Virus record (IMG/VR): IMGVR_UViG_3300002898_000197
Span: 1 to 57,131 of that record
Direction: 5' to 3' (one strand)
Source: a virus
Lineage: Duplodnaviria > Caudoviricetes
Length of the DNA: 57,131 nucleotides
Part shown: piece after piece, positions 1-57,131 of the stretch
Layout of the letters: each line of letters opens with the position of its first letter
Position numbering within the stretch: position 1 is the stretch's first letter
Program-made: the position numbers and the translations under genes
The notes under the pieces: generated by a model
What the model was told of the DNA's origin: nothing
The model's input: only the letters and a program-made list of their open reading frames with translations
Database searches by the model: none

Positions 1-123
1 TAAATTACAAGCTAGGCTAATACATAATGATTGTAGTCACTTTGAGGTTTGGTTGGACAAGTAGATAAATGTAGAATAACACAATAAAATTATGCTTTTA
101 TAGAAAGGGAGAAATATATACAT

Positions 124-867
124 ATGAAAAGTATAAAATTAATACATGGAGATTGTTTAGAGGCAATGAAAGATATACCTGATAAGAGTATAGATATGAT
201 ACTTTGTGATTTGCCTTATGGTCAGACAGCAAGAAATAAGTGGGATACAGTTATTCCCTTTAAACCATTATGGAATCAATATAAAAGAATTATAAAAGAC
301 AACGGAGCAATTATATTGTTTGCTAATGGAATGTTTGCTGCTGATTTAATGCACAGTAGTCCAAAGATGTGGCGATATAATCTAATTTGGGAAAAGACAA
401 CAGTAACTGGTTTCTTAAATGCAAACAGAATGCCATTAAGATGTCATGAAGATATATGTGTGTTTTATAAGAAGCTTCCTACATACAACCCACAGAAAAC
501 CACTGGGCATGTCAGAAAAGTTAGTGAAGCAAAACATAAGAAGGATTGTATCAACACTACAAATTATGGAGAACATGGGTTAACTACATATGATAGTACA
601 GAGCGTTATCCTAAAAGTATACTGCAGTTTGCAACTGATAAGCAAAAGTCAGCTCTGCACCCAACACAGAAACCAGTGGCTTTACTTGAATATTTAATTA
701 AAACATATTCAAATGAAGAAAATATAGTTTTAGATAACTGTATGGGTAGTGGTTCAACAGGTATTGCTTGTAAGAATTTAAATCGTAAATTTATTGGTAT
801 AGAATTAGATGAGAATTATTTCAATATTGCTAAAGACAGAATACATGGACACACAATAAAACAATGA
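124..867 (+). CDS. DNA methyltransferase, N4-cytosine/N6-adenine (beta class)
   Basis: DLPY catalytic motif near the N-terminus, HPTQKP, and DNCMGSGSTG SAM-binding motif near the C-terminus; RBS aaaggga. Confidence 0.93.
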   Translation: MKSIKLIHGDCLEAMKDIPDKSIDMILCDLPYGQTARNKWDTVIPFKPLWNQYKRIIKDNGAIILFANGMFAADLMHSSPKMWRYNLIWEKTTVTGFLNANRMPLRCHEDICVFYKKLPTYNPQKTTGHVRKVSEAKHKKDCINTTNYGEHGLTTYDSTERYPKSILQFATDKQKSALHPTQKPVALLEYLIKTYSNEENIVLDNCMGSGSTGIACKNLNRKFIGIELDENYFNIAKDRIHGHTIKQ

Positions 868-929
868 AAGATGTGTTTTATGGATATTGATACATAAACA
901 TTGATACATAAATAAGGAGGCGTTGTTGG

Positions 930-3629
930 TTGGCATTAAATAAACAAGTACATATATACGGAATTGCTACAGATGCGTTTTATAATGATGAAGAAATTAA
1001 AATTTATAGCCAGTTGCAAAAATATAGGCGTGAAAAACATGCATTAAAAAGAATATATGATGATGGGTATATAGATGATAGTGAGTATAAGCACATAGCT
1101 AACGTATTAAATATAACCATAAAAGTGATAAAAGATAGATTTAAAGAATTACTTTTAAGTAATGAAAAGGTAAGGGATTTAGATAGTAATCATATTAATG
1201 ATAAGAATGTTATATCAATCTTTGAGTCTACTCTTACTAGGGTTTTAGGTATGAAGACTAATGAGTTATCATTGAGCGTTATGGTGGTCGAGAGTTTTTA
1301 TTTTGAAATTCTTGAGCAAATAATCAAAAATGGATTTTATTATAACGGAGAAAAATATAGATACTACTCTTCGAGTGCTGGACAAATACGCACTAAAAAG
1401 GCAGTGTTCATTAAGGATAGTTTGTGGAGTAAGTATAGAAAAATACTAATGTGTGGCTTAACCATTGATAGGATAAACGACTTAGGCGGTATTAATGTTA
1501 ATAAATATTTAGCATACTTAGCCTTGACTAATAGTGCAACAGAGTTGTGGGAAGGTTTTGATATTGATAAGTGTATTGTGGTTAACGATTTTGAGACAAG
1601 TATTGATGGTGAAGTCGATTATATAGACGATGTTACATATAAGATTAAAAGACAGAAAATGAACGTGCCAGTAGAACATACTGATGGGTGTGGAATGATT
1701 TTGCCTTCAGTGAGTAAAAAGAATTTTATGGTTAGACTGCCTTGGGTAAAAGGTTTACTATCATCATTTGACTACTTGAAGTTCATTAAAGAACATAATT
1801 GTTCTTCTATCGTAAAGGATATTTATGGTAGAGAGTGGGATATAATCAAAGACGATATTCAAGTTATATTTACTAAGAGTCAATTTAAAATGCATAGATT
1901 TTATCAAAGTTGGGATGAGTATAAGAGTTTTTTTAAGCAGTATAATTGTCAAGCTGGTATTTGCAATATGGAAAAAGACTACATAGATGATTCGTGTGTT
2001 AGTTATCAAATGTTGCAGACACTAACTGACTATACTGAGGATGAGCTTAAAGCTATCACTGAGGAATCTAGGATAAAGATTAATAATATAGCAAGTGACA
2101 AAGAAGTTATGCTTGATGTTTTTGGTGTTAAAAAGGAGAAGAGATACAAAACATATCTTCAACAAGCTTTAGAGATTTACCCTGAAATATTGCAAGACGT
2201 ATATTGTAGGCGTACACTCAATGATATAAAGAGGAGTATGGTTAAAAGATACAGATCAGGGAAAATAGATATTGAGAGTAAATATACATTTATACTTCCA
2301 GACCTTTATGCTTTTTGTGAATACTTATTTTTAGACATTAAAAAACCAAAAGGGTTATTGGTAGATGGCGAGGTTTCTTGTCGATTGTTTGATAGTGGAG
2401 TTAAGTTAGATTGTTTGAGAAGTCCACATTTAATGGCTGAACACGCAGTTAGAAAGAATATTGTGCACAAAGATATGAAGAAGTGGTTTGACACTGATGG
2501 ATTATATACTAGTACACATGATTTAATATCTAAGGTGCTGATGTTTGACAATGATGGCGACACGTCTCTTGTTGTAGCAGATAGTACATTTGTTAAAATG
2601 GCAGAAAGAAATATGGAGAATTATGATAATGTACCTTTGTATTACGATATGAAGAATGCGCATGATGTAATTTTAGACAACAATACAATATGGGAAGGAT
2701 TAAATAACGCTTTTACAGGTGGCAATATTGGTGTTTATAGTAATGATATTTCTAAGATATGGAATAGTGGTGTGTTTACTAGTGGTAGTGAGAAAAAACA
2801 AAGCGAAGCCCTTAATGTGATTAAGTTGCTTTGCATGGAAAATAATTTTGTCATAGATTTCGCAAAAACACTATATCAACCAGAACGACCAAAGGACATT
2901 AATAGAATAATTAAAAAATATACCAACAATAAGCTGCCATACTTTTTCAGATTTGCAAAAGATAAGACCAAGAATCAGGTTGTGGATATAACCAAAGAAG
3001 AGTATATAGACACAGATACAAGTATAGTAAATAGATTAAGAAAACTATTTGTGAATCGCAGATTAAAATTTACTATCGAGAATTTTGGAAGATTTAATTA
3101 TAAGAATTTAATGCACAATAAAGATATTCTAGTAGATATGGAAGTGATAGAAAAGTTTGATGAGCTAAATACAATGTATCACTTTAAAATAAATCAAAAG
3201 AACAAGAGTAATGTTAACTACATAATGAAACTTGTGAATGATGAGATAATGACATTGGGATATGATAGGTCTGATATAGTTGACATGTTAGTCGCTTATC
3301 AGTTCAAATTAACAGATAGTGAACACAAAAATGTGTTGTGGAGTTGCTTTGGAGATGTTATAGTGGAAAATTTAAGAAACAATATATCTGAAGATAGTAT
3401 ACAGTGTAGAGATTGTGGTAATAGATTTATACCTAATTATCATAATGAGAAGTTATGTAATAAATGTGCGACCTATCAACCAATAGAAAATAAAACTATT
3501 GCGTGTATTGATTGTGGTAAAGAGGTTTTGGTGGATGCTAGAAACATGACTAAGGTTAGATGTGATGGTTGTCAGAAAGAACATAGAAAGGCTTGGGATA
3601 GAGAAAGAAAGAGAAAATCAAAGGATTAA
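930..3629 (+). CDS. yonO: YonO-like single-subunit DNA-dependent RNA polymerase with C-terminal Zn ribbons
   Basis: 899 aa; catalytic FDNDGD motif, TDGCG, RLPWVKG and LRSPH motifs of the RdRP-like/YonO family; four CxxC pairs at the C-terminus; lies upstream of the late genes as in SPbeta; TTG start with RBS aaggagg. Confidence 0.9.
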   Translation: MALNKQVHIYGIATDAFYNDEEIKIYSQLQKYRREKHALKRIYDDGYIDDSEYKHIANVLNITIKVIKDRFKELLLSNEKVRDLDSNHINDKNVISIFESTLTRVLGMKTNELSLSVMVVESFYFEILEQIIKNGFYYNGEKYRYYSSSAGQIRTKKAVFIKDSLWSKYRKILMCGLTIDRINDLGGINVNKYLAYLALTNSATELWEGFDIDKCIVVNDFETSIDGEVDYIDDVTYKIKRQKMNVPVEHTDGCGMILPSVSKKNFMVRLPWVKGLLSSFDYLKFIKEHNCSSIVKDIYGREWDIIKDDIQVIFTKSQFKMHRFYQSWDEYKSFFKQYNCQAGICNMEKDYIDDSCVSYQMLQTLTDYTEDELKAITEESRIKINNIASDKEVMLDVFGVKKEKRYKTYLQQALEIYPEILQDVYCRRTLNDIKRSMVKRYRSGKIDIESKYTFILPDLYAFCEYLFLDIKKPKGLLVDGEVSCRLFDSGVKLDCLRSPHLMAEHAVRKNIVHKDMKKWFDTDGLYTSTHDLISKVLMFDNDGDTSLVVADSTFVKMAERNMENYDNVPLYYDMKNAHDVILDNNTIWEGLNNAFTGGNIGVYSNDISKIWNSGVFTSGSEKKQSEALNVIKLLCMENNFVIDFAKTLYQPERPKDINRIIKKYTNNKLPYFFRFAKDKTKNQVVDITKEEYIDTDTSIVNRLRKLFVNRRLKFTIENFGRFNYKNLMHNKDILVDMEVIEKFDELNTMYHFKINQKNKSNVNYIMKLVNDEIMTLGYDRSDIVDMLVAYQFKLTDSEHKNVLWSCFGDVIVENLRNNISEDSIQCRDCGNRFIPNYHNEKLCNKCATYQPIENKTIACIDCGKEVLVDARNMTKVRCDGCQKEHRKAWDRERKRKSKD

Positions 3630-3874
3630 TTCCACTTTTGTTTTTAAAAGTTAAAATCGCTGTAAGCCTTGGTTTATAAGGGCTTAAGTGGGTTTGTTGT
3701 AAAGTTAAAAATCTACAAAAGCGTTACAAACCTAGTACCTATAAGGGTTACAGCCATTTTTTCTTGTCCCTCTATAATGGAGAAAGAACCCTTTATTCAT
3801 AGGGTTTATAACAATACAATAAAACAGCTATTTTATAGTTAAAAATAAATTAAAACTCAAAGGAGAGATGTTTA

Positions 3875-4498
3875 ATGATTTTAAAAGAGGCGTTTAGATA
3901 TCAAAACTATTTAAGCAGACTAATAGGTGAAGCAATTGATTATTTAACTACAACTAGTAATGTCATAATTACAAAACAGGAACACTTAAAATCTAAAAGT
4001 AATGCAGATGCAGAGGACGAAGTTGTTATAGCTGATAAGTATTCAGATATAGAGTATAAGCCTAACCAAGTCATAGACTTCTTGTTGGATGTATTAAACG
4101 AAAAAGAAAAGCTAAGCGATGCAATCAATAAGGCAAAGCTAAATACAGAAATAAATATAGATAGTTCTATTGCTATCAACAAGGAAAAACAACGCATAAC
4201 ATCTATATTCGACAGATTATCTAAAACTAAATCTGGAGAAAAAATTAGAAATGATAGTGATTATAAATTTAACGCTGAGGGAAATCAAGTTTCTTACTAT
4301 TATGAGGTTAAGGAAACTACTACAATAGATTTTGATAGGAATAAAGTCAAAGGCATTGTAAAAAGGTTGCGTAGGGAGTCTGATAATACCTCAAATGAAT
4401 TAGATAGGGTGCAGGTAACATTGGATGTGGACTACTCTCCTACTTACGAAATTAATGATGATTTTGAAGACTCGTTAGAGATATTTGTTAATAAATAA
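3875..4498 (+). CDS. coiled-coil protein, distant DIP1984-family-like; candidate partner of the downstream ncRNA
   Basis: Strong RBS aaggag; M.L.EA N-terminus, heptad helices and TIDFD..K..VK.L C-terminal pattern resemble DIP1984-type proteins (recognised by eye). Confidence 0.55.
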   Translation: MILKEAFRYQNYLSRLIGEAIDYLTTTSNVIITKQEHLKSKSNADAEDEVVIADKYSDIEYKPNQVIDFLLDVLNEKEKLSDAINKAKLNTEINIDSSIAINKEKQRITSIFDRLSKTKSGEKIRNDSDYKFNAEGNQVSYYYEVKETTTIDFDRNKVKGIVKRLRRESDNTSNELDRVQVTLDVDYSPTYEINDDFEDSLEIFVNK

Positions 4499-4513
4499 AT
4501 TTAATAAATAAAA

Positions 4514-4952
4514 ATTCAGCCATCATGTAGAGAACTAAAGTTGATTGACTAGCCATCAATCGCTTCTAGTGTAAGTGAAGTGTGACTCACACAGCGAATA
4601 CTGCTAGAGTGTATTATATTATTTAAAATCTTCATATCTTATTGATATGTTAGATATAAATAGATTACATATAAAACAATTATGCCAATGTGCAAACTCA
4701 AGTAGGTTGCTATATGTAATTCGTTTCTATATCCGACATTTCATTAACCACATTAATTATGTAAATTTGCCAATTTGATAATTCGAAAATACAATATCCG
4801 TTTTGCTATTAGATATGTGTTCTGCGAGAACACCTGTTGATGATATAAAGTTACGGCTTTATATATCCAAGGAAAAAGAATCTTAATTTTTATTTGAAAT
4901 AAATTGGTTGTGGCTAAGATTGATATTTTAGTTTTCTATATGATGGCTGAAT
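4514..4952 (+). ncRNA. large structured ncRNA (~440 nt), family unassigned
   Basis: 26-bp terminal stem 4514-4539/4927-4952 whose only two non-Watson-Crick positions are G:U on the + strand; internal long stem 4643-4743; hairpins 4817-4833 and 4843-4864 (UACG loop); no ORF of 60 aa or more. Confidence 0.75.
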
Positions 4953-5004
4953 AATTGATGTATTAATCAAATAATTGCGGTGGTAATTCTTCGGAATCCA
5001 TCTG

Positions 5005-5033
5005 AGGTGAGTTGTTGCGACGGCTCACCTTTT
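5005..5033 (+). terminator. intrinsic terminator-like hairpin
   Basis: AGGTGAGTTGT-tgcg-ACGGCTCACCT followed by TTT. Confidence 0.6.
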
Positions 5034-5120
5034 AAACAACAAAGTTAATTATAAGGTAGTATGCCTTTTGTAGAGGTGGTTGGTGTATTTGACTAATAAT
5101 GCACCTTCCACTTAATTTAT

Positions 5121-5191
5121 GCTTTCATAGTTTAATGGTAAAACAATTGACTTGTAATCAATAGATCACAGTTCAACTCTGTGTGAAAGCT
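5121..5191 (+). tRNA. tRNA-Thr(UGU), CCA not encoded
   Basis: Acceptor GCTTTCA/TGAAAGC, D arm GTTT/AAAC, anticodon arm ATTGA-cttgtaa-TCAAT, T arm CACAG-ttcaact-CTGTG. Confidence 0.93.
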
Positions 5192-5234
5192 TAATAGCCA
5201 GATGAAAGATGATTATTAAAAGTGTGTGGTGAAT

Positions 5235-5395
5235 ATCAGTGCTCACAAACAAACTCCCATTTTTCAAGTCTAAAACGCTTGTAAGCATGGACATGCACTG
5301 ATTTATGTAGGGCTTCAACTACTACTCTCTCACCTTTGAGGGAGCTTTTGTTATGGGAATTGTAGACTTGGATGGTGCAACTCCATCATTTCCCA
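5235..5395 (+). ncRNA. putative pseudoknotted small RNA ending in a T-arm-like hairpin
   Basis: Crossing helices ATCAGTGC(5235-42)/GCACTGAT(5295-5302) and CAAGTCTA(5265-72)/TAGACTTG(5363-70); hairpin 5325-5344; GATGG-tgcaact-CCATC at 5371-5387. Confidence 0.5.
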
Positions 5396-5459
5396 CTCTT
5401 CCATTATACAATGGAATGTATAATTATACACAAATATACACAGAAAGAAGTGATAGAAT

Positions 5460-5615
5460 ATTAACGATTTTAACGATTTAGAAAAAATGCTTAGAAAATG
5501 CGATAAGGTTTTTAAGGATAAAAGTAATCAACTTAAAAATAGATATAATCGCAAGTTAAAAATTAGAACCCAAAAGCGTATTGAAGAAACAAAGCCTGAA
5601 AATGACGATTTTTAA
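5460..5615 (+). CDS. small basic hypothetical protein (ATT start, or ATG at 5487)
   Basis: 52-codon open frame filling the gap before phoH; weak RBS. Confidence 0.4.
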   Translation: MNDFNDLEKMLRKCDKVFKDKSNQLKNRYNRKLKIRTQKRIEETKPENDDF

Positions 5616-5647
5616 AAACTAAAAAACTGGAGAAAGTTGGTGGTTTA

Positions 5648-6886
5648 GTGTCAATAAAATTTTACGACACTTGTGCTGTATTGGAGTTAGGAAATAAAAT
5701 ATTTGAAGAACCTTTCGTTATTTGTTCTAAGACTATTGAAGAGTTGGAAAATATAAAAACAAATGCAAGAAAAGACGAAAGCATCAAGTATAAAGCTAGA
5801 AATATAATTAGGTTATTGACAAAAAATGAAGATAAATATGAGGTGGTTATTTATAATTGTGAGATATATGATCTACTTAAATATGGCTTTAATTTAGATG
5901 TCATACCAGATAATATTATTATGGCTTGTGCTTATCAATATAGCGAAAAACATAAAGATATTATATTTTGCACTAGAGATTTGGCATGTAGGTTAGCTGC
6001 AAAAAATATATTTAGTCTTAATGTTGATAGTATTGATGATAACAATGAAGAAGAATATAAAGGCTTTAAGGAAATAGTTATTTCAGATGATACTGAGATG
6101 GCTTATTTTTATGAGCATTTAAATGAAAATATATATAATTTATTAGTTAATGAATATTTGATTATTAAAAATATAGATTGTGAAGTTGTGGACTGTTATC
6201 GTTGGGACGGTGACATACATCTTGCGTTGTATAAAAAAGGAGTTAAATCCTTATCTTTTGGTGATAAATTAAAGCCCAAGGACATTTATCAGTCAATGGC
6301 TATTGATTCTCTTATGCAAAATACTATAACCATTATTTCAGGAAAAGCAGGAAGTGGGAAGTCGTTACTATCATTGATGGCTGCAATGCATTTAATAGAG
6401 AATGGTAAATATGATAGATTGGTTGTAATGTTTAATCCACTAAAAACCTTTGGTGCTAAGGATATGGGATTTTATGGTGGTGATTTTTTAGAAAAAGCAA
6501 TGCAAAACTTTATAGGGCAAGTACTAATTACTAAATTTGGTGATAGATATGCAGTTGACATGTTGATCCAACAAGAAAAAATTAAGTTGGTGAGCATGGC
6601 TGATGCGCGTGGAATGGAAATAAGAGACAATGAGATTTTGTGGATAACCGAAGGACAAAACACTAATATTGAATTATTAAAACTTTGTTTATCTCGTGCT
6701 TCTGCTGGCTGTAAAATATTTTTGGAGGGCGATTATACAAGTCAAGTAGATTCTCGGTCTTTTGATGGTGATAATAATGGTATGAGACGTGCCATAGATG
6801 TTTTAAAGGGTGAGGATATTTTCGGACATATTCAACTAAAGAACGTATGGAGAAGTAAAATAGCAGATTTAATTAATAAGATGTAA
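5648..6886 (+). CDS. phoH: PhoH-family ATPase with N-terminal PIN domain
   Basis: PIN motifs (FYDT, EELE, PDNII, TRD); Walker A GKAGSGKS; RGMEI, EGQN and GDYTSQVD PhoH motifs. Confidence 0.9.
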   Translation: MSIKFYDTCAVLELGNKIFEEPFVICSKTIEELENIKTNARKDESIKYKARNIIRLLTKNEDKYEVVIYNCEIYDLLKYGFNLDVIPDNIIMACAYQYSEKHKDIIFCTRDLACRLAAKNIFSLNVDSIDDNNEEEYKGFKEIVISDDTEMAYFYEHLNENIYNLLVNEYLIIKNIDCEVVDCYRWDGDIHLALYKKGVKSLSFGDKLKPKDIYQSMAIDSLMQNTITIISGKAGSGKSLLSLMAAMHLIENGKYDRLVVMFNPLKTFGAKDMGFYGGDFLEKAMQNFIGQVLITKFGDRYAVDMLIQQEKIKLVSMADARGMEIRDNEILWITEGQNTNIELLKLCLSRASAGCKIFLEGDYTSQVDSRSFDGDNNGMRRAIDVLKGEDIFGHIQLKNVWRSKIADLINKM

Positions 6887-6916
6887 AAATATTAAGAAAT
6901 TGGAGGTACTCTCCTA

Positions 6917-7180
6917 TTGAAAAAAGATAGAGGTAATAACCTTTTATTTGGAATAATAATAGGTCTTGCATTTATTCCTATTGCTAATAATGTTGTTGAT
7001 ATTATTATAAATAGTATGGATATTATTAGGTGCAAAGTTAATCAGAAAATTATAAAAGAAAATAAGATTACTGAGGATCTACAAGCTGAACAAGAACAAG
7101 AAATAGACACACAGTGTCTAGGTTTCGATTTATCACCACAAGAAGAATATTATGAGGATGATGAATATTTTGAAGATTAA
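6917..7180 (+). CDS. hypothetical membrane-anchored protein
   Basis: RBS ggagg, N-terminal hydrophobic segment, acidic tail. Confidence 0.7.
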   Translation: MKKDRGNNLLFGIIIGLAFIPIANNVVDIIINSMDIIRCKVNQKIIKENKITEDLQAEQEQEIDTQCLGFDLSPQEEYYEDDEYFED

Positions 7181-7229
7181 TTAATTTTATTTTTTTTAAT
7201 ACTAAAAATACTTATACTGCACCAATATA

Positions 7230-7258
7230 ACATTACCACAAAATAGCCAATAAGTAAA
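7230..7258 (-). promoter_or_regulatory. sigmaA-like promoter antisense to the phoH operon
   Basis: TTTACT-17 bp-TAATGT with extended TG on the - strand. Confidence 0.45.
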
Positions 7259-7299
7259 TGGTGAATATAGACAAAAATATAAAGGAGAATTTGTGAAAT

Positions 7300-7494
7300 A
7301 TGGCAAAAAACAATTTATCGTATAAAAGAATTATAACAACTAAATTACAGGCGGCTGGGTTTTTAGATACAGACAATAACACTATTGAAATTGATGGTGT
7401 GGACAAAAACTTATCTGAGTTATTAAAAGATTTTAATGGTGCTGAAATTATTATTGCTGTTAGTGTAAAAGAAGAAGAAGATCTAAAGGATTAA
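7300..7494 (+). CDS. YonK-like protein
   Basis: 64 aa, G.LD...IE...LSELLKDFNG..I.I.V pattern; synteny before the phosphoesterase as in SPbeta. Confidence 0.7.
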   Translation: MAKNNLSYKRIITTKLQAAGFLDTDNNTIEIDGVDKNLSELLKDFNGAEIIIAVSVKEEEDLKD

Positions 7495-7527
7495 TATTAA
7501 TTATAATGATGAAAGGAATGATGATAT

Positions 7528-8739
7528 ATTTATAATTTTGAAAAAGAAATTGAAAAGTATGGTCTGACTGTTGAAGAGTATGAGGATTGCTTAAAAGCAA
7601 TTTCGGATAAACAACTGGGTATAAATGATCTAGATTGGCAAGAAATTAAGACTAGATATAATATTGATGCACATTATGACACTATACGTAAAGCATCTCA
7701 GACAATTTTCGGTGGAAGTTTTGTATTGGATTATTTTAAATCAAAAAATGCCAACCGTAATAATGATGATATTTATATTAAAGAAATTGCAGTTCAAAAA
7801 CAAGAATTATATAAAGAGCGTCAAAAGTTACTAGATGAAAAAACTGATATGCGTAAATTACTACGAGATGATGCAAGGTTAGAACATAGAATAGATATTT
7901 TAGAAACAGAATTAAAAAAGCAAGGATTGCGTAAATTTGAGCCACATTACTCTTCTATTAATCAATCTGACAATGACTTAGTTGTTATGTTGAGTGATTT
8001 ACATATTGGTGCTGAATATTACTCTTTTACAGGTACATACAATTCCAATATTGCTAAAGAGCGATTAGAAGAATACTTAGGCAGTATTATTGAAATAAAA
8101 GAACTTCATGGTTCTGAAAATTGCTTTATAACTATACTAGGTGACAGCATTTCAGGCACAATACACAAGTCTATTGCTGTTGCTAACAGAGAAAATGTTA
8201 TTGAACAGACTAAGCTTGTATCTGAGTTAATATGCAATTTTGTATTTGAATTAAGCAAGCATTTTAATCAAGTTTATGTAAATGCAGTAAGTGGTAATCA
8301 TTCTAGGCTTGAAAGAAAAGAAGATGCTGTAAAAGATGAAAGACTTGATTCAATTACACCTTGGTTTATAAAGAATAAGCTAGACCATGTAAAAAACGTT
8401 TATGTTGAGTTGGATGAGCTAGATTCTACTATTGCTACTATGTCAGTTAGAGATAACATATATTTGAGTCTGCATGGCGACTATGACGCTTTTAATGATG
8501 GTGCTGTTGCAAAATTGGTGCTATGGTTAGGGTTTAGACCAAATGTGATAATGTTTGGGCACAAACACCATCCTGCCATGAGTGAAGTGGCTGGAATTAC
8601 AACTGTTCAATGTGGGAGTTTGGCTGGTAGCGGCGATGATTATACAATACAAAAGAGATTAAAGGGAAATGCAAGTCAGACTATACTAGTTTGTGATACT
8701 GGTGGAGTTAGAGCTTGTTACCCTATTAAATTTGATTAA
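7528..8739 (+). CDS. metallophosphoesterase (YonJ-like); true start probably ATT at 7528
   Basis: SDLHIG, LGD, GNH, HGD, GHKH calcineurin-like motifs; frame open 66 codons upstream of the track start, RBS aaagga at 7512-7517. Confidence 0.85.
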   Translation: MYNFEKEIEKYGLTVEEYEDCLKAISDKQLGINDLDWQEIKTRYNIDAHYDTIRKASQTIFGGSFVLDYFKSKNANRNNDDIYIKEIAVQKQELYKERQKLLDEKTDMRKLLRDDARLEHRIDILETELKKQGLRKFEPHYSSINQSDNDLVVMLSDLHIGAEYYSFTGTYNSNIAKERLEEYLGSIIEIKELHGSENCFITILGDSISGTIHKSIAVANRENVIEQTKLVSELICNFVFELSKHFNQVYVNAVSGNHSRLERKEDAVKDERLDSITPWFIKNKLDHVKNVYVELDELDSTIATMSVRDNIYLSLHGDYDAFNDGAVAKLVLWLGFRPNVIMFGHKHHPAMSEVAGITTVQCGSLAGSGDDYTIQKRLKGNASQTILVCDTGGVRACYPIKFD

Positions 8740-8786
8740 TTAAAATAAAAAAAAGATTAAAAGGAAGAAATGGAGAGATTAAATTA

Positions 8787-9065
8787 ATGAATAAACAAAA
8801 TTTTGTAAAAAGGTTATCAACTAATACGGGTGCAAGTCAAGCACAATCTAAAGAGTTTTTAGATATATTTTTAGATACAGTTACAGAAGTTTTAGCTGAG
8901 GGTGAAGATGTTAATTTTGTTGGCTTTGGTAAGTTTAGTGTGGCTGAGAGAGCTGAAAGAAAGGGTAGAAACCCACAAGACGGCTCGGAGATTATTTTAC
9001 CCGCGTCTAAATTACCAAAATTTAAAGCAGGAAAATCTTTGAAAGATGCAGTCAACGAATCATAA
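8787..9065 (+). CDS. hup: HU-family DNA-binding protein
   Basis: MNKQ...GFGKF...RKGRNPQ.G..I..PA...PKFKAGK.LKDAV signature. Confidence 0.96.
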   Translation: MNKQNFVKRLSTNTGASQAQSKEFLDIFLDTVTEVLAEGEDVNFVGFGKFSVAERAERKGRNPQDGSEIILPASKLPKFKAGKSLKDAVNES

Positions 9066-9092
9066 CAAGCAACAAATAAAATTATAAAAGGA

Positions 9093-9500
9093 ATGATAAG
9101 AATGAAAGAAAAAAATTTTTGTTGTATAGATAATTTTTTAGATGACCTATTTAATATGTATGGGTATGTTAATAAGTATGATTGTATCACTATTTATGCC
9201 AATGCAGATATAATTAGTGAGATATTTAGAAGTCTTGCATGGATAACATATGATGATGAGGATTTTGAAATAGGTCAGATTAATTTTGATTGTGATGGAC
9301 ATGATTACGATAAAGAATTTATACTTAGTATAAATGACGACAAGACTATATGGATTCAACCTGCTTGGGATGGATGCGTTGTAACTAAAGGTTGTGGCAT
9401 TGTTAATTATATTCATGCAGATTGTAATTCTAAAATATTAATTGAACTAGAAAATTGTAAACAAAAAGTTGCAATATTTGATTATGGAAAACACGAATAA
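9093..9500 (+). CDS. hypothetical protein
   Basis: ORF in operon with RBS. Confidence 0.7.
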   Translation: MIRMKEKNFCCIDNFLDDLFNMYGYVNKYDCITIYANADIISEIFRSLAWITYDDEDFEIGQINFDCDGHDYDKEFILSINDDKTIWIQPAWDGCVVTKGCGIVNYIHADCNSKILIELENCKQKVAIFDYGKHE

Positions 9501-9526
9501 TTATACATAAAATGAGGGTTTTATCT

Positions 9527-9561
9527 AGTCTGATAAATGTCAAAGTTTATCAGACTTTTTT
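9527..9561 (+). terminator. intrinsic terminator
   Basis: AGTCTGATAAA/TTTATCAGACT stem plus T run. Confidence 0.7.
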
Positions 9562-9584
9562 AATTAAAATAATATAAGAAAGGA

Positions 9585-10619
9585 GTGTCTAAAATGGCTA
9601 GAAAATCAAAGTATGATAAAGTTAGAGAAGCTATTAATGCTGCTCCTAAAATCAATACTGATGTAGATATAAATATAATACGAAGCAACACAAGAAAAGA
9701 TGAAAGAAAATATAAATGTTCATGTTGTGGAGACAGCTGGAAGGTTCAAAAAAGTAACTTCTCCGAGACTAAATCAATATTATATCAATCTAACAATGGG
9801 TTTATTACCATTTGTAATAAATGTCGTGATGAATATTACTATCAACTAATAGATTTGTTTAGTGGCAGTGAAGAAAAAGCCCTCGCACACATGTGTGTTC
9901 AGTTTGGTTGGTTTTTCCACGATATGGCTGTTGAAACTTCAAGGCAAACATCGACTGGAAGAAGTAGAATTGGAAATTACCTCGCTAAAATAAACCTAAA
10001 TCAGACATCTATGCATGGTGCAACTGATATAGACACTATAAAATTTGATTATAATAACAGAACTGAAGAAGTTATTGAATCTGCTGAACACTTAGAGGAA
10101 TTACAATCTAAAGGATTAAGCAATATATCCATAGATATTCTTGAAACATGGGGTTCAGGCTTTCCCGATATAGATTATAAAATTTTAAACGATCATTATA
10201 AAATGCTTAAAAAGTACAATCCTAACTGTGATAATAACCAAGAAATTTTTATCAAATCTCTTTGTCATTTAAATTTAATACAAACCAAAGCATTAAAGGA
10301 GAATGACACTACGGGTTACATTAAGGCAAATTCAGAATACGCAAAAACATTTAAGCAGGCTGGTTTAAAAACTATAGAGGAAAAGGATAATAGTAACGAT
10401 GCGACTGTAGGTGTGACATTAGCAACAATTGGCCAGTATACACCAGAAGAATATTATAAGGATAAAGATTTATATAAAGATTATGACAAGTTGGGTGAAT
10501 ATATTGAAAGGCACATGTGTAGACCTTTAAAAAATTTGCAACATGGTACTGACGAGAGAGATTTTGAATATTTTGTACCAGATTCTAATGACATCTTAGA
10601 TGGTGATGATGATGAATAA
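9585..10619 (+). CDS. YonG-like Zn-finger protein preceding the terminase (possible small-subunit equivalent)
   Basis: CSCC...CNKC Zn site; overlaps the terminase start; SPbeta synteny. Confidence 0.6.
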   Translation: MSKMARKSKYDKVREAINAAPKINTDVDINIIRSNTRKDERKYKCSCCGDSWKVQKSNFSETKSILYQSNNGFITICNKCRDEYYYQLIDLFSGSEEKALAHMCVQFGWFFHDMAVETSRQTSTGRSRIGNYLAKINLNQTSMHGATDIDTIKFDYNNRTEEVIESAEHLEELQSKGLSNISIDILETWGSGFPDIDYKILNDHYKMLKKYNPNCDNNQEIFIKSLCHLNLIQTKALKENDTTGYIKANSEYAKTFKQAGLKTIEEKDNSNDATVGVTLATIGQYTPEEYYKDKDLYKDYDKLGEYIERHMCRPLKNLQHGTDERDFEYFVPDSNDILDGDDDE

Positions 10620-12429
10620 AATGCAATATCCAGCAGATGAAAATCAGTTAGAATTATATAAGAAATTCCCAACTACACATTTTTTAAGTAATCCAATTAA
10701 CACTAGAAATATATTGGCATGGAGTACCTTTTGGCGTAGAAATATGCATAGGTTTGCAGAGGATTATTTGCAAATATCTCTATATGAATATCAACAGATA
10801 GCCTTATATGAAATGGGAAATTCAAGTCTTATCTGTATTATCGCCAGTAGAAATAATGCAAAGTCTTTTATGATAGCTCTATACGGTTGTTGTAGGGCTA
10901 TTTTATATCCAGGTACTAAAGTTGTAATAGGATCTGCCACAAGGGGTCAAAGTAAGCTTATTGTAACAGAAAAGATTGAAAATGAATTAATGGAATGGTC
11001 ACCTCAACTTAGACGAGAAATTCAAGATGTTAAGCGAAATGGTCAAGAGGTTTCTGTTAAATTTCATAATGGCTCTACTATTACTGTGTTTACAGCCAAT
11101 GATAATGCCAGAGGTCTAAGAAGTCATACTGCTATTCGTGAAGAGTTTAGACAAATAGACCAAAAGATTGACAATAAAGTAATATCACCTTTCCAAACTG
11201 TAAGGAATCGTCCTTATATAAAACTAGAATATTACAAAGACATAAAAATCCTTAAAGAAGAGCCAGTTGACATTTATCTTTCATCATCATGGCACGATTT
11301 AAGTCATTGGATGTGGGGAATTGTAGATGGTGCTTACGAAGGTATGTTAAAAGGTGATGGTAGCGTGCTTTTAGCATTTGACGAAAGTGTAACTATAAAG
11401 CACGGATTAAAAACAATGAACTATTTAATTAGGGAGAAAAAGAAACAAGACCCTGTAACATGGAAGGTCGAGTTCTTAAATTTAAAAGTTAAGGATTCGG
11501 CGTCTTCGTTTTTTACATATTCATTGCTTACTAAAAGACAAACACTTAGACAAGTATTTTATCCCCGTGATACAGAAAGCTTTAGGCGTAAGAAAAAAAA
11601 TAAGTATGCTATTCCAAAGCAAGATGGTGAAGTTAGAGTTATCTCGTGTGATATTTCTTTTGTTCAAGGAGAGCAAAACGATAATTCTGTTTACTCTTGT
11701 ATACGTGGAATGCCTGAGAGTATGACATATGAAACAGAAGTGGCAAATAAAACAGAAGTTGAAATAAAGCAAGGCTATCGTAGAGAGTATGTGTATATTG
11801 AATCAAACCAAATAGGTGACACGACTAAGCAAGCAATAAGAATTAGAGAGCTATACGATGACTTTGACGCTGATTATATCGTTATTGATGCTAGAAATGC
11901 TGGTGTGCAGATAATTTATTCTCTTGGAAAAATTCTATATAACGAATCAAGAGGTGTGGAATATGAGCCATTAAAAACTATGAATAATGATGCTTATGCC
12001 GATGTTGTTAAAAATCCAAATGCTAAGTCCGTTATTTATGCAATAAATGCAACACAACAATTAAATAGTGATATAGCCTATTCTTTCAGAAGGGGATTAA
12101 CAGAAAATAAAATTGACCTTCTATTAAATTATAATATTGCTAAAGAAGAAATTCTTGATGAAAATAAAGATTATGTTAATGAAACTGATTTAGATAAACA
12201 GCTTTCTTATGAAGTTCCTTTTTTAGAAACACAGTTGATGATTAATGAATGTTCGGAATTATTGTATGAAAAGTCACCACAAACAGGTGCTATAAAAATC
12301 TTTGAGCATGGCGGAAATAGAAAAGATAGATATAGTAGTGCTAGTTATGGCAACTACTTTCTAGATCAATTAGAACTAGACTTATTATCTGATAGTTCAG
12401 ATTATGAATTTTGTACATTTATAAATTAA
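10600..12429 (+). CDS. terminase large subunit
   Basis: LYEYQ adenine-binding motif, Walker A variant ASRNNAKS, ARGLR, Walker B IREE, nuclease motifs SCDIS, IVID and KDRYS. Confidence 0.9.
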   Translation: MVMMMNKMQYPADENQLELYKKFPTTHFLSNPINTRNILAWSTFWRRNMHRFAEDYLQISLYEYQQIALYEMGNSSLICIIASRNNAKSFMIALYGCCRAILYPGTKVVIGSATRGQSKLIVTEKIENELMEWSPQLRREIQDVKRNGQEVSVKFHNGSTITVFTANDNARGLRSHTAIREEFRQIDQKIDNKVISPFQTVRNRPYIKLEYYKDIKILKEEPVDIYLSSSWHDLSHWMWGIVDGAYEGMLKGDGSVLLAFDESVTIKHGLKTMNYLIREKKKQDPVTWKVEFLNLKVKDSASSFFTYSLLTKRQTLRQVFYPRDTESFRRKKKNKYAIPKQDGEVRVISCDISFVQGEQNDNSVYSCIRGMPESMTYETEVANKTEVEIKQGYRREYVYIESNQIGDTTKQAIRIRELYDDFDADYIVIDARNAGVQIIYSLGKILYNESRGVEYEPLKTMNNDAYADVVKNPNAKSVIYAINATQQLNSDIAYSFRRGLTENKIDLLLNYNIAKEEILDENKDYVNETDLDKQLSYEVPFLETQLMINECSELLYEKSPQTGAIKIFEHGGNRKDRYSSASYGNYFLDQLELDLLSDSSDYEFCTFIN

Positions 12430-12456
12430 ATTAAATAATAAAACCCAAAAGGGGAG

Positions 12457-14034
12457 GTGATTTACTTGGCAAAGGATATAAATAAATCTCAACAAGAAAA
12501 ACGTGAAGAATCATATGAATTTAACTCATATAATACTTTTCAGAATTTTGAAAGTATATTTGGCTTTAGCCTAATTGAAGATTATTCACAAGAAGAAATT
12601 AGTGGTATAGTACAGAATCCTATACAAAACCATTCTCAAGCTAGACAGCTTAGTAAGGTGGTTTATAACAAATCTGGTGTTATATCAAATGTAATAGATT
12701 ATATGGTTTCACTGCCATGTTTAGATAGAATAATCACATCTAGTGGAAAAAATAAAAAAAAAGTAGATAAGAACAAAGAGTTAATGCTCTCAACTTTAGA
12801 AACTATAAAAGACAAGTCATTTATTAGAGATGCTTTATTTAGAGATATGCTAGATGGCATATGTTTTTATTATTTTGAAACTACTTCTACTACTCCTAAT
12901 AATGTTAAATTTTTAAGTGATTATGAAGTAGAAAATATTTTTGAAATTAATGACCTAGGTCTTAACTCTTCTATAATATCTCTTCCGTATGAACACACTA
13001 AGATAGTTGGTAGTAAAAATAGTAGATATGTAATAGCTTTTAATTTGGATTATTTTAAAAAATTCTCTGGCAACGAGTTAATAGGCAAACTACGCAAATT
13101 TCCTAAAGAAATTCGTGATGGTTATTATAAAAATGAGAATAGTAAAGTTAGTAAAAGCTGGTTAGTATTAGATAACAGTAAGACCATAGTACATAAAATT
13201 AAATCAGAAATAAGTGAACCATGGGGTAGACCTTTATCTATTAGTGCATTGGATGACTTAATATATCAAGATTATTTTGTAAGTACCAAGAGGAACGTAT
13301 TAAATGAGTTAAATAATCAAATCTTATATCAAACATTTCCAGAGGGCGAAAAAAAAGGTACTTCATCGTTAACTGGAAAACAACAAAAAGACCAGCATAA
13401 TACTGTCAAAGATGCTGTAATGAAGAAAAACAATAAAGGTGGTACAAGCTTTTTTAGTGTTGCGGCTGGTACAAAATTAGACTCAATTAAGGTGTCCACC
13501 GATATATTTGATGAAAAAAATGAAGCTAGTCTAAATGACCAAGTTGCACTTGATGTGGGTATGGCGGCGAGTTTATTAAATGGTTCTAGTAGTGGTAACT
13601 ACTCTTCCCAACAAAATAACCTTGACTTAATATTTTCACAAGTATACTCATGGATTGAGGAACTTCGTGATGAATTAAATACTGTTATAAATAAGAATAT
13701 TATTAAAGACAGAAAAAACAAGGTTAACGTCTATTATCTACCTACTTCACTAACCAATAGAAAGCAAACATTTGAGTATATGAAATCTTTATATACTGAG
13801 TGTTCAGGTAGTTTGCAAGCTGTTATTGCGGCTAGTGGTTTTAATGTTGAGGCATATTTATCACTAATGGACGAAGAGGTTGAAAAAGGATTTGATGAAA
13901 AATATAAACCTCATCAGACAAGCTATACAATGAGTAAAGGTGGTAGACCAGAAAATGCAAACTCGACAAACCCTAACACACAACAATCAAGGGCTAATGG
14001 GAGTAGTAAAACCCCAAAACCATCAAACAAGTAA
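12457..14034 (+). CDS. portal protein
   Basis: ~520 aa following the terminase; C-terminal GGRP motif typical of SPbeta-like portals; probable start TTG 12466. Confidence 0.8.
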   Translation: MIYLAKDINKSQQEKREESYEFNSYNTFQNFESIFGFSLIEDYSQEEISGIVQNPIQNHSQARQLSKVVYNKSGVISNVIDYMVSLPCLDRIITSSGKNKKKVDKNKELMLSTLETIKDKSFIRDALFRDMLDGICFYYFETTSTTPNNVKFLSDYEVENIFEINDLGLNSSIISLPYEHTKIVGSKNSRYVIAFNLDYFKKFSGNELIGKLRKFPKEIRDGYYKNENSKVSKSWLVLDNSKTIVHKIKSEISEPWGRPLSISALDDLIYQDYFVSTKRNVLNELNNQILYQTFPEGEKKGTSSLTGKQQKDQHNTVKDAVMKKNNKGGTSFFSVAAGTKLDSIKVSTDIFDEKNEASLNDQVALDVGMAASLLNGSSSGNYSSQQNNLDLIFSQVYSWIEELRDELNTVINKNIIKDRKNKVNVYYLPTSLTNRKQTFEYMKSLYTECSGSLQAVIAASGFNVEAYLSLMDEEVEKGFDEKYKPHQTSYTMSKGGRPENANSTNPNTQQSRANGSSKTPKPSNK

Positions 14035-14129
14035 TTGCTTATAATAATTTGAATTGTTATAAGTTTACATATATTTAGTTGAAAAAGTTAAAAATCAAAT
14101 ATGATAAGAAAGGCAGGTGATTTGGCTAA

Positions 14130-15296
14130 GTGAAAAAATTTGAATTATCAAACAAGCAAAATAAAAATGGTAGACGACCTTTTAAAGTTATTCTTTATGA
14201 AGTATATCCAGATGATTGTATTATTAATAATACAGGAACTAAATACAACGGAAATGGTATTACGTGGATTAAAGAATATTGTGAATCCCAACTAGACAGT
14301 ATTTCTGGCATGTCATTGACGGTTGAGTTTATTAACGATGAAAGAACCGAAATTGCTGGGCATGGAGATACAGGTGTTGATGATGGCTTGCCAGTATTCG
14401 ACAATGCTACTATGATTGGCTCTTTTACTAAAGGATATATAGAAAATGTTGAAGTTCAAGTGGATGAAAACACCGTAGAGACTAAAATATTTTGTATTGC
14501 TGAGGGTACTATTGATGAAATGAGATATAAACCTTTTGTCGATGAACTTGAAACAAAAATTAACAATGGAGAAAGTATTTATGGTAGTGTAGAGATTTAT
14601 AAAAAAGATGATAATAGTGGGATTGTTTATTTAGATGGCTGGAAACAAAAAGGTAGAATCCCCACAATATTTAATCATAGTGGATTTGCATTGCTTGGAA
14701 TTAAACCTGCCGACACATCAGCCACATTATTAGAATTAAATAAGAAGGAGGAACAAGAGGTTATGGATGAGAAACAATTACAAGAATTAATAAACAGAGT
14801 AAACGAAACTCTAGTTGAAACTAATTCTAAAAACAACGATTATACTGCTCAAATTTCTGAACTAAATGTACAGATTGAAGAAAAAGATAACACTATTTCT
14901 GAACTTAATGCAAGTGTAGAGCAAATTCAAAAGGCACTTAATGATATTGAAGAAGAGAGAAAAGGGTGGTGGGAAGAAAAAGAAGCTCTAGTAAAGGCAT
15001 TGGGCGAAGCTAAGGCTGCAAAAAGACTAAGTGAATTAAATGAAGCACTCTCCGATTTTACCGAAGATGAGCAAAATTATGCAAAAGAAGAAATTGATGC
15101 CTTTAAAGAAGCCCCAGTAGAGACAGAAATTAATTCAATTATCACTAAGATTTACGCTGAAATTGGCAAAAAGGAAAAAGAAGAACAAGTTATTAATGAA
15201 AAAAATAGTGCTCAAGACGAAGAAAATGATGTAGAAGATATTTTTTCTGAAATCAATGAGGGTGCTGACAATGAAGACGATGTCTCAATATTTTAA
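14130..15296 (+). CDS. prohead protease/scaffold protein
   Basis: Globular N-terminus (GHG, GSVEI, LLGIKPAD) plus acidic coiled-coil C-terminus; located between portal and capsid. Confidence 0.7.
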   Translation: MKKFELSNKQNKNGRRPFKVILYEVYPDDCIINNTGTKYNGNGITWIKEYCESQLDSISGMSLTVEFINDERTEIAGHGDTGVDDGLPVFDNATMIGSFTKGYIENVEVQVDENTVETKIFCIAEGTIDEMRYKPFVDELETKINNGESIYGSVEIYKKDDNSGIVYLDGWKQKGRIPTIFNHSGFALLGIKPADTSATLLELNKKEEQEVMDEKQLQELINRVNETLVETNSKNNDYTAQISELNVQIEEKDNTISELNASVEQIQKALNDIEEERKGWWEEKEALVKALGEAKAAKRLSELNEALSDFTEDEQNYAKEEIDAFKEAPVETEINSIITKIYAEIGKKEKEEQVINEKNSAQDEENDVEDIFSEINEGADNEDDVSIF

Positions 15297-15324
15297 TTAG
15301 AAAAATAAAAGGAGGAATAATATT

Positions 15325-15750
15325 ATGTTAAAACCAAGAACAATAGGTATGCTAGAAAAATATGACGTTTTTACTAGCGTTAAAGCTGATGCTGAATATG
15401 TAAATGGTACTTTTGGTACTGTAGCTGACGGAGTTTTTACTGCTGGTGCAGGTGGTTATGTAATCATGCAAAAAGGTAAAGGGGACACATTATATACTGA
15501 TTTTACTGTTGTAGCTGATGAAGATATTAGAGTTGCAGACGTAGCGAAATGGGTAGGTAAGCAATTAGAGGTTTCCCCATTACATATTGAAGGCGAGTTT
15601 ACTAAAGGCGATACATTAATTGTAAACGCAACAGGTAAGTTGGCAGTTGGCGATGCTGTAGCTGGTAATGTGTATTTTGAAGTTGAAGAAGTTATAAACT
15701 TTGATGGTGTTGGTGCATTACTAACGATTGCTGAAGAACCAGCAGTATAA
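15325..15750 (+). CDS. capsid decoration/cement protein
   Basis: 141 aa, Gly/Val/Ala-rich, immediately before the major capsid gene. Confidence 0.6.
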   Translation: MLKPRTIGMLEKYDVFTSVKADAEYVNGTFGTVADGVFTAGAGGYVIMQKGKGDTLYTDFTVVADEDIRVADVAKWVGKQLEVSPLHIEGEFTKGDTLIVNATGKLAVGDAVAGNVYFEVEEVINFDGVGALLTIAEEPAV

Positions 15751-15778
15751 TTAAAAAAAATAAAAAGGAGGAAAGAAT

Positions 15779-16870
15779 ATGTATACATTTGAAATAAATA
15801 ATAAAAGAGAAGACTCTGTAAATTTTAGTGGTAAGTTTACAAACAAGTCTCCTGTTGTTGAAATCTTTTCAGCGATGGTAGACGGAAAAGAAATGGGAAA
15901 ATACGGTAAGCAAGGCGATAAGGCTATTAAGTATATTAAAAATTTAGGAGAAAGAGCTGAAAATGGCGATACTACTGCTATTTCTGAATTAAATACTTTA
16001 AGAAGATTTGTTATTGAACCAATATTACTACAAGAAATGAAATTACTAGGAATCTTTGGTAAATATACACCACTTGCTTTCGGCGAAACTGTGGAAGTTG
16101 AAACTTACAAACATATGGGTAATGTAGCGACTAGACAAGCAGAAGGTGTTGACGTTGCTTTCCCTACTATTAAAAAAGATAAATACCAAGTAGCTACTCA
16201 AATCGTTTCTGGTGGCTATTCTGTTAACTATCGTCAACTTGCTTTAGGCGATATGGCTAAAGAAAACGAAGGTATGGAGCAGGTTAGAATTCAAATCAGA
16301 AATAACGCTTCAAGATATGTTATGGAGACTGTAATTGACGCTATTAATAACACTAAAGGTGTTAAGTATGTATTTGAGGGTGCTGGATTAACTAAGACTG
16401 GCGCTGATGAAATATTAACAAAAGTTAGACGCTTTGGTAAGCCAAACGTAATTGGTGACTATGCTCTTCTTTCTCAATTTAACGCTTTTGCAGGTTATTC
16501 AGGAGAAATTGGTGGCAATGCTATTACAGGTATTTCTCAAAAACAATTAGATGCTATCGCTGAAAATGGTATTATTGGCTCATATAACGGTAGTGCATTA
16601 AGTGAGATTTCTAATGGATATGATTTTACTACTATGGACGGGGATAACTTTGCTACTATCCTACCTACTGGGTACGGTTTTGTAGTTCCTACAGGTGCAA
16701 ATTCTCCTATTAAAACATTTACTCGTGGTGGATTAACTTCTTTCACAGGCAATAGTGTTACTACTGGTGATGTATTAACAAGATTTGACTTAGAAATCGC
16801 TGCTGATGTTGCTCGTGGTAGAGAATACGAAGTTGGTATGCTAATTGATACTAATTTAACTACTTTATAG
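15779..16870 (+). CDS. major capsid protein
   Basis: 363 aa, strong RBS aaggagg, highly-expressed codon usage, head-module position. Confidence 0.8.
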   Translation: MYTFEINNKREDSVNFSGKFTNKSPVVEIFSAMVDGKEMGKYGKQGDKAIKYIKNLGERAENGDTTAISELNTLRRFVIEPILLQEMKLLGIFGKYTPLAFGETVEVETYKHMGNVATRQAEGVDVAFPTIKKDKYQVATQIVSGGYSVNYRQLALGDMAKENEGMEQVRIQIRNNASRYVMETVIDAINNTKGVKYVFEGAGLTKTGADEILTKVRRFGKPNVIGDYALLSQFNAFAGYSGEIGGNAITGISQKQLDAIAENGIIGSYNGSALSEISNGYDFTTMDGDNFATILPTGYGFVVPTGANSPIKTFTRGGLTSFTGNSVTTGDVLTRFDLEIAADVARGREYEVGMLIDTNLTTL

Positions 16871-16892
16871 AAAAGTTAAAAATAAAATGTTA

Positions 16893-16917
16893 AGGGTAGT
16901 TTTATACTACCCTTTTT
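16893..16917 (+). terminator. intrinsic terminator after the capsid gene
   Basis: AGGGTAGT/ACTACCTT stem plus T run. Confidence 0.7.
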
Positions 16918-16936
16918 CATGAATAGTTGGTGATAT

Positions 16937-17119
16937 ATGAGTAATAAATATTTTTATTGTTATTCAAGAAGGCTGATGTTCTTCTTGAGATCTATGAAAT
17001 TTAGTTATTACACTACTGGTGTTAATTCAAATACTGATGTTAAATATTGGACTTTTGAAAAATCTGCTAGGCTTGATAATGCATTGGAGTTATGGTCACA
17101 GGTCAAACACTCTGTATAG
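16937..17119 (+). CDS. small hypothetical protein (DUF5659-like)
   Basis: YFYCYS..L..FL...YW.F pattern. Confidence 0.55.
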   Translation: MSNKYFYCYSRRLMFFLRSMKFSYYTTGVNSNTDVKYWTFEKSARLDNALELWSQVKHSV

Positions 17120-17162
17120 TTTAAAGATGAAGATATATATATAGTTGAAAAGGAGAAGTTAA

Positions 17163-17633
17163 ATGGCAAATGAATTAAATTTAGATACAAAAGTTACATT
17201 AAGAAATCTTGCAAATTGGACTGTAGGGTTTAAGAGGATAGAGTCTAATGGTGATTGTAGTATTCCAGCAAAGGGAACAACGAGAGTCACAAGAAATGAG
17301 GTTATTGCACAAGTGCAAAATGGCAATAAACTACTTGCTGGCGTGGACAACATAGGCTCTCATGCTACCGTTATTATCCAAGATGCACCCACTAGAGTTG
17401 AACTTGACTTTGAATCTGAAGATGGTAAAAAAAAACAACGTGTGCTTACTGATGATGTTGTAAAAACTATGTTTGAATATAAAACCATGAAAACATTTGA
17501 AAAACACTTAGAAGAAAATGTTGTTACTCGTGCTGAAAAGTTTGCAATAATAGAATATGTTAAAAATCTTAATCTAAATGATTATGAAAAAATTAGAGCA
17601 GTAGAGAAGCACACTGGGTTAAAAGTTGATTAA
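17163..17633 (+). CDS. hypothetical virion-morphogenesis protein
   Basis: RBS aaggag; position after the capsid gene. Confidence 0.65.
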   Translation: MANELNLDTKVTLRNLANWTVGFKRIESNGDCSIPAKGTTRVTRNEVIAQVQNGNKLLAGVDNIGSHATVIIQDAPTRVELDFESEDGKKKQRVLTDDVVKTMFEYKTMKTFEKHLEENVVTRAEKFAIIEYVKNLNLNDYEKIRAVEKHTGLKVD

Positions 17634-17655
17634 AGAGAGGATGGTGTGATAAACA

Positions 17656-18045
17656 ATGAACACCACTTATGAACAAGTGTTGGAAAGTTTTGAAAGCACC
17701 TTCCAGCATAAAACTCAACTACCATCTGAACTTATAGAACAGTGGTTTAAGGATTCTGTTTCTGAATATGAATTAGAAATTGAAGAATTGGATTATAATT
17801 GGAGTGGTAGTGAGTTTAATAAAGAACTTAAACAATATGAAATTAGGTCGATAGCACTAATGATGAAGATTAAATACTGTACAAGAGAACTTAGTAGGGT
17901 TAATAAGCTAAACAATATTATTGGAAAAGATTTAAGTTTAAATTCTACTGGTGATAGTAAGAAGTATACTATGTCTGAGTTGATTAATGAAATTGAAAAT
18001 TTGAAAGAGCTACTAAACAAACAGAAAACTACTGCTTATTTATAA
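17656..18045 (+). CDS. putative head-tail adaptor
   Basis: Size, helical content and synteny. Confidence 0.55.
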   Translation: MNTTYEQVLESFESTFQHKTQLPSELIEQWFKDSVSEYELEIEELDYNWSGSEFNKELKQYEIRSIALMMKIKYCTRELSRVNKLNNIIGKDLSLNSTGDSKKYTMSELINEIENLKELLNKQKTTAYL

Positions 18046-18057
18046 TGGAGGTGAACT

Positions 18058-19080
18058 ATGGCAAAAGATTGGTATTTAATAGGTAATTCTCCTATTTATA
18101 ATAGTGGCTTTGAAAATGATGAATTTCAGCAGTATAAAGATAGCGGTTTGGATGATATATTAAACTCTCCTATCTCTAGCTCTGTACAAATAGTTGACAA
18201 TGACCTAAATGTAGTATCTGATATACGTGCTGTGGTTCAGAATAACTTAGCTGATACACCATCTAGCACATTGCAGAGACGTATTATGACTAAAATTGGA
18301 ACACTAAATAGTCAAGATTATATTAAATATGATAATAAAATATATTTGATTAATTCAATTGTGGGAAATAATCAGTGGTATGAAAAGGCGATTATGCAGT
18401 ATTGCAACTTCACCCTTAAATTCCAATCTTCAGATGGCATTATCCACTCTTACCCTTGCATTGTGGATAATAGGGTGCAAGGTACAGGTGACACTGACAC
18501 AAAAACTATGACATTACCTTCTGGCAGAAAGATTATTTTGATACCATATAATGAACATACAATATTACTACGCAATGATAAGCGATTATTTGTTGATATA
18601 CATCCTACTCATCCTATGCCATACAAAATTGACTTTGTAGATAGTACAAAATTTAATTATGGTGATAAAGGATTATTGGAAATTTATGTGAGTGAGGATG
18701 CGTTGAGAAAAAATACTGATAGACCAGATTTAGGTGTATGCGATTATTTTAATCCTAGTGAGGAAGTCGAATCACCTGTTGAGGGGTATTCATATGCGAC
18801 TATAACGTGTAGTGGTGATTTGATAGCTGGTGGTGTTACACGCACAATTACACCAACATTTTATGAGGCAGATTCTACTATTAATAATACAATTATTCCT
18901 GTTTGGGATATTGTATTACCATTAGGTTATGAAGACCAATTCGTTATTACATATGTAGACAATCAAGTTAAGATTAAAGTGGCTGAAAACTATGACTTAA
19001 TTGAGAAAACTATTACGTTTAATGTAATGGGACATGATGGCGGATATGGTGGAAATTTAACTTTAATAATTACTATATAA
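18058..19080 (+). CDS. putative head-closure protein with C-terminal Ig-like domain
   Basis: Synteny; beta-rich C-terminus. Confidence 0.5.
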   Translation: MAKDWYLIGNSPIYNSGFENDEFQQYKDSGLDDILNSPISSSVQIVDNDLNVVSDIRAVVQNNLADTPSSTLQRRIMTKIGTLNSQDYIKYDNKIYLINSIVGNNQWYEKAIMQYCNFTLKFQSSDGIIHSYPCIVDNRVQGTGDTDTKTMTLPSGRKIILIPYNEHTILLRNDKRLFVDIHPTHPMPYKIDFVDSTKFNYGDKGLLEIYVSEDALRKNTDRPDLGVCDYFNPSEEVESPVEGYSYATITCSGDLIAGGVTRTITPTFYEADSTINNTIIPVWDIVLPLGYEDQFVITYVDNQVKIKVAENYDLIEKTITFNVMGHDGGYGGNLTLIITI

Positions 19081-19094
19081 GGAGGTGGCAAACA

Positions 19095-19679
19095 TTGAAC
19101 TTTTATGAACTTGGCAAATATAAGGAAAAAATAATTAATATGTTTGTCGCTAATGAAGATATTGTAAATTTAGTTATATCAAAACCAGACGATAATCGTT
19201 TTGAACTTGGAGATAATTTTTTAGGTGGTAAATATAAAGCAGTGAAAGATGGTATAGAAGAAAAAGTCAATTTAATTGGTCATTGTTTTGATGTTCCATT
19301 TATTTATGCTTCAATATTTGACAATAGAAGTGCGATTTGTATAGATACCACAATCTCAAGAGCCGAAGGAGAATCTATTAAAGAGATGACAGTATCCATT
19401 GAAATAATGTGTCATAAAACTAACTTAAAATTAGATACCCAAGATAGGGCAAAATATATTAAAAAAGGGTTGTCTGGAAATCGTTTAGATATGATAGTTC
19501 AAGAAGTAGGATTACAATTAAACAGTAGTAGAGAGTTTGGAATAGGTAGATTCAAAGTATCTCCTAGAAATCCTGTTAGATCATATTTTCCCAATAATGA
19601 TTATTTTGGAAAAGTATTGACTTATACTTGTGAGGATTTTATGACAGACTACTCAAAGAGGTCACTATATGGAAATTGA
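19095..19679 (+). CDS. putative tail terminator/completion protein
   Basis: NRLDMI...GIG pattern; synteny. Confidence 0.5.
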   Translation: MNFYELGKYKEKIINMFVANEDIVNLVISKPDDNRFELGDNFLGGKYKAVKDGIEEKVNLIGHCFDVPFIYASIFDNRSAICIDTTISRAEGESIKEMTVSIEIMCHKTNLKLDTQDRAKYIKKGLSGNRLDMIVQEVGLQLNSSREFGIGRFKVSPRNPVRSYFPNNDYFGKVLTYTCEDFMTDYSKRSLYGN

Positions 19680-20568
19680 AAAATATTATTTAAATTTTAA
19701 AACACAACAACCTATTAATTACAATGGATTAATTATACATCAGCCTTCATTTAACGAAATAATGAAATATGGAATAGATATATATAATCGAATAATATTA
19801 ATATATGCTCTCACTTTAGATTGTTTTGATATTTTAGATAATAAAGATAATATAAGTTTATTTGACCTAATACTAACTGACGAATATTTGTTAAATTGTC
19901 TGAGTGAATCATTATATATATTTACTAAAGCTGATGAAGTAGTATTGTATAAGGCAAATAAGTATATTGAATTAAAGTTTTTTGAAACTCAAAAAGACTA
20001 TATAACTAAAAAAGTTAAAAAAATAAAAGAACCTAACCAAAATATTACAAAGCACTATTATTCATTATTTAATTGGTTGTATCAAAAAATAAGAAAATGC
20101 TTTAATAAAGAAGATATAATAGAATTTGAATATATCGATGTCACTGAAGAAGTAGTAGATAAAAAAGAAAAGACTTTTATTATTGATTCAAATAACTTTG
20201 ATGATATTAGTGATATAATTTTAAAGATTAATACTACTAAAAAAATTATTATAGAGAAACCACCAGAAAATATGTCCGAAAGACAAAGAGATGTATGGGA
20301 AAAACTTCAAGAAGGCAGAAATAAAGATGCTAAAAAGAATGAAATACATATTTACGATATATTAAATGTATGTGAATTTGGTGGCAATTATCATATTCCA
20401 ATAGAGGATATATGTAATTGGTCTTTATGGCGTATTATGAATTGTTATAAGGCAAGAACTAAATACAAAAATTATGATGATGGATTACAAATAGCTTTAG
20501 TGTCTGGTGATGGTAAAATTATTTCTGGTGAAAACCATTGGTTGCATCAATTAATGATTCGTGAATAA
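19669..20568 (+). CDS. hypothetical tail-assembly protein
   Basis: Overlaps the previous gene and precedes the tail tube gene. Confidence 0.55.
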   Translation: MEIEKYYLNFKTQQPINYNGLIIHQPSFNEIMKYGIDIYNRIILIYALTLDCFDILDNKDNISLFDLILTDEYLLNCLSESLYIFTKADEVVLYKANKYIELKFFETQKDYITKKVKKIKEPNQNITKHYYSLFNWLYQKIRKCFNKEDIIEFEYIDVTEEVVDKKEKTFIIDSNNFDDISDIILKINTTKKIIIEKPPENMSERQRDVWEKLQEGRNKDAKKNEIHIYDILNVCEFGGNYHIPIEDICNWSLWRIMNCYKARTKYKNYDDGLQIALVSGDGKIISGENHWLHQLMIRE

Positions 20569-20625
20569 CGAGTCATTTTTTTTATATAAAAAATTAAAAT
20601 TATGAAAGGTTAAAAGGTGATATTT

Positions 20626-21372
20626 ATGTTATATGCATTAAAAGACTGTGCAAATTTAAGAGTAGATAATTCCGCTGGAAAAACACAGATGTTTGTGAAT
20701 TATGCTAAGACGAGTTCTTTGGAATTTAGTTCAGATTCTGTGTTTGCTATGAATAAGAACGTTAAAGCAGTTCGCTTTGATTCAAATCGTGAGGGAACCT
20801 TCACAACAAGTATGGAGATTTTTCCCATGGACATGATTCCATTACTCTTCGGAACTAAATTTACTAATGAAACAGTTCCGTTTGCAAAGAGAGAGGTTTT
20901 AAAAGTTACAAGTGGTTCAGCTACATTAATAGGAACACCAAAAGTAGGTTCACTACAGGTATTTAAAGTTGAGAATGATGATAAAATAACTCATATTAAA
21001 GAACAATCCGTAGGGACTCCTGGAACATCTCCTGATACATATTCTATATCAGGTCAAACATTAACACTTAATGCTACTACGTTCCCTGATGATAATGGAT
21101 ATATTGCTTGTTATTATTTTGTAGATACTCCATCAAAGAGCTTTAAAGTGGATAATATTTCATTCCCAGGCGGTTATGTTGTATATGGTGATACTAACCT
21201 TAGAGGAACAGATCAGATTGATGAATTTGTTCAATTTAAGCTGCATAATGTTAAACCTCAGTCAAATTGTACGCTCACAATGGATGTAGATAATATTGCT
21301 ACGCTAGAAATAGTATGGGATATTATGGGCGATGCAGAAGGAAATATGCTTACTTGGAGTTCAATAGTATAA
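20626..21372 (+). CDS. major tail (tube) protein
   Basis: Beta-rich ~248 aa protein, position in the tail module; ATG at 20626 behind RBS aaggtga. Confidence 0.65.
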   Translation: MLYALKDCANLRVDNSAGKTQMFVNYAKTSSLEFSSDSVFAMNKNVKAVRFDSNREGTFTTSMEIFPMDMIPLLFGTKFTNETVPFAKREVLKVTSGSATLIGTPKVGSLQVFKVENDDKITHIKEQSVGTPGTSPDTYSISGQTLTLNATTFPDDNGYIACYYFVDTPSKSFKVDNISFPGGYVVYGDTNLRGTDQIDEFVQFKLHNVKPQSNCTLTMDVDNIATLEIVWDIMGDAEGNMLTWSSIV

Positions 21373-21386
21373 AGAGGAGGTAAAAT

Positions 21387-21635
21387 ATGGCTAAGGTAAT
21401 TTATACATGTTTTGCTATTCCTCCAGAAGGAATTTTCATTGGTAAGGTTTATGATACTGGAAAAGATGAAAAGGGATATTTTTATACTGATGGTAAAGAT
21501 AAGGTTTATGGTGATGAAGAATATATCAATACATTATTTTCTCCTGTAGAAGAACCTAAGACAGTAGATGTACCTAAAGCAAAAGAAGTAGAAGTTAAAA
21601 AATCTACATTTAAAGAACAGAAGAAACGTAAATAA
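21387..21635 (+). CDS. hypothetical protein
   Basis: RBS gaggagg. Confidence 0.7.
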   Translation: MAKVIYTCFAIPPEGIFIGKVYDTGKDEKGYFYTDGKDKVYGDEEYINTLFSPVEEPKTVDVPKAKEVEVKKSTFKEQKKRK

Positions 21636-21693
21636 ATTATTGAAGGCTAGGTGAAATATCCTAGCCTTATTAAAATGAATTGTGCTAATTATT

Positions 21694-21735
21694 ATAGGGA
21701 TTATACAATTCATTTTGTGTAATCCCTATTTTTTT
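21694..21735 (+). terminator. intrinsic terminator
   Basis: ATAGGGATTATACA/TGTGTAATCCCTAT stem plus T run. Confidence 0.7.
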
Positions 21736-21771
21736 ACGCTATACAAATTTGATAAGAATGGAGTGTTTAAC

Positions 21772-21984
21772 ATAGAAAATAAAATGACGTTAGCCCCACT
21801 GTCTGCTGAAGTAAGGCTTGTAAATCCAAAACAAGTTTATTACTACCTTTCTGAAGGCGTTTCCCCATTAAGGCTAGAGTGTGGATACGATGAAAAAATA
21901 GTCTTTATTTTTGAGAAGGAAGCTACCTTAAGATTATTTGCTAAATGGAGAGAACGAGATACTGGTTGGCAAGGTAATAAATAG
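21772..21984 (+). CDS. hypothetical protein (start ATA 21772 or ATG 21784)
   Basis: The track start lies in the terminator region; RBS ggagtg sits 6 nt before an in-frame ATA. Confidence 0.55.
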   Translation: MENKMTLAPLSAEVRLVNPKQVYYYLSEGVSPLRLECGYDEKIVFIFEKEATLRLFAKWRERDTGWQGNK

Positions 21985-22064
21985 AATACTAAACCTTGTA
22001 TGAAAGAGATTGATACAATGAGTGGTAATAGACACACAGACAATGATTTAAAGGAGGGTACAAA

Positions 22065-22268
22065 ATGAAAGAAAGCAAACCTATTTATGGATTTTATGAT
22101 CAAGAAGATTTCACAGGAGTAGTTTGGGAAACAGAAAAGGGAATGATAGTTACCATTAAAGGTAATATAAATCCAAATAATAATCTTTTTATTAAGAGTT
22201 GTGAAACAGGCGAAGATATTAAAGATATTGATATGAGAAATATGTTAATGGATATATTGGTGTTTTAA
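22065..22268 (+). CDS. hypothetical protein
   Basis: RBS aaggagg. Confidence 0.65.
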   Translation: MKESKPIYGFYDQEDFTGVVWETEKGMIVTIKGNINPNNNLFIKSCETGEDIKDIDMRNMLMDILVF

Positions 22269-22421
22269 CACAAGACCATCATCTTATCACATAATAATGA
22301 CTTTTATCTAAAAACAATCACATTATTATGTGGTAAAAATATGGAAAGAATTTATAGTGCAACAAACAGTATGTGGAAATGTTCAGGAAATTACAACGCG
22401 ATAAGATAGAAAGGATATAAA

Positions 22422-22991
22422 ATGGCTAAAGCATTAGAATTAACAAGTCCTATCCCACCCTCTGTAAATCATTATTTGGGCTGGCGAGCAGTTATGAGAG
22501 GTAATAAACCAATTGTAATGTCATATACAACTAGTGAAGCTAAAAAATATAAAAAAGCTTTTACAAACTATGTTATAGAACAGGCTAAACAACAAGGTTG
22601 GAATATATCAGATAACAGATTTCAACATTATTACATAGATACAACATTTTACTTCCCACGTATAGATATGGACTGCAATAACTATTGGAAATGCTTATTT
22701 GATTCTATAAGTGAGTCTAAATGTGTTTGGCTAGATGATACACAGGCATGTGAACGTGTTAAAGGTATTTATTATGACACTGCCAACCCAAGATTAGAAT
22801 TAACTATTTATCCAGTAGACTACATAGGTATTTTTGATAATCGTACCCAATTAGATGAATTTGAAACTAATTGCTTCCAATGTACTAGATATAGAAATGG
22901 GAAATGTAGTATTTTAACAAAAGTTAAAGAGGGTCGTATTCAAAAAGAAGTTATTAATAAATGTTGTAGTCAATACAAACTAAAAAAATAA
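22422..22991 (+). CDS. rusA: RusA-family Holliday junction resolvase with C-terminal Cys cluster
   Basis: PPSVNHY, DMDCNNYWKCLFDSI, DDTQ, PRLEL motifs. Confidence 0.88.
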   Translation: MAKALELTSPIPPSVNHYLGWRAVMRGNKPIVMSYTTSEAKKYKKAFTNYVIEQAKQQGWNISDNRFQHYYIDTTFYFPRIDMDCNNYWKCLFDSISESKCVWLDDTQACERVKGIYYDTANPRLELTIYPVDYIGIFDNRTQLDEFETNCFQCTRYRNGKCSILTKVKEGRIQKEVINKCCSQYKLKK

Positions 22992-23019
22992 ACTAAAAAT
23001 AATATCGGAGGTATAATAC

Positions 23020-23568
23020 ATGATAAATAAAATCAAAAATATATTCACTAAAAATAAATCCAATAAAATTAACATAATCAAAACTCACCTCGCACTCGAA
23101 GAGATGTTCCAATTTGTAAATAATTGTGTTGAGATGTGTTTTCTACAAGACGTAGAGGGTAAGGATATTGACTACTCTCCTCTTTGGAAAGATATAGCTA
23201 TCCTAAATTGCTTTGCAGAATATTATACAGACTATAAATCTTCTGACGATATAGAAGAAAACTATCTCACATATAAGGTTTTAAATCCTTGGAAGTCTAA
23301 GATTGACTTAGCACAATTTGCCACGATGATGGTTGCGATTGATGAAAAAGTTGAATATAGAAAAGCTAAATTATTACAAACACAAACTCCACTAGCTGGA
23401 CTGTTAGATGAAATTACCTCAATTATTAAAGGGCTAGGTGATAACTTTAATTTGGACGCCATTAGTGATTTAACCAAAATGCTAGGCAACATAGAGGGAA
23501 TTGATAATGAAAAAATGATTAAAGAAATAGTATCAGAAGGTGCACAAAATAAGGATAATGTGAAATAA
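23020..23568 (+). CDS. hypothetical protein, possible tail assembly chaperone
   Basis: Position upstream of the tape measure gene. Confidence 0.5.
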   Translation: MINKIKNIFTKNKSNKINIIKTHLALEEMFQFVNNCVEMCFLQDVEGKDIDYSPLWKDIAILNCFAEYYTDYKSSDDIEENYLTYKVLNPWKSKIDLAQFATMMVAIDEKVEYRKAKLLQTQTPLAGLLDEITSIIKGLGDNFNLDAISDLTKMLGNIEGIDNEKMIKEIVSEGAQNKDNVK

Positions 23569-23569
23569 T

Positions 23570-24010
23570 ATGGCTAAAGTTAGAAATATGGCTGAATTAG
23601 AAAAGGTTATGGGCGGGCTACTAGAAGAATACTTAAAATACATGGCTATTAGAATTGAAGATGTGATAAAAGATTTTGTCCAAACTGAATTTTATGATCA
23701 ATATGAGCCTGTGTATTATGAGCGTATGGAATGGATATTAAGAAAATGTACGTCAACTAAAGTTAAGAGACAAGGTAACACATACAATGTAATTGTATAT
23801 ATAGATCCCGAAGGAGTTAATTATGAAAGTGATTCGCCATCAGAAGTTTGGGGAAATATGGCTAATGGTTGGCATGGTAATATAGTTCAAACAGAAGGTA
23901 GATTTTGGGACGCTACGTTAGAATCAATTGGAAAAGGTGGAAATAATGATTTTTTCGAAACGTTTAAGATGTATTTAATTAGTAAAGGTATAGATGTGGT
24001 TAGGAAATAA
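23570..24010 (+). CDS. putative tail completion/neck protein
   Basis: Y..Y.P..YER pattern; synteny. Confidence 0.5.
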   Translation: MAKVRNMAELEKVMGGLLEEYLKYMAIRIEDVIKDFVQTEFYDQYEPVYYERMEWILRKCTSTKVKRQGNTYNVIVYIDPEGVNYESDSPSEVWGNMANGWHGNIVQTEGRFWDATLESIGKGGNNDFFETFKMYLISKGIDVVRK

Positions 24011-24089
24011 AATTATATTAATTTATAGAGTAGTAAGACTCATCATCTTACTACTCTTTTCTATTTACATTCTTTAGAAAGGAGATAAA

Positions 24090-25115
24090 ATGGCACGTTC
24101 AACAGTATATAATCAGATTACAACACCAGAGTTAATAGAGAAAATTTGCATTGAAAATAAAGAACTGTATGAGGACTTTTTAGGCTATCTTGCCAGTATA
24201 GATAGGGCAAAAAGTACGATAGATAGCTATAGAAATGATTTGGAAATTTTCTTTGTGTGGAATTTAACAGACAATAAGAATAAAGACTTTATAGATATTA
24301 CCAAGCGTGAATTTGCAAGGTTTCAAAATCATGCTTTAAATTCATGGGACTGGAGTTCTAACAGAGTTAGGAGAGTTAAGTCAGTATTATCTTCACTCTC
24401 TAATTTTATTGAAGATATTTTAGATGAAGAAACAAAGTATAAAAATTATAGATCGATAGTCAATAAAATAGAAAATCCTGTTAAAGAATCAGTTAGAGAA
24501 AAAACTATATTGTCAGATGAGCAAGTTGACATTCTATTAGATGCTTTGGTTGGGCAAGAAGAGTATCAAAAGGCGTGTGTTATAGCATTGGCGGCTTTAA
24601 GTGGTGCTAGAAAATCCGAGTTATTAAGATTTAAAGTTGACTTTTTTACAGATGACAATATTGTATTTGACGCTTTATATCGCACACCTAAAATTGTAAC
24701 AAAGGGTAGAGGCAAAGGAAAAATGTTAAATAAATATGTGTTATTAGAGTTTAAAAAATATTTAGACTTATGGCTAAAAGAACGAAAAAAAATAGGGATT
24801 GATAGCGAATGGTTATTTATAACAAAGCAAAAAGGCAAGTGGGAACGTATGAAAATTAGTACTCTTGATAGTTGGACAAATCAATTTTCTGAAATACTAG
24901 GTGTTCCATTTTATTTTCACTGTATGAGACATCAATTATGCACAAGACTTATTAGACACTCATTACCACAAAGTGTTATACAAGAGTATTTTGGCTGGAA
25001 TTCGGCAGAAATGATTTCGATCTATTCTGATTTAGACATTTCAGATGAGTTTGGTAAATATTTCAGTAAGGAAGGCATTATAAAAGTTGAGGAAGGTAAT
25101 TTTGACGAACTTTAA
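24090..25115 (+). CDS. tyrosine recombinase (YomM-like)
   Basis: SGARKSE, TKGRG, HCMRH, GW and C-terminal Tyr catalytic set; N-terminal SAM-like domain. Confidence 0.93.
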   Translation: MARSTVYNQITTPELIEKICIENKELYEDFLGYLASIDRAKSTIDSYRNDLEIFFVWNLTDNKNKDFIDITKREFARFQNHALNSWDWSSNRVRRVKSVLSSLSNFIEDILDEETKYKNYRSIVNKIENPVKESVREKTILSDEQVDILLDALVGQEEYQKACVIALAALSGARKSELLRFKVDFFTDDNIVFDALYRTPKIVTKGRGKGKMLNKYVLLEFKKYLDLWLKERKKIGIDSEWLFITKQKGKWERMKISTLDSWTNQFSEILGVPFYFHCMRHQLCTRLIRHSLPQSVIQEYFGWNSAEMISIYSDLDISDEFGKYFSKEGIIKVEEGNFDEL

Positions 25116-25156
25116 TACTACTCTCCCACAATAAAAGAGTCGTTTTATTGAGTTAA

Positions 25157-25501
25157 TTAAAACATATTTTTAACTAAAACTGCATATTCATATTGTTTTA
25201 AACTTAATAAACTTTTTTCACCACTCTTCCATTCTACTGCAACTATATGTGTACTTTTGTTTTTAGCAGATAAACCTGCGAGTACACCTACACCACCTAA
25301 TAGTGCAACCCCTACTGCACCACGAAGTATAGCACTAGATCCACTTTTAACAGTATCTTCTGTTATTACTTCATATTTTGCGAGTGTATTTTTATCTAAT
25401 CTAATCCAGTCGCCAAATATGTTTGGCTGTATATAAACAACATTACCTATATTATTTTTAACTTTTTTATCTTTATATTTACCATTCATAACATAACTCA
25501 T
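25157..25501 (-). CDS. moron-like hypothetical protein with Gly-rich hydrophobic segment
   Basis: Antisense within the tail operon, own promoter and RBS aaggagg; RGAVGVALLGGVGVLAG segment. Confidence 0.8.
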   Translation of the reverse strand: MSYVMNGKYKDKKVKNNIGNVVYIQPNIFGDWIRLDKNTLAKYEVITEDTVKSGSSAILRGAVGVALLGGVGVLAGLSAKNKSTHIVAVEWKSGEKSLLSLKQYEYAVLVKNMF

Positions 25502-25529
25502 AGAGATACCTCCTTAAAATGTTATAAAT

Positions 25530-25558
25530 ATTGTATCACATAAACGTTATAAATGCAA
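25530..25558 (-). promoter_or_regulatory. sigmaA promoter of the moron gene
   Basis: TTGCAT-17 bp-TACAAT with extended TG. Confidence 0.7.
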
Positions 25559-25648
25559 TATAAGATTTAGGTTTTTTAAGCACACCTTTTAATGAGGTGT
25601 TTTTTTAATTATAAATTTTAATACTTCAGAAAGGAGTGAAAATAAATT

Positions 25649-28600
25649 ATGGTTGATAATTTTCAAATTTTATTATCAGGAACGTTAGATAAAACCACTA
25701 CAAGAAATGTTTTAAATTCAGATATTGATAAAATAAAAGGGCAAATAAAACATATAGAATTAAGTGCTAAATTAAGTAAATCCTCCTTGGAATCAATAAA
25801 AAAACAAATTGGTAGTTTAAATAATCAGAGTGTCGACTTAAAAATTAATTCAGCAAGTAAAAATAATTTTAGTCAACAAGGAGCAAAAGCAGGACAAGAT
25901 TATGCTTATGCTTTTAATAAGGCATCAAATTTAAAATTAAGTATTAATGACGATGAAATTATTACAAAAACTAAAACTGTAATTAACAGAATGGATGCAT
26001 TAATGTCCAAGACTTTAAAATCTGATGTAAAATTGGATGCTACAAATCTTGAAAAGTTTGATGAATTAGCTGTTAAAGTTACTAGTTTAGAGGATGTAAA
26101 AAAGTTAAGAGAATACTTAGCGTTAGCAAATTCAGAATATTCAAAGCTGAATGCCTCGATGAGTGCTGATATACCTGATAGCGCAATAGAAAAGATGAAT
26201 ACTAATATCAGAGGAATACCTAGCGACATAGATAAGGTTAATGTTGGTTTTGCTAAATTAAAAAATCCGACAGCAGAACTACAAAATGAAATAAGTAATC
26301 TTGTAACAGATTATCAAAAACTTACTCAGTTTGATGAGACTGGAAATATAGAAGAAAAAATTGAATTATATAATAAGCTAACAGATAATATAAAGCATCT
26401 TAAGAAAGAAATAAATACAACATCTCAAGTTGAAAAATTAGAGCCTATGGACTTTCAAGTTGAAGCTACTCAATACAAAATTGAAGATTGGATGAGAAAC
26501 AATACTCGTGCTGCAAAGCATTTTAATAAAGAACTTGACGAGATGTTAATGAGATTAAAGAACGCAGACGCTCAGGAATTAAAAAATATAAATGGTGAGT
26601 TTGGTGCTTTAACTAAACAAGCAGATGCCTTTGGTAAATCTGGAAAGACTATGTTTGAAACGTTAAAAAATAACGCTTCCAAGTTCATCGGTTGGTTTGG
26701 AATATCTCAAGCTGTTATGGCTGGGACTAGAGCTATTAAAGATATGATTGGAGAAGTTAAAGTATTAGATGCTAGTATGATTAGTTTACGTAAAGTAACT
26801 AATGCAACAGAAAGCACTTATGATGATTTCTTTACTAACTCTACGCAAAAAGCCAAAGAACTAGGTTCTAGTATATCAGATTTTATAGAACTTTCAGCTG
26901 ATTTTGCAAGATTAGGGTACAGTTTAGGCGAATCTTCCGATTTAGCTGAGGTTGCTACTTTATATAGAAATGTTGGTGACGGCATTAGTGCTAGTGATGC
27001 GAGTGATAGCATAATTAGTACTATGAAAGCATTTAATATAGAAGCTGCGGATTCCTTGTCAATTATTGACAAATTAAATGAGGTTGGAAATAATTTTGCA
27101 ATTTCCTCAGCTGGTATAGGTGAAGCTTTACAGCGTTCGGCATCATCTTTAGCTAGTGCAAACAATACATTAGATGAGTCTATTGCTTTAATAACAGCTG
27201 GAAATACGGTTGTGCAAAATCCGGAGCAAGTAGGAACAGCTTTAAAAACACTATCTTTACGATTGCGCTCAACTTCTGCTGAAATAGAGCAAATGGGCGA
27301 AAGTACTGAGGGTGCTTTAGAAACAACATCTAAATTAAGACAATTGCTGTTAGATTTAACAGACCAAAAGGTAGATATTCAATTAGACGAAGATACATAT
27401 AAATCTACATATCAAATCATGTTAGAAATGTCAAAAGTAATGGACGACATGACGGATATGGAGAAAGCAACCGCCCTTGAAGCAATGTTTGGTAAACGAC
27501 AAGCAAATATTGGTACTAGTATTCTTCAAAATATGGCTGAAGCTGAAGATGTACTTACTACATCACTAGAATCTAGTGGATCAGCCCTTGAAGAGCAAGA
27601 GCAATATCAAAAGGGAATTCAGTACTCTTTAGATGTACTCAAGGCTTCAATGCAGGAGATGGCTAGTACTACTCTTGATTCTTCTACTATTAAGTTTTTT
27701 GTAGATTTAATGAACGTAATAGTTGAAACCACAAGTGCTTTGGGTGGATTAGTGCCTGTTTTTACAGCATTCGCTGTTGCATACTTTACATTTGCCAATA
27801 AAGAAAAGAACAACTTATGGCAAAAATTAATATTAAATATAGTTAATTATACAAGAAGTTTAAAGGGGGCTAAGGTTGCAACTGATTCTTTAAATGCCTC
27901 TATGAAAGTTGGGGCGGCGTTAACTGGCACAGCATTTCTTTTAGCGATACCTTTAATAGTAAAAGGTTTAGATGCTATGATTACAACTCTAGACGAACAA
28001 AAAGAAAAGCTACGTGAGACAGCAGAGGAATATAAAAATGTCAAGTCAGACTTAAAAGGCATAGAGGGTGAACTTGAAGCTGTCGCATTAAAGATGGATG
28101 AGCTTAATGCTAAGGATATTCCTACTTTTATTAAAGATGGTGAATTAGCAGAGCTCCAAAAGATTACAGAAGAATTATTAATTCAAGAGGGTATCTATAA
28201 AAGAAGAGAAAGTGCTAAAGCAAAAGAACTAGCTGAAGAGGCACTTAGAACCTATAATAAGCAATTTGGTGGCTATGAAGTTTCTCAAAGTAAAGTTGAC
28301 GAACATCTTGAAAACCTTATTGCAAGCCCTGTAAGTGGATTAACATCAGACGACAATGATATATCAGCCTTAGTTGCTGCATACCAACAAGCTATTAAAC
28401 AATCAAAAGAGGCGCTTGCTAATAATGATGATGAATTATATATGGAGTATAAAAGTGTAGCGGATGATATATCTTTAATGATAGACAATGTTACAGAAGA
28501 CATCATTTCTCTTAGGGCAACACTAGAAACTGTTCCTTTTGATGAATTGGGTGATGAAGGTGTAGAAGCTTTAACAAGGCTTAATGGAATGCTTGATTTT

Positions 28601-31600
28601 ATTCGTATAAAAATTCACCCTGATGAATGGGAGTCTATTAAATTTAAAGAAGTGTTTAACTCATCTGAAATGAAAGAAACACGTGAAGAATTAGAGGCGC
28701 TTGCCAAAGCAGGGGAATTAAATAGAACCGTATTTAGTGCTAATGAAAAGTATCAAGCATTACTAGAAAGAACAGGACTTACTGCTAAACAGGTTGTTGA
28801 TTATATAAATAGTATGTATGAGGCTACACCTGATACTCCTGAAACAGAAGAACTTAATATTGAAGTTAAAAATAAGTCCATAGATGATTTTCAAGACTCT
28901 ATTCAGTCAGTAGGCAAAGCACTGTCTGATTTTAAAAATTTAGACTCATCTTCTATTATTGACATTATGCAGAAATTCGGTGATTTTAATTGGAGTAAGT
29001 ATGGTGTTACTGGTGCAAAAGGTGTTGGCAATTTAGAGGACGCTTTGCGTGATTTAGCAAAAGAATTATTAGAAAATGTTAGTGAAATAGATGGCTTTAA
29101 TGATGCGTTACAGTCTATGTATGACGAAGCTATTAATACTGCTGACGGTACAAATGCTTTAACGGATGCAATTAGTGATTTATCTACATTTGCTAACGAT
29201 ATGAAAGCCTTAGATACTGCTTATGCTAAAATTGCTGAAGGTGAGAAAATTGATTCTTCTGATATAGTAGCACTACAAGAGGCTTTTGGTGACACTATTA
29301 ATTTTGAAAACTTTTTAAACGCAATAAATGATGTAGATAAAATTACTCCACAAGTTCAACAAGCCTTTAATAATTTAACCACAGAATTTGTACATACATC
29401 AGGTGTTTTAGATAACTTAACTGACGAAAATATAGATTTAGTAATTGCACAACTTGAATTAGAAGGAGTTACTAATGCTAATGTTATAGCTACAGAGAGA
29501 TTAGCATTGCAAAAAGAATATCTTGCTGCAACTGGTAAAAATCTAGCTGATGCCACATTTAATGAAGTAGTTGAGTTTGCTAGGTTAGAAACAACATCAG
29601 ATAATACTAGAATAGCTATTGCAAATTTAGCTCAACAAAAGATTAATGCTAACAATATAGCTCTTATGGTTGATGGTGATATAAAGAGTTTACGTAATTT
29701 AATGGCTGCTTTAGGAGCTACTACTAATGCTTTATCCTTATATAATACTGTAAAATCACGTGGATATGTACCGGGTATGCCATCTTCAGATTATAGCAAA
29801 TATTTAAAATCATTGATGTATTCAGCTCAAAGTGAAGTTGATTCATTTTTTAATAGCTTAAATGGACGAAACACTAATAGTAGTAAAACCGCGTATGCAA
29901 GTCCTACCGCAAAGAAAAATGCAGAAAAAAAGAATAAGGAAAAAAAAGAAGACAAAACAGACTATTATTTAGAAACTTTTGAACGTGAATTAGCTGAATT
30001 GCAATATAAACGGGAAAAAGATATTATTTCAGAAAAACAATATCTCGATTCACTCGATAATCTTAATAATCAATACTTTAAAGGTAAATCAAAATATTTA
30101 GACCAATATCGTAAATACGAGGTTGAAGTTTATCAAGGTTTGAAAAAACTCGAAGAACAACGCTTGTCTGATATACAAGGCAAATATGATGATAGACTTG
30201 CTGTTATTAAAAACTCTCAAGATGAAATTCAACATCAAATTGATTTACTAGAATCACAAGGTAATATTGTTGGAGTTGGGTTTTACAATCAATTATCCTC
30301 TAATGCACAACAACAAATTAAACTTTTAAATCAAGAAAAATCAGAGATACAATCACTATTTAATAAACAATTATCAAGTGGTTTTATTAAAAGTGGAACT
30401 GATGAATATTACGATTTCATACAAGCACTTAATGATGTTGATTCCCAAATTAGAGATCTAACACTTCAAACTGTAAATTGGGGCAAAGCAATTGAGGACG
30501 TAGTTGTTGATGCATTTGATAATTTAATTGATAATATAGAACATCTAAATAGTGAACTGTCTGTTTTGTATGATATGTTAGGTAGTAAAAAATTAACTGA
30601 TGAGGTAGGTTTTACAAAAGAAGGTATTGCTTCCATTGGTTTACTAGCACAACAAATTGAGGCTTCACAATTTAAGATTAAAGAATATTCTGATGAGATT
30701 GAACGTCTAAGCAAAAATTATGCAGAAAATGAAGAACGTATTGAAGAATTAAAAGAAGCACAATGGGATGAAATGCGTACTACTCAATCATTGCGTGATG
30801 CTATTGTAGATTTAAATAGAGAACGTGTTAAATCTATTGAGGAAGGTTTAAAGAAAGAATATGATGCATATCAGAAGATAATCCAAGCTAAAAAGGATGC
30901 ATTAGATTCTGAGAAAAGCTTAAATGGTTATCTAAATAGTATAGCAGAAAAAGAAAAAGATGTAGTTTCATTGCGTAGACAATTAACTACTCTTGAGTTA
31001 GATGATTCAGATGAAGCTAGAACTCGTTCAGCTTTGTTGCGAGAAGAATTAGCTAAAGCAGAAAAGGCATTACAAGAGGAGCAATATAATCATTCTATTG
31101 ATAAACAAAAAGAAGCTTTAGACAAAGAACTTGAAGATTATCAAGCACAAATAGACGAAAAGATGCTAACACTTGAGGAATATTTAGAGAATGAAAATCA
31201 AGTAATTGCTGATAGTTTAGGCTTGGCGAAGGAAAATGCGTCTGCCGTTGCTAGTGTAATAGCTGACCTTGCCATTGAGCATGGCATAGAGGTTTCTAAT
31301 GCTGTGGTTAATCCTTGGTTACAGGGTGCTAATGCTATTGCAAGCTATGGTGATGCTCTATCATCATTAACAAGCAAGTTTACAGCAGAGTTGAACAAGA
31401 TGGCTACTGAGATGGATAAACTGTTACAACAGGCTAATAAGACGTCAAAAGTAACAGTTTCAACTCCTAAGCCCTCTCCTGCTCCTAAGCCCTCTCCTAC
31501 TCCTGCTAAACCAACTACTAGCTCATCTTCTAGTCCTAAACCTTCATCTTCTAGTTCGTCTAGCAATAAGAAGAGTTTGCCTTTAGCTAGTGTTAGATAT

Positions 31601-32131
31601 ACTGGAAATAAAAGTAAATTAAATAAAGAAACTTCAATTGTGGATCGCTTAAAGTCTCATGATTTAGATTCATCAATTGGCGCTAGAGGCACTCTTTATA
31701 AACATTTTGCTGGCTCAGGTGCATATAAAGGAACATCTTCTCAAAATCAATTTCTCATTAAGAAGTTAAAGTCAATAGGATTTAAAAAAGGTGGTACTCT
31801 TAAAGAGCTTTTTAATCAAGCAGGTGAAGATGGAGTTTTCTTAGGTAGAAAAGATGAAACTGTAATAACAGCAGATACAACCAAATTGCTTAAAACTTCA
31901 CTACCTAAACTAGATAATTTATTTAGCAACTTAACAAAAATAACCACTAAAACACCTACACTTTCAGGTGGTACTTCTCAGCAAGTTATCAATGTACATT
32001 ATGATAACTTAATTAATGTTGAAGGCAATATTGATAAAGATTTTGCTGATGAGTTTAAACAAATGGGTGAAGATATAAGTAATAAATTAAAGAAAGGTAT
32101 GACTGGTGCAGGTAAAAAGTGGTTGAGATAA
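25649..32131 (+). CDS. tape measure protein with C-terminal DUF3597-like domain
   Basis: 2160 aa; TP901-type core (IIDKLNEVGNNFAISS...GTALKTLS), long coiled coils, Pro/Ser linker then SIVDRLK..DSS..R...Y.GT..QN. Confidence 0.93.
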   Translation: MVDNFQILLSGTLDKTTTRNVLNSDIDKIKGQIKHIELSAKLSKSSLESIKKQIGSLNNQSVDLKINSASKNNFSQQGAKAGQDYAYAFNKASNLKLSINDDEIITKTKTVINRMDALMSKTLKSDVKLDATNLEKFDELAVKVTSLEDVKKLREYLALANSEYSKLNASMSADIPDSAIEKMNTNIRGIPSDIDKVNVGFAKLKNPTAELQNEISNLVTDYQKLTQFDETGNIEEKIELYNKLTDNIKHLKKEINTTSQVEKLEPMDFQVEATQYKIEDWMRNNTRAAKHFNKELDEMLMRLKNADAQELKNINGEFGALTKQADAFGKSGKTMFETLKNNASKFIGWFGISQAVMAGTRAIKDMIGEVKVLDASMISLRKVTNATESTYDDFFTNSTQKAKELGSSISDFIELSADFARLGYSLGESSDLAEVATLYRNVGDGISASDASDSIISTMKAFNIEAADSLSIIDKLNEVGNNFAISSAGIGEALQRSASSLASANNTLDESIALITAGNTVVQNPEQVGTALKTLSLRLRSTSAEIEQMGESTEGALETTSKLRQLLLDLTDQKVDIQLDEDTYKSTYQIMLEMSKVMDDMTDMEKATALEAMFGKRQANIGTSILQNMAEAEDVLTTSLESSGSALEEQEQYQKGIQYSLDVLKASMQEMASTTLDSSTIKFFVDLMNVIVETTSALGGLVPVFTAFAVAYFTFANKEKNNLWQKLILNIVNYTRSLKGAKVATDSLNASMKVGAALTGTAFLLAIPLIVKGLDAMITTLDEQKEKLRETAEEYKNVKSDLKGIEGELEAVALKMDELNAKDIPTFIKDGELAELQKITEELLIQEGIYKRRESAKAKELAEEALRTYNKQFGGYEVSQSKVDEHLENLIASPVSGLTSDDNDISALVAAYQQAIKQSKEALANNDDELYMEYKSVADDISLMIDNVTEDIISLRATLETVPFDELGDEGVEALTRLNGMLDFIRIKIHPDEWESIKFKEVFNSSEMKETREELEALAKAGELNRTVFSANEKYQALLERTGLTAKQVVDYINSMYEATPDTPETEELNIEVKNKSIDDFQDSIQSVGKALSDFKNLDSSSIIDIMQKFGDFNWSKYGVTGAKGVGNLEDALRDLAKELLENVSEIDGFNDALQSMYDEAINTADGTNALTDAISDLSTFANDMKALDTAYAKIAEGEKIDSSDIVALQEAFGDTINFENFLNAINDVDKITPQVQQAFNNLTTEFVHTSGVLDNLTDENIDLVIAQLELEGVTNANVIATERLALQKEYLAATGKNLADATFNEVVEFARLETTSDNTRIAIANLAQQKINANNIALMVDGDIKSLRNLMAALGATTNALSLYNTVKSRGYVPGMPSSDYSKYLKSLMYSAQSEVDSFFNSLNGRNTNSSKTAYASPTAKKNAEKKNKEKKEDKTDYYLETFERELAELQYKREKDIISEKQYLDSLDNLNNQYFKGKSKYLDQYRKYEVEVYQGLKKLEEQRLSDIQGKYDDRLAVIKNSQDEIQHQIDLLESQGNIVGVGFYNQLSSNAQQQIKLLNQEKSEIQSLFNKQLSSGFIKSGTDEYYDFIQALNDVDSQIRDLTLQTVNWGKAIEDVVVDAFDNLIDNIEHLNSELSVLYDMLGSKKLTDEVGFTKEGIASIGLLAQQIEASQFKIKEYSDEIERLSKNYAENEERIEELKEAQWDEMRTTQSLRDAIVDLNRERVKSIEEGLKKEYDAYQKIIQAKKDALDSEKSLNGYLNSIAEKEKDVVSLRRQLTTLELDDSDEARTRSALLREELAKAEKALQEEQYNHSIDKQKEALDKELEDYQAQIDEKMLTLEEYLENENQVIADSLGLAKENASAVASVIADLAIEHGIEVSNAVVNPWLQGANAIASYGDALSSLTSKFTAELNKMATEMDKLLQQANKTSKVTVSTPKPSPAPKPSPTPAKPTTSSSSSPKPSSSSSSSNKKSLPLASVRYTGNKSKLNKETSIVDRLKSHDLDSSIGARGTLYKHFAGSGAYKGTSSQNQFLIKKLKSIGFKKGGTLKELFNQAGEDGVFLGRKDETVITADTTKLLKTSLPKLDNLFSNLTKITTKTPTLSGGTSQQVINVHYDNLINVEGNIDKDFADEFKQMGEDISNKLKKGMTGAGKKWLR

Positions 32132-32212
32132 TAATATTGATTAATAGCTAGGCTGAAATATGCCTAGCTATATTAAATTAAAGTAAACATTTATAACAGA
32201 AAGGAGGGTTTT

Positions 32213-33013
32213 ATGAAGTTTATCTACAATGGTCAATCTTCTGATGAATTTAATGTAATGATGGCTACAATTGGAATGCCTGAAGAAAGACAAGATTTAG
32301 GAATGTCTAGAGAAATAGTGCGTAATAGACCAATCAATAGTGCTGCAGATATTATATACGGCTCATATTACAATGATAATCGCAAATTTCCAATAACTTT
32401 AGTAAAAAAAGATGGAAGTCGCTTTACTAATAATGACATAAGGCAACTTAATGCTTGGCTAATAGGTTATAACTATCCTAAAAAATTAGAATTAGATAGT
32501 GATGTTTTAGAAGTAGAAAATACATACTACAATTGTTTATTTACAAGTGCAGCTACTATAAATGCATCAGGTGTAATAGCACTGACTTATGAAGTAGTTT
32601 GTGATGCTCCCTATGGATGGGAAGATTTTTGTGAAATATATGAAATAAATACAGAAGATCCAAAACAAGCAACCGCAATTACATTTTATAATACTTCGGA
32701 TGAAATTGAAGATTATCTTTATCCCTCTGTAAAAATAACAAAGATTGGTAATGGAGATATAGAAATATCATACTCTGAAAATACAATAAATAATGTAATT
32801 CTAAAAGATTTAGTAGATGGTGAAGTTGTTACTATAGATAGTTTAAGACAAATTATCAGTAGTACAAAACAAACATTTACCAATACATTGGGTGGATATG
32901 ATAACTTCAACCACAATTGGCTTAGACTTCTTCATGGTGATAATACTTTAGGCGTTTATGGAAATTGCATTTTAGAAATAAGTGGTAAATATGTGAGGAA
33001 GGTGGGGATATAA
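32213..33013 (+). CDS. distal tail protein (Dit)
   Basis: F.YNG.SS..F N-terminus, CDAPYG, WLRLL.G.N; follows the tape measure gene. Confidence 0.8.
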   Translation: MKFIYNGQSSDEFNVMMATIGMPEERQDLGMSREIVRNRPINSAADIIYGSYYNDNRKFPITLVKKDGSRFTNNDIRQLNAWLIGYNYPKKLELDSDVLEVENTYYNCLFTSAATINASGVIALTYEVVCDAPYGWEDFCEIYEINTEDPKQATAITFYNTSDEIEDYLYPSVKITKIGNGDIEISYSENTINNVILKDLVDGEVVTIDSLRQIISSTKQTFTNTLGGYDNFNHNWLRLLHGDNTLGVYGNCILEISGKYVRKVGI

Positions 33014-36000
33014 TTGAATTTAAAATATGATAATTTTGGTAAATTAGAAAAGCTAGATGTTTATATGGTTAGTCAAGACATGAAAAGTAAAGTCCCCATT
33101 CAAATACATAATATTAAAATAGAAATGCGTGACCTTGAAATTAGTAAGGTCACTTTTGATGTAGATGAAGAAGAAAGTATCATAATGGATTTATACACAT
33201 GGGAGAAATATGAAGGTACTACATGGGAAGAATTAGCTGGGCTAACATGGTTAGATATTACAAGAAGTAAAGACTACACTTTGTTTGAAAGTTTAAGAAT
33301 TATACATATACCAGCACTTGGTGACAAGGCATATTTTCAGCTATCCACTCCAAATGAAACACAAGAAAATAAAAGAAATTATAAATCATGCACCGCTTAT
33401 AGTTTAGAGTATCAATTAACTCAAAAAGATGTATCTTATTTTATTATTAATATGGGAGCTATAGGTTCTAGAGATGGCATTGTACTTTATGATAAGATAA
33501 ATCCTGACAAAAGCTTATTAGACTTAGCGTTAAAAAATGCACCTAATTGGTCAGTTGGTGAAGTAGATACTTCTATTGCACTAAAGTCACGAAGTTTTGA
33601 GATTGATAAATCAGACATATACAGTTTTTTAGTAGACGATGTTGCTGATGCTTATAAGTGTGTATTTTTATTTGACACTGTAAATTGCAAAGTTAATGTT
33701 GTTGCTTTAGAAAACTATGGTAAAGATACAGACATACATATTTCATCAAAAAACTTAGCTAAAAGAATTGCTATAGAAAGTGCTGAAGATTCTATTTTTA
33801 CTCGTTTTTATGTTGAGGGTAAAGATGGTTTAGATATACGTGACGTTAATTTAGGCAGTGATTATATTGAAGATTATTCATATTATAATTCACCCGAATG
33901 GTTAGGTAGTCAAGAGTTATGCGATAAATATAACGATTATATAGGGCTTAGAGAAATGCAAAGAGCACTATATATAAATAAACAAAAAGAAAATATTAAT
34001 AAATTAAATCAGTATCATGAATTAATGAATAGAGTGCCAGATAATTTTGATAGTATGATTTGGGCTGAGTATGGTTTGATTGAATTACGTACTATGCGTG
34101 ATACCTATCAAAATGTTGTGGATTCTCAGATAGAAAATGGACATAATTTACCAAGCCATATAAATCATGATGCATATCTAATTAACAAAAAGGCATTAGA
34201 CAATATTAAAGCAGAGTTAATAGTGCGTGAAAATGAAGTAGATGTGGTTCAGCTTGCTTTAGATAATATAGCTATAGAGTTAAAGCAGATTATTGACGTG
34301 GCAGATAAAAATACTTATTTTACCAAAGATGAACTTATAATATTTAGTTCGCTGGAAGTTAATACAGATTATTCTGATGAAAGTTATGTAATTACTGATA
34401 GTATGCCAGATGAAATGGTCATGCAAATAAAGGAAGACTTATATACCTCAGCAGTAAAAGAAATATATATATCTAGTCACCCACAATACTCATTCAAAAC
34501 AGAATTGCTAAACTTGTTTAATATACCTGAGTTTAATCCAATAAAATCTGGATTTGATTTAGGAAGTTTTGTTACATTGTCAATACGAGATAATTATCAT
34601 ATAAGGCTTAGATTAATAGCTATTGATATTGATTTTAACAATTTAGATAGTTTGACAGTAGAGTTTAGTAACATGACACGCTCTAGAGATGGTTTTGATG
34701 ATTATATGGCTTTAGTGAAAAACGCAATTAGTGGTACTTCTACTAGTATAACAAGAAATTTAAACACAAGTTTAATAGGAGTACAAGAAGGTTTAAGCAC
34801 TATAGAATCTATTGCTAGAAAAGGTGTTAGTTATGAGTATTTATTTGCTAATTATGCTTCCGTAGGTACGTTAGAGGCTGTTGACGCTAAAATATATAAT
34901 TTAGAAACTACATATTTAACAGTAGAGCAAGCTAATATTTTATTTTTAACAGCTGAACAAGCTGATATTAAATATGGTAATGTTGAAGAACTGAATTCTG
35001 ATGTAGCAAATATAAAAACATTATTAGCAGGTAACATAACCGCTGATAACATTAAGGTTGGTACTATTACTGCTGAGAGTGCCATAATTGCTGATGCAGC
35101 TATTACTAGAGCAAACATAGAGATGGGTGCTATTAACTCTGCATTAATAGAAGATGGTGCAATTGGTACTGTACAAATTGCAAATGGTTCTATTACTGAT
35201 GCTAAGATTGTTGAACTTACTGCAAATAAAATTACAGCTGGAACTTTATCAGTTGAGAGATTAATCATAAGAGATACTGTCAATCCAGACCAAAGTTTAA
35301 TTTATCAAATAAACAATATAGATGGTGCTTTACAATCTGTAAGAGGTGATACTTTAAATGGTGAAATTCTAACAGAGCGTACTATAACTGCTGATAGAAT
35401 TGTTGCAGAATCTATAACAGCCAATGAAATAGCCGCGAATGCTATCACAGCTAACAAGATTTTAGCCAATGCTATTACTGCTGATAAGATATTAGCTAAT
35501 GCGGTAACAGCTGCTAAAATTAATGTAACTAATTTAAGTTCCATATCAGCTAATATTGGAGAAATTACCGCTGGAACAATAACAGGTGTTGATATTTTTG
35601 GTTCTACATTGACATTGGGTGGTGCTAATAATACCAATGGGACTCTGACAGTCTATGATTCCAGTAATAATATAGTTACACAATTAGATTCAATGGGGAT
35701 TTCCACAAGTGATTTAAATTTTAAGTTTGGAAATGACTTCGGCTTCGAACAGGGGTATTTTTCAATAGGTAAGACAGGCATTCAGATAAATTATGGATCA
35801 GAGAAGCGTGGTGGTAGCACTGGATATTATTTTGATTGGTATGATACTTTTCTATATACAACAGGTGAATTGCATTTAGTCCATAAACTTAAATATTCGC
35901 TTACAGGTGAGTCAAATGATTATTGGAATACAATGTCTACTAAAACTATTATCCTAAAACACGATGGCATATTTTTTGAGTCAGATGTAGGGGAGCCAGA

Positions 36001-36079
36001 CATCACAATTAGTTCAGCAAATGGCATTTTAATTGGCAATCACCCTGTTATATGGTTTGGCTCTTATGAAACATGGTAA
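33014..36079 (+). CDS. tail spike/central fibre (Tal-like) protein
   Basis: Follows Dit; IT(A)xKI.A repeats at ~35050-35580. Confidence 0.8.
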   Translation: MNLKYDNFGKLEKLDVYMVSQDMKSKVPIQIHNIKIEMRDLEISKVTFDVDEEESIIMDLYTWEKYEGTTWEELAGLTWLDITRSKDYTLFESLRIIHIPALGDKAYFQLSTPNETQENKRNYKSCTAYSLEYQLTQKDVSYFIINMGAIGSRDGIVLYDKINPDKSLLDLALKNAPNWSVGEVDTSIALKSRSFEIDKSDIYSFLVDDVADAYKCVFLFDTVNCKVNVVALENYGKDTDIHISSKNLAKRIAIESAEDSIFTRFYVEGKDGLDIRDVNLGSDYIEDYSYYNSPEWLGSQELCDKYNDYIGLREMQRALYINKQKENINKLNQYHELMNRVPDNFDSMIWAEYGLIELRTMRDTYQNVVDSQIENGHNLPSHINHDAYLINKKALDNIKAELIVRENEVDVVQLALDNIAIELKQIIDVADKNTYFTKDELIIFSSLEVNTDYSDESYVITDSMPDEMVMQIKEDLYTSAVKEIYISSHPQYSFKTELLNLFNIPEFNPIKSGFDLGSFVTLSIRDNYHIRLRLIAIDIDFNNLDSLTVEFSNMTRSRDGFDDYMALVKNAISGTSTSITRNLNTSLIGVQEGLSTIESIARKGVSYEYLFANYASVGTLEAVDAKIYNLETTYLTVEQANILFLTAEQADIKYGNVEELNSDVANIKTLLAGNITADNIKVGTITAESAIIADAAITRANIEMGAINSALIEDGAIGTVQIANGSITDAKIVELTANKITAGTLSVERLIIRDTVNPDQSLIYQINNIDGALQSVRGDTLNGEILTERTITADRIVAESITANEIAANAITANKILANAITADKILANAVTAAKINVTNLSSISANIGEITAGTITGVDIFGSTLTLGGANNTNGTLTVYDSSNNIVTQLDSMGISTSDLNFKFGNDFGFEQGYFSIGKTGIQINYGSEKRGGSTGYYFDWYDTFLYTTGELHLVHKLKYSLTGESNDYWNTMSTKTIILKHDGIFFESDVGEPDITISSANGILIGNHPVIWFGSYETW

Positions 36080-36183
36080 CTACAATAGAGATAACTATTA
36101 TAAAACTTGTCGCCAAAGCGATAAAACAAAAAAACAACAAAGTTAAAAACTAAAAAGTAAAAGGATATAAGGGGGATAATTAT

Positions 36184-36561
36184 ATGGGTATAAAACAAAT
36201 TAGACTTACAAACGCACAGATTGAAGACATATTAAATAAACTAAATAGAATAAAAAACAAAGACATAGCAATAGATGCCTTAACTATGTATCAAATAATT
36301 AAAAATATTAAAACGCTAGAAGTATTAATTGCTTCGTATGTAGAAGTGAAAAACTCTTTGATTTTAAAGTTTGGTGTCGCCAATGATGAAGGTAATGTAT
36401 CTGTGCCTGAAGAAAAAAAGGTAGAGTTTTTTGAGGAAATTAAACCTATAATCAATGAGGAACATGATATAGAAATCCACGCAATTAACATAAAGTCTTT
36501 AGATGGGGTGATATTTACTATGGACGATATGTTGGCATTAGAAATTATGATTGAAGAGTAA
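36184..36561 (+). CDS. hypothetical tail-associated protein
   Basis: ORF with RBS in the tail module. Confidence 0.65.
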   Translation: MGIKQIRLTNAQIEDILNKLNRIKNKDIAIDALTMYQIIKNIKTLEVLIASYVEVKNSLILKFGVANDEGNVSVPEEKKVEFFEEIKPIINEEHDIEIHAINIKSLDGVIFTMDDMLALEIMIEE

Positions 36562-36608
36562 ACAATAAAATACATTAGATTAAGTTCTATAAAAGGAGGT
36601 AATAATAT

Positions 36609-37526
36609 ATGAGTATTACATCTAATCAAATTTCTACAGATATAACATTAGATGTTTCAGGAAAGTCTTCTCTTTCTAATATTTCAGCAAATCAAGGTAA
36701 TATAAAGTCTCATTTTGTAAAAGCAAAATTAAGAGATGATACACAAGCCTATATTCCACCATCAACTGCAACAGGATTAGTGTCATTTTTAACTCCAAAC
36801 AATACTAAAGTATATGAAGATGTAGTTAGTATTAGTGGTGACACAGTTACATTTGAGTTGACTGAAAGTATGTTGGGTACGGCAGGTATGGGGCTTTGTG
36901 ATATAAGTATAATTGACAATGGTTCAGTATTGATGTCTGCTACCGTTAAGGTAAGTATAAAACCAAAAGCTGTTCCAAATGATGATGATATTGTAAAAGA
37001 TAGTGATGAATATAATGTTTTGGTGAATGCTTTAGCCACCGCCCAAGAAGGTGAGACTGTAAGAGATAATGCTGAAAGTTTACGTAAGTCTAATGAAAGC
37101 ACTAGGCAAACTAATGAAATTAATCGTCAACAGAATTTAACTACTGCTATTGAAGCAATTATAAGAGCTGACAATGCGACGGACAATGCAAATAGTGCCA
37201 CCGATAGAGCAAATAGTGCCACTGATAGAGCCGATGATGCCGCTGATAGAGCAAATACATCTGCTGATAGAGCCGATGATGCTACAAGTAGAGCAAATAC
37301 TGCCATTGCTACCACTGAAGCCGCAACACAAAAGGCAAATAATGCGACGGACAATGCAATAGATACTGCTACTAATTTGGAGACGACATATTCACCGAGA
37401 CTAGGAGATCTGGAGAGTGATTATAACACACACATAAATAATGAATCACCTCACAGGTATGGCAGTCGTTTTGAGTGGAAGTATAATGCTAGTAATGACT
37501 CTTTAGACTTGGTGGTGATTGAGTGA
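36609..37526 (+). CDS. BppU-like baseplate upper protein with Ala-rich coiled-coil repeats
   Basis: N-terminal A.QG...S beta domain followed by heptad repeats. Confidence 0.75.
   Translation: MSITSNQISTDITLDVSGKSSLSNISANQGNIKSHFVKAKLRDDTQAYIPPSTATGLVSFLTPNNTKVYEDVVSISGDTVTFELTESMLGTAGMGLCDISIIDNGSVLMSATVKVSIKPKAVPNDDDIVKDSDEYNVLVNALATAQEGETVRDNAESLRKSNESTRQTNEINRQQNLTTAIEAIIRADNATDNANSATDRANSATDRADDAADRANTSADRADDATSRANTAIATTEAATQKANNATDNAIDTATNLETTYSPRLGDLESDYNTHINNESPHRYGSRFEWKYNASNDSLDLVVIE
37165..37365 (+). repeat. imperfect 21-nt coding tandem repeats (ANSATDR/ADDAADR)
   Basis: Repeated gatagagc(a/c) units; aatgcgacggacaatgcaa occurs twice. Confidence 0.8.
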
Positions 37527-39052
37527 GTGTTATAGCTAGAATAGATAATACTAAACAATTAAGTATTGTTGGTAACATTGTTGAATATCCTAGTGTGTTG
37601 GAGAGTACTGGTAGGAATTTACTGCTAGAGACAAAAAACGAACAAGCAGTTGATTCTTCTTCTTCTGAAGCAATATATGAGTACTATTTCCCTGAAGGCA
37701 AAAGAATTGAAGTAGGGGAAACATATACTGTATCTTATGATGCACGTTCTGACAATGGTGCTGACCAGCATTATATTTCAATTTTTAAACCAGGTGGTGG
37801 TAGTACGGCTCAAAAAATAAAAGACGTAAAGCCATCTATGGAGTATAAGAGATATAGATTTACGTTTACCTATACGTCTAGTGATATACCGACAGGCGTT
37901 ATGTTTGTTAGCAGAGCACAAAACTGGGCTAACAATACAGGTACTACATTTATTAAAAATGTCAAACTAGAAAAGACAACCCCTTGGCTAGAAGAACAGA
38001 TAAATTTAGAGGGCAGGAACTTACTGAAAAAAACCACTAGCACATTCCAAACCGTTAATCACAGTCAATATTTTGCAGATATGTCGGGAGTATTAAACCT
38101 AAAAGACTATGGACTTTCGGTCGGTGAGGTGCTAACGGCAAGTGTATATGTAAAAACAACATCCATTGCAGGGGCGGGAATAAGGTTTAGGTGGCTTAAT
38201 GGTGCCAATAGTAATCATGCTAATGATTGGGGTACTTCTTTAGACAAAAACAGTGAGGGTATGCTCGTGCTTACGTCAAAAATACCAGCACAAACAGAGA
38301 GTTTCCAAGTGGTAATTAATGCAGAGGATAACGATACCAATACGGGCACATTCGAATACAAGCTTTTGAAACTTGAAAAAGGTTCCACAGCCACCCCGTG
38401 GAATCCAGCTCTAGAGGAAGCATTACCATGGACACCAGCACCAGAAGATTTAGATTTTTATGGAGATTGGGGCAGGAATTTAATAACACTGTCTGAAAAA
38501 CATTCTCCGGCTGTAGAAATCACAGATACAGGTTTTTTGATTGAAAATAGTTATTCCAATATTGTATCATACGGCTTTTCAAAAAGATTAGAGCCCAACA
38601 CAACGTACACCATGAGTTTTAATGTGGAGGCAACTGGTGAGGGCGGTTCCAACATTGCTGTGGTAGGTTCTATGAGGCTTCACAACGGGGTAGATCCTAC
38701 TATTGCTTTTGGTGGAAGTTTACAAAATAACGTTGTAAGAACATTTACAACGGGGAGTACAGTACCTTTGTATGACTTGTTTGCATATGGCACTACAGGC
38801 GAAAAAGTTACGTTTTCGAATGTAAAATTTGAAAAAGGCTCAATCCCAACCCCATGGACACCAGCCCCAGAGGATGGTGTGGGTCTAATCTATCCAGACA
38901 ATGTTCAATATTTTAGTTTTGGATTTAAAAGTAATGGTGATTTATATACTAATCAAGTTATTAAATCACCTAGTCAATTTAGTATGAAGAATGATGGGGT
39001 AACAAATAGTATTACAGTATCAGAAATTATAGAAAATGCAGTTTTGTCTTAG
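37523..39052 (+). CDS. receptor-binding/tail protein with three carbohydrate-binding-like modules
   Basis: Three GRNL...K(L/F)EK...PW.PA.E modules. Confidence 0.75.
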   Translation: MSVIARIDNTKQLSIVGNIVEYPSVLESTGRNLLLETKNEQAVDSSSSEAIYEYYFPEGKRIEVGETYTVSYDARSDNGADQHYISIFKPGGGSTAQKIKDVKPSMEYKRYRFTFTYTSSDIPTGVMFVSRAQNWANNTGTTFIKNVKLEKTTPWLEEQINLEGRNLLKKTTSTFQTVNHSQYFADMSGVLNLKDYGLSVGEVLTASVYVKTTSIAGAGIRFRWLNGANSNHANDWGTSLDKNSEGMLVLTSKIPAQTESFQVVINAEDNDTNTGTFEYKLLKLEKGSTATPWNPALEEALPWTPAPEDLDFYGDWGRNLITLSEKHSPAVEITDTGFLIENSYSNIVSYGFSKRLEPNTTYTMSFNVEATGEGGSNIAVVGSMRLHNGVDPTIAFGGSLQNNVVRTFTTGSTVPLYDLFAYGTTGEKVTFSNVKFEKGSIPTPWTPAPEDGVGLIYPDNVQYFSFGFKSNGDLYTNQVIKSPSQFSMKNDGVTNSITVSEIIENAVLS

Positions 39053-39081
39053 TGTAGTTTTATAAATCAGATGTACAATTT

Positions 39082-39104
39082 AAGCATCCGAAAGGGTGCT
39101 TTTT
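39082..39104 (+). terminator. intrinsic terminator (copy 1)
   Basis: AAGCATCC-gaaa-GGGTGCTT plus T run. Confidence 0.8.
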
Positions 39105-39194
39105 GTTTAATCAAATCTACATTTTATCTTAATATTAACTTGCAAAACAATACAAAAATAAAAATTCAAATTTTAAAAAAGGGGTGATGAATTA

Positions 39195-39347
39195 ATGACA
39201 GATAAAGAAAGTTTAACCCATGCAATAGAGGATGATTTAGACAGGCGTAATAGAAACTGGAATAAAGTGGATAGAAATACGGATGACATTGACAAAATAA
39301 AAGGTAGATACATCTGGTTTGCCGACTATGAAGAGTGTCTAAACTAA
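39195..39347 (+). CDS. 50-aa ORF, possible tail-fibre remnant
   Basis: RBS ggggtga, ATG...TAA, followed by hairpin AAGACC/GGTCTT and T run. Confidence 0.45.
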   Translation: MTDKESLTHAIEDDLDRRNRNWNKVDRNTDDIDKIKGRYIWFADYEECLN

Positions 39348-39394
39348 CCAAGACCTACAAAGGTCTTTTTTAAATGCAGAAAGGAGCAGTTAAA

Positions 39395-39475
39395 ATGAAT
39401 AATCGAACAAATATTCGGGGGTACTGCTATCTAGATTTAGTAATACCCTCTATCCAGGATGTGTTTTTTAAATGA
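39395..39475 (+). CDS. 26-aa leader ORF translationally coupled to the next gene
   Basis: Strong RBS gaaaggag; its TGA overlaps the next ATG (ATGA). Confidence 0.5.
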   Translation: MNNRTNIRGYCYLDLVIPSIQDVFFK

Positions 39476-39879
39476 AAATATGGAAAAACCTATTCGGAAA
39501 CGATGATAAAATTAACGCAAGCGAAATTGCAGTTGCACCAGGATTGTTACTACCTGGCGCTGTAATTGTAGAAAGTGGAGACGGCTACACAATGTGGGGC
39601 AATGGGCTAATGATTGTCGAGGTTGAGTTTGTCAGAGCTATTACTACCTCTGACATAGGTGTACATTGGGCTGCATCACAAGCATTTAATTTTCCTAAAC
39701 CATTTATTGCGCCGCCCACTTTAATGTCATGTAGCTGTAACGAAACAACTTTCATTTCTGCGTCAAATTATAGTGGAAATCCAACAACTACACAAAGCAG
39801 ACTCAATTTCCATTTTAGAGCTGCAAGAGACAATGTTAACATAACATTTAAGATTATATATTGGGGTAGATGGAAATAG
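39472..39879 (+). CDS. gp53-like tail-fibre tip domain protein
   Basis: VESG.GY..WGNG.M...FPKPF...P...GRWK pattern. Confidence 0.75.
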   Translation: MKIWKNLFGNDDKINASEIAVAPGLLLPGAVIVESGDGYTMWGNGLMIVEVEFVRAITTSDIGVHWAASQAFNFPKPFIAPPTLMSCSCNETTFISASNYSGNPTTTQSRLNFHFRAARDNVNITFKIIYWGRWK

Positions 39880-39946
39880 AGGGTATCAAGATAGCGAAAC
39901 GATAGATTATGCCTATATTGATGGTAGTTTAACATACTAGTGTATC

Positions 39947-39968
39947 AGCATCCGAAAGGGTGTTTTTT
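39947..39968 (+). terminator. intrinsic terminator (copy 2)
   Basis: AGCATCC-gaaa-GGGTGTT plus T run; 16 bp identical to 39083-39098. Confidence 0.8.
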
Positions 39969-40049
39969 ATTACAAAATAATAGAGACAGAAAACCTATCT
40001 TAACTGGTGGCTTTCTATCTCTACAAGTATACCAAAGTGGTATAAATCC

Positions 40050-40078
40050 ATTATACCACTTTTAGAGTATTATTTCAA
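40050..40078 (-). promoter_or_regulatory. near-consensus sigmaA promoter firing away from the lysis genes
   Basis: TTGAAA-17 bp-TATAAT with extended TG. Confidence 0.7.
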
Positions 40079-40109
40079 GGTAAAATAACGAAAGGATGGA
40101 TTATATGCA

Positions 40110-40565
40110 ATGAGCAATGAACAATTAATAGAATATGGCAAATACATCTTATGGTTTATTTTTGGAAGTGGAATTGTGCTTGAAATCACACCTATGAAAA
40201 TAAAACCAGTGTCAGCCTTTTTGAGATGGTTAGGAAAAAAGTTAAATGGTGAGGTAAGAAAAGATATATTACAACTAGAAGGTAAAGTAGATGAAATACA
40301 AGGAGATTTACAGCAACATAAAGTTGAATCATGGCGCAGAGATATTCTTGATTTTTCTGAAAGATTGTATAGTGGCGATGTAAATATAAGTAGGGAGAGC
40401 TATGAAAATATAATAGAAATACACAATAATTATGATGCGTATTTAACAAAACATAACATTTGTAATGGGAAAGTTGACATGGCATACGAACACATTCTTT
40501 TGAACTATAGAGATAAAAGAGACAATGGTGGTTTCGATATACAATGTGGCTTTTCGGATAGGTAA
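40110..40565 (+). CDS. membrane protein of the lysis module (holin-associated)
   Basis: N-terminal TM segment, EITP.KI.P...WLG, R..IL.F...Y..Y.....NG pattern. Confidence 0.6.
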   Translation: MSNEQLIEYGKYILWFIFGSGIVLEITPMKIKPVSAFLRWLGKKLNGEVRKDILQLEGKVDEIQGDLQQHKVESWRRDILDFSERLYSGDVNISRESYENIIEIHNNYDAYLTKHNICNGKVDMAYEHILLNYRDKRDNGGFDIQCGFSDR

Positions 40566-40620
40566 CTTACAGTAATAACAACAAAAAATAAATTGATAGC
40601 AATATAAGGAGGAAAATAAT

Positions 40621-40878
40621 ATGGAATTTTTACAAGATTATTTAGTATTGGTAGTAATGGGAATTTGTTTGACAATAGGTTATATAGTTAAAAATAGCTT
40701 GTCTTTCATAGATAATAAATACATCCCTTTAATTATGGGGGTTTTAGGAGTAGTTATAAACACATGGCTTAATGGATGGATATTTACACCAGAGATACTT
40801 TTAGGTGGATTGGCAAGCGGATTGGCGTCTACAGGAGCTTTTGAACTTGGTAGAAATTTAAAGCCTAATAACGAATAA
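40621..40878 (+). CDS. phage holin
   Basis: 85 aa, three hydrophobic segments, NKYIPLI...GLASGLASTG. Confidence 0.88.
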   Translation: MEFLQDYLVLVVMGICLTIGYIVKNSLSFIDNKYIPLIMGVLGVVINTWLNGWIFTPEILLGGLASGLASTGAFELGRNLKPNNE

Positions 40879-40968
40879 ATAAAACAATACATAAATTTAA
40901 TAATGAAATAATTATCATGAGTAGTGGTTAAAATATATCACTACTCTTATATTTTAGAGAGGGGCTGA

Positions 40969-42174
40969 ATGAATATGGTTATTTTACATATAGCAGGTCA
41001 TGGCAAAAAGAAAAGTGGGGTATTTGATCCTGGTGCAATTGGCTTTATTAAACAAGGTGAACATAAATATTATGCAGAAACTTTCTTTGATTTATTAAAG
41101 AAATATGAACCCAAAGGGCATAAGGTTATCTATCATACAGCTTATAATGTTTACAATTACGGCAATATTGTTGATTTAGCAAAAAGCTATGGTCAAGACA
41201 CAGTTGTGATTGAATGGCATTTCGATGCTGCTTTAAGCAAGTCTATAAAAGGTGGGCATGTTATTGTATATAACAAGTTTAAACCAGATGCTTTGGATTT
41301 AAGGCTTAGAGATGGCATTAATAAAATGGTAGGAGTTAGATATAATCACCGAGGACATAAAGGTATTGCTGGTAGAAGTAATTTAAGTAATGTTAATAGA
41401 TGTGCTAAAGGTAAGGTTAATTATAGATTAATAGAATTAGGACTTTGTACAAATTGTGAAGATTCTAAAGTTATGCTTGAAAGTGCTGATGAGTATGCAA
41501 AAGTTATGAGTGAAGCCATTTATAATCAAGAGATAAAAATAAATACACAATCAGATATACAAACTGGAGACTATATCGTTAGATCAGGTGATACTCTTTG
41601 GGGTATCGCTAATAAATATAACATGACTGTTAATGAGTTAAAAAAGTTAAACGGATTAACTAATGATATTATCCATGCTGGCAATAAATTAAAGTTGAAT
41701 AATAATACTAAAGTTGAAACTGAAGTCAAACCTATTATTAAACCCGAGCCAAAAAAAGAAGATAAATTAAAGGCAACCAAGACTGGTGATGTTGTTATTA
41801 GAAGTATTCAATCTACCTTAAATAGCAGATATAACACTGGTTTAAGGGTAGATGGTTACTATGGTAGTCTAACTAACAAAGCCATTGTAAAGGGCTTACA
41901 GACTGAATTAAACAAGCAATTTAGTAGGAAGTTAAAGATTGATGGTAGTTTTGGTTCATCAAGTCGTGCTAATTGGGTTACTGTTAAACGTGGTGCAAAG
42001 GGTAATTTAACTTACTTAATTCAAGCATTGTTATACTGCAAAGGATATAAGATAACTTTAGACTTATCTTTTGGTGGTGCAACTAAAAAGGTAGTTAAAC
42101 AATTCCAAAAGGATAATAAGTTAACTGTAGATGGGAAAATTGGTAAAAATGCTATTACTGCATTGGTAAAGTAG
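40969..42174 (+). CDS. endolysin: N-acetylmuramoyl-L-alanine amidase + LysM + peptidoglycan-binding domains
   Basis: AGHG, EWHFDA, LIELG; [13 protein letters not shown] LysM; VDGYYG..T and VDGKIG PG-binding repeats. Confidence 0.93.
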
Positions 42175-42187
42175 TTAGAATATGATT

Positions 42188-42228
42188 AAGAGGTGGTTGA
42201 GTTTAAATACTCTTCTACCTCTTTTTTT
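42188..42228 (+). terminator. terminator of the late operon
   Basis: AAGAGGTGG/CTACCTCTT stem plus T run. Confidence 0.7.
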
Positions 42229-42241
42229 ACGTTTTATTTTT

Positions 42242-42291
42242 ATCAGCATAATGCATAAAACAATGACTGTGGTATTACACATTATGCTGAT
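42242..42291. other. candidate attP site of the serine integrase
   Basis: 50-bp dyad with perfect 12-bp outer arms ATCAGCATAATG/CATTATGCTGAT and partial inner symmetry, centre AC at 42266-67; overlaps the integrase 3' end. Confidence 0.7.
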
Positions 42292-43912
42292 GTCTTTCTA
42301 TTATATCTATATTAAAAACATTAGACAATTCCTTTATTTTAACATTAAAAGTCACATTTATATCTTTTATACCCACTTCTACTTTATTAATAAATTTAGG
42401 TAGTATCATTTTCTTTGTTGGTATATCTGCATTTTCTAATAATTGCCTATAAGTAGGAATTGATTCTTTAAATGAGATTAGTTCATCTTTTTTAATTTGT
42501 AGACTTTTAGCCTTTTTACTATAATTTTCTAACTTTTCTCTTTCTATATTCAACTCATCTGTTTTAGTTTTAATTTGTTCTGTTAGTAATTCTTCTGTAA
42601 ATTTGCTTGTTCCCATAAGAACATTCACAATCTCATCTTTTAATATTTTAATAATATTTTCTAATTTAGATATATTCTGTTCCATAATATCTATTTCTTT
42701 TTTAGATAGCTTTTCTAGTTTATCTTGTTGTTTTTTAAATTCATCATCTACATTTATTTTACCTAAGCTATCCATATAAACAAATAATTGTTTCAAGATA
42801 ATATCTTCAACAGATGATTGTGAGTGATATTTATTACTACATTTATTCATACCATTTGTTTTACCATAACATTGATAGAATGGTTTCCTATCTCTATTCC
42901 ATGTACCGTCTTTTCGTTGATAATGGTTATAAGAATACTTTAGTGTCATTCGTTCGCCACATTCACTACAATATATATACCCTGTAAAAAGTAGAGGACT
43001 TTTAGTTTGATGGGGAATATTTGTTTTTTTACTTCCCCCTCTAGACATAACTATATTTTTTGCTTGTTTCCATTGCTTTTCTGATACTATAACCAAATTT
43101 TCATGTTTAATATCAGATAATTCACAATCATATTGATTCTTATATATACCATCTTTTTTTCTTCCATAAGTAAATCTTCCTTTGTATATAGAATTTTTAA
43201 TTATAGTTAATATAGTTTGTCCAGCCCATTTTTTACCCCTTTTGGTAGGTATTTTTTCACTATTTAATATTTGAGCTATTTTTCTTGATCCATAGCCTTG
43301 TAATGTGTAATAGTTAAATATTCTTCTAACTACTCGGGCTTGAGTCTCATCAATAATTAGTTTTTTTATTTCTTTATCTTTATGGTTATATTCACCTGTA
43401 GAAACATGTCTATAGCCATAAGGTGCTTCGCTTCCTTGAAACTCACTATTTTCCCTCATTAGTGCCTTGGCTTCTTTTGTTCTAGCTTGTGTTTTTTTAC
43501 TTTCACCAGATGCTTGCCAAAATGTAATATAATTTAATAGATTATCTACATGCTCTTCAAACTTTCTTTGTCCTTCAGATACAGACCACATTTCTACACC
43601 TTGTTCAACGAACCATTTTAATATGAAAGGTGTTTCTTCTTCTATACGACCTAATCTATCATACATATAAACTAGTATTACATCAAATTTTTTCTTCAAA
43701 GCATCTTCTTTTAATTCTTCTAACTTTCCTCTTTTATTAGCATGTATTTTAAACCCTGATACGCCTTTTTCAATATATTCACCAACAAACTCCCAGTCAG
43801 GATGTTGTTTAATATATTTTTTACATGCATTTCTCTGCATAGGTATATCATTATCTATAACTTGTTGATTTGTACTTACTCTATAAAAACATACAACCCT
43901 TTTTTTTGACAC
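42275..43912 (-). CDS. large serine recombinase (integrase, SprA-like)
   Basis: YRVST catalytic Ser, DRLGR, PYGY recombinase domain, CSECG Zn ribbon, coiled coil; GTG 43912 behind RBS gggagg is a likelier start than 43942. Confidence 0.95.
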   Translation of the reverse strand: MSKKRVVCFYRVSTNQQVIDNDIPMQRNACKKYIKQHPDWEFVGEYIEKGVSGFKIHANKRGKLEELKEDALKKKFDVILVYMYDRLGRIEEETPFILKWFVEQGVEMWSVSEGQRKFEEHVDNLLNYITFWQASGESKKTQARTKEAKALMRENSEFQGSEAPYGYRHVSTGEYNHKDKEIKKLIIDETQARVVRRIFNYYTLQGYGSRKIAQILNSEKIPTKRGKKWAGQTILTIIKNSIYKGRFTYGRKKDGIYKNQYDCELSDIKHENLVIVSEKQWKQAKNIVMSRGGSKKTNIPHQTKSPLLFTGYIYCSECGERMTLKYSYNHYQRKDGTWNRDRKPFYQCYGKTNGMNKCSNKYHSQSSVEDIILKQLFVYMDSLGKINVDDEFKKQQDKLEKLSKKEIDIMEQNISKLENIIKILKDEIVNVLMGTSKFTEELLTEQIKTKTDELNIEREKLENYSKKAKSLQIKKDELISFKESIPTYRQLLENADIPTKKMILPKFINKVEVGIKDINVTFNVKIKELSNVFNIDIIERHQHNV

Positions 43913-43940
43913 TATATAAACCTCCCTATCTGTTTTATTC

Positions 43941-43969
43941 ATTCTACCATAGGTATAAAAATAAGTAAA
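43941..43969 (-). promoter_or_regulatory. integrase promoter
   Basis: TTTACT-17 bp-TAGAAT with extended TG; hairpin 43968-43993 just upstream. Confidence 0.6.
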
Positions 43970-43999
43970 GCCACGATTTGGTTGTCGTGGCTTATATTA

Positions 44000-44209
44000 T
44001 TAAATATTAAATTTACTTAGATATAAATCATCTAATGCTTTTTTTATACATTCTGTGCCATCATTATTACTAGGGTTACAATATATATTAATTTGCTTTC
44101 TATATTCCTCGTCATAATGACTGATATATGATTGATTATTTTTATTTTGTTTTATTATGTATTTTGTATCTTCATTATTATTATTTGCCCTAATACTTAT
44201 CTGTCTCAC
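44000..44209 (-). CDS. small protein, candidate recombination directionality factor
   Basis: 69 aa, last gene of the leftward operon, directly upstream of the integrase. Confidence 0.4.
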   Translation of the reverse strand: MRQISIRANNNNEDTKYIIKQNKNNQSYISHYDEEYRKQINIYCNPSNNDGTECIKKALDDLYLSKFNI

Positions 44210-44261
44210 CCTACCCTTGATCCACTTGATAATAGTTATGTTAATTAGTTGTATTTTATAC

Positions 44262-44829
44262 TTAGTCTATTAGATTTGTTAAATAGTTTTTTATCTCATA
44301 CCAGTTCCAACACCTTTTGCCTTGCCAATCTTCATTCCATAGGTAGGTGCACCCATAACAAATTTTCACACTTGCATTAGACGTTACTAGATTGCCAGCA
44401 CTATCATCAATCAAAATTCCACCACTCATATCAATATGCGACTTGTCTTCATATTCTTTAAAGTTAACTCCTATAAATTCTGCATAAGGTATATTCTTTT
44501 TTATCCATATATCTTTACCCTTTAAGTTTGGTGAGTAGCCCATTGAAACGATTTTAATGTTGAAGTGGTCTCTTAACTCATCTAATACTTCATTTGCGTT
44601 TTCCATGTATTCCAGGTTATCGTAAAAACGTTCTTGATTAAAATATGTGTTTATGTAATCAGATGTAGCACAATTACATTCTTTAAATCCCCATGTTTCT
44701 ATATCTGACCACTCTATAGGTTTAAAATTTTTGTAATATTTAAAGTCTTGGTTGTAGAGAGTTGTAATACCTTTGATTGTGTTTACAGTAACCCCTTCAA
44801 TCAAAGTCTAAAAATAAATTAGACTTCAT
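44262..44829 (-). pseudogene. 5'(3')-deoxyribonucleotidase (HAD family) with a +1 frameshift after the DxD motif
   Basis: ATG 44829 gives MKSNLFLDFD-TGA; the rest (GVTVNT...DKS...LIDD...WN) is in the +1 frame. Confidence 0.75.
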
Positions 44830-45119
44830 TTGACATCACCATCCATTTCAATTAATGTCATAATACAATAGTTAGCCATATCAAGTAGTGTATCTTTAAT
44901 TGTTTCATCCTTAACTAACCTTTCTTCTTCAGATTTAGTAGACAGGCTAACTAATCTATTATACTTGTCAGTTATTCTTGTAATTGCTGATATTATTCCA
45001 AGTTTATTATATGTGTCGCCAAATGAATTGCCATAATCATGGTTTTTTTGCTCATAAACCTTATTCAACTCTTTACATATACCCATGTGCTTTTCTACTC
45101 TGTTCATTTTATCATTCAC
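44826..45119 (-). CDS. DUF1599 / nucleotide-modification-associated domain protein
   Basis: KNHDYGNSF...RITDK..R...DETIKDTLLDMANY. Confidence 0.85.
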   Translation of the reverse strand: MNDKMNRVEKHMGICKELNKVYEQKNHDYGNSFGDTYNKLGIISAITRITDKYNRLVSLSTKSEEERLVKDETIKDTLLDMANYCIMTLIEMDGDVK

Positions 45120-45197
45120 ATCCCTTCTCTGTATTCACTTAATTCTCTTTCTACTGAAGATTTTCCACTTGCTGATTCGCCTACTAAAACTAAAATA

Positions 45198-45752
45198 TTA
45201 ATCACTCTCCTTTCTATATTCCTCTAATTCTCTTTGGAACTTGTCAGTCCTATCGTACTTACAACTAAACATCTCAGGACAATAACCACGATATAGGCAC
45301 TCCCTAACCATACAATGTGCCAGCTCAGGCTCAACTTTAGCAACTTCGTCTTTGACTAGTTGCCAAGCTTGTCTAGTTTCTTTACTTGCACAGTTGCATA
45401 ATCTCTTTCTGCTTATATTAATTAGTGCTTGTGCATTAGCCTCACATTCATGATTAACTAACGCACCTTGCGGCAATTCATTTCTATCAACGCTAGTTCT
45501 ATCTGTGCGTTGAGTGGATACAAAATGTTCTATACCATGCTTATGTCTCACTAGATGGACTGACACCCAATAAGGCAAGTTAATCCATCTCCATGAGAAT
45601 TTTAACTTTCTAATAGGAGAATGCTCTGCCCTAATAAGCTTTAGTTTCCATTCAGAATTAGGGTAAACACCTTTTTCTTTGCCAATTGTATTCATTGTTG
45701 CATCTTTAATATCTTGCCAGTTAGCACTGGATTTAAATTTGTAAATTTTTAT
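45198..45752 (-). CDS. thyX: FAD-dependent thymidylate synthase ThyX-like; probable ATA start
   Basis: EHSPIR, HLVRH..., STQR, RLC..A..ETR motifs; frame open to ATA 45752 behind RBS aaggag. Confidence 0.75.
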   Translation of the reverse strand: MKIYKFKSSANWQDIKDATMNTIGKEKGVYPNSEWKLKLIRAEHSPIRKLKFSWRWINLPYWVSVHLVRHKHGIEHFVSTQRTDRTSVDRNELPQGALVNHECEANAQALINISRKRLCNCASKETRQAWQLVKDEVAKVEPELAHCMVRECLYRGYCPEMFSCKYDRTDKFQRELEEYRKESD

Positions 45753-45767
45753 ATTCTGTCACTCTCC

Positions 45768-46145
45768 TTATTGTTTTATTGTATATTCGTCGTCAATATA
45801 CAACGTTTGTATTGAAATCTCTTTTCTTAAATATGCACTCTCTCTTGGAAATAACACTTGACTTTCCTCTATAATGTATTTATCACACATGAAACCAAAA
45901 AGCCCATATCCATTTTCTAATAACTCTTTTATATCTAATAAACTAAACCATTCTAGTAACTGTTCTTTATCTTTAACACCACTAATCCAGTTAAGATTTT
46001 CTTTTGAATATCTACTGTGATAATCCATTGGAAAATCCCTAGCCTTTCCTTCAGTCAAGTTAAATATAAAACCATTATATGTACCGTCATAGTTATACCA
46101 CATACCATCTCTAGTATCTCTATGCTCGATTCTATATATTTTCAT
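45768..46145 (-). CDS. hypothetical protein
   Basis: IYRIEH...G.WY...WFS pattern; RBS aggtg. Confidence 0.7.
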   Translation of the reverse strand: MKIYRIEHRDTRDGMWYNYDGTYNGFIFNLTEGKARDFPMDYHSRYSKENLNWISGVKDKEQLLEWFSLLDIKELLENGYGLFGFMCDKYIIEESQVLFPRESAYLRKEISIQTLYIDDEYTIKQ

Positions 46146-46185
46146 ATTTCACCACCTATAATTCTCCTTTTTTATTCTATATAAT

Positions 46186-46404
46186 TTATTCCTTATATGA
46201 TGCTATAACATTACAGACAGCTTTAATAACAGCATTGTAATAGTCATGTGTATAACTGTCTAATGGAAAAATGCCCTCATATGAATACCTTTCTTTATAT
46301 TCTTCGTAAACCTTAAAATTAAATTCATCTTTTGGGTAATATGATTCTTTTAAGCATTTTATAACCTTGTCTAGTAGTTCGTTTTTGTTTTTATTATTTG
46401 TCAT
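46186..46404 (-). CDS. hypothetical protein
   Basis: ORF with RBS. Confidence 0.65.
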   Translation of the reverse strand: MTNNKNKNELLDKVIKCLKESYYPKDEFNFKVYEEYKERYSYEGIFPLDSYTHDYYNAVIKAVCNVIASYKE

Positions 46405-46430
46405 TTAATTAATCAACCTTTCTTAGATTA

Positions 46431-46676
46431 TTATTTACAAGTAAAACCCAAAATACTCCCATCATTAACTACAGCCTCTAATCCATATTTCTCTTTCATA
46501 GTAATACAATCTTCTAACGTAACCTTATTTTTGTCATACAATAAAATGTCAATTTTATTGCAATTACACCTCTCTTTATCTCGTCTATTCATATGTTTTA
46601 CTCTCTTTTTCTCACTTATGTAATTTACGACTTTTTGATAAAACGTTATTTTTGATGTTGGAATTATTTTTATCAT
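46431..46676 (-). CDS. hypothetical protein
   Basis: ORF with RBS aaggag. Confidence 0.65.
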   Translation of the reverse strand: MIKIIPTSKITFYQKVVNYISEKKRVKHMNRRDKERCNCNKIDILLYDKNKVTLEDCITMKEKYGLEAVVNDGSILGFTCK

Positions 46677-46678
46677 AA

Positions 46679-46837
46679 TTATCTCCTTTCTGAGTTATTC
46701 CAGTCTTCCCAATCGTCTCTATCATTATCTGCCATATCCCATTCATAATCTGCCCTGTCTTTTAGTCGCTGTGATCTTTCTAATTCAGATTCATATATCA
46801 CAAATCTTTCGAGATTGTCTGGTACATATTCTCTCAT
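46679..46837 (-). CDS. 52-aa acidic hypothetical protein (not in the ORF track)
   Basis: MREYVPDNLERF...; RBS gaaagga; fills the gap between neighbouring genes. Confidence 0.6.
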   Translation of the reverse strand: MREYVPDNLERFVIYESELERSQRLKDRADYEWDMADNDRDDWEDWNNSERR

Positions 46838-46851
46838 ATATGTTTTCCTTT

Positions 46852-47640
46852 CTACTTATAAAAACTATGTCCACTATCATCTTTAAATTGGTATCTTAAT
46901 TTATTAAACCATTTTTGCGTGCTTAATGATTTAACATCTTTATAGTTACAGAAGAATAATGCATCATTAGTTGTGCCATTATTTAGTACATTATCTACAG
47001 CTTGAATAGTTTTATCAGTTATTTTTACCTTGCTATATCTACCATCACTTATTGGCGAAAATTGCTTCTTCTGAAACACAACCTCTTTAACAGTATTAGG
47101 AAACTTCTTAGAATCGACACGATTAATAATAACACTTGCTACATTTTCTCTTGCTTTTATACTTGCACCAGTTGCCTCAGCTTCTGTGATCCTTAATAAT
47201 ATTTCTCTTTCCTTATTTGATATATTATATGTATTACTAGTGCTATTCTCATGAGACTCTTCAGACTCTTCTTGTGGTTCTTCTAAAAGTTTTATATTAC
47301 TTTCATTGTCTATTACTTCTTCCTCTATGTTATCCATTTTTTCTAGTTTAATATTTGCTTTTTCTTGAATCAATACAGTTAATTCAGCTTGTTTTTCTTT
47401 TTGTCTTAAAGCTGTTTTTTCATTTTCTACTTTTTTTATCTCAATTAAATTATTTATCTCATTAAGATAAACTCTATTTATTTCATTATCTTGAAAAATG
47501 TTTAAATGTACCTTGTTTAATTGGCTATTACATCCAGCTACCTGTATATTAGGATTATGTTCCTCTTGTAAAATATTAAAAATTATAAGAGTATAACATG
47601 TCAGCCCAATACATATTAGCTTATTGTTTTTTAGCATCAC
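46852..47640 (-). CDS. SleB-like cell wall hydrolase (Hydrolase_2) with N-terminal anchor
   Basis: AEA...VASVIINRV.S..FPNTV..VVFQ..QFSP, ALFF, H.FY. Confidence 0.9.
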   Translation of the reverse strand: MMLKNNKLICIGLTCYTLIIFNILQEEHNPNIQVAGCNSQLNKVHLNIFQDNEINRVYLNEINNLIEIKKVENEKTALRQKEKQAELTVLIQEKANIKLEKMDNIEEEVIDNESNIKLLEEPQEESEESHENSTSNTYNISNKEREILLRITEAEATGASIKARENVASVIINRVDSKKFPNTVKEVVFQKKQFSPISDGRYSKVKITDKTIQAVDNVLNNGTTNDALFFCNYKDVKSLSTQKWFNKLRYQFKDDSGHSFYK

Positions 47641-47764
47641 TTACTCCTTTTTTAAAAAAATATACCTTATCTTAAAATTCTTTGCTCTCTATTAGGGTTA
47701 TATAGGGTTTTTTATTATTATCTTGACAACTTGCTTGAATAATAACCAAAACCCCTTAAAACGT

Positions 47765-47794
47765 CTTGTAGAGCCTTGTAGAACCTTGTAGAAC
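47765..47794. repeat. 3 x 10-bp tandem repeat CTTGTAGARC
   Basis: cttgtagagc cttgtagaac cttgtagaac in an intergenic region. Confidence 0.85.
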
Positions 47795-47856
47795 ATGTTG
47801 GCTATTTAATGTGTTTATTTTTGATGTTTTAGACGTTTTAATAAAATAATCATAAC

Positions 47857-48183
47857 TTATAGTGTTATTTTATGTATATCCTGTAATGATTGTGAGTATT
47901 TAATAGGAACTCGTTTTACCCCCATTTCCTTTAGTACCAAATATCTAGTATATTGATCTGTTACTAAAAACTTATTACACCTACCACTTTCATTTGTAAT
48001 CACTTCAACCAATAATGGTTTGTCTACTTTGCCATGTGCTTTATAGTAATCAATTACTCTTTCCATTTTCCATCTCTTTGGTCTTGTGCTTCTAAAACAC
48101 CTTGGTATAATAATATCTTCAATATGTACTAATGCATCAGTCCCCTTTGGTTTTCTTGTAAATAGTAAATCAAATAATTTCAT
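47857..48183 (-). CDS. ParB N-terminal-like domain protein
   Basis: I.DI.IP..F....P....KPLLV...LVTDQYTRY.V pattern. Confidence 0.5.
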   Translation of the reverse strand: MKLFDLLFTRKPKGTDALVHIEDIIIPRCFRSTRPKRWKMERVIDYYKAHGKVDKPLLVEVITNESGRCNKFLVTDQYTRYLVLKEMGVKRVPIKYSQSLQDIHKITL

Positions 48184-48244
48184 AATATCCTCCTTAATTA
48201 AAATAGTGTGTCAATATTGTAAGTTCCTACTCCTTACATTTTTA

Positions 48245-48273
48245 ATATTAACACACTATTCTGATTATGTCAA
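48245..48273 (-). promoter_or_regulatory. sigmaA early promoter
   Basis: TTGACA-17 bp-TAATAT with extended TG. Confidence 0.75.
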
Positions 48274-48296
48274 TAGTTTTATTTGTTGTTTATCTT

Positions 48297-48812
48297 TTAT
48301 TTATTGCTACTGCCTAGTTTACCCAAACCTCGTTCAGATTTAATAGTGGTCAATTCTTCATATGCAGCCTCTTTAACATTCATTTGTGGCACAGGTAATA
48401 CTATGGCTTGTGCGATTGCTTTCTCATATGGATATCTAATATGATTCATTACATTATAACCAAATATATCACTATCTGTTACACCATTTTTAGCAATAAT
48501 TAAAGGCTTACCATTCGTATTAGTAATGGCAACAAACCAAGAATCTCGGTATCCACTATCAATAACACCTGCTGATTTTTTAATACCTTTAACAGCCGTA
48601 CTCCCACGTTCCTCTATTTGGATATAGTATTTTTCACTCATTGCACTTGCTATTCCAGTAGGAACTAATCGTGTTTCGTGTGGCTTGAAGTACATATAGT
48701 CCTCATCAAAACATGGATAAATATCGAAGCCAGCATTCTCAGTATTTTTAGTAGGGATTATTGCATTTGGATCAACCTTTGCAAATAGTAAATCATTTTC
48801 CTTTATTGTCAT
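48297..48812 (-). CDS. dut: dUTPase (trimeric)
   Basis: AGFDI, ERGS, GVIDSGYR, IAQ, RG.G.LGSS motifs. Confidence 0.95.
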   Translation of the reverse strand: MTIKENDLLFAKVDPNAIIPTKNTENAGFDIYPCFDEDYMYFKPHETRLVPTGIASAMSEKYYIQIEERGSTAVKGIKKSAGVIDSGYRDSWFVAITNTNGKPLIIAKNGVTDSDIFGYNVMNHIRYPYEKAIAQAIVLPVPQMNVKEAAYEELTTIKSERGLGKLGSSNK

Positions 48813-48815
48813 ATT

Positions 48816-49394
48816 TTACTCCTTTCTCTTAGTCTTATTTACATCGACTACAATCTTTCTAGCCTTTTTTAATTCCTTCGTAACCTCTGATTCTAACTCA
48901 TGTAAGTCTTTTATACTACTTCTTAGCTCATTTACTTCGCTAATTAAATCCTGTTTCATATCTAATAATAATGCAACACTCTCTTGCTCTTTTGATAAAG
49001 GTTTAACCATATCTCCCAAAGTAGTATTGATAATGTCATATGTATTCTTATGTATATTAACTAATTCACTTATATCACTTTTCATTTTCTTCTTTTTAAA
49101 TTCAGATAAATTAAGAATTCTAGCATAAGATTTAAATATGCCAACTAAATCTGAATGATAACTAGGATAATCTACCCAATTTTCATATCTAATAACCTTA
49201 CCTATATTATCCCCATCTTCCTTTGTTCCTGTTCTATATGCAATTTTCTTAACAACTAGACTGTAGTCACTAATACCACCTGTGATTCCATATTCGCCAT
49301 CTGGGAATGGATAATTAGGTTCATTTATTATTTCGCCTAAATCAACAATTTCATCTTCTGGTACAGTATCTTTTAAAGTTTTACGTTTAGCCAT
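48816..49394 (-). CDS. hypothetical protein
   Basis: ORF with RBS gagga. Confidence 0.7.
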   Translation of the reverse strand: MAKRKTLKDTVPEDEIVDLGEIINEPNYPFPDGEYGITGGISDYSLVVKKIAYRTGTKEDGDNIGKVIRYENWVDYPSYHSDLVGIFKSYARILNLSEFKKKKMKSDISELVNIHKNTYDIINTTLGDMVKPLSKEQESVALLLDMKQDLISEVNELRSSIKDLHELESEVTKELKKARKIVVDVNKTKRKE

Positions 49395-49403
49395 AATATC
49401 CTC

Positions 49404-49604
49404 CTATTCTGTATATGCCAATCTTTCTATTTGGTCTGCCATCATAGCAATTGCTTTCCTTAGCCATTTATTTTGTTGAATGATCATCTTAGCAAAATCA
49501 CTTTCTTCGTCATCTCCAATTTCTCTTTTGTTTGCTAATATCATATCTTGCATACCGTCTATTGCATCTATAATGTTTAAATATTCTTGATCTTGATTTA
49601 ACAT
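49404..49604 (-). CDS. hypothetical protein
   Basis: ORF with RBS aaggag. Confidence 0.65.
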   Translation of the reverse strand: MLNQDQEYLNIIDAIDGMQDMILANKREIGDDEESDFAKMIIQQNKWLRKAIAMMADQIERLAYTE

Positions 49605-49624
49605 GTTTTACTCCTTTCTATGTG

Positions 49625-50098
49625 TTAACTAATTTTTTCTGCATACTGATTATCTGAAGCTAATTTTACACCTAATATCTCATCAATATGAGCAACTTGA
49701 TTTGGTATATATCTGCCAAATTTTATAATAATATTCTTACTATGTTTGATTTGGCTTATTTTATTTTCTATTTCATTTCTATAATAACCAGTATAAATAA
49801 TTATATCGTCTTCAGTATGTTCTCTTATTTTGCTTATTAGTTCCTGCAATTGATTAAAGGTGTCAAATGGTTCTAGCCCAGCTATCACAATAGCGCTTGT
49901 TATAGGATTGTTTATATATCTAGTAACTATTGTATTAACATCTACATCTATTGTTGGAGACTTTGCAAGTACACCGTTTTGGCATACTTGCATTCCACAC
50001 TCCTTTTCACATTTAAAACTACATTTAGGAAAACCAATATACATAGATGGGACTTTATAATTCACAAAATCTTCATCTATTAGCTGATTAATTATCAT
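49625..50098 (-). CDS. nrdG: anaerobic ribonucleotide reductase activating protein
   Basis: CSFKCEKEC cluster, GLEPF, IYTGY, KFGRY, ASDNQ; coupled to nrdD. Confidence 0.9.
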   Translation of the reverse strand: MIINQLIDEDFVNYKVPSMYIGFPKCSFKCEKECGMQVCQNGVLAKSPTIDVDVNTIVTRYINNPITSAIVIAGLEPFDTFNQLQELISKIREHTEDDIIIYTGYYRNEIENKISQIKHSKNIIIKFGRYIPNQVAHIDEILGVKLASDNQYAEKIS

Positions 50099-52023
50099 CC
50101 TAACTCCTTTAGTCTATCTAACTCCATCCAGTCTCTAAGCAGAAATTCAGACTTCCTTTCCTTTGAATATGTTGACATTGGTGTAAGGAAGCCAACTATT
50201 CTCTGATATGTAGTTTCTTTTGGATTACCACAAGTAGGACAAGTTTCTCCATAAAACCCATGGTTATGTTTACAGGCACTAATTTTAGTACAGAAAGCAA
50301 AATACATCACACCTTCATCTGCTATATAGTTCAGCATTTTCCAAGCTGTGTCAAAGTTATTAAATGGAGTGTCAATATTGATGTGAGCAATTGACCCCCC
50401 TGAGCAAGCTTTATCGAGAATAGCACTAAGTCTGACCTTCTCTTGTAATGTTGTTTTAACTCCAAGTGGAATCCATTGATTACCATATAGTGGCAACTCA
50501 TACTCTTCGTCAGGATAAAAGAATCTATCCTTTTCCATTAGGATAGCCGCGGCTCTCTCAGCGGGAATTTCTTCGATATTGATTGAGTAATTCTTATCTT
50601 TTGCAAATTCATTTTTAACATCTGTTATAGTTTTAAGAATTTCTTTTGCAAATTCAACACCATCATCTGTATAAAATGTATTACCAAACTCATCTTTCCT
50701 GGTGAATTTAAATTTTTGTAGGGTTTCATATATACCTATAATTCCAATGGTGTTATATTGAGACTCAAGATTGATAATTCCTTTTGAATAATTGGGAAGT
50801 AAGCCCTTTTCTGCATTCCTTTTGATAATGTGTCTTACCACATCAAGTGATTTTACGCATAGTAAAACCTTTTCTTTTAATAATTCTAAATATTCTTCTT
50901 TTGTTTTTGTTTCATATGAAAGTCTAGCTAGGTTAATAGTATTAACTTTAATACTACCTACTTCTAAAGCAGTACCTCCAATACTGTTAAAATATCCCAA
51001 TTCTTTGACTGAAGACAAAAGCCTACAGCAATTACTTAACGAATTAATATCCTCACTAACAAAAAAGTTACTATCTGCCCACTTCATGTTATGTTTACAG
51101 CACCATTTAGCAAAATCCTCATCAGCAAACTTACCATCCTTTCTTAACAATGAATATGTAAGTACAGGGAATGTCATCATATTTTGACTTCTAACTTTAC
51201 TTACAACCTTCATAAAAGCCTTTTGATATTCTTTTATTTCATCTATATAATCAATAATAAATGTACCATCAGGAAATGTTTTACCACCAAATAAAGCTTC
51301 TAAGTATGGTTTATCAAATATACTGAAATTAGTAAATGCTGATTGGATACCACCTCTAAGAAATGGTTGATTAAGACGATACACAATTTCTTGGAAGCTT
51401 TGATCCCTATAGTACTCTGGCGACTTTATATAAAACCCCTCTTTAACATCTTTATTCCAAAAGTAAAATGAATAAACCAAAAATGAAGGTAGCCCAACAG
51501 CACCTGATGTGCGATTACAGTTCCAGCTAACAAACTCACCTACAAAGTCAGTATATGTAGTTAAATGTTGTGGTGGCTGATTATTAAAATCATCAATGAA
51601 GAATAATCCTTCGTTTACTAACTTCTCAATATCGTAAGCGAAACAATAAGGTTTGAACGTGGCATTATAAGCGTCATGCATATAAAAATGTCCATCCCAT
51701 TCATTTCTAAGCCACTCGTTTGCCGTTTTAAAACCATATCTTTTATTTAACTCGTAAAAAATTTTATTGTAGCCGATGAGCTTAGAGTGTGGTTTACTCA
51801 TTTCATTTTCAAGTGTAACAATGTCTTTGTGCCCCACGTTTGAGTTGCCATCTATACTAGCATCTGCAACTGTCTGCTTATCTACAAAATTATCTATAAA
51901 ATCTGTATAACTTAATTGTGCATCTGAAAAACCATTTAGTTTAGCTAATTCTTCTCCATAATCGGCTAACATCCTATTAAAAGCTGTTGTAAAGTTTTTG
52001 TTTAATTTAATGTTTATATTCAT
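50095..52023 (-). CDS. nrdD: anaerobic ribonucleoside-triphosphate reductase (no ATP cone)
   Basis: YMHD, PYC, NCCRL, PAE, CPTCG and glycyl-radical RIVGFL motifs. Confidence 0.95.
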   Translation of the reverse strand: MNINIKLNKNFTTAFNRMLADYGEELAKLNGFSDAQLSYTDFIDNFVDKQTVADASIDGNSNVGHKDIVTLENEMSKPHSKLIGYNKIFYELNKRYGFKTANEWLRNEWDGHFYMHDAYNATFKPYCFAYDIEKLVNEGLFFIDDFNNQPPQHLTTYTDFVGEFVSWNCNRTSGAVGLPSFLVYSFYFWNKDVKEGFYIKSPEYYRDQSFQEIVYRLNQPFLRGGIQSAFTNFSIFDKPYLEALFGGKTFPDGTFIIDYIDEIKEYQKAFMKVVSKVRSQNMMTFPVLTYSLLRKDGKFADEDFAKWCCKHNMKWADSNFFVSEDINSLSNCCRLLSSVKELGYFNSIGGTALEVGSIKVNTINLARLSYETKTKEEYLELLKEKVLLCVKSLDVVRHIIKRNAEKGLLPNYSKGIINLESQYNTIGIIGIYETLQKFKFTRKDEFGNTFYTDDGVEFAKEILKTITDVKNEFAKDKNYSINIEEIPAERAAAILMEKDRFFYPDEEYELPLYGNQWIPLGVKTTLQEKVRLSAILDKACSGGSIAHINIDTPFNNFDTAWKMLNYIADEGVMYFAFCTKISACKHNHGFYGETCPTCGNPKETTYQRIVGFLTPMSTYSKERKSEFLLRDWMELDRLKELG

Positions 52024-52026
52024 ATT

Positions 52027-52233
52027 TTATGTCCTTTCATTAACCCAGTTATTTGCCTGTGCAAAGTTCATTATTGTTTCGCCCACTTCTAATACAGGCA
52101 TTGACATAAAGCCTTTTTCTATCATTAAATAAATATCATTTATCTCCTGATATTCAATCCCCTTTTCTTTCAATTTGGCTTCTAATACCCTACACTGAGG
52201 GCATTTATTACTGTATAATATAACCTTTGCCAT
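52027..52233 (-). CDS. glutaredoxin (NrdH-like)
   Basis: CPQC active site, SMPVL; adjacent to nrdD. Confidence 0.88.
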   Translation of the reverse strand: MAKVILYSNKCPQCRVLEAKLKEKGIEYQEINDIYLMIEKGFMSMPVLEVGETIMNFAQANNWVNERT

Positions 52234-52318
52234 TTAGTACCTCCTTATTATGTTATTTTTTATACTAAACCTACTAAGTAGGATAGTTTCATTTATTGTT
52301 TACCATAACTTAATTAAT

Positions 52319-52657
52319 TTAATTACTTAATGTTACATACTTGTCACAAAAATCATCAATCTCGAATATTTCTAAATGCTTATAATCCTCCAATATCATA
52401 TCATTAGTTAAAATTTTACGAAAAGAATTATCTCTTCCTTCAATTGTTGGTATAGTTATATTACCTATTTTTCCACAAATAGTACAATAGTTACCTAAAT
52501 GTAGACGATCTACTATACGTTCACCTGTATTATATTTTAAAACAATTTTAATTTTTAATAAACAATCCTCATATGTATGCTTATGCCTAGACTTCTTAGG
52601 TGGATGTCTAGTGGATTTCTTTTTGTATTTAGGAATATCGTCTGGAATATTAATCAT
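52319..52657 (-). CDS. hypothetical protein with His/Cys metal site
   Basis: HKH.Y..C...YCTICG. Confidence 0.7.
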   Translation of the reverse strand: MINIPDDIPKYKKKSTRHPPKKSRHKHTYEDCLLKIKIVLKYNTGERIVDRLHLGNYCTICGKIGNITIPTIEGRDNSFRKILTNDMILEDYKHLEIFEIDDFCDKYVTLSN

Positions 52658-52684
52658 ATTATCACTCTCCTTTGAAACTATTGA

Positions 52685-52876
52685 TTATTTATACTTCCAA
52701 TCACTCAACCAATTTTTTATATTCAAGTAGATTGAATACATTAACGGTAGAGCAATAAGATTATTACCAAGTTTAGATGGTATTGCCCTTGTCAATGTCC
52801 AAAAAAAGAGTATCAAGGTTACCAACCCAAAAGTAGTTAAATATATTACTATATCTTTCTTATGTTTATTTATCAT
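52685..52876 (-). CDS. small membrane protein
   Basis: Two hydrophobic segments. Confidence 0.6.
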   Translation of the reverse strand: MINKHKKDIVIYLTTFGLVTLILFFWTLTRAIPSKLGNNLIALPLMYSIYLNIKNWLSDWKYK

Positions 52877-52905
52877 TCTTATTCGACCCTCTCTTATTGA
52901 TTGTG

Positions 52906-53139
52906 TTATTCCCCTTTTATCTCATCTTCCTTAATAGCTAATCCAGTCTCACAAAACTTCTTAATATCTTTAACCACTCTTAGTAAATCATTTTTAGTAT
53001 TATTACGACTTACGTTCTTTACTTTATCGTATATTACACCTGATATAGATTTTGCACCTATACCTATTCCTTGTAATCTAGCTTTTTCTAATTCTGCTTT
53101 TAACCTTTCTTCAAATTGCTTTTCTTGTTCTGATGTCAT
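52906..53139 (-). CDS. hypothetical protein
   Basis: RBS aaggagg. Confidence 0.7.
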   Translation of the reverse strand: MTSEQEKQFEERLKAELEKARLQGIGIGAKSISGVIYDKVKNVSRNNTKNDLLRVVKDIKKFCETGLAIKEDEIKGE

Positions 53140-53159
53140 GTTTTATTCCTCCTTTTAAT

Positions 53160-53420
53160 TTATTTAAACTTTATAGTCTTATACTTCTTCATTGCATCTT
53201 TCCTGTTATCAAAGATGTTATCTTTTTCATTTATATCTATGTATATACTTATGCCTTTATTTGGGATAAGTCCAATTATAACATCAGGATAAATCGTCCT
53301 CGTCTCAAGAAATAACACTTCTTTTATGTGAAGATTGGATAGAACACGTAGGTAATAAATATCCTGACCTTTTTCGTATAAATCTTCATAGTTAAAGCCC
53401 ATTTTGACTATCCCAATCAA
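53160..53420 (-). CDS. hypothetical protein
   Basis: ORF in operon; start uncertain (53420 or 53402). Confidence 0.6.
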   Translation of the reverse strand: MIGIVKMGFNYEDLYEKGQDIYYLRVLSNLHIKEVLFLETRTIYPDVIIGLIPNKGISIYIDINEKDNIFDNRKDAMKKYKTIKFK

Positions 53421-53613
53421 ATGCTATATTACAACACTTGCAATGTGTTGCAAGAGGATATAAAACATAACCCTCTTCGTCCAAACTTAAATAGAATTTA
53501 GAACCACATTTAGGACACATAAACTCTGGATATTGTAATTGCATTAGCATAGGCTTCGCTTTATCTTTCATATTATCCTCGTCCCCTTTCATCTTTAATA
53601 ATAATCTTTCCAC
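53392..53613 (-). CDS. small Zn-finger protein
   Basis: CPKCG...CKCC; start probably the internal Met after RBS aagggg. Confidence 0.6.
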   Translation of the reverse strand: MERLLLKMKGDEDNMKDKAKPMLMQLQYPEFMCPKCGSKFYLSLDEEGYVLYPLATHCKCCNIAFDWDSQNGL

Positions 53614-53792
53614 ATTTCATCCCAATATTTTTCACTTTCAATGAAGCAACTTTTACAGCATATAATATAATTTGATTCTTCATCATGGTACATAGTACTC
53701 ATTCTTTTACGTTTTGGATAACGCAACCATCTACTGCATATGTCACAATATCCGAATATCTTTTTGATTAATTTCATATGTATTACTTTCAA
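53595..53792 (-). CDS. small Cys-rich hypothetical protein
   Basis: CDIC...CCKSC. Confidence 0.6.
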   Translation of the reverse strand: MKVIHMKLIKKIFGYCDICSRWLRYPKRKRMSTMYHDEESNYIICCKSCFIESEKYWDEMWKDYY

Positions 53793-53817
53793 TATATAAA
53801 ATATATCCCTTATAATA

Positions 53818-54408
53818 TTATATTACCTTTATCTTTGAAAACTCTGGGTAATTCCCTTTTTGCCAAACATAATGAGCATAAGCTACACTATCTGTCCCTT
53901 TACCTTTGATAAAGCTCATGCGTTTATGATGTACGAATATGTATTGTGGCATATAATTATCAAAAAACTCTTTTCTAGCTTTTGTTTCTAAGAAATTAAG
54001 TCTTAATAACATAATCACATAACCACCATCTTCTACATCATTTAATGCCTTTTGTATTATAGGAAGTGCTTGATTGAATGGTGGATTAGTAATGATGATA
54101 TTAGGTTCAAACGACTTGACATCTAGTTGTAAATAGTCTCCCTTTGTTTCTGCTAATGAATCTTCCCTAATATCAATACAGTTTATATTGCAATTACCAA
54201 ATACATTTTTTATAGCCTCTGGGTATGACATTGATTCATATGGTTCTATTTTCCCACCTGCACATGGGTCAATAATTTTATAACTATTCCAAGGTATTTG
54301 AATTGTGTTATTTAACTCACGAAGAAATAATTCTATATCTTTAACTGGCGTTTTATAGTAATCCGCTATATGTTGTTTTCTTGCATCACTTCTATTAGTA
54401 CTACTCAT
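53818..54408 (-). CDS. small DNA adenine methyltransferase
   Basis: DYYKTP, IDPCAGG, ITNPPF, LLRLNFLE motifs. Confidence 0.88.
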   Translation of the reverse strand: MSSTNRSDARKQHIADYYKTPVKDIELFLRELNNTIQIPWNSYKIIDPCAGGKIEPYESMSYPEAIKNVFGNCNINCIDIREDSLAETKGDYLQLDVKSFEPNIIITNPPFNQALPIIQKALNDVEDGGYVIMLLRLNFLETKARKEFFDNYMPQYIFVHHKRMSFIKGKGTDSVAYAHYVWQKGNYPEFSKIKVI

Positions 54409-54443
54409 TTGTTGCCTCCTTTCTCAATCAAATATATCTTTTA

Positions 54444-54833
54444 TTAATTCGATATAAAATCCATACCACAATCTTTAAATAAGTTTAGTTGCTGATTCTT
54501 TTTCACTAGGTAATTGTAATCTATTTTATCACAGCTATTTTGATATATTACCTCACCAATCATTCCAATAACCACACAGACCACAAGCGATATATAAGAG
54601 TTAACCCCAAACATCATTAGTGCAATAAACATTGGCAAAAATATGCCACATAGCATCCAAATATCAAATACATGCACTCTATTTGATGCGTAATCATGCT
54701 CTTTTGCAACTATTTTGTCTATTTTATTTAATTTTTCATATGTATATCCATCCCACTTTTTATAAAAATGTATTAGTGTTTGTAAATCTCTTTTCTCATA
54801 ATCTTCAAGGTTAAAAAAGTCAATTATTCTCAC
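54444..54833 (-). CDS. membrane protein
   Basis: Two TM segments. Confidence 0.7.
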   Translation of the reverse strand: MRIIDFFNLEDYEKRDLQTLIHFYKKWDGYTYEKLNKIDKIVAKEHDYASNRVHVFDIWMLCGIFLPMFIALMMFGVNSYISLVVCVVIGMIGEVIYQNSCDKIDYNYLVKKNQQLNLFKDCGMDFISN

Positions 54834-54848
54834 CCTCTTTCCATAAAA

Positions 54849-55085
54849 TCATCCTTTTATTTTCTCTTCTTTATAGTTGCTTAACATACCGTGCATATAC
54901 CAATCAGTAATCAATCCATTATATCCATAGTTTACGATAGCACCGTCATGCTTATAAACCTCTATAATCTCCCCCATTCCATCCATGAGCCTATAATAGC
55001 GCCCTAAGTCCTCCCAGCCCAAGCACAAAACACCCAAGTCAACATCTTTTTTAACATATAAATTCATTTGTTCCACACCTCTCAA
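54849..55085 (-). CDS. hypothetical protein
   Basis: Probable start ATG 55067 after RBS gaggtg. Confidence 0.65.
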   Translation of the reverse strand: MRGVEQMNLYVKKDVDLGVLCLGWEDLGRYYRLMDGMGEIIEVYKHDGAIVNYGYNGLITDWYMHGMLSNYKEEKIKG

Positions 55086-55101
55086 TCAAACTGCAATTTT
55101 A

Positions 55102-55686
55102 TTAAATGATTTGCCAAAAAATTATCGGCTCATTTCTAATTCCTACTCCTTGTGGATATTTTGTAACTTCTAACCATCTGTTATGTATTCCATATGTGTA
55201 TAACGTTTCTAAATCTCGTTTAATTGAGTGCCTATCTATTCCATATATATTATTTATAATATGCCATTCAGAGATTTCTTCTGATACATTTCCGTAGCAT
55301 GATAGGAGTGGATGTCTATACATATGTCTTAGTGGTATTTTTAACTCAGAAGCCTCAAAAATAAAGTCTCCGTTTTTTTCTATTTTTGTTACTAAATTAT
55401 AGTTTTGAATATCGTCATATTTAATTCCGTCGCTAATAATTAGTTTATAATCATTTTTCTCAGCTATATCCCATATGTTTTTTATGTAATTTACATCGTT
55501 TTCTGATTGATCTACAATGTAAAATGGCAGGTCTTCCTTAATTACTTCATGGTCTGTTCTAATAGTGCAAAAATTGAGTTGGTCTATTAGTTGTATATAT
55601 TCTTCATATGAGTTGGGAATATAAAACTTATGTACATTTAACCCCATGCTAACAATATTTTTCAAACTTTTAATCTTATCAAACAT
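55102..55686 (-). CDS. hypothetical protein
   Basis: 194 aa, RBS aaggga; bounded by dyad motifs on both sides. Confidence 0.75.
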   Translation of the reverse strand: MFDKIKSLKNIVSMGLNVHKFYIPNSYEEYIQLIDQLNFCTIRTDHEVIKEDLPFYIVDQSENDVNYIKNIWDIAEKNDYKLIISDGIKYDDIQNYNLVTKIEKNGDFIFEASELKIPLRHMYRHPLLSCYGNVSEEISEWHIINNIYGIDRHSIKRDLETLYTYGIHNRWLEVTKYPQGVGIRNEPIIFWQII

Positions 55687-55772
55687 TCAATCTCCCTTCT
55701 CAATCAAACCGTAGTTTTATTTTCCACACGTTATTCTTCATTATTGAAGAAAATCATTCACTAGTTAAAATT

Positions 55773-55934
55773 TTACTTTCTATTTGAATCATACATTAGA
55801 TGTATTTTTAAAAGCAACCACGCTTCTTTCGACTCTTGAAATTCCATTAATATAAATTGTTTAATCATATTTTTAAATAACCACCAGCAATGCTTCCAGT
55901 CTTTTTTGTCAAAATTTAATATTCTTTTTATCAT
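55773..55934 (-). CDS. 53-aa hypothetical protein (not in the ORF track)
   Basis: MIKRILNFDKKDWKHCWW...; RBS aagggg. Confidence 0.55.
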   Translation of the reverse strand: MIKRILNFDKKDWKHCWWLFKNMIKQFILMEFQESKEAWLLLKIHLMYDSNRK

Positions 55935-56139
55935 ATTTCCCCTTTATTTTAAACATTTTATTTTGTATTGATTTACCAAAATAATAAATAGAACGCATTA
56001 AAAACATTGATAGTAAACCAACAAAGCCATAGCCAATAAGTGCAGTTGTTGATTCGTCTGCATCCGATATAATAAATGTAATCAAAGTTATTGTTTGTCA
56101 TATAATTATTCCTAATAGAATAAATAAAAGTTTATCCAT
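55909..56139 (-). pseudogene. small membrane protein gene with an in-frame TGA at codon 14
   Basis: RBS gaggag, MDKLLFILLGIII*QTITLITFII...; hydrophobic frame continues past the stop. Confidence 0.5.
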
Positions 56140-56173
56140 TTAACCCCTCTCCTCGTGTGCAGGTCTTATACTC

Positions 56174-56362
56174 TCAAACTCTGCTTCTGTTATTAATTTC
56201 CTGTAATGCTTCTAATCTCATATCTTCTTTAATATCTACAATCCAGCCGTCAATATTAAAACACATTTTAACATTTGAAGAGAAATCAACATATATTTGC
56301 TCTATATATTTTTGTCTTAACTTTTTTAATCTATTAATAAATGTATAATCGTTTCTTATCAA
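56174..56362 (-). CDS. hypothetical protein
   Basis: RBS aaggag. Confidence 0.6.
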   Translation of the reverse strand: MIRNDYTFINRLKKLRQKYIEQIYVDFSSNVKMCFNIDGWIVDIKEDMRLEALQEINNRSRV

Positions 56363-56415
56363 AATTTCACTCCTTTCAATAAAAGTGATATTTTATTAAT
56401 ACCCACACATGTAGT

Positions 56416-56598
56416 TTATCTTATAGGTTTTACATTAATTACTTCATCCACACCAACATCAAGATTATCACTCAAATAGTCAATAATCATTTTATCAGAA
56501 ACAGCTATTGGCATATTATCTTCTCTTATTTCTTCAAATGAATCAATTGGTAAGTCAATTATATATTCGGTTCTTGTAACTACTCTCACTTTTGCCAT
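56416..56598 (-). CDS. hypothetical protein
   Basis: RBS aaggag. Confidence 0.65.
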   Translation of the reverse strand: MAKVRVVTRTEYIIDLPIDSFEEIREDNMPIAVSDKMIIDYLSDNLDVGVDEVINVKPIR

Positions 56599-56705
56599 AC
56601 CCTTCTCCTTTCAATCAAATAAAATCAAATCAAATTGATGTTTTATTGCAAAATACGATTTTAGAAACCCTATGAAATCAACGTTTCGTGGGTGTTGATT
56701 TTTTG

Positions 56706-57131
56706 TTAATTGTACCTTTCAACCACCAAACTATCCTTTTGAACAGTGGTTATTGCATTGGAGATTTCGTCATTTCTTAGTTCTAGTTGTTGTTCAATCT
56801 TTCCATCTTTATTATATCTACCTCTCATAGCGGCAGGAGTTACCACGTAATTATTCTCTTGAAGATTTTCACGATAACTTCTATCTTTCACTATTATTTT
56901 TTCATCGGCACTAGCACTTGTTATTGTGGGTGCAATCCCTTCTTCTAAGTAGCAACGATTAGATTTTTCATAAACTCCTTCTCGTATTTCAAAAGTGGTT
57001 ATTGCTTTATCAAATTCAGTTGTGGTTATACTTAATAGCTCTTTAAGTTGATACCATATATCTTCATCTGGTATAGAAAAACAATTATCCTTTCTGAACC
57101 AATGTTCTACTAATGTCATAGGCTTATTTAA
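56706..57131 (-). CDS. partial gene running off the window; resembles the variable region of phage cytosine methyltransferases
   Basis: Frame open to the window edge; GIAPTIT and EQQLELR.D..SNAITTVQKD segments. Confidence 0.55.
   Translation of the reverse strand, partial: LNKPMTLVEHWFRKDNCFSIPDEDIWYQLKELLSITTTEFDKAITTFEIREGVYEKSNRCYLEEGIAPTITSASADEKIIVKDRSYRENLQENNYVVTPAAMRGRYNKDGKIEQQLELRNDEISNAITTVQKDSLVVERYN

Follow-up and report, generated by a model that had tools for sequence, protein, structure and literature searches.

A symmetric ATVAAA-N6-TTTTAT dyad at gene junctions of SPbeta-like phages: a candidate joint for module exchange

Related dispersed elements

In the core site of Xer/dif recombination, two inverted arms with AT-rich inner ends are separated by a centre of 6 bases. 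In L5-like mycobacteriophages the immunity repressor binds stoperators, which are 13-base sites without symmetry that follow the direction of transcription. T4-type phages reportedly carry promoter-stem-loop cassettes (PeSLs), which are said to have been described by Arbiol et al. in 2010 and to be regarded there as crossover points for modular shuffling. SPbeta itself carries a repeated element, SPBRE, to which its master repressor MrpR/YopR binds; this repressor has a tyrosine-recombinase fold (Kohm et al. 2023, PMC10516654).

The element considered here is a dyad, ATVAAA-N6-TTTTAT, dispersed over a stretch of 57,131 nt (the window), which is part of an SPbeta-like phage, as marked by the gene of a YonO-type single-chain RNA polymerase (930..3629, plus strand). 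With dif it shares the inverted arms, the 6-base centre, the AT-rich inner arm ends and, at one copy, an adjoining gene for a Xer-like recombinase; dif however is one site with arms of about 11 bases, whereas the dyad forms tens of sites with arms of 6-9 bases, and recombination at it is predicted only. Like the L5-like stoperators, it is a short site found in tens of copies in short intergenic gaps throughout the phage, but it is symmetric and conserved across distant phages. Like the PeSLs, it is a short, conserved intergenic element that flanks small accessory genes in plastic regions; PeSLs, however, span about 50 bases and combine an early promoter with a stem-loop, whereas the dyad spans 18-22 bases with a free spacer, and has neither a promoter consensus nor a stable hairpin. 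SPBRE resembles the dyad in being a short repeat scattered over many intergenic gaps in an SPbeta-like phage, and in some of its copies it abuts a ribosome-binding site. That the two are the same element can nevertheless be rejected: their sequences differ, SPBRE being approximately CAATACAAATAATATGTATA-like, placed in the spacer of TAGACA-17-TATAAT promoters and oriented with transcription; both occur in SPbeta, at separate positions; and SPBRE lacks the edge effect at homology blocks that is described below for the dyad. A search with YopR as query finds no counterpart in the present genome, which is 80% complete and fragmented.

Distribution and symmetry of the dyad

A pattern scan of both strands yields 15 distinct sites in the window, equivalent to 22 strand matches, against a mean of 0.63 (sd 0.90, maximum 4) in 100 dinucleotide-preserving shuffles, none of which reaches 22. 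Only the 6-base spacer is enriched; every other length from 2 to 11 bases yields 0-2 matches. The original prediction had listed 12 copies, each of which is present at its coordinate and with its spacer; its estimate of about one chance match per window is right, since the shuffle mean is 0.63, and the scan against shuffled controls that it proposed places the dyad far above shuffled sequence (15 sites vs 0.63). It had also assigned its 12 copies to gene boundaries, which is borne out for 12/12 by the calls of a crude in-house ORF caller, the source of all ORF and gene boundaries given here; and the units it described as bracketed (124-867, 54444-54833, 54849-55085, 55102-55686 and 56416-56598) agree with the positions of dyads and ORFs. 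The three further matches each lie within an ORF: a perfect dyad with 8-base arms (46541..46558), absent from the earlier list, within a small minus-strand ORF (46431-46676), and two that may be chance matches, one within the YonO-like gene (1323..1340) and one, in the minus-strand reading, within 33014-36079 (34541..34558).

The first dyad (ATAAAA-TTATGC-TTTTAT, 84..101) lies 22 nt 5' of the start of 124-867, and the second (ATGAAA-GATGTG-TTTTAT, 864..881) overlaps the stop of the same gene by 4 nt, upstream of the YonO-like gene. The third (3819..3836) is followed 38 nt further on by the start of 3875-4498; the fourth (9507..9524) comes directly past the stop of 9093-9500, and a terminator-like hairpin follows it. 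Arms reach up to 8-9 bases in this phage (CAATAAAA), as in the dyad at 25131..25148, whose 8-base arms (CAATAAAA / TTTTATTG) stand 15 nt past the recombinase stop, in the convergent gap between 24090-25115 (plus strand) and 25157-25501 (minus strand). The dyad at 39110..39127 is found 3' of the terminator-like hairpin that trails 37523-39052. Six of the 15 fall within 54.4-56.7 kb; two of these precede minus-strand genes, namely 54427..54444, between minus-strand genes and 18 nt before the start of 53818-54408, and 56379..56396, 16 nt before the start of 56174-56362.

In the genome as a whole the dyad is phage-specific: of 70 sites, 37 lie in four phage contigs (98 kb; 19 in C69, 12 in C143, 3 each in C19 and C44), and the other 217 contigs, 2.03 Mb of host sequence, hold 33, which is background density only. 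The dyad lies between genes, usually from the stop codon to the next ribosome-binding site; 32 of the 37 phage-contig dyads are not wholly within a called ORF, and 30 of them extend at most 6 nt into one, where the intergenic share of the DNA is 12-21%. The TAA stop of the upstream gene is often contained in the dyad, which in minus-strand arrays mostly ends 14-26 nt ahead of the start codon; dyads occur on both gene strands and also in the late operon.

An unbiased scan for over-represented 6-N-6 dyads returns ATAAAA with the 6-base spacer at the top in SPbeta (13 vs 0.2 expected), in C69 (10 vs 0.21), in C143 (6 vs 0.04) and in the IMG/VR record G106 (11 vs 0.23); Perkons has 38 dyads against 2 in the control, and phi3T 16 against 2. 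The dyad is shared by phages of Bacillus, Psychrobacillus, Staphylococcus (weakly) and the present host, and an uncultivated phage (G003) has ATGAAA/TTTCAT halves, likewise placed before ribosome-binding sites. Individual positions correspond as well: a dyad overlaps the stop codon of the YoqY counterpart by 4 nt in contig C44 as it does in SPbeta, and the SPbeta dyad in the convergent yomL/yomM gap matches 25131..25148 beside the YomM counterpart here. These sequence comparisons indicate that the dyad is conserved across distant phages. Its recurrence in phages of such different hosts would also be expected if it were the site of a conserved Firmicutes host factor, such as a nucleoid protein or the host Xer, which the phage uses; the spacing of AAAA-N6-TTTT, which by general knowledge of A-tract bending would be in phase with the helix, points the same way. 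This explanation is quite improbable in view of the background density in the host part, and neither 100 related genomes, compared with a reversed control, nor the portal relatives G001, G002, G004 and G005 show an excess of dyads.

The dyad is symmetric at the DNA level. In the wider form AT.AAA-N6-TTT.AT, which has 38 sites over the four phage contigs, T is absent from the third base of the half-site (0/38), where A, C and G all occur, although ATTAAA outnumbers each of the other three hexamers in the window; 18 sites are perfect and 20 have one degenerate half, found on either side relative to gene direction. An element acting in RNA, through a small hairpin or an unpaired motif ahead of the ribosome-binding site that controls translation, processing or 3' ends, could account for the 14-26 nt distance to the start codon and for the included TAA stops, and z-scores fall below -3.5 in 3 of 11 folded sites. 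It would, however, lead one to expect compensatory change at the variable position, and compensated C-G or G-C combinations are absent from the 38 sites (no RNA covariation), while A-G and C-U mismatches are common along gene direction; the hairpins are weak (-0.3 to -4.9 kcal/mol, 8/11 no better than -2.1), some dyads lie in convergent or divergent gaps, and no Rfam family matches the element. We regard an RNA role as very improbable.

Homology-block ends and gene-sized joints

Alignment of six SPbeta-like genomes indicates that homology blocks end exactly at the outer edges of dyads. The 98 dyads have 157 block ends no more than 40 nt away, of which 49 coincide with the far outer edge, 1 with the near edge and 9 with the inside (dyad positions 3-16, which include the N6 spacer); they involve 21 distinct dyads, are unchanged with DUST off, and repeat inherited junctions, because the six genomes are kin. 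In the SPBRE control (40 sites), 1 of 36 block ends within 40 nt is at the edge. Among the gaps of SPbeta, 11/13 with a dyad hold a block end, compared with 76/183 others (p=0.003); dyad gaps are longer (median 97-169 vs 39-49 nt), a confounder that is partly removed when only gaps of at least 40 nt are counted (11/13 vs 54/101, p=0.03). The result is alike with each of the six references, and borderline for SPbeta against phi3T alone (5/13 vs 29/183, p=0.053). The 109 pairs of identical 18-mers include 36 with homology on a single flank and 30 with homology on neither. Gene boundaries that lack a dyad account for most block ends (in SPbeta, an end is held by 76 gaps without a dyad vs 11 with one), and some dyads keep both flanks in every carrier genome, an example being SPbeta 44416, which does so in each of the six. 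The parent switches of three laboratory hybrids fall within long shared blocks and are not placeable at dyads.

Within the window, gene gain, loss or replacement can be followed in metagenome contigs from runs of four studies (X3, X5, X8 and X13); of the 30 joints and 756 pieces, 15 and 32, respectively, are listed. Joints or piece ends at 54444, 54861, 55080, 55103, 55701, 55720 and 56628 each lie 0-5 nt from a dyad edge. Pieces of X5 and X8 stop at 54444, the edge of the dyad 54427..54444. The small minus-strand gene 54849..55085 lies between the dyads 54843..54860 and 55085..55102, and the joint 54861->55080 starts 1 base beyond the former and stops 5 bases short of the latter; the 218 bases concerned (54862-55079), the body of the gene, are missing in 4/4 other runs, all of which keep both flanking dyads, 6 bases apart. 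The neighbouring minus-strand gene between two dyads (55102..55686) is skipped in X5 and X8, and X3 has unlike sequence next to the dyad. The joint 55103->55701 starts 1 base beyond 55085..55102, as does a loose end in X3; the joint stops 2 bases before the dyad 55703..55720, and pieces of X3 and X13 stop at 55720. A further joint, 55759->56628 (X5), stops 1 base before the dyad 56629..56646. Among the 15 joints listed, 12 touch a dyad edge with neither end, so exchange does not require dyads. The breakpoint comparison proposed by the original prediction is positive in part: breakpoints fall at dyad edges in four runs (0-5 bases) and in six genomes, but almost never in the N6 spacer (9/157).

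We give about an even chance to the explanation that the dyads are protein-bound module joints, at which phages exchange, gain and lose neighbouring genes. A phage protein of two-fold symmetry would read AT(A/C/G)AAA-N6-TTT(T/G/C)AT as double-stranded DNA, in a family of dyads that the SPbeta-like phages of this AT-rich host share with those of Bacillus and Psychrobacillus; each dyad would be a fixed point that remains with its own spacer while the adjoining gene or block is swapped, gained or lost, the crossover or insertion occurring in or at the dyad. Exchange might alternatively proceed through phage annealing proteins acting on the short identical sequence, from which identical traces are expected, and the bound protein may have a regulatory function in addition.

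An integron-like array, as originally proposed, would go further: one-site single-gene cassettes would be excised as circles and inserted elsewhere by a tyrosine recombinase, with the crossover in the N6 spacer and unlike spacers tolerated. As with integron attC/attI sites and IntI, gene-sized units are bounded by recombination-type sites, here with single genes bracketed by dyads and gene-sized indels between them; a tyrosine recombinase is present and looks intact, and three early genes common to this phage and G106 are arranged in a different order in the two. The indel 54861->55080 nevertheless leaves both dyads in place, and the cassette therefore does not carry one site; exchange between unlike dyads is disfavoured because the block ends expected at spacer borders are nearly absent (2-3 of 157). 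The dyads moreover have arms of just 6-9 bases and no attC-like fold, accompany genes of either strand as well as the late operon, and form no one-way array adjoining the recombinase gene, all of which makes integron-like cassettes very improbable.

Candidate binding proteins

The dyads could also be operators or roadblocks of a phage-wide regulator. This could be a repressor or, in the case of a shut-off factor, for instance the HU-like YonN counterpart; the dyads would then stand at junctions because conserved islands survive between swapped genes. A symmetric site of 18-22 bp directly before the ribosome-binding sites of many early genes would suit such a role, as would the dyads in divergent promoter gaps (SPbeta 57147 and 128076); SPbeta already has a dispersed operator in SPBRE, with a repressor that has a recombinase fold, and SPbeta, D-1873 and Perkons all keep a YonO gene paired with an HU gene. 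SPBRE, however, a true operator, is edge-free (1/36 nearby block ends vs 49/157 for dyads), and the spacers, dispensable to a protein that binds the arms, stay identical where flanks are replaced (in 66/109 pairs, homology is missing on one or both sides). Recognisable promoters are not associated with the dyads (98 found vs 95 expected), an operator kept from Bacillus to Clostridia-like phages would probably be unusual, and YonN, the partner of YonO, is apparently treated as a non-specific binder in one publication. We consider a purely regulatory site unlikely, though a serious possibility.

Dyads acting as module joints would most likely be bound by the Xer-like tyrosine recombinase encoded at 24090..25115 (plus strand), the counterpart of SPbeta YomM, which would act on like sites of two genomes; the HU-family DNA-binding protein encoded at 8787..9065 (plus strand), the counterpart of SPbeta YonN, is a second candidate. 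The recombinase is 28% identical to YomM and occupies the same position before the tape-measure gene; its R, HxxR, W and Y residues align with the catalytic residues of XerA. No match to it is found in the D-1873 contig, and no Phage_integrase match in G106, a 26%-complete fragment with 15 dyads. Counterparts occur in SPbeta, Perkons, 6ec and MT835481, the last of which has the closest one (44% identity), yet only 6 dyads and none within 1 kb of the gene; a dyad stands beside the recombinase gene in this phage, SPbeta, phi3T, 6ec and SEP9.

An inverted repeat with a fixed spacer

The pattern ATVAAA-N6-TTTTAT gives 22 strand matches in the window, which correspond to 15 distinct sites, against a mean of 0.63 and a largest count of 4 in 100 dinucleotide-preserving shuffles of the window. 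The original prediction had noticed 12 dispersed copies of this dyad, each with its own spacer, and had proposed a scan against shuffled controls; all 12 are present with these spacers, and the core observation is thus confirmed, the three further matches (1323, 34541, 46541) lying inside ORFs. The enrichment occurs only at a spacer of six bases, spacers of 2-5 and 7-11 bases yielding 0-2 matches each.

Window positions 75-57131 correspond to positions 1-57057 of C69, a phage contig of 74,797 bases within a genome bin of 2.13 Mb (221 contigs, 80.5% complete); for window 1-74 no match was found in C69, and the source seems to be a slightly longer version of the same contig. Within this bin the dyads concentrate on four phage contigs, with 19 in C69, 12 in C143 (12.7 kb) and 3 each in C19 and C44, as compared to 33 in total on the remaining 217 contigs (2.03 Mb). 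The bin as a whole has 54+45 matches against 12+10 for the reversed control, and none of 100 related genomes, 60 of them from the same genus, has an excess over that control. The dyad is a property of the phage, not of the host.

By the calls of a crude ORF caller, 32 of the 37 dyads on the four phage contigs are not wholly inside an ORF and 30 of the 37 have at most six bases in one, where the intergenic share of the DNA is 12-21%. Where small genes form arrays on the minus strand, the dyad typically begins at or near the stop codon of the upstream gene, and its end abuts the ribosome-binding site, 14-26 bases ahead of the next start. Elsewhere, dyad 25131 is located between convergent genes, 39110 and 3819 downstream of terminator-like hairpins, and 9507 upstream of one.

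The arms have six bases, extended to 8-9 at several sites (CAATAAAA...TTTTATTG). In the wider form, AT.AAA-N6-TTT.AT, 18 of the 38 sites are perfect, and in the other 20 a single half is degenerate (C, G); this half is found about equally often upstream and downstream relative to gene direction; T at the degenerate position and a compensated C-G or G-C pair are found in none of the 38. This lack of covariation, together with weak folds (RNA hairpins of -0.3 to -4.9 kcal/mol, no better than -2.1 in 8 of the 11 folded), leads us to reject a role as an RNA hairpin; a search of Rfam finds only the tRNA, and no family for the dyad. From the symmetry at the DNA level, the weak RNA hairpins and the arms of 8-9 bases, we infer that a two-fold symmetric protein reads the double-stranded DNA. 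As to a sigma-70 promoter, the scan is uninformative in AT-rich DNA (98 found, 95.1 expected). Mobile regulatory cassettes of the PeSL type carry an early promoter and a stem-loop within a repeat; the dyad shares with them the location of repeats at the ends of exchanged blocks, but, given this promoter scan and the weak hairpins, neither the promoter nor the stem-loop.

A site family common to SPbeta-like phages

Window 930-3629 encodes an 899-residue protein that aligns with YonO, the SPbeta single-chain RNA polymerase, at 45.7% identity across 94% of its length, and further SPbeta counterparts are found for YonJ, YonN (HU-like), the terminase YonF, YomM, the tape-measure protein YomI, YomG, SprA, MtbP, YorL, YorJ and YoqY. 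A YonO-type polymerase and the SPbeta gene set, which mark membership in the SPbeta-like phages, are thus both present, and the window accordingly belongs to an SPbeta-like phage or prophage, whose host is AT-rich (30% GC) and has strong Shine-Dalgarno sites. The polymerase is a homolog of the multi-subunit ones, and the host of the phage that encodes it here is AT-rich and Clostridia-like; near the polymerase gene lies an HU-family gene (8787-9065), as it does in SPbeta, D-1873 and Perkons. A tRNA-Thr (anticodon TGT) occupies 5121-5191, within the otherwise ORF-poor stretch 4498-5648.

In an unbiased count of every 6-N(0-10)-6 dyad per sequence, observed against expected, ATAAAA with a 6-base spacer ranks first in C69 (10 against 0.21 expected), in C143 (6 against 0.04), in the IMG/VR phage record G106 (11 against 0.23) and, unexpectedly, in Bacillus phage SPbeta (13 against 0.2). 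The 14 dyads of SPbeta (NC_001884; 2628, 12495, 24127, 39885, 44416, 57147, 83687, 95562, 99497, 111028, 113663, 116414, 128076 and 132746) include 13 perfect ones; 13 are situated between genes or share four bases with a stop codon, and the remaining one is within the annotated yorM ORF. If the degenerate position is permitted, with the reversed control for comparison, Perkons has 38 dyads (control 2), BUCT083 23 (2), phi3T and Goe11 16 each (2 each), SPbetaL1 15 (1), SPR 14 (1), Staphylococcus phage 6ec 6 (1), SEP9 4 (1) and MT835481 6 (0); the D-1873 contig has 6 perfect dyads against 2. In G106 the dyad stands 0-25 bases ahead of ribosome-binding sites, like those of the window; in the phage record G003, whose YonO is 52% identical, the ATAAAA form shows no excess and the same position is taken by the halves ATGAAA/TTTCAT. 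Four IMG/VR portal relatives (G001, G002, G004, G005) show no dyad excess. The phage collection searched contains no close relative at the DNA level, and a metagenome contig search with the 196-residue methylase returned nothing closer than 70% identity, only the G106 contig being dyad-rich. Three DNA methyltransferase-like genes are seen (window 53818-54408, window 124-867 and C69 57291-58823), the first of them common to G106 and preceded by a dyad in both.

Two dyads are conserved in position between SPbeta and the window phage despite a protein identity of only 28-38%: in both phages, one shares four bases with the stop codon of the YoqY counterpart (SPbeta 95562; C44 1704), and the other lies in the gap between YomM and its convergent gene (SPbeta 39885; window 25131). 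The dyad is a family common to SPbeta-like phages, not a private motif.

SPbeta contains a known repeated element, SPBRE, which is bound by the recombinase-fold repressor MrpR (PMC10516654). Its sequence was derived here from ten published target regions (its definition being a 15-bp MEME motif); it is oriented, spans about 21 bases and constitutes the spacer in promoters of the form TAGACA-17-TATAAT; allowing up to 4 mismatches, 11 copies are present. Since the dyad has another sequence, SPBRE is oriented and the two occupy different places in SPbeta, the dyad cannot be taken as the MrpR operator. The SPbeta YopR query has no match at E<=1 in the genome bin, which is 80% complete and fragmented; a YopQ-like ORF is cut off by the end of C202, a 2.5-kb contig of the same bin. 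We likewise reject the dyad as promoter of YonO, since the one late promoter used by this polymerase is located ahead of yonK (PMC5467207), where SPbeta has no dyad, and as a PamR site, which is unrelated. The 14 dyads of SPbeta are distinct from SPBRE, and no published description of them was found in the literature searched (on the motif, yonN/yomM and SPbeta repeats); Lazarevic et al. 1999 may contain an earlier mention.

Homology blocks and the edges of the dyad

The sharp gene-boundary junctions of phage mosaics are an old open question, on which there are two views: random illegitimate joining followed by selection, and conserved linker sequences that guide exchange. Six genomes (SPbeta, phi3T, Goe11, SPR, BUCT083 and SPbetaL1) were compared all against all with blastn, retaining blocks of at least 150 bases and at least 85% identity and dropping block ends at sequence ends. 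In SPbeta, 11 of 13 dyad-bearing gaps between genes contain a block end, as against 76 of 183 others (p=0.003); for gaps of at least 40 bases the fractions are 11/13 and 54/101 (p=0.03). With each of the five other genomes as reference, p lies between 2e-5 and 0.005 for all gaps and between 0.003 and 0.04 for those of at least 40 bases, in tests that are not independent and are affected by the greater length of dyad gaps; for SPbeta against phi3T alone the gap test is borderline (p=0.053).

The placement of the ends relative to the dyad is more specific. Among 157 block ends within 40 bases of 98 dyads, 49 fall at the far outer edge, one at the near edge and nine at positions 3-16; those at the far edge keep the whole dyad in the block, involve 21 distinct dyads and are the same with DUST off. 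At 40 SPBRE control sites, 36 block ends occur within 40 bases, only one of them at an SPBRE edge. Homology blocks thus end at the outer edge of a defined 18-base element, an effect not seen for a known operator of the same phages. The original prediction had envisaged breakpoints within the N6 spacer; the association of breakpoints with the dyad stands, at its outer edges, and their location in the spacer does not. Ends at the spacer borders, which would be expected if unlike dyads recombined, are scarce (2-3 of 157).

An identical 18-mer, spacer included, is common to at least two genomes for 26 dyads. These form 109 pairs, whose 80-base flanks are homologous on both sides in 43, on one side in 36 and on neither in 30; SPbeta 116414 and phi3T 107931, for example, are an identical dyad island between unlike flanks. 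In SPbeta 99497 and phi3T 89339, the same dyad and spacer with about 12 flanking bases are found in inverted orientation, next to unlike genes. From the far-edge ends and the shared 18-mers with replaced flanks it follows that the blocks on either side 'own' the same dyad. Such a trace would be expected from crossover or insertion within or at a dyad that two genomes share; an operator that is merely conserved does not show this pattern. Repeats at the ends of exchanged gene blocks are thus found both in the contigs of the window and in the six genomes.

In three phi3Ts-SPbeta laboratory hybrids (Hyb1-3), the switches between parents lie in long shared blocks with edges at dyads, within which the crossovers could not be placed. 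For such hybrids, 15 of 16 recombination sites are reported in homologous regions and one, non-homologous, 'following yosA' (preprint 10.1101/2020.05.06.055103); SPbeta dyad 116414 is located between yorZ and yosA, a possible match that serves as a lead only. SPbeta and phi3T both carry the dyad, can be grown in Bacillus subtilis 168 and undergo recombination in the laboratory, which makes the origin of such mosaic junctions directly testable.

Indels in the window and the candidate recombinase

Contigs from four other studies (manure, groundwater, compost) were compared with window 42000-57131, and the following concerns the 15 joints listed of 30 and the 32 pieces listed of 756. The joint 54861->55080 skips 218 bases in 4/4 metagenome runs, removing the body of gene 54849-55085 and keeping both flanking dyads. 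Among the joints listed, 55103->55701 is found in runs X5 and X8 and 55759->56628 in X5; among the pieces listed, ends occur at 54444 (X5, X8) and 55720 (X3, X13); and unlike sequence begins at 55103 in X3. Positions 54444, 54861, 55080, 55103, 55701, 55720 and 56628 are each 0-5 bases off the outer edge of a dyad, 55759 being the exception. Against this, 12 of the 15 joints listed have no end at a dyad edge, and gene-sized skips are seen at dyad-free boundaries (44840-45140, 45213-45747, 45784-46168, 46157-46427, 52289-52923 and 53139-53379). Depth is 0 in bin 55130-55634 of X5 and X8, which as a gap in contig cover is no finding by itself. One X5 contig skips 2141 bases (window 49737-51879): the skip starts within 49625-50098 and ends within the NrdD-like gene 50095-52023. 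It could reflect a variant or an intervening element, or else be an artefact of assembly.

Integron attC sites are imperfect palindromes of 57-141 bases that fold, with one site per cassette in a one-way array beside intI/attI. The dyads, in contrast, have 18-22 bases and weak hairpins (-0.3 to -4.9 kcal/mol), lack this arrangement, and occur on either gene strand and at places far from the recombinase gene. With both dyads kept in the 218-base indel and no attC-like fold, the recombinase-driven, integron-like cassettes originally proposed are not supported in that form. The geometry fits that of Xer/dif-like sites, with inverted arms around a centre of 6-8 bases (here a spacer of exactly 6 and arms of 6, up to 8-9). 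Such sites have a cognate recombinase with the residues R, K, HxxR, H/W and Y; the candidate is the product of window 24090-25115 (+), whose R, HxxR, W and Y fall on catalytic positions in an alignment with XerA 4a8e (the lysine being left out of the assignment).

This protein, a member of the Phage_integrase family (PF00589, 1.2e-18) with a SAM-like N-domain, is the counterpart of SPbeta YomM and is encoded in the same place, ahead of the tape-measure gene; counterparts are found in SPbeta, Perkons, 6ec and MT835481, and phi3T has an annotated yomM-like gene. A dyad lies 15 bases downstream of the gene in the window phage, about 400 bases downstream in SPbeta and phi3T, within ~60 bases of the match end (not the stop codon) in Perkons, and 116 bases upstream in 6ec and SEP9. 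Against the recombinase as the binder, MT835481 has the closest homolog yet few dyads, and the G106 fragment has no Phage_integrase-family match. It is one candidate, and the HU-like YonN counterpart (8787-9065) is another. In G003, YonO and HU are accompanied by two recombinase-like genes. G107, a further phage record (72% complete), carries dyads, and neither YonO nor HU has a match in its 109 kb; such co-occurrence is not decisive. Among the five proteins that G106 shares with the window phage (dUTPase, methylase, a 126-residue protein and two replication proteins) no DNA-binding regulator is evident.

The dyad is a conserved DNA-level element of SPbeta-like phages that, at the least, marks the boundaries of exchangeable gene modules. 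The boldest reading still compatible with the data is a recombinase that acts on like sites; that SPbeta-like phages carry a dedicated system for module exchange, with YomM joining only like sites among tens of boundary core sites, we consider rather unlikely. Under this proposal YomM, an Xer-like tyrosine recombinase from the late operon, would act on tens of core sites at gene boundaries, each with an individual 6-base spacer, so that recombination would be confined to copies of one and the same site on two genomes replicating together. The outcome would be a site-specific, register-keeping exchange of modules between related phages that scrambles neither genome, and its most active part would be the dense dyad arrays around small early genes. 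Involvement of the recombinase would give Xer-like enzymes a new role; without it, the dyad still marks module boundaries in SPbeta-like phages.

The contig with the highest density of dyads, C143 (12 in 12.7 kb), also carries a recombinase-like gene, 3828-4622 (-), whose product of 264 residues has only the tyrosine recombinase catalytic domain and a lysine-rich N-terminus. A large serine recombinase (window 42275-43942 (-); phrog_95 integrase), weakly similar to SPbeta SprA/YokA, is located at the switch from plus- to minus-strand genes, which brings the recombinase-like genes of the phage to one of the serine type and at least two of the tyrosine type.
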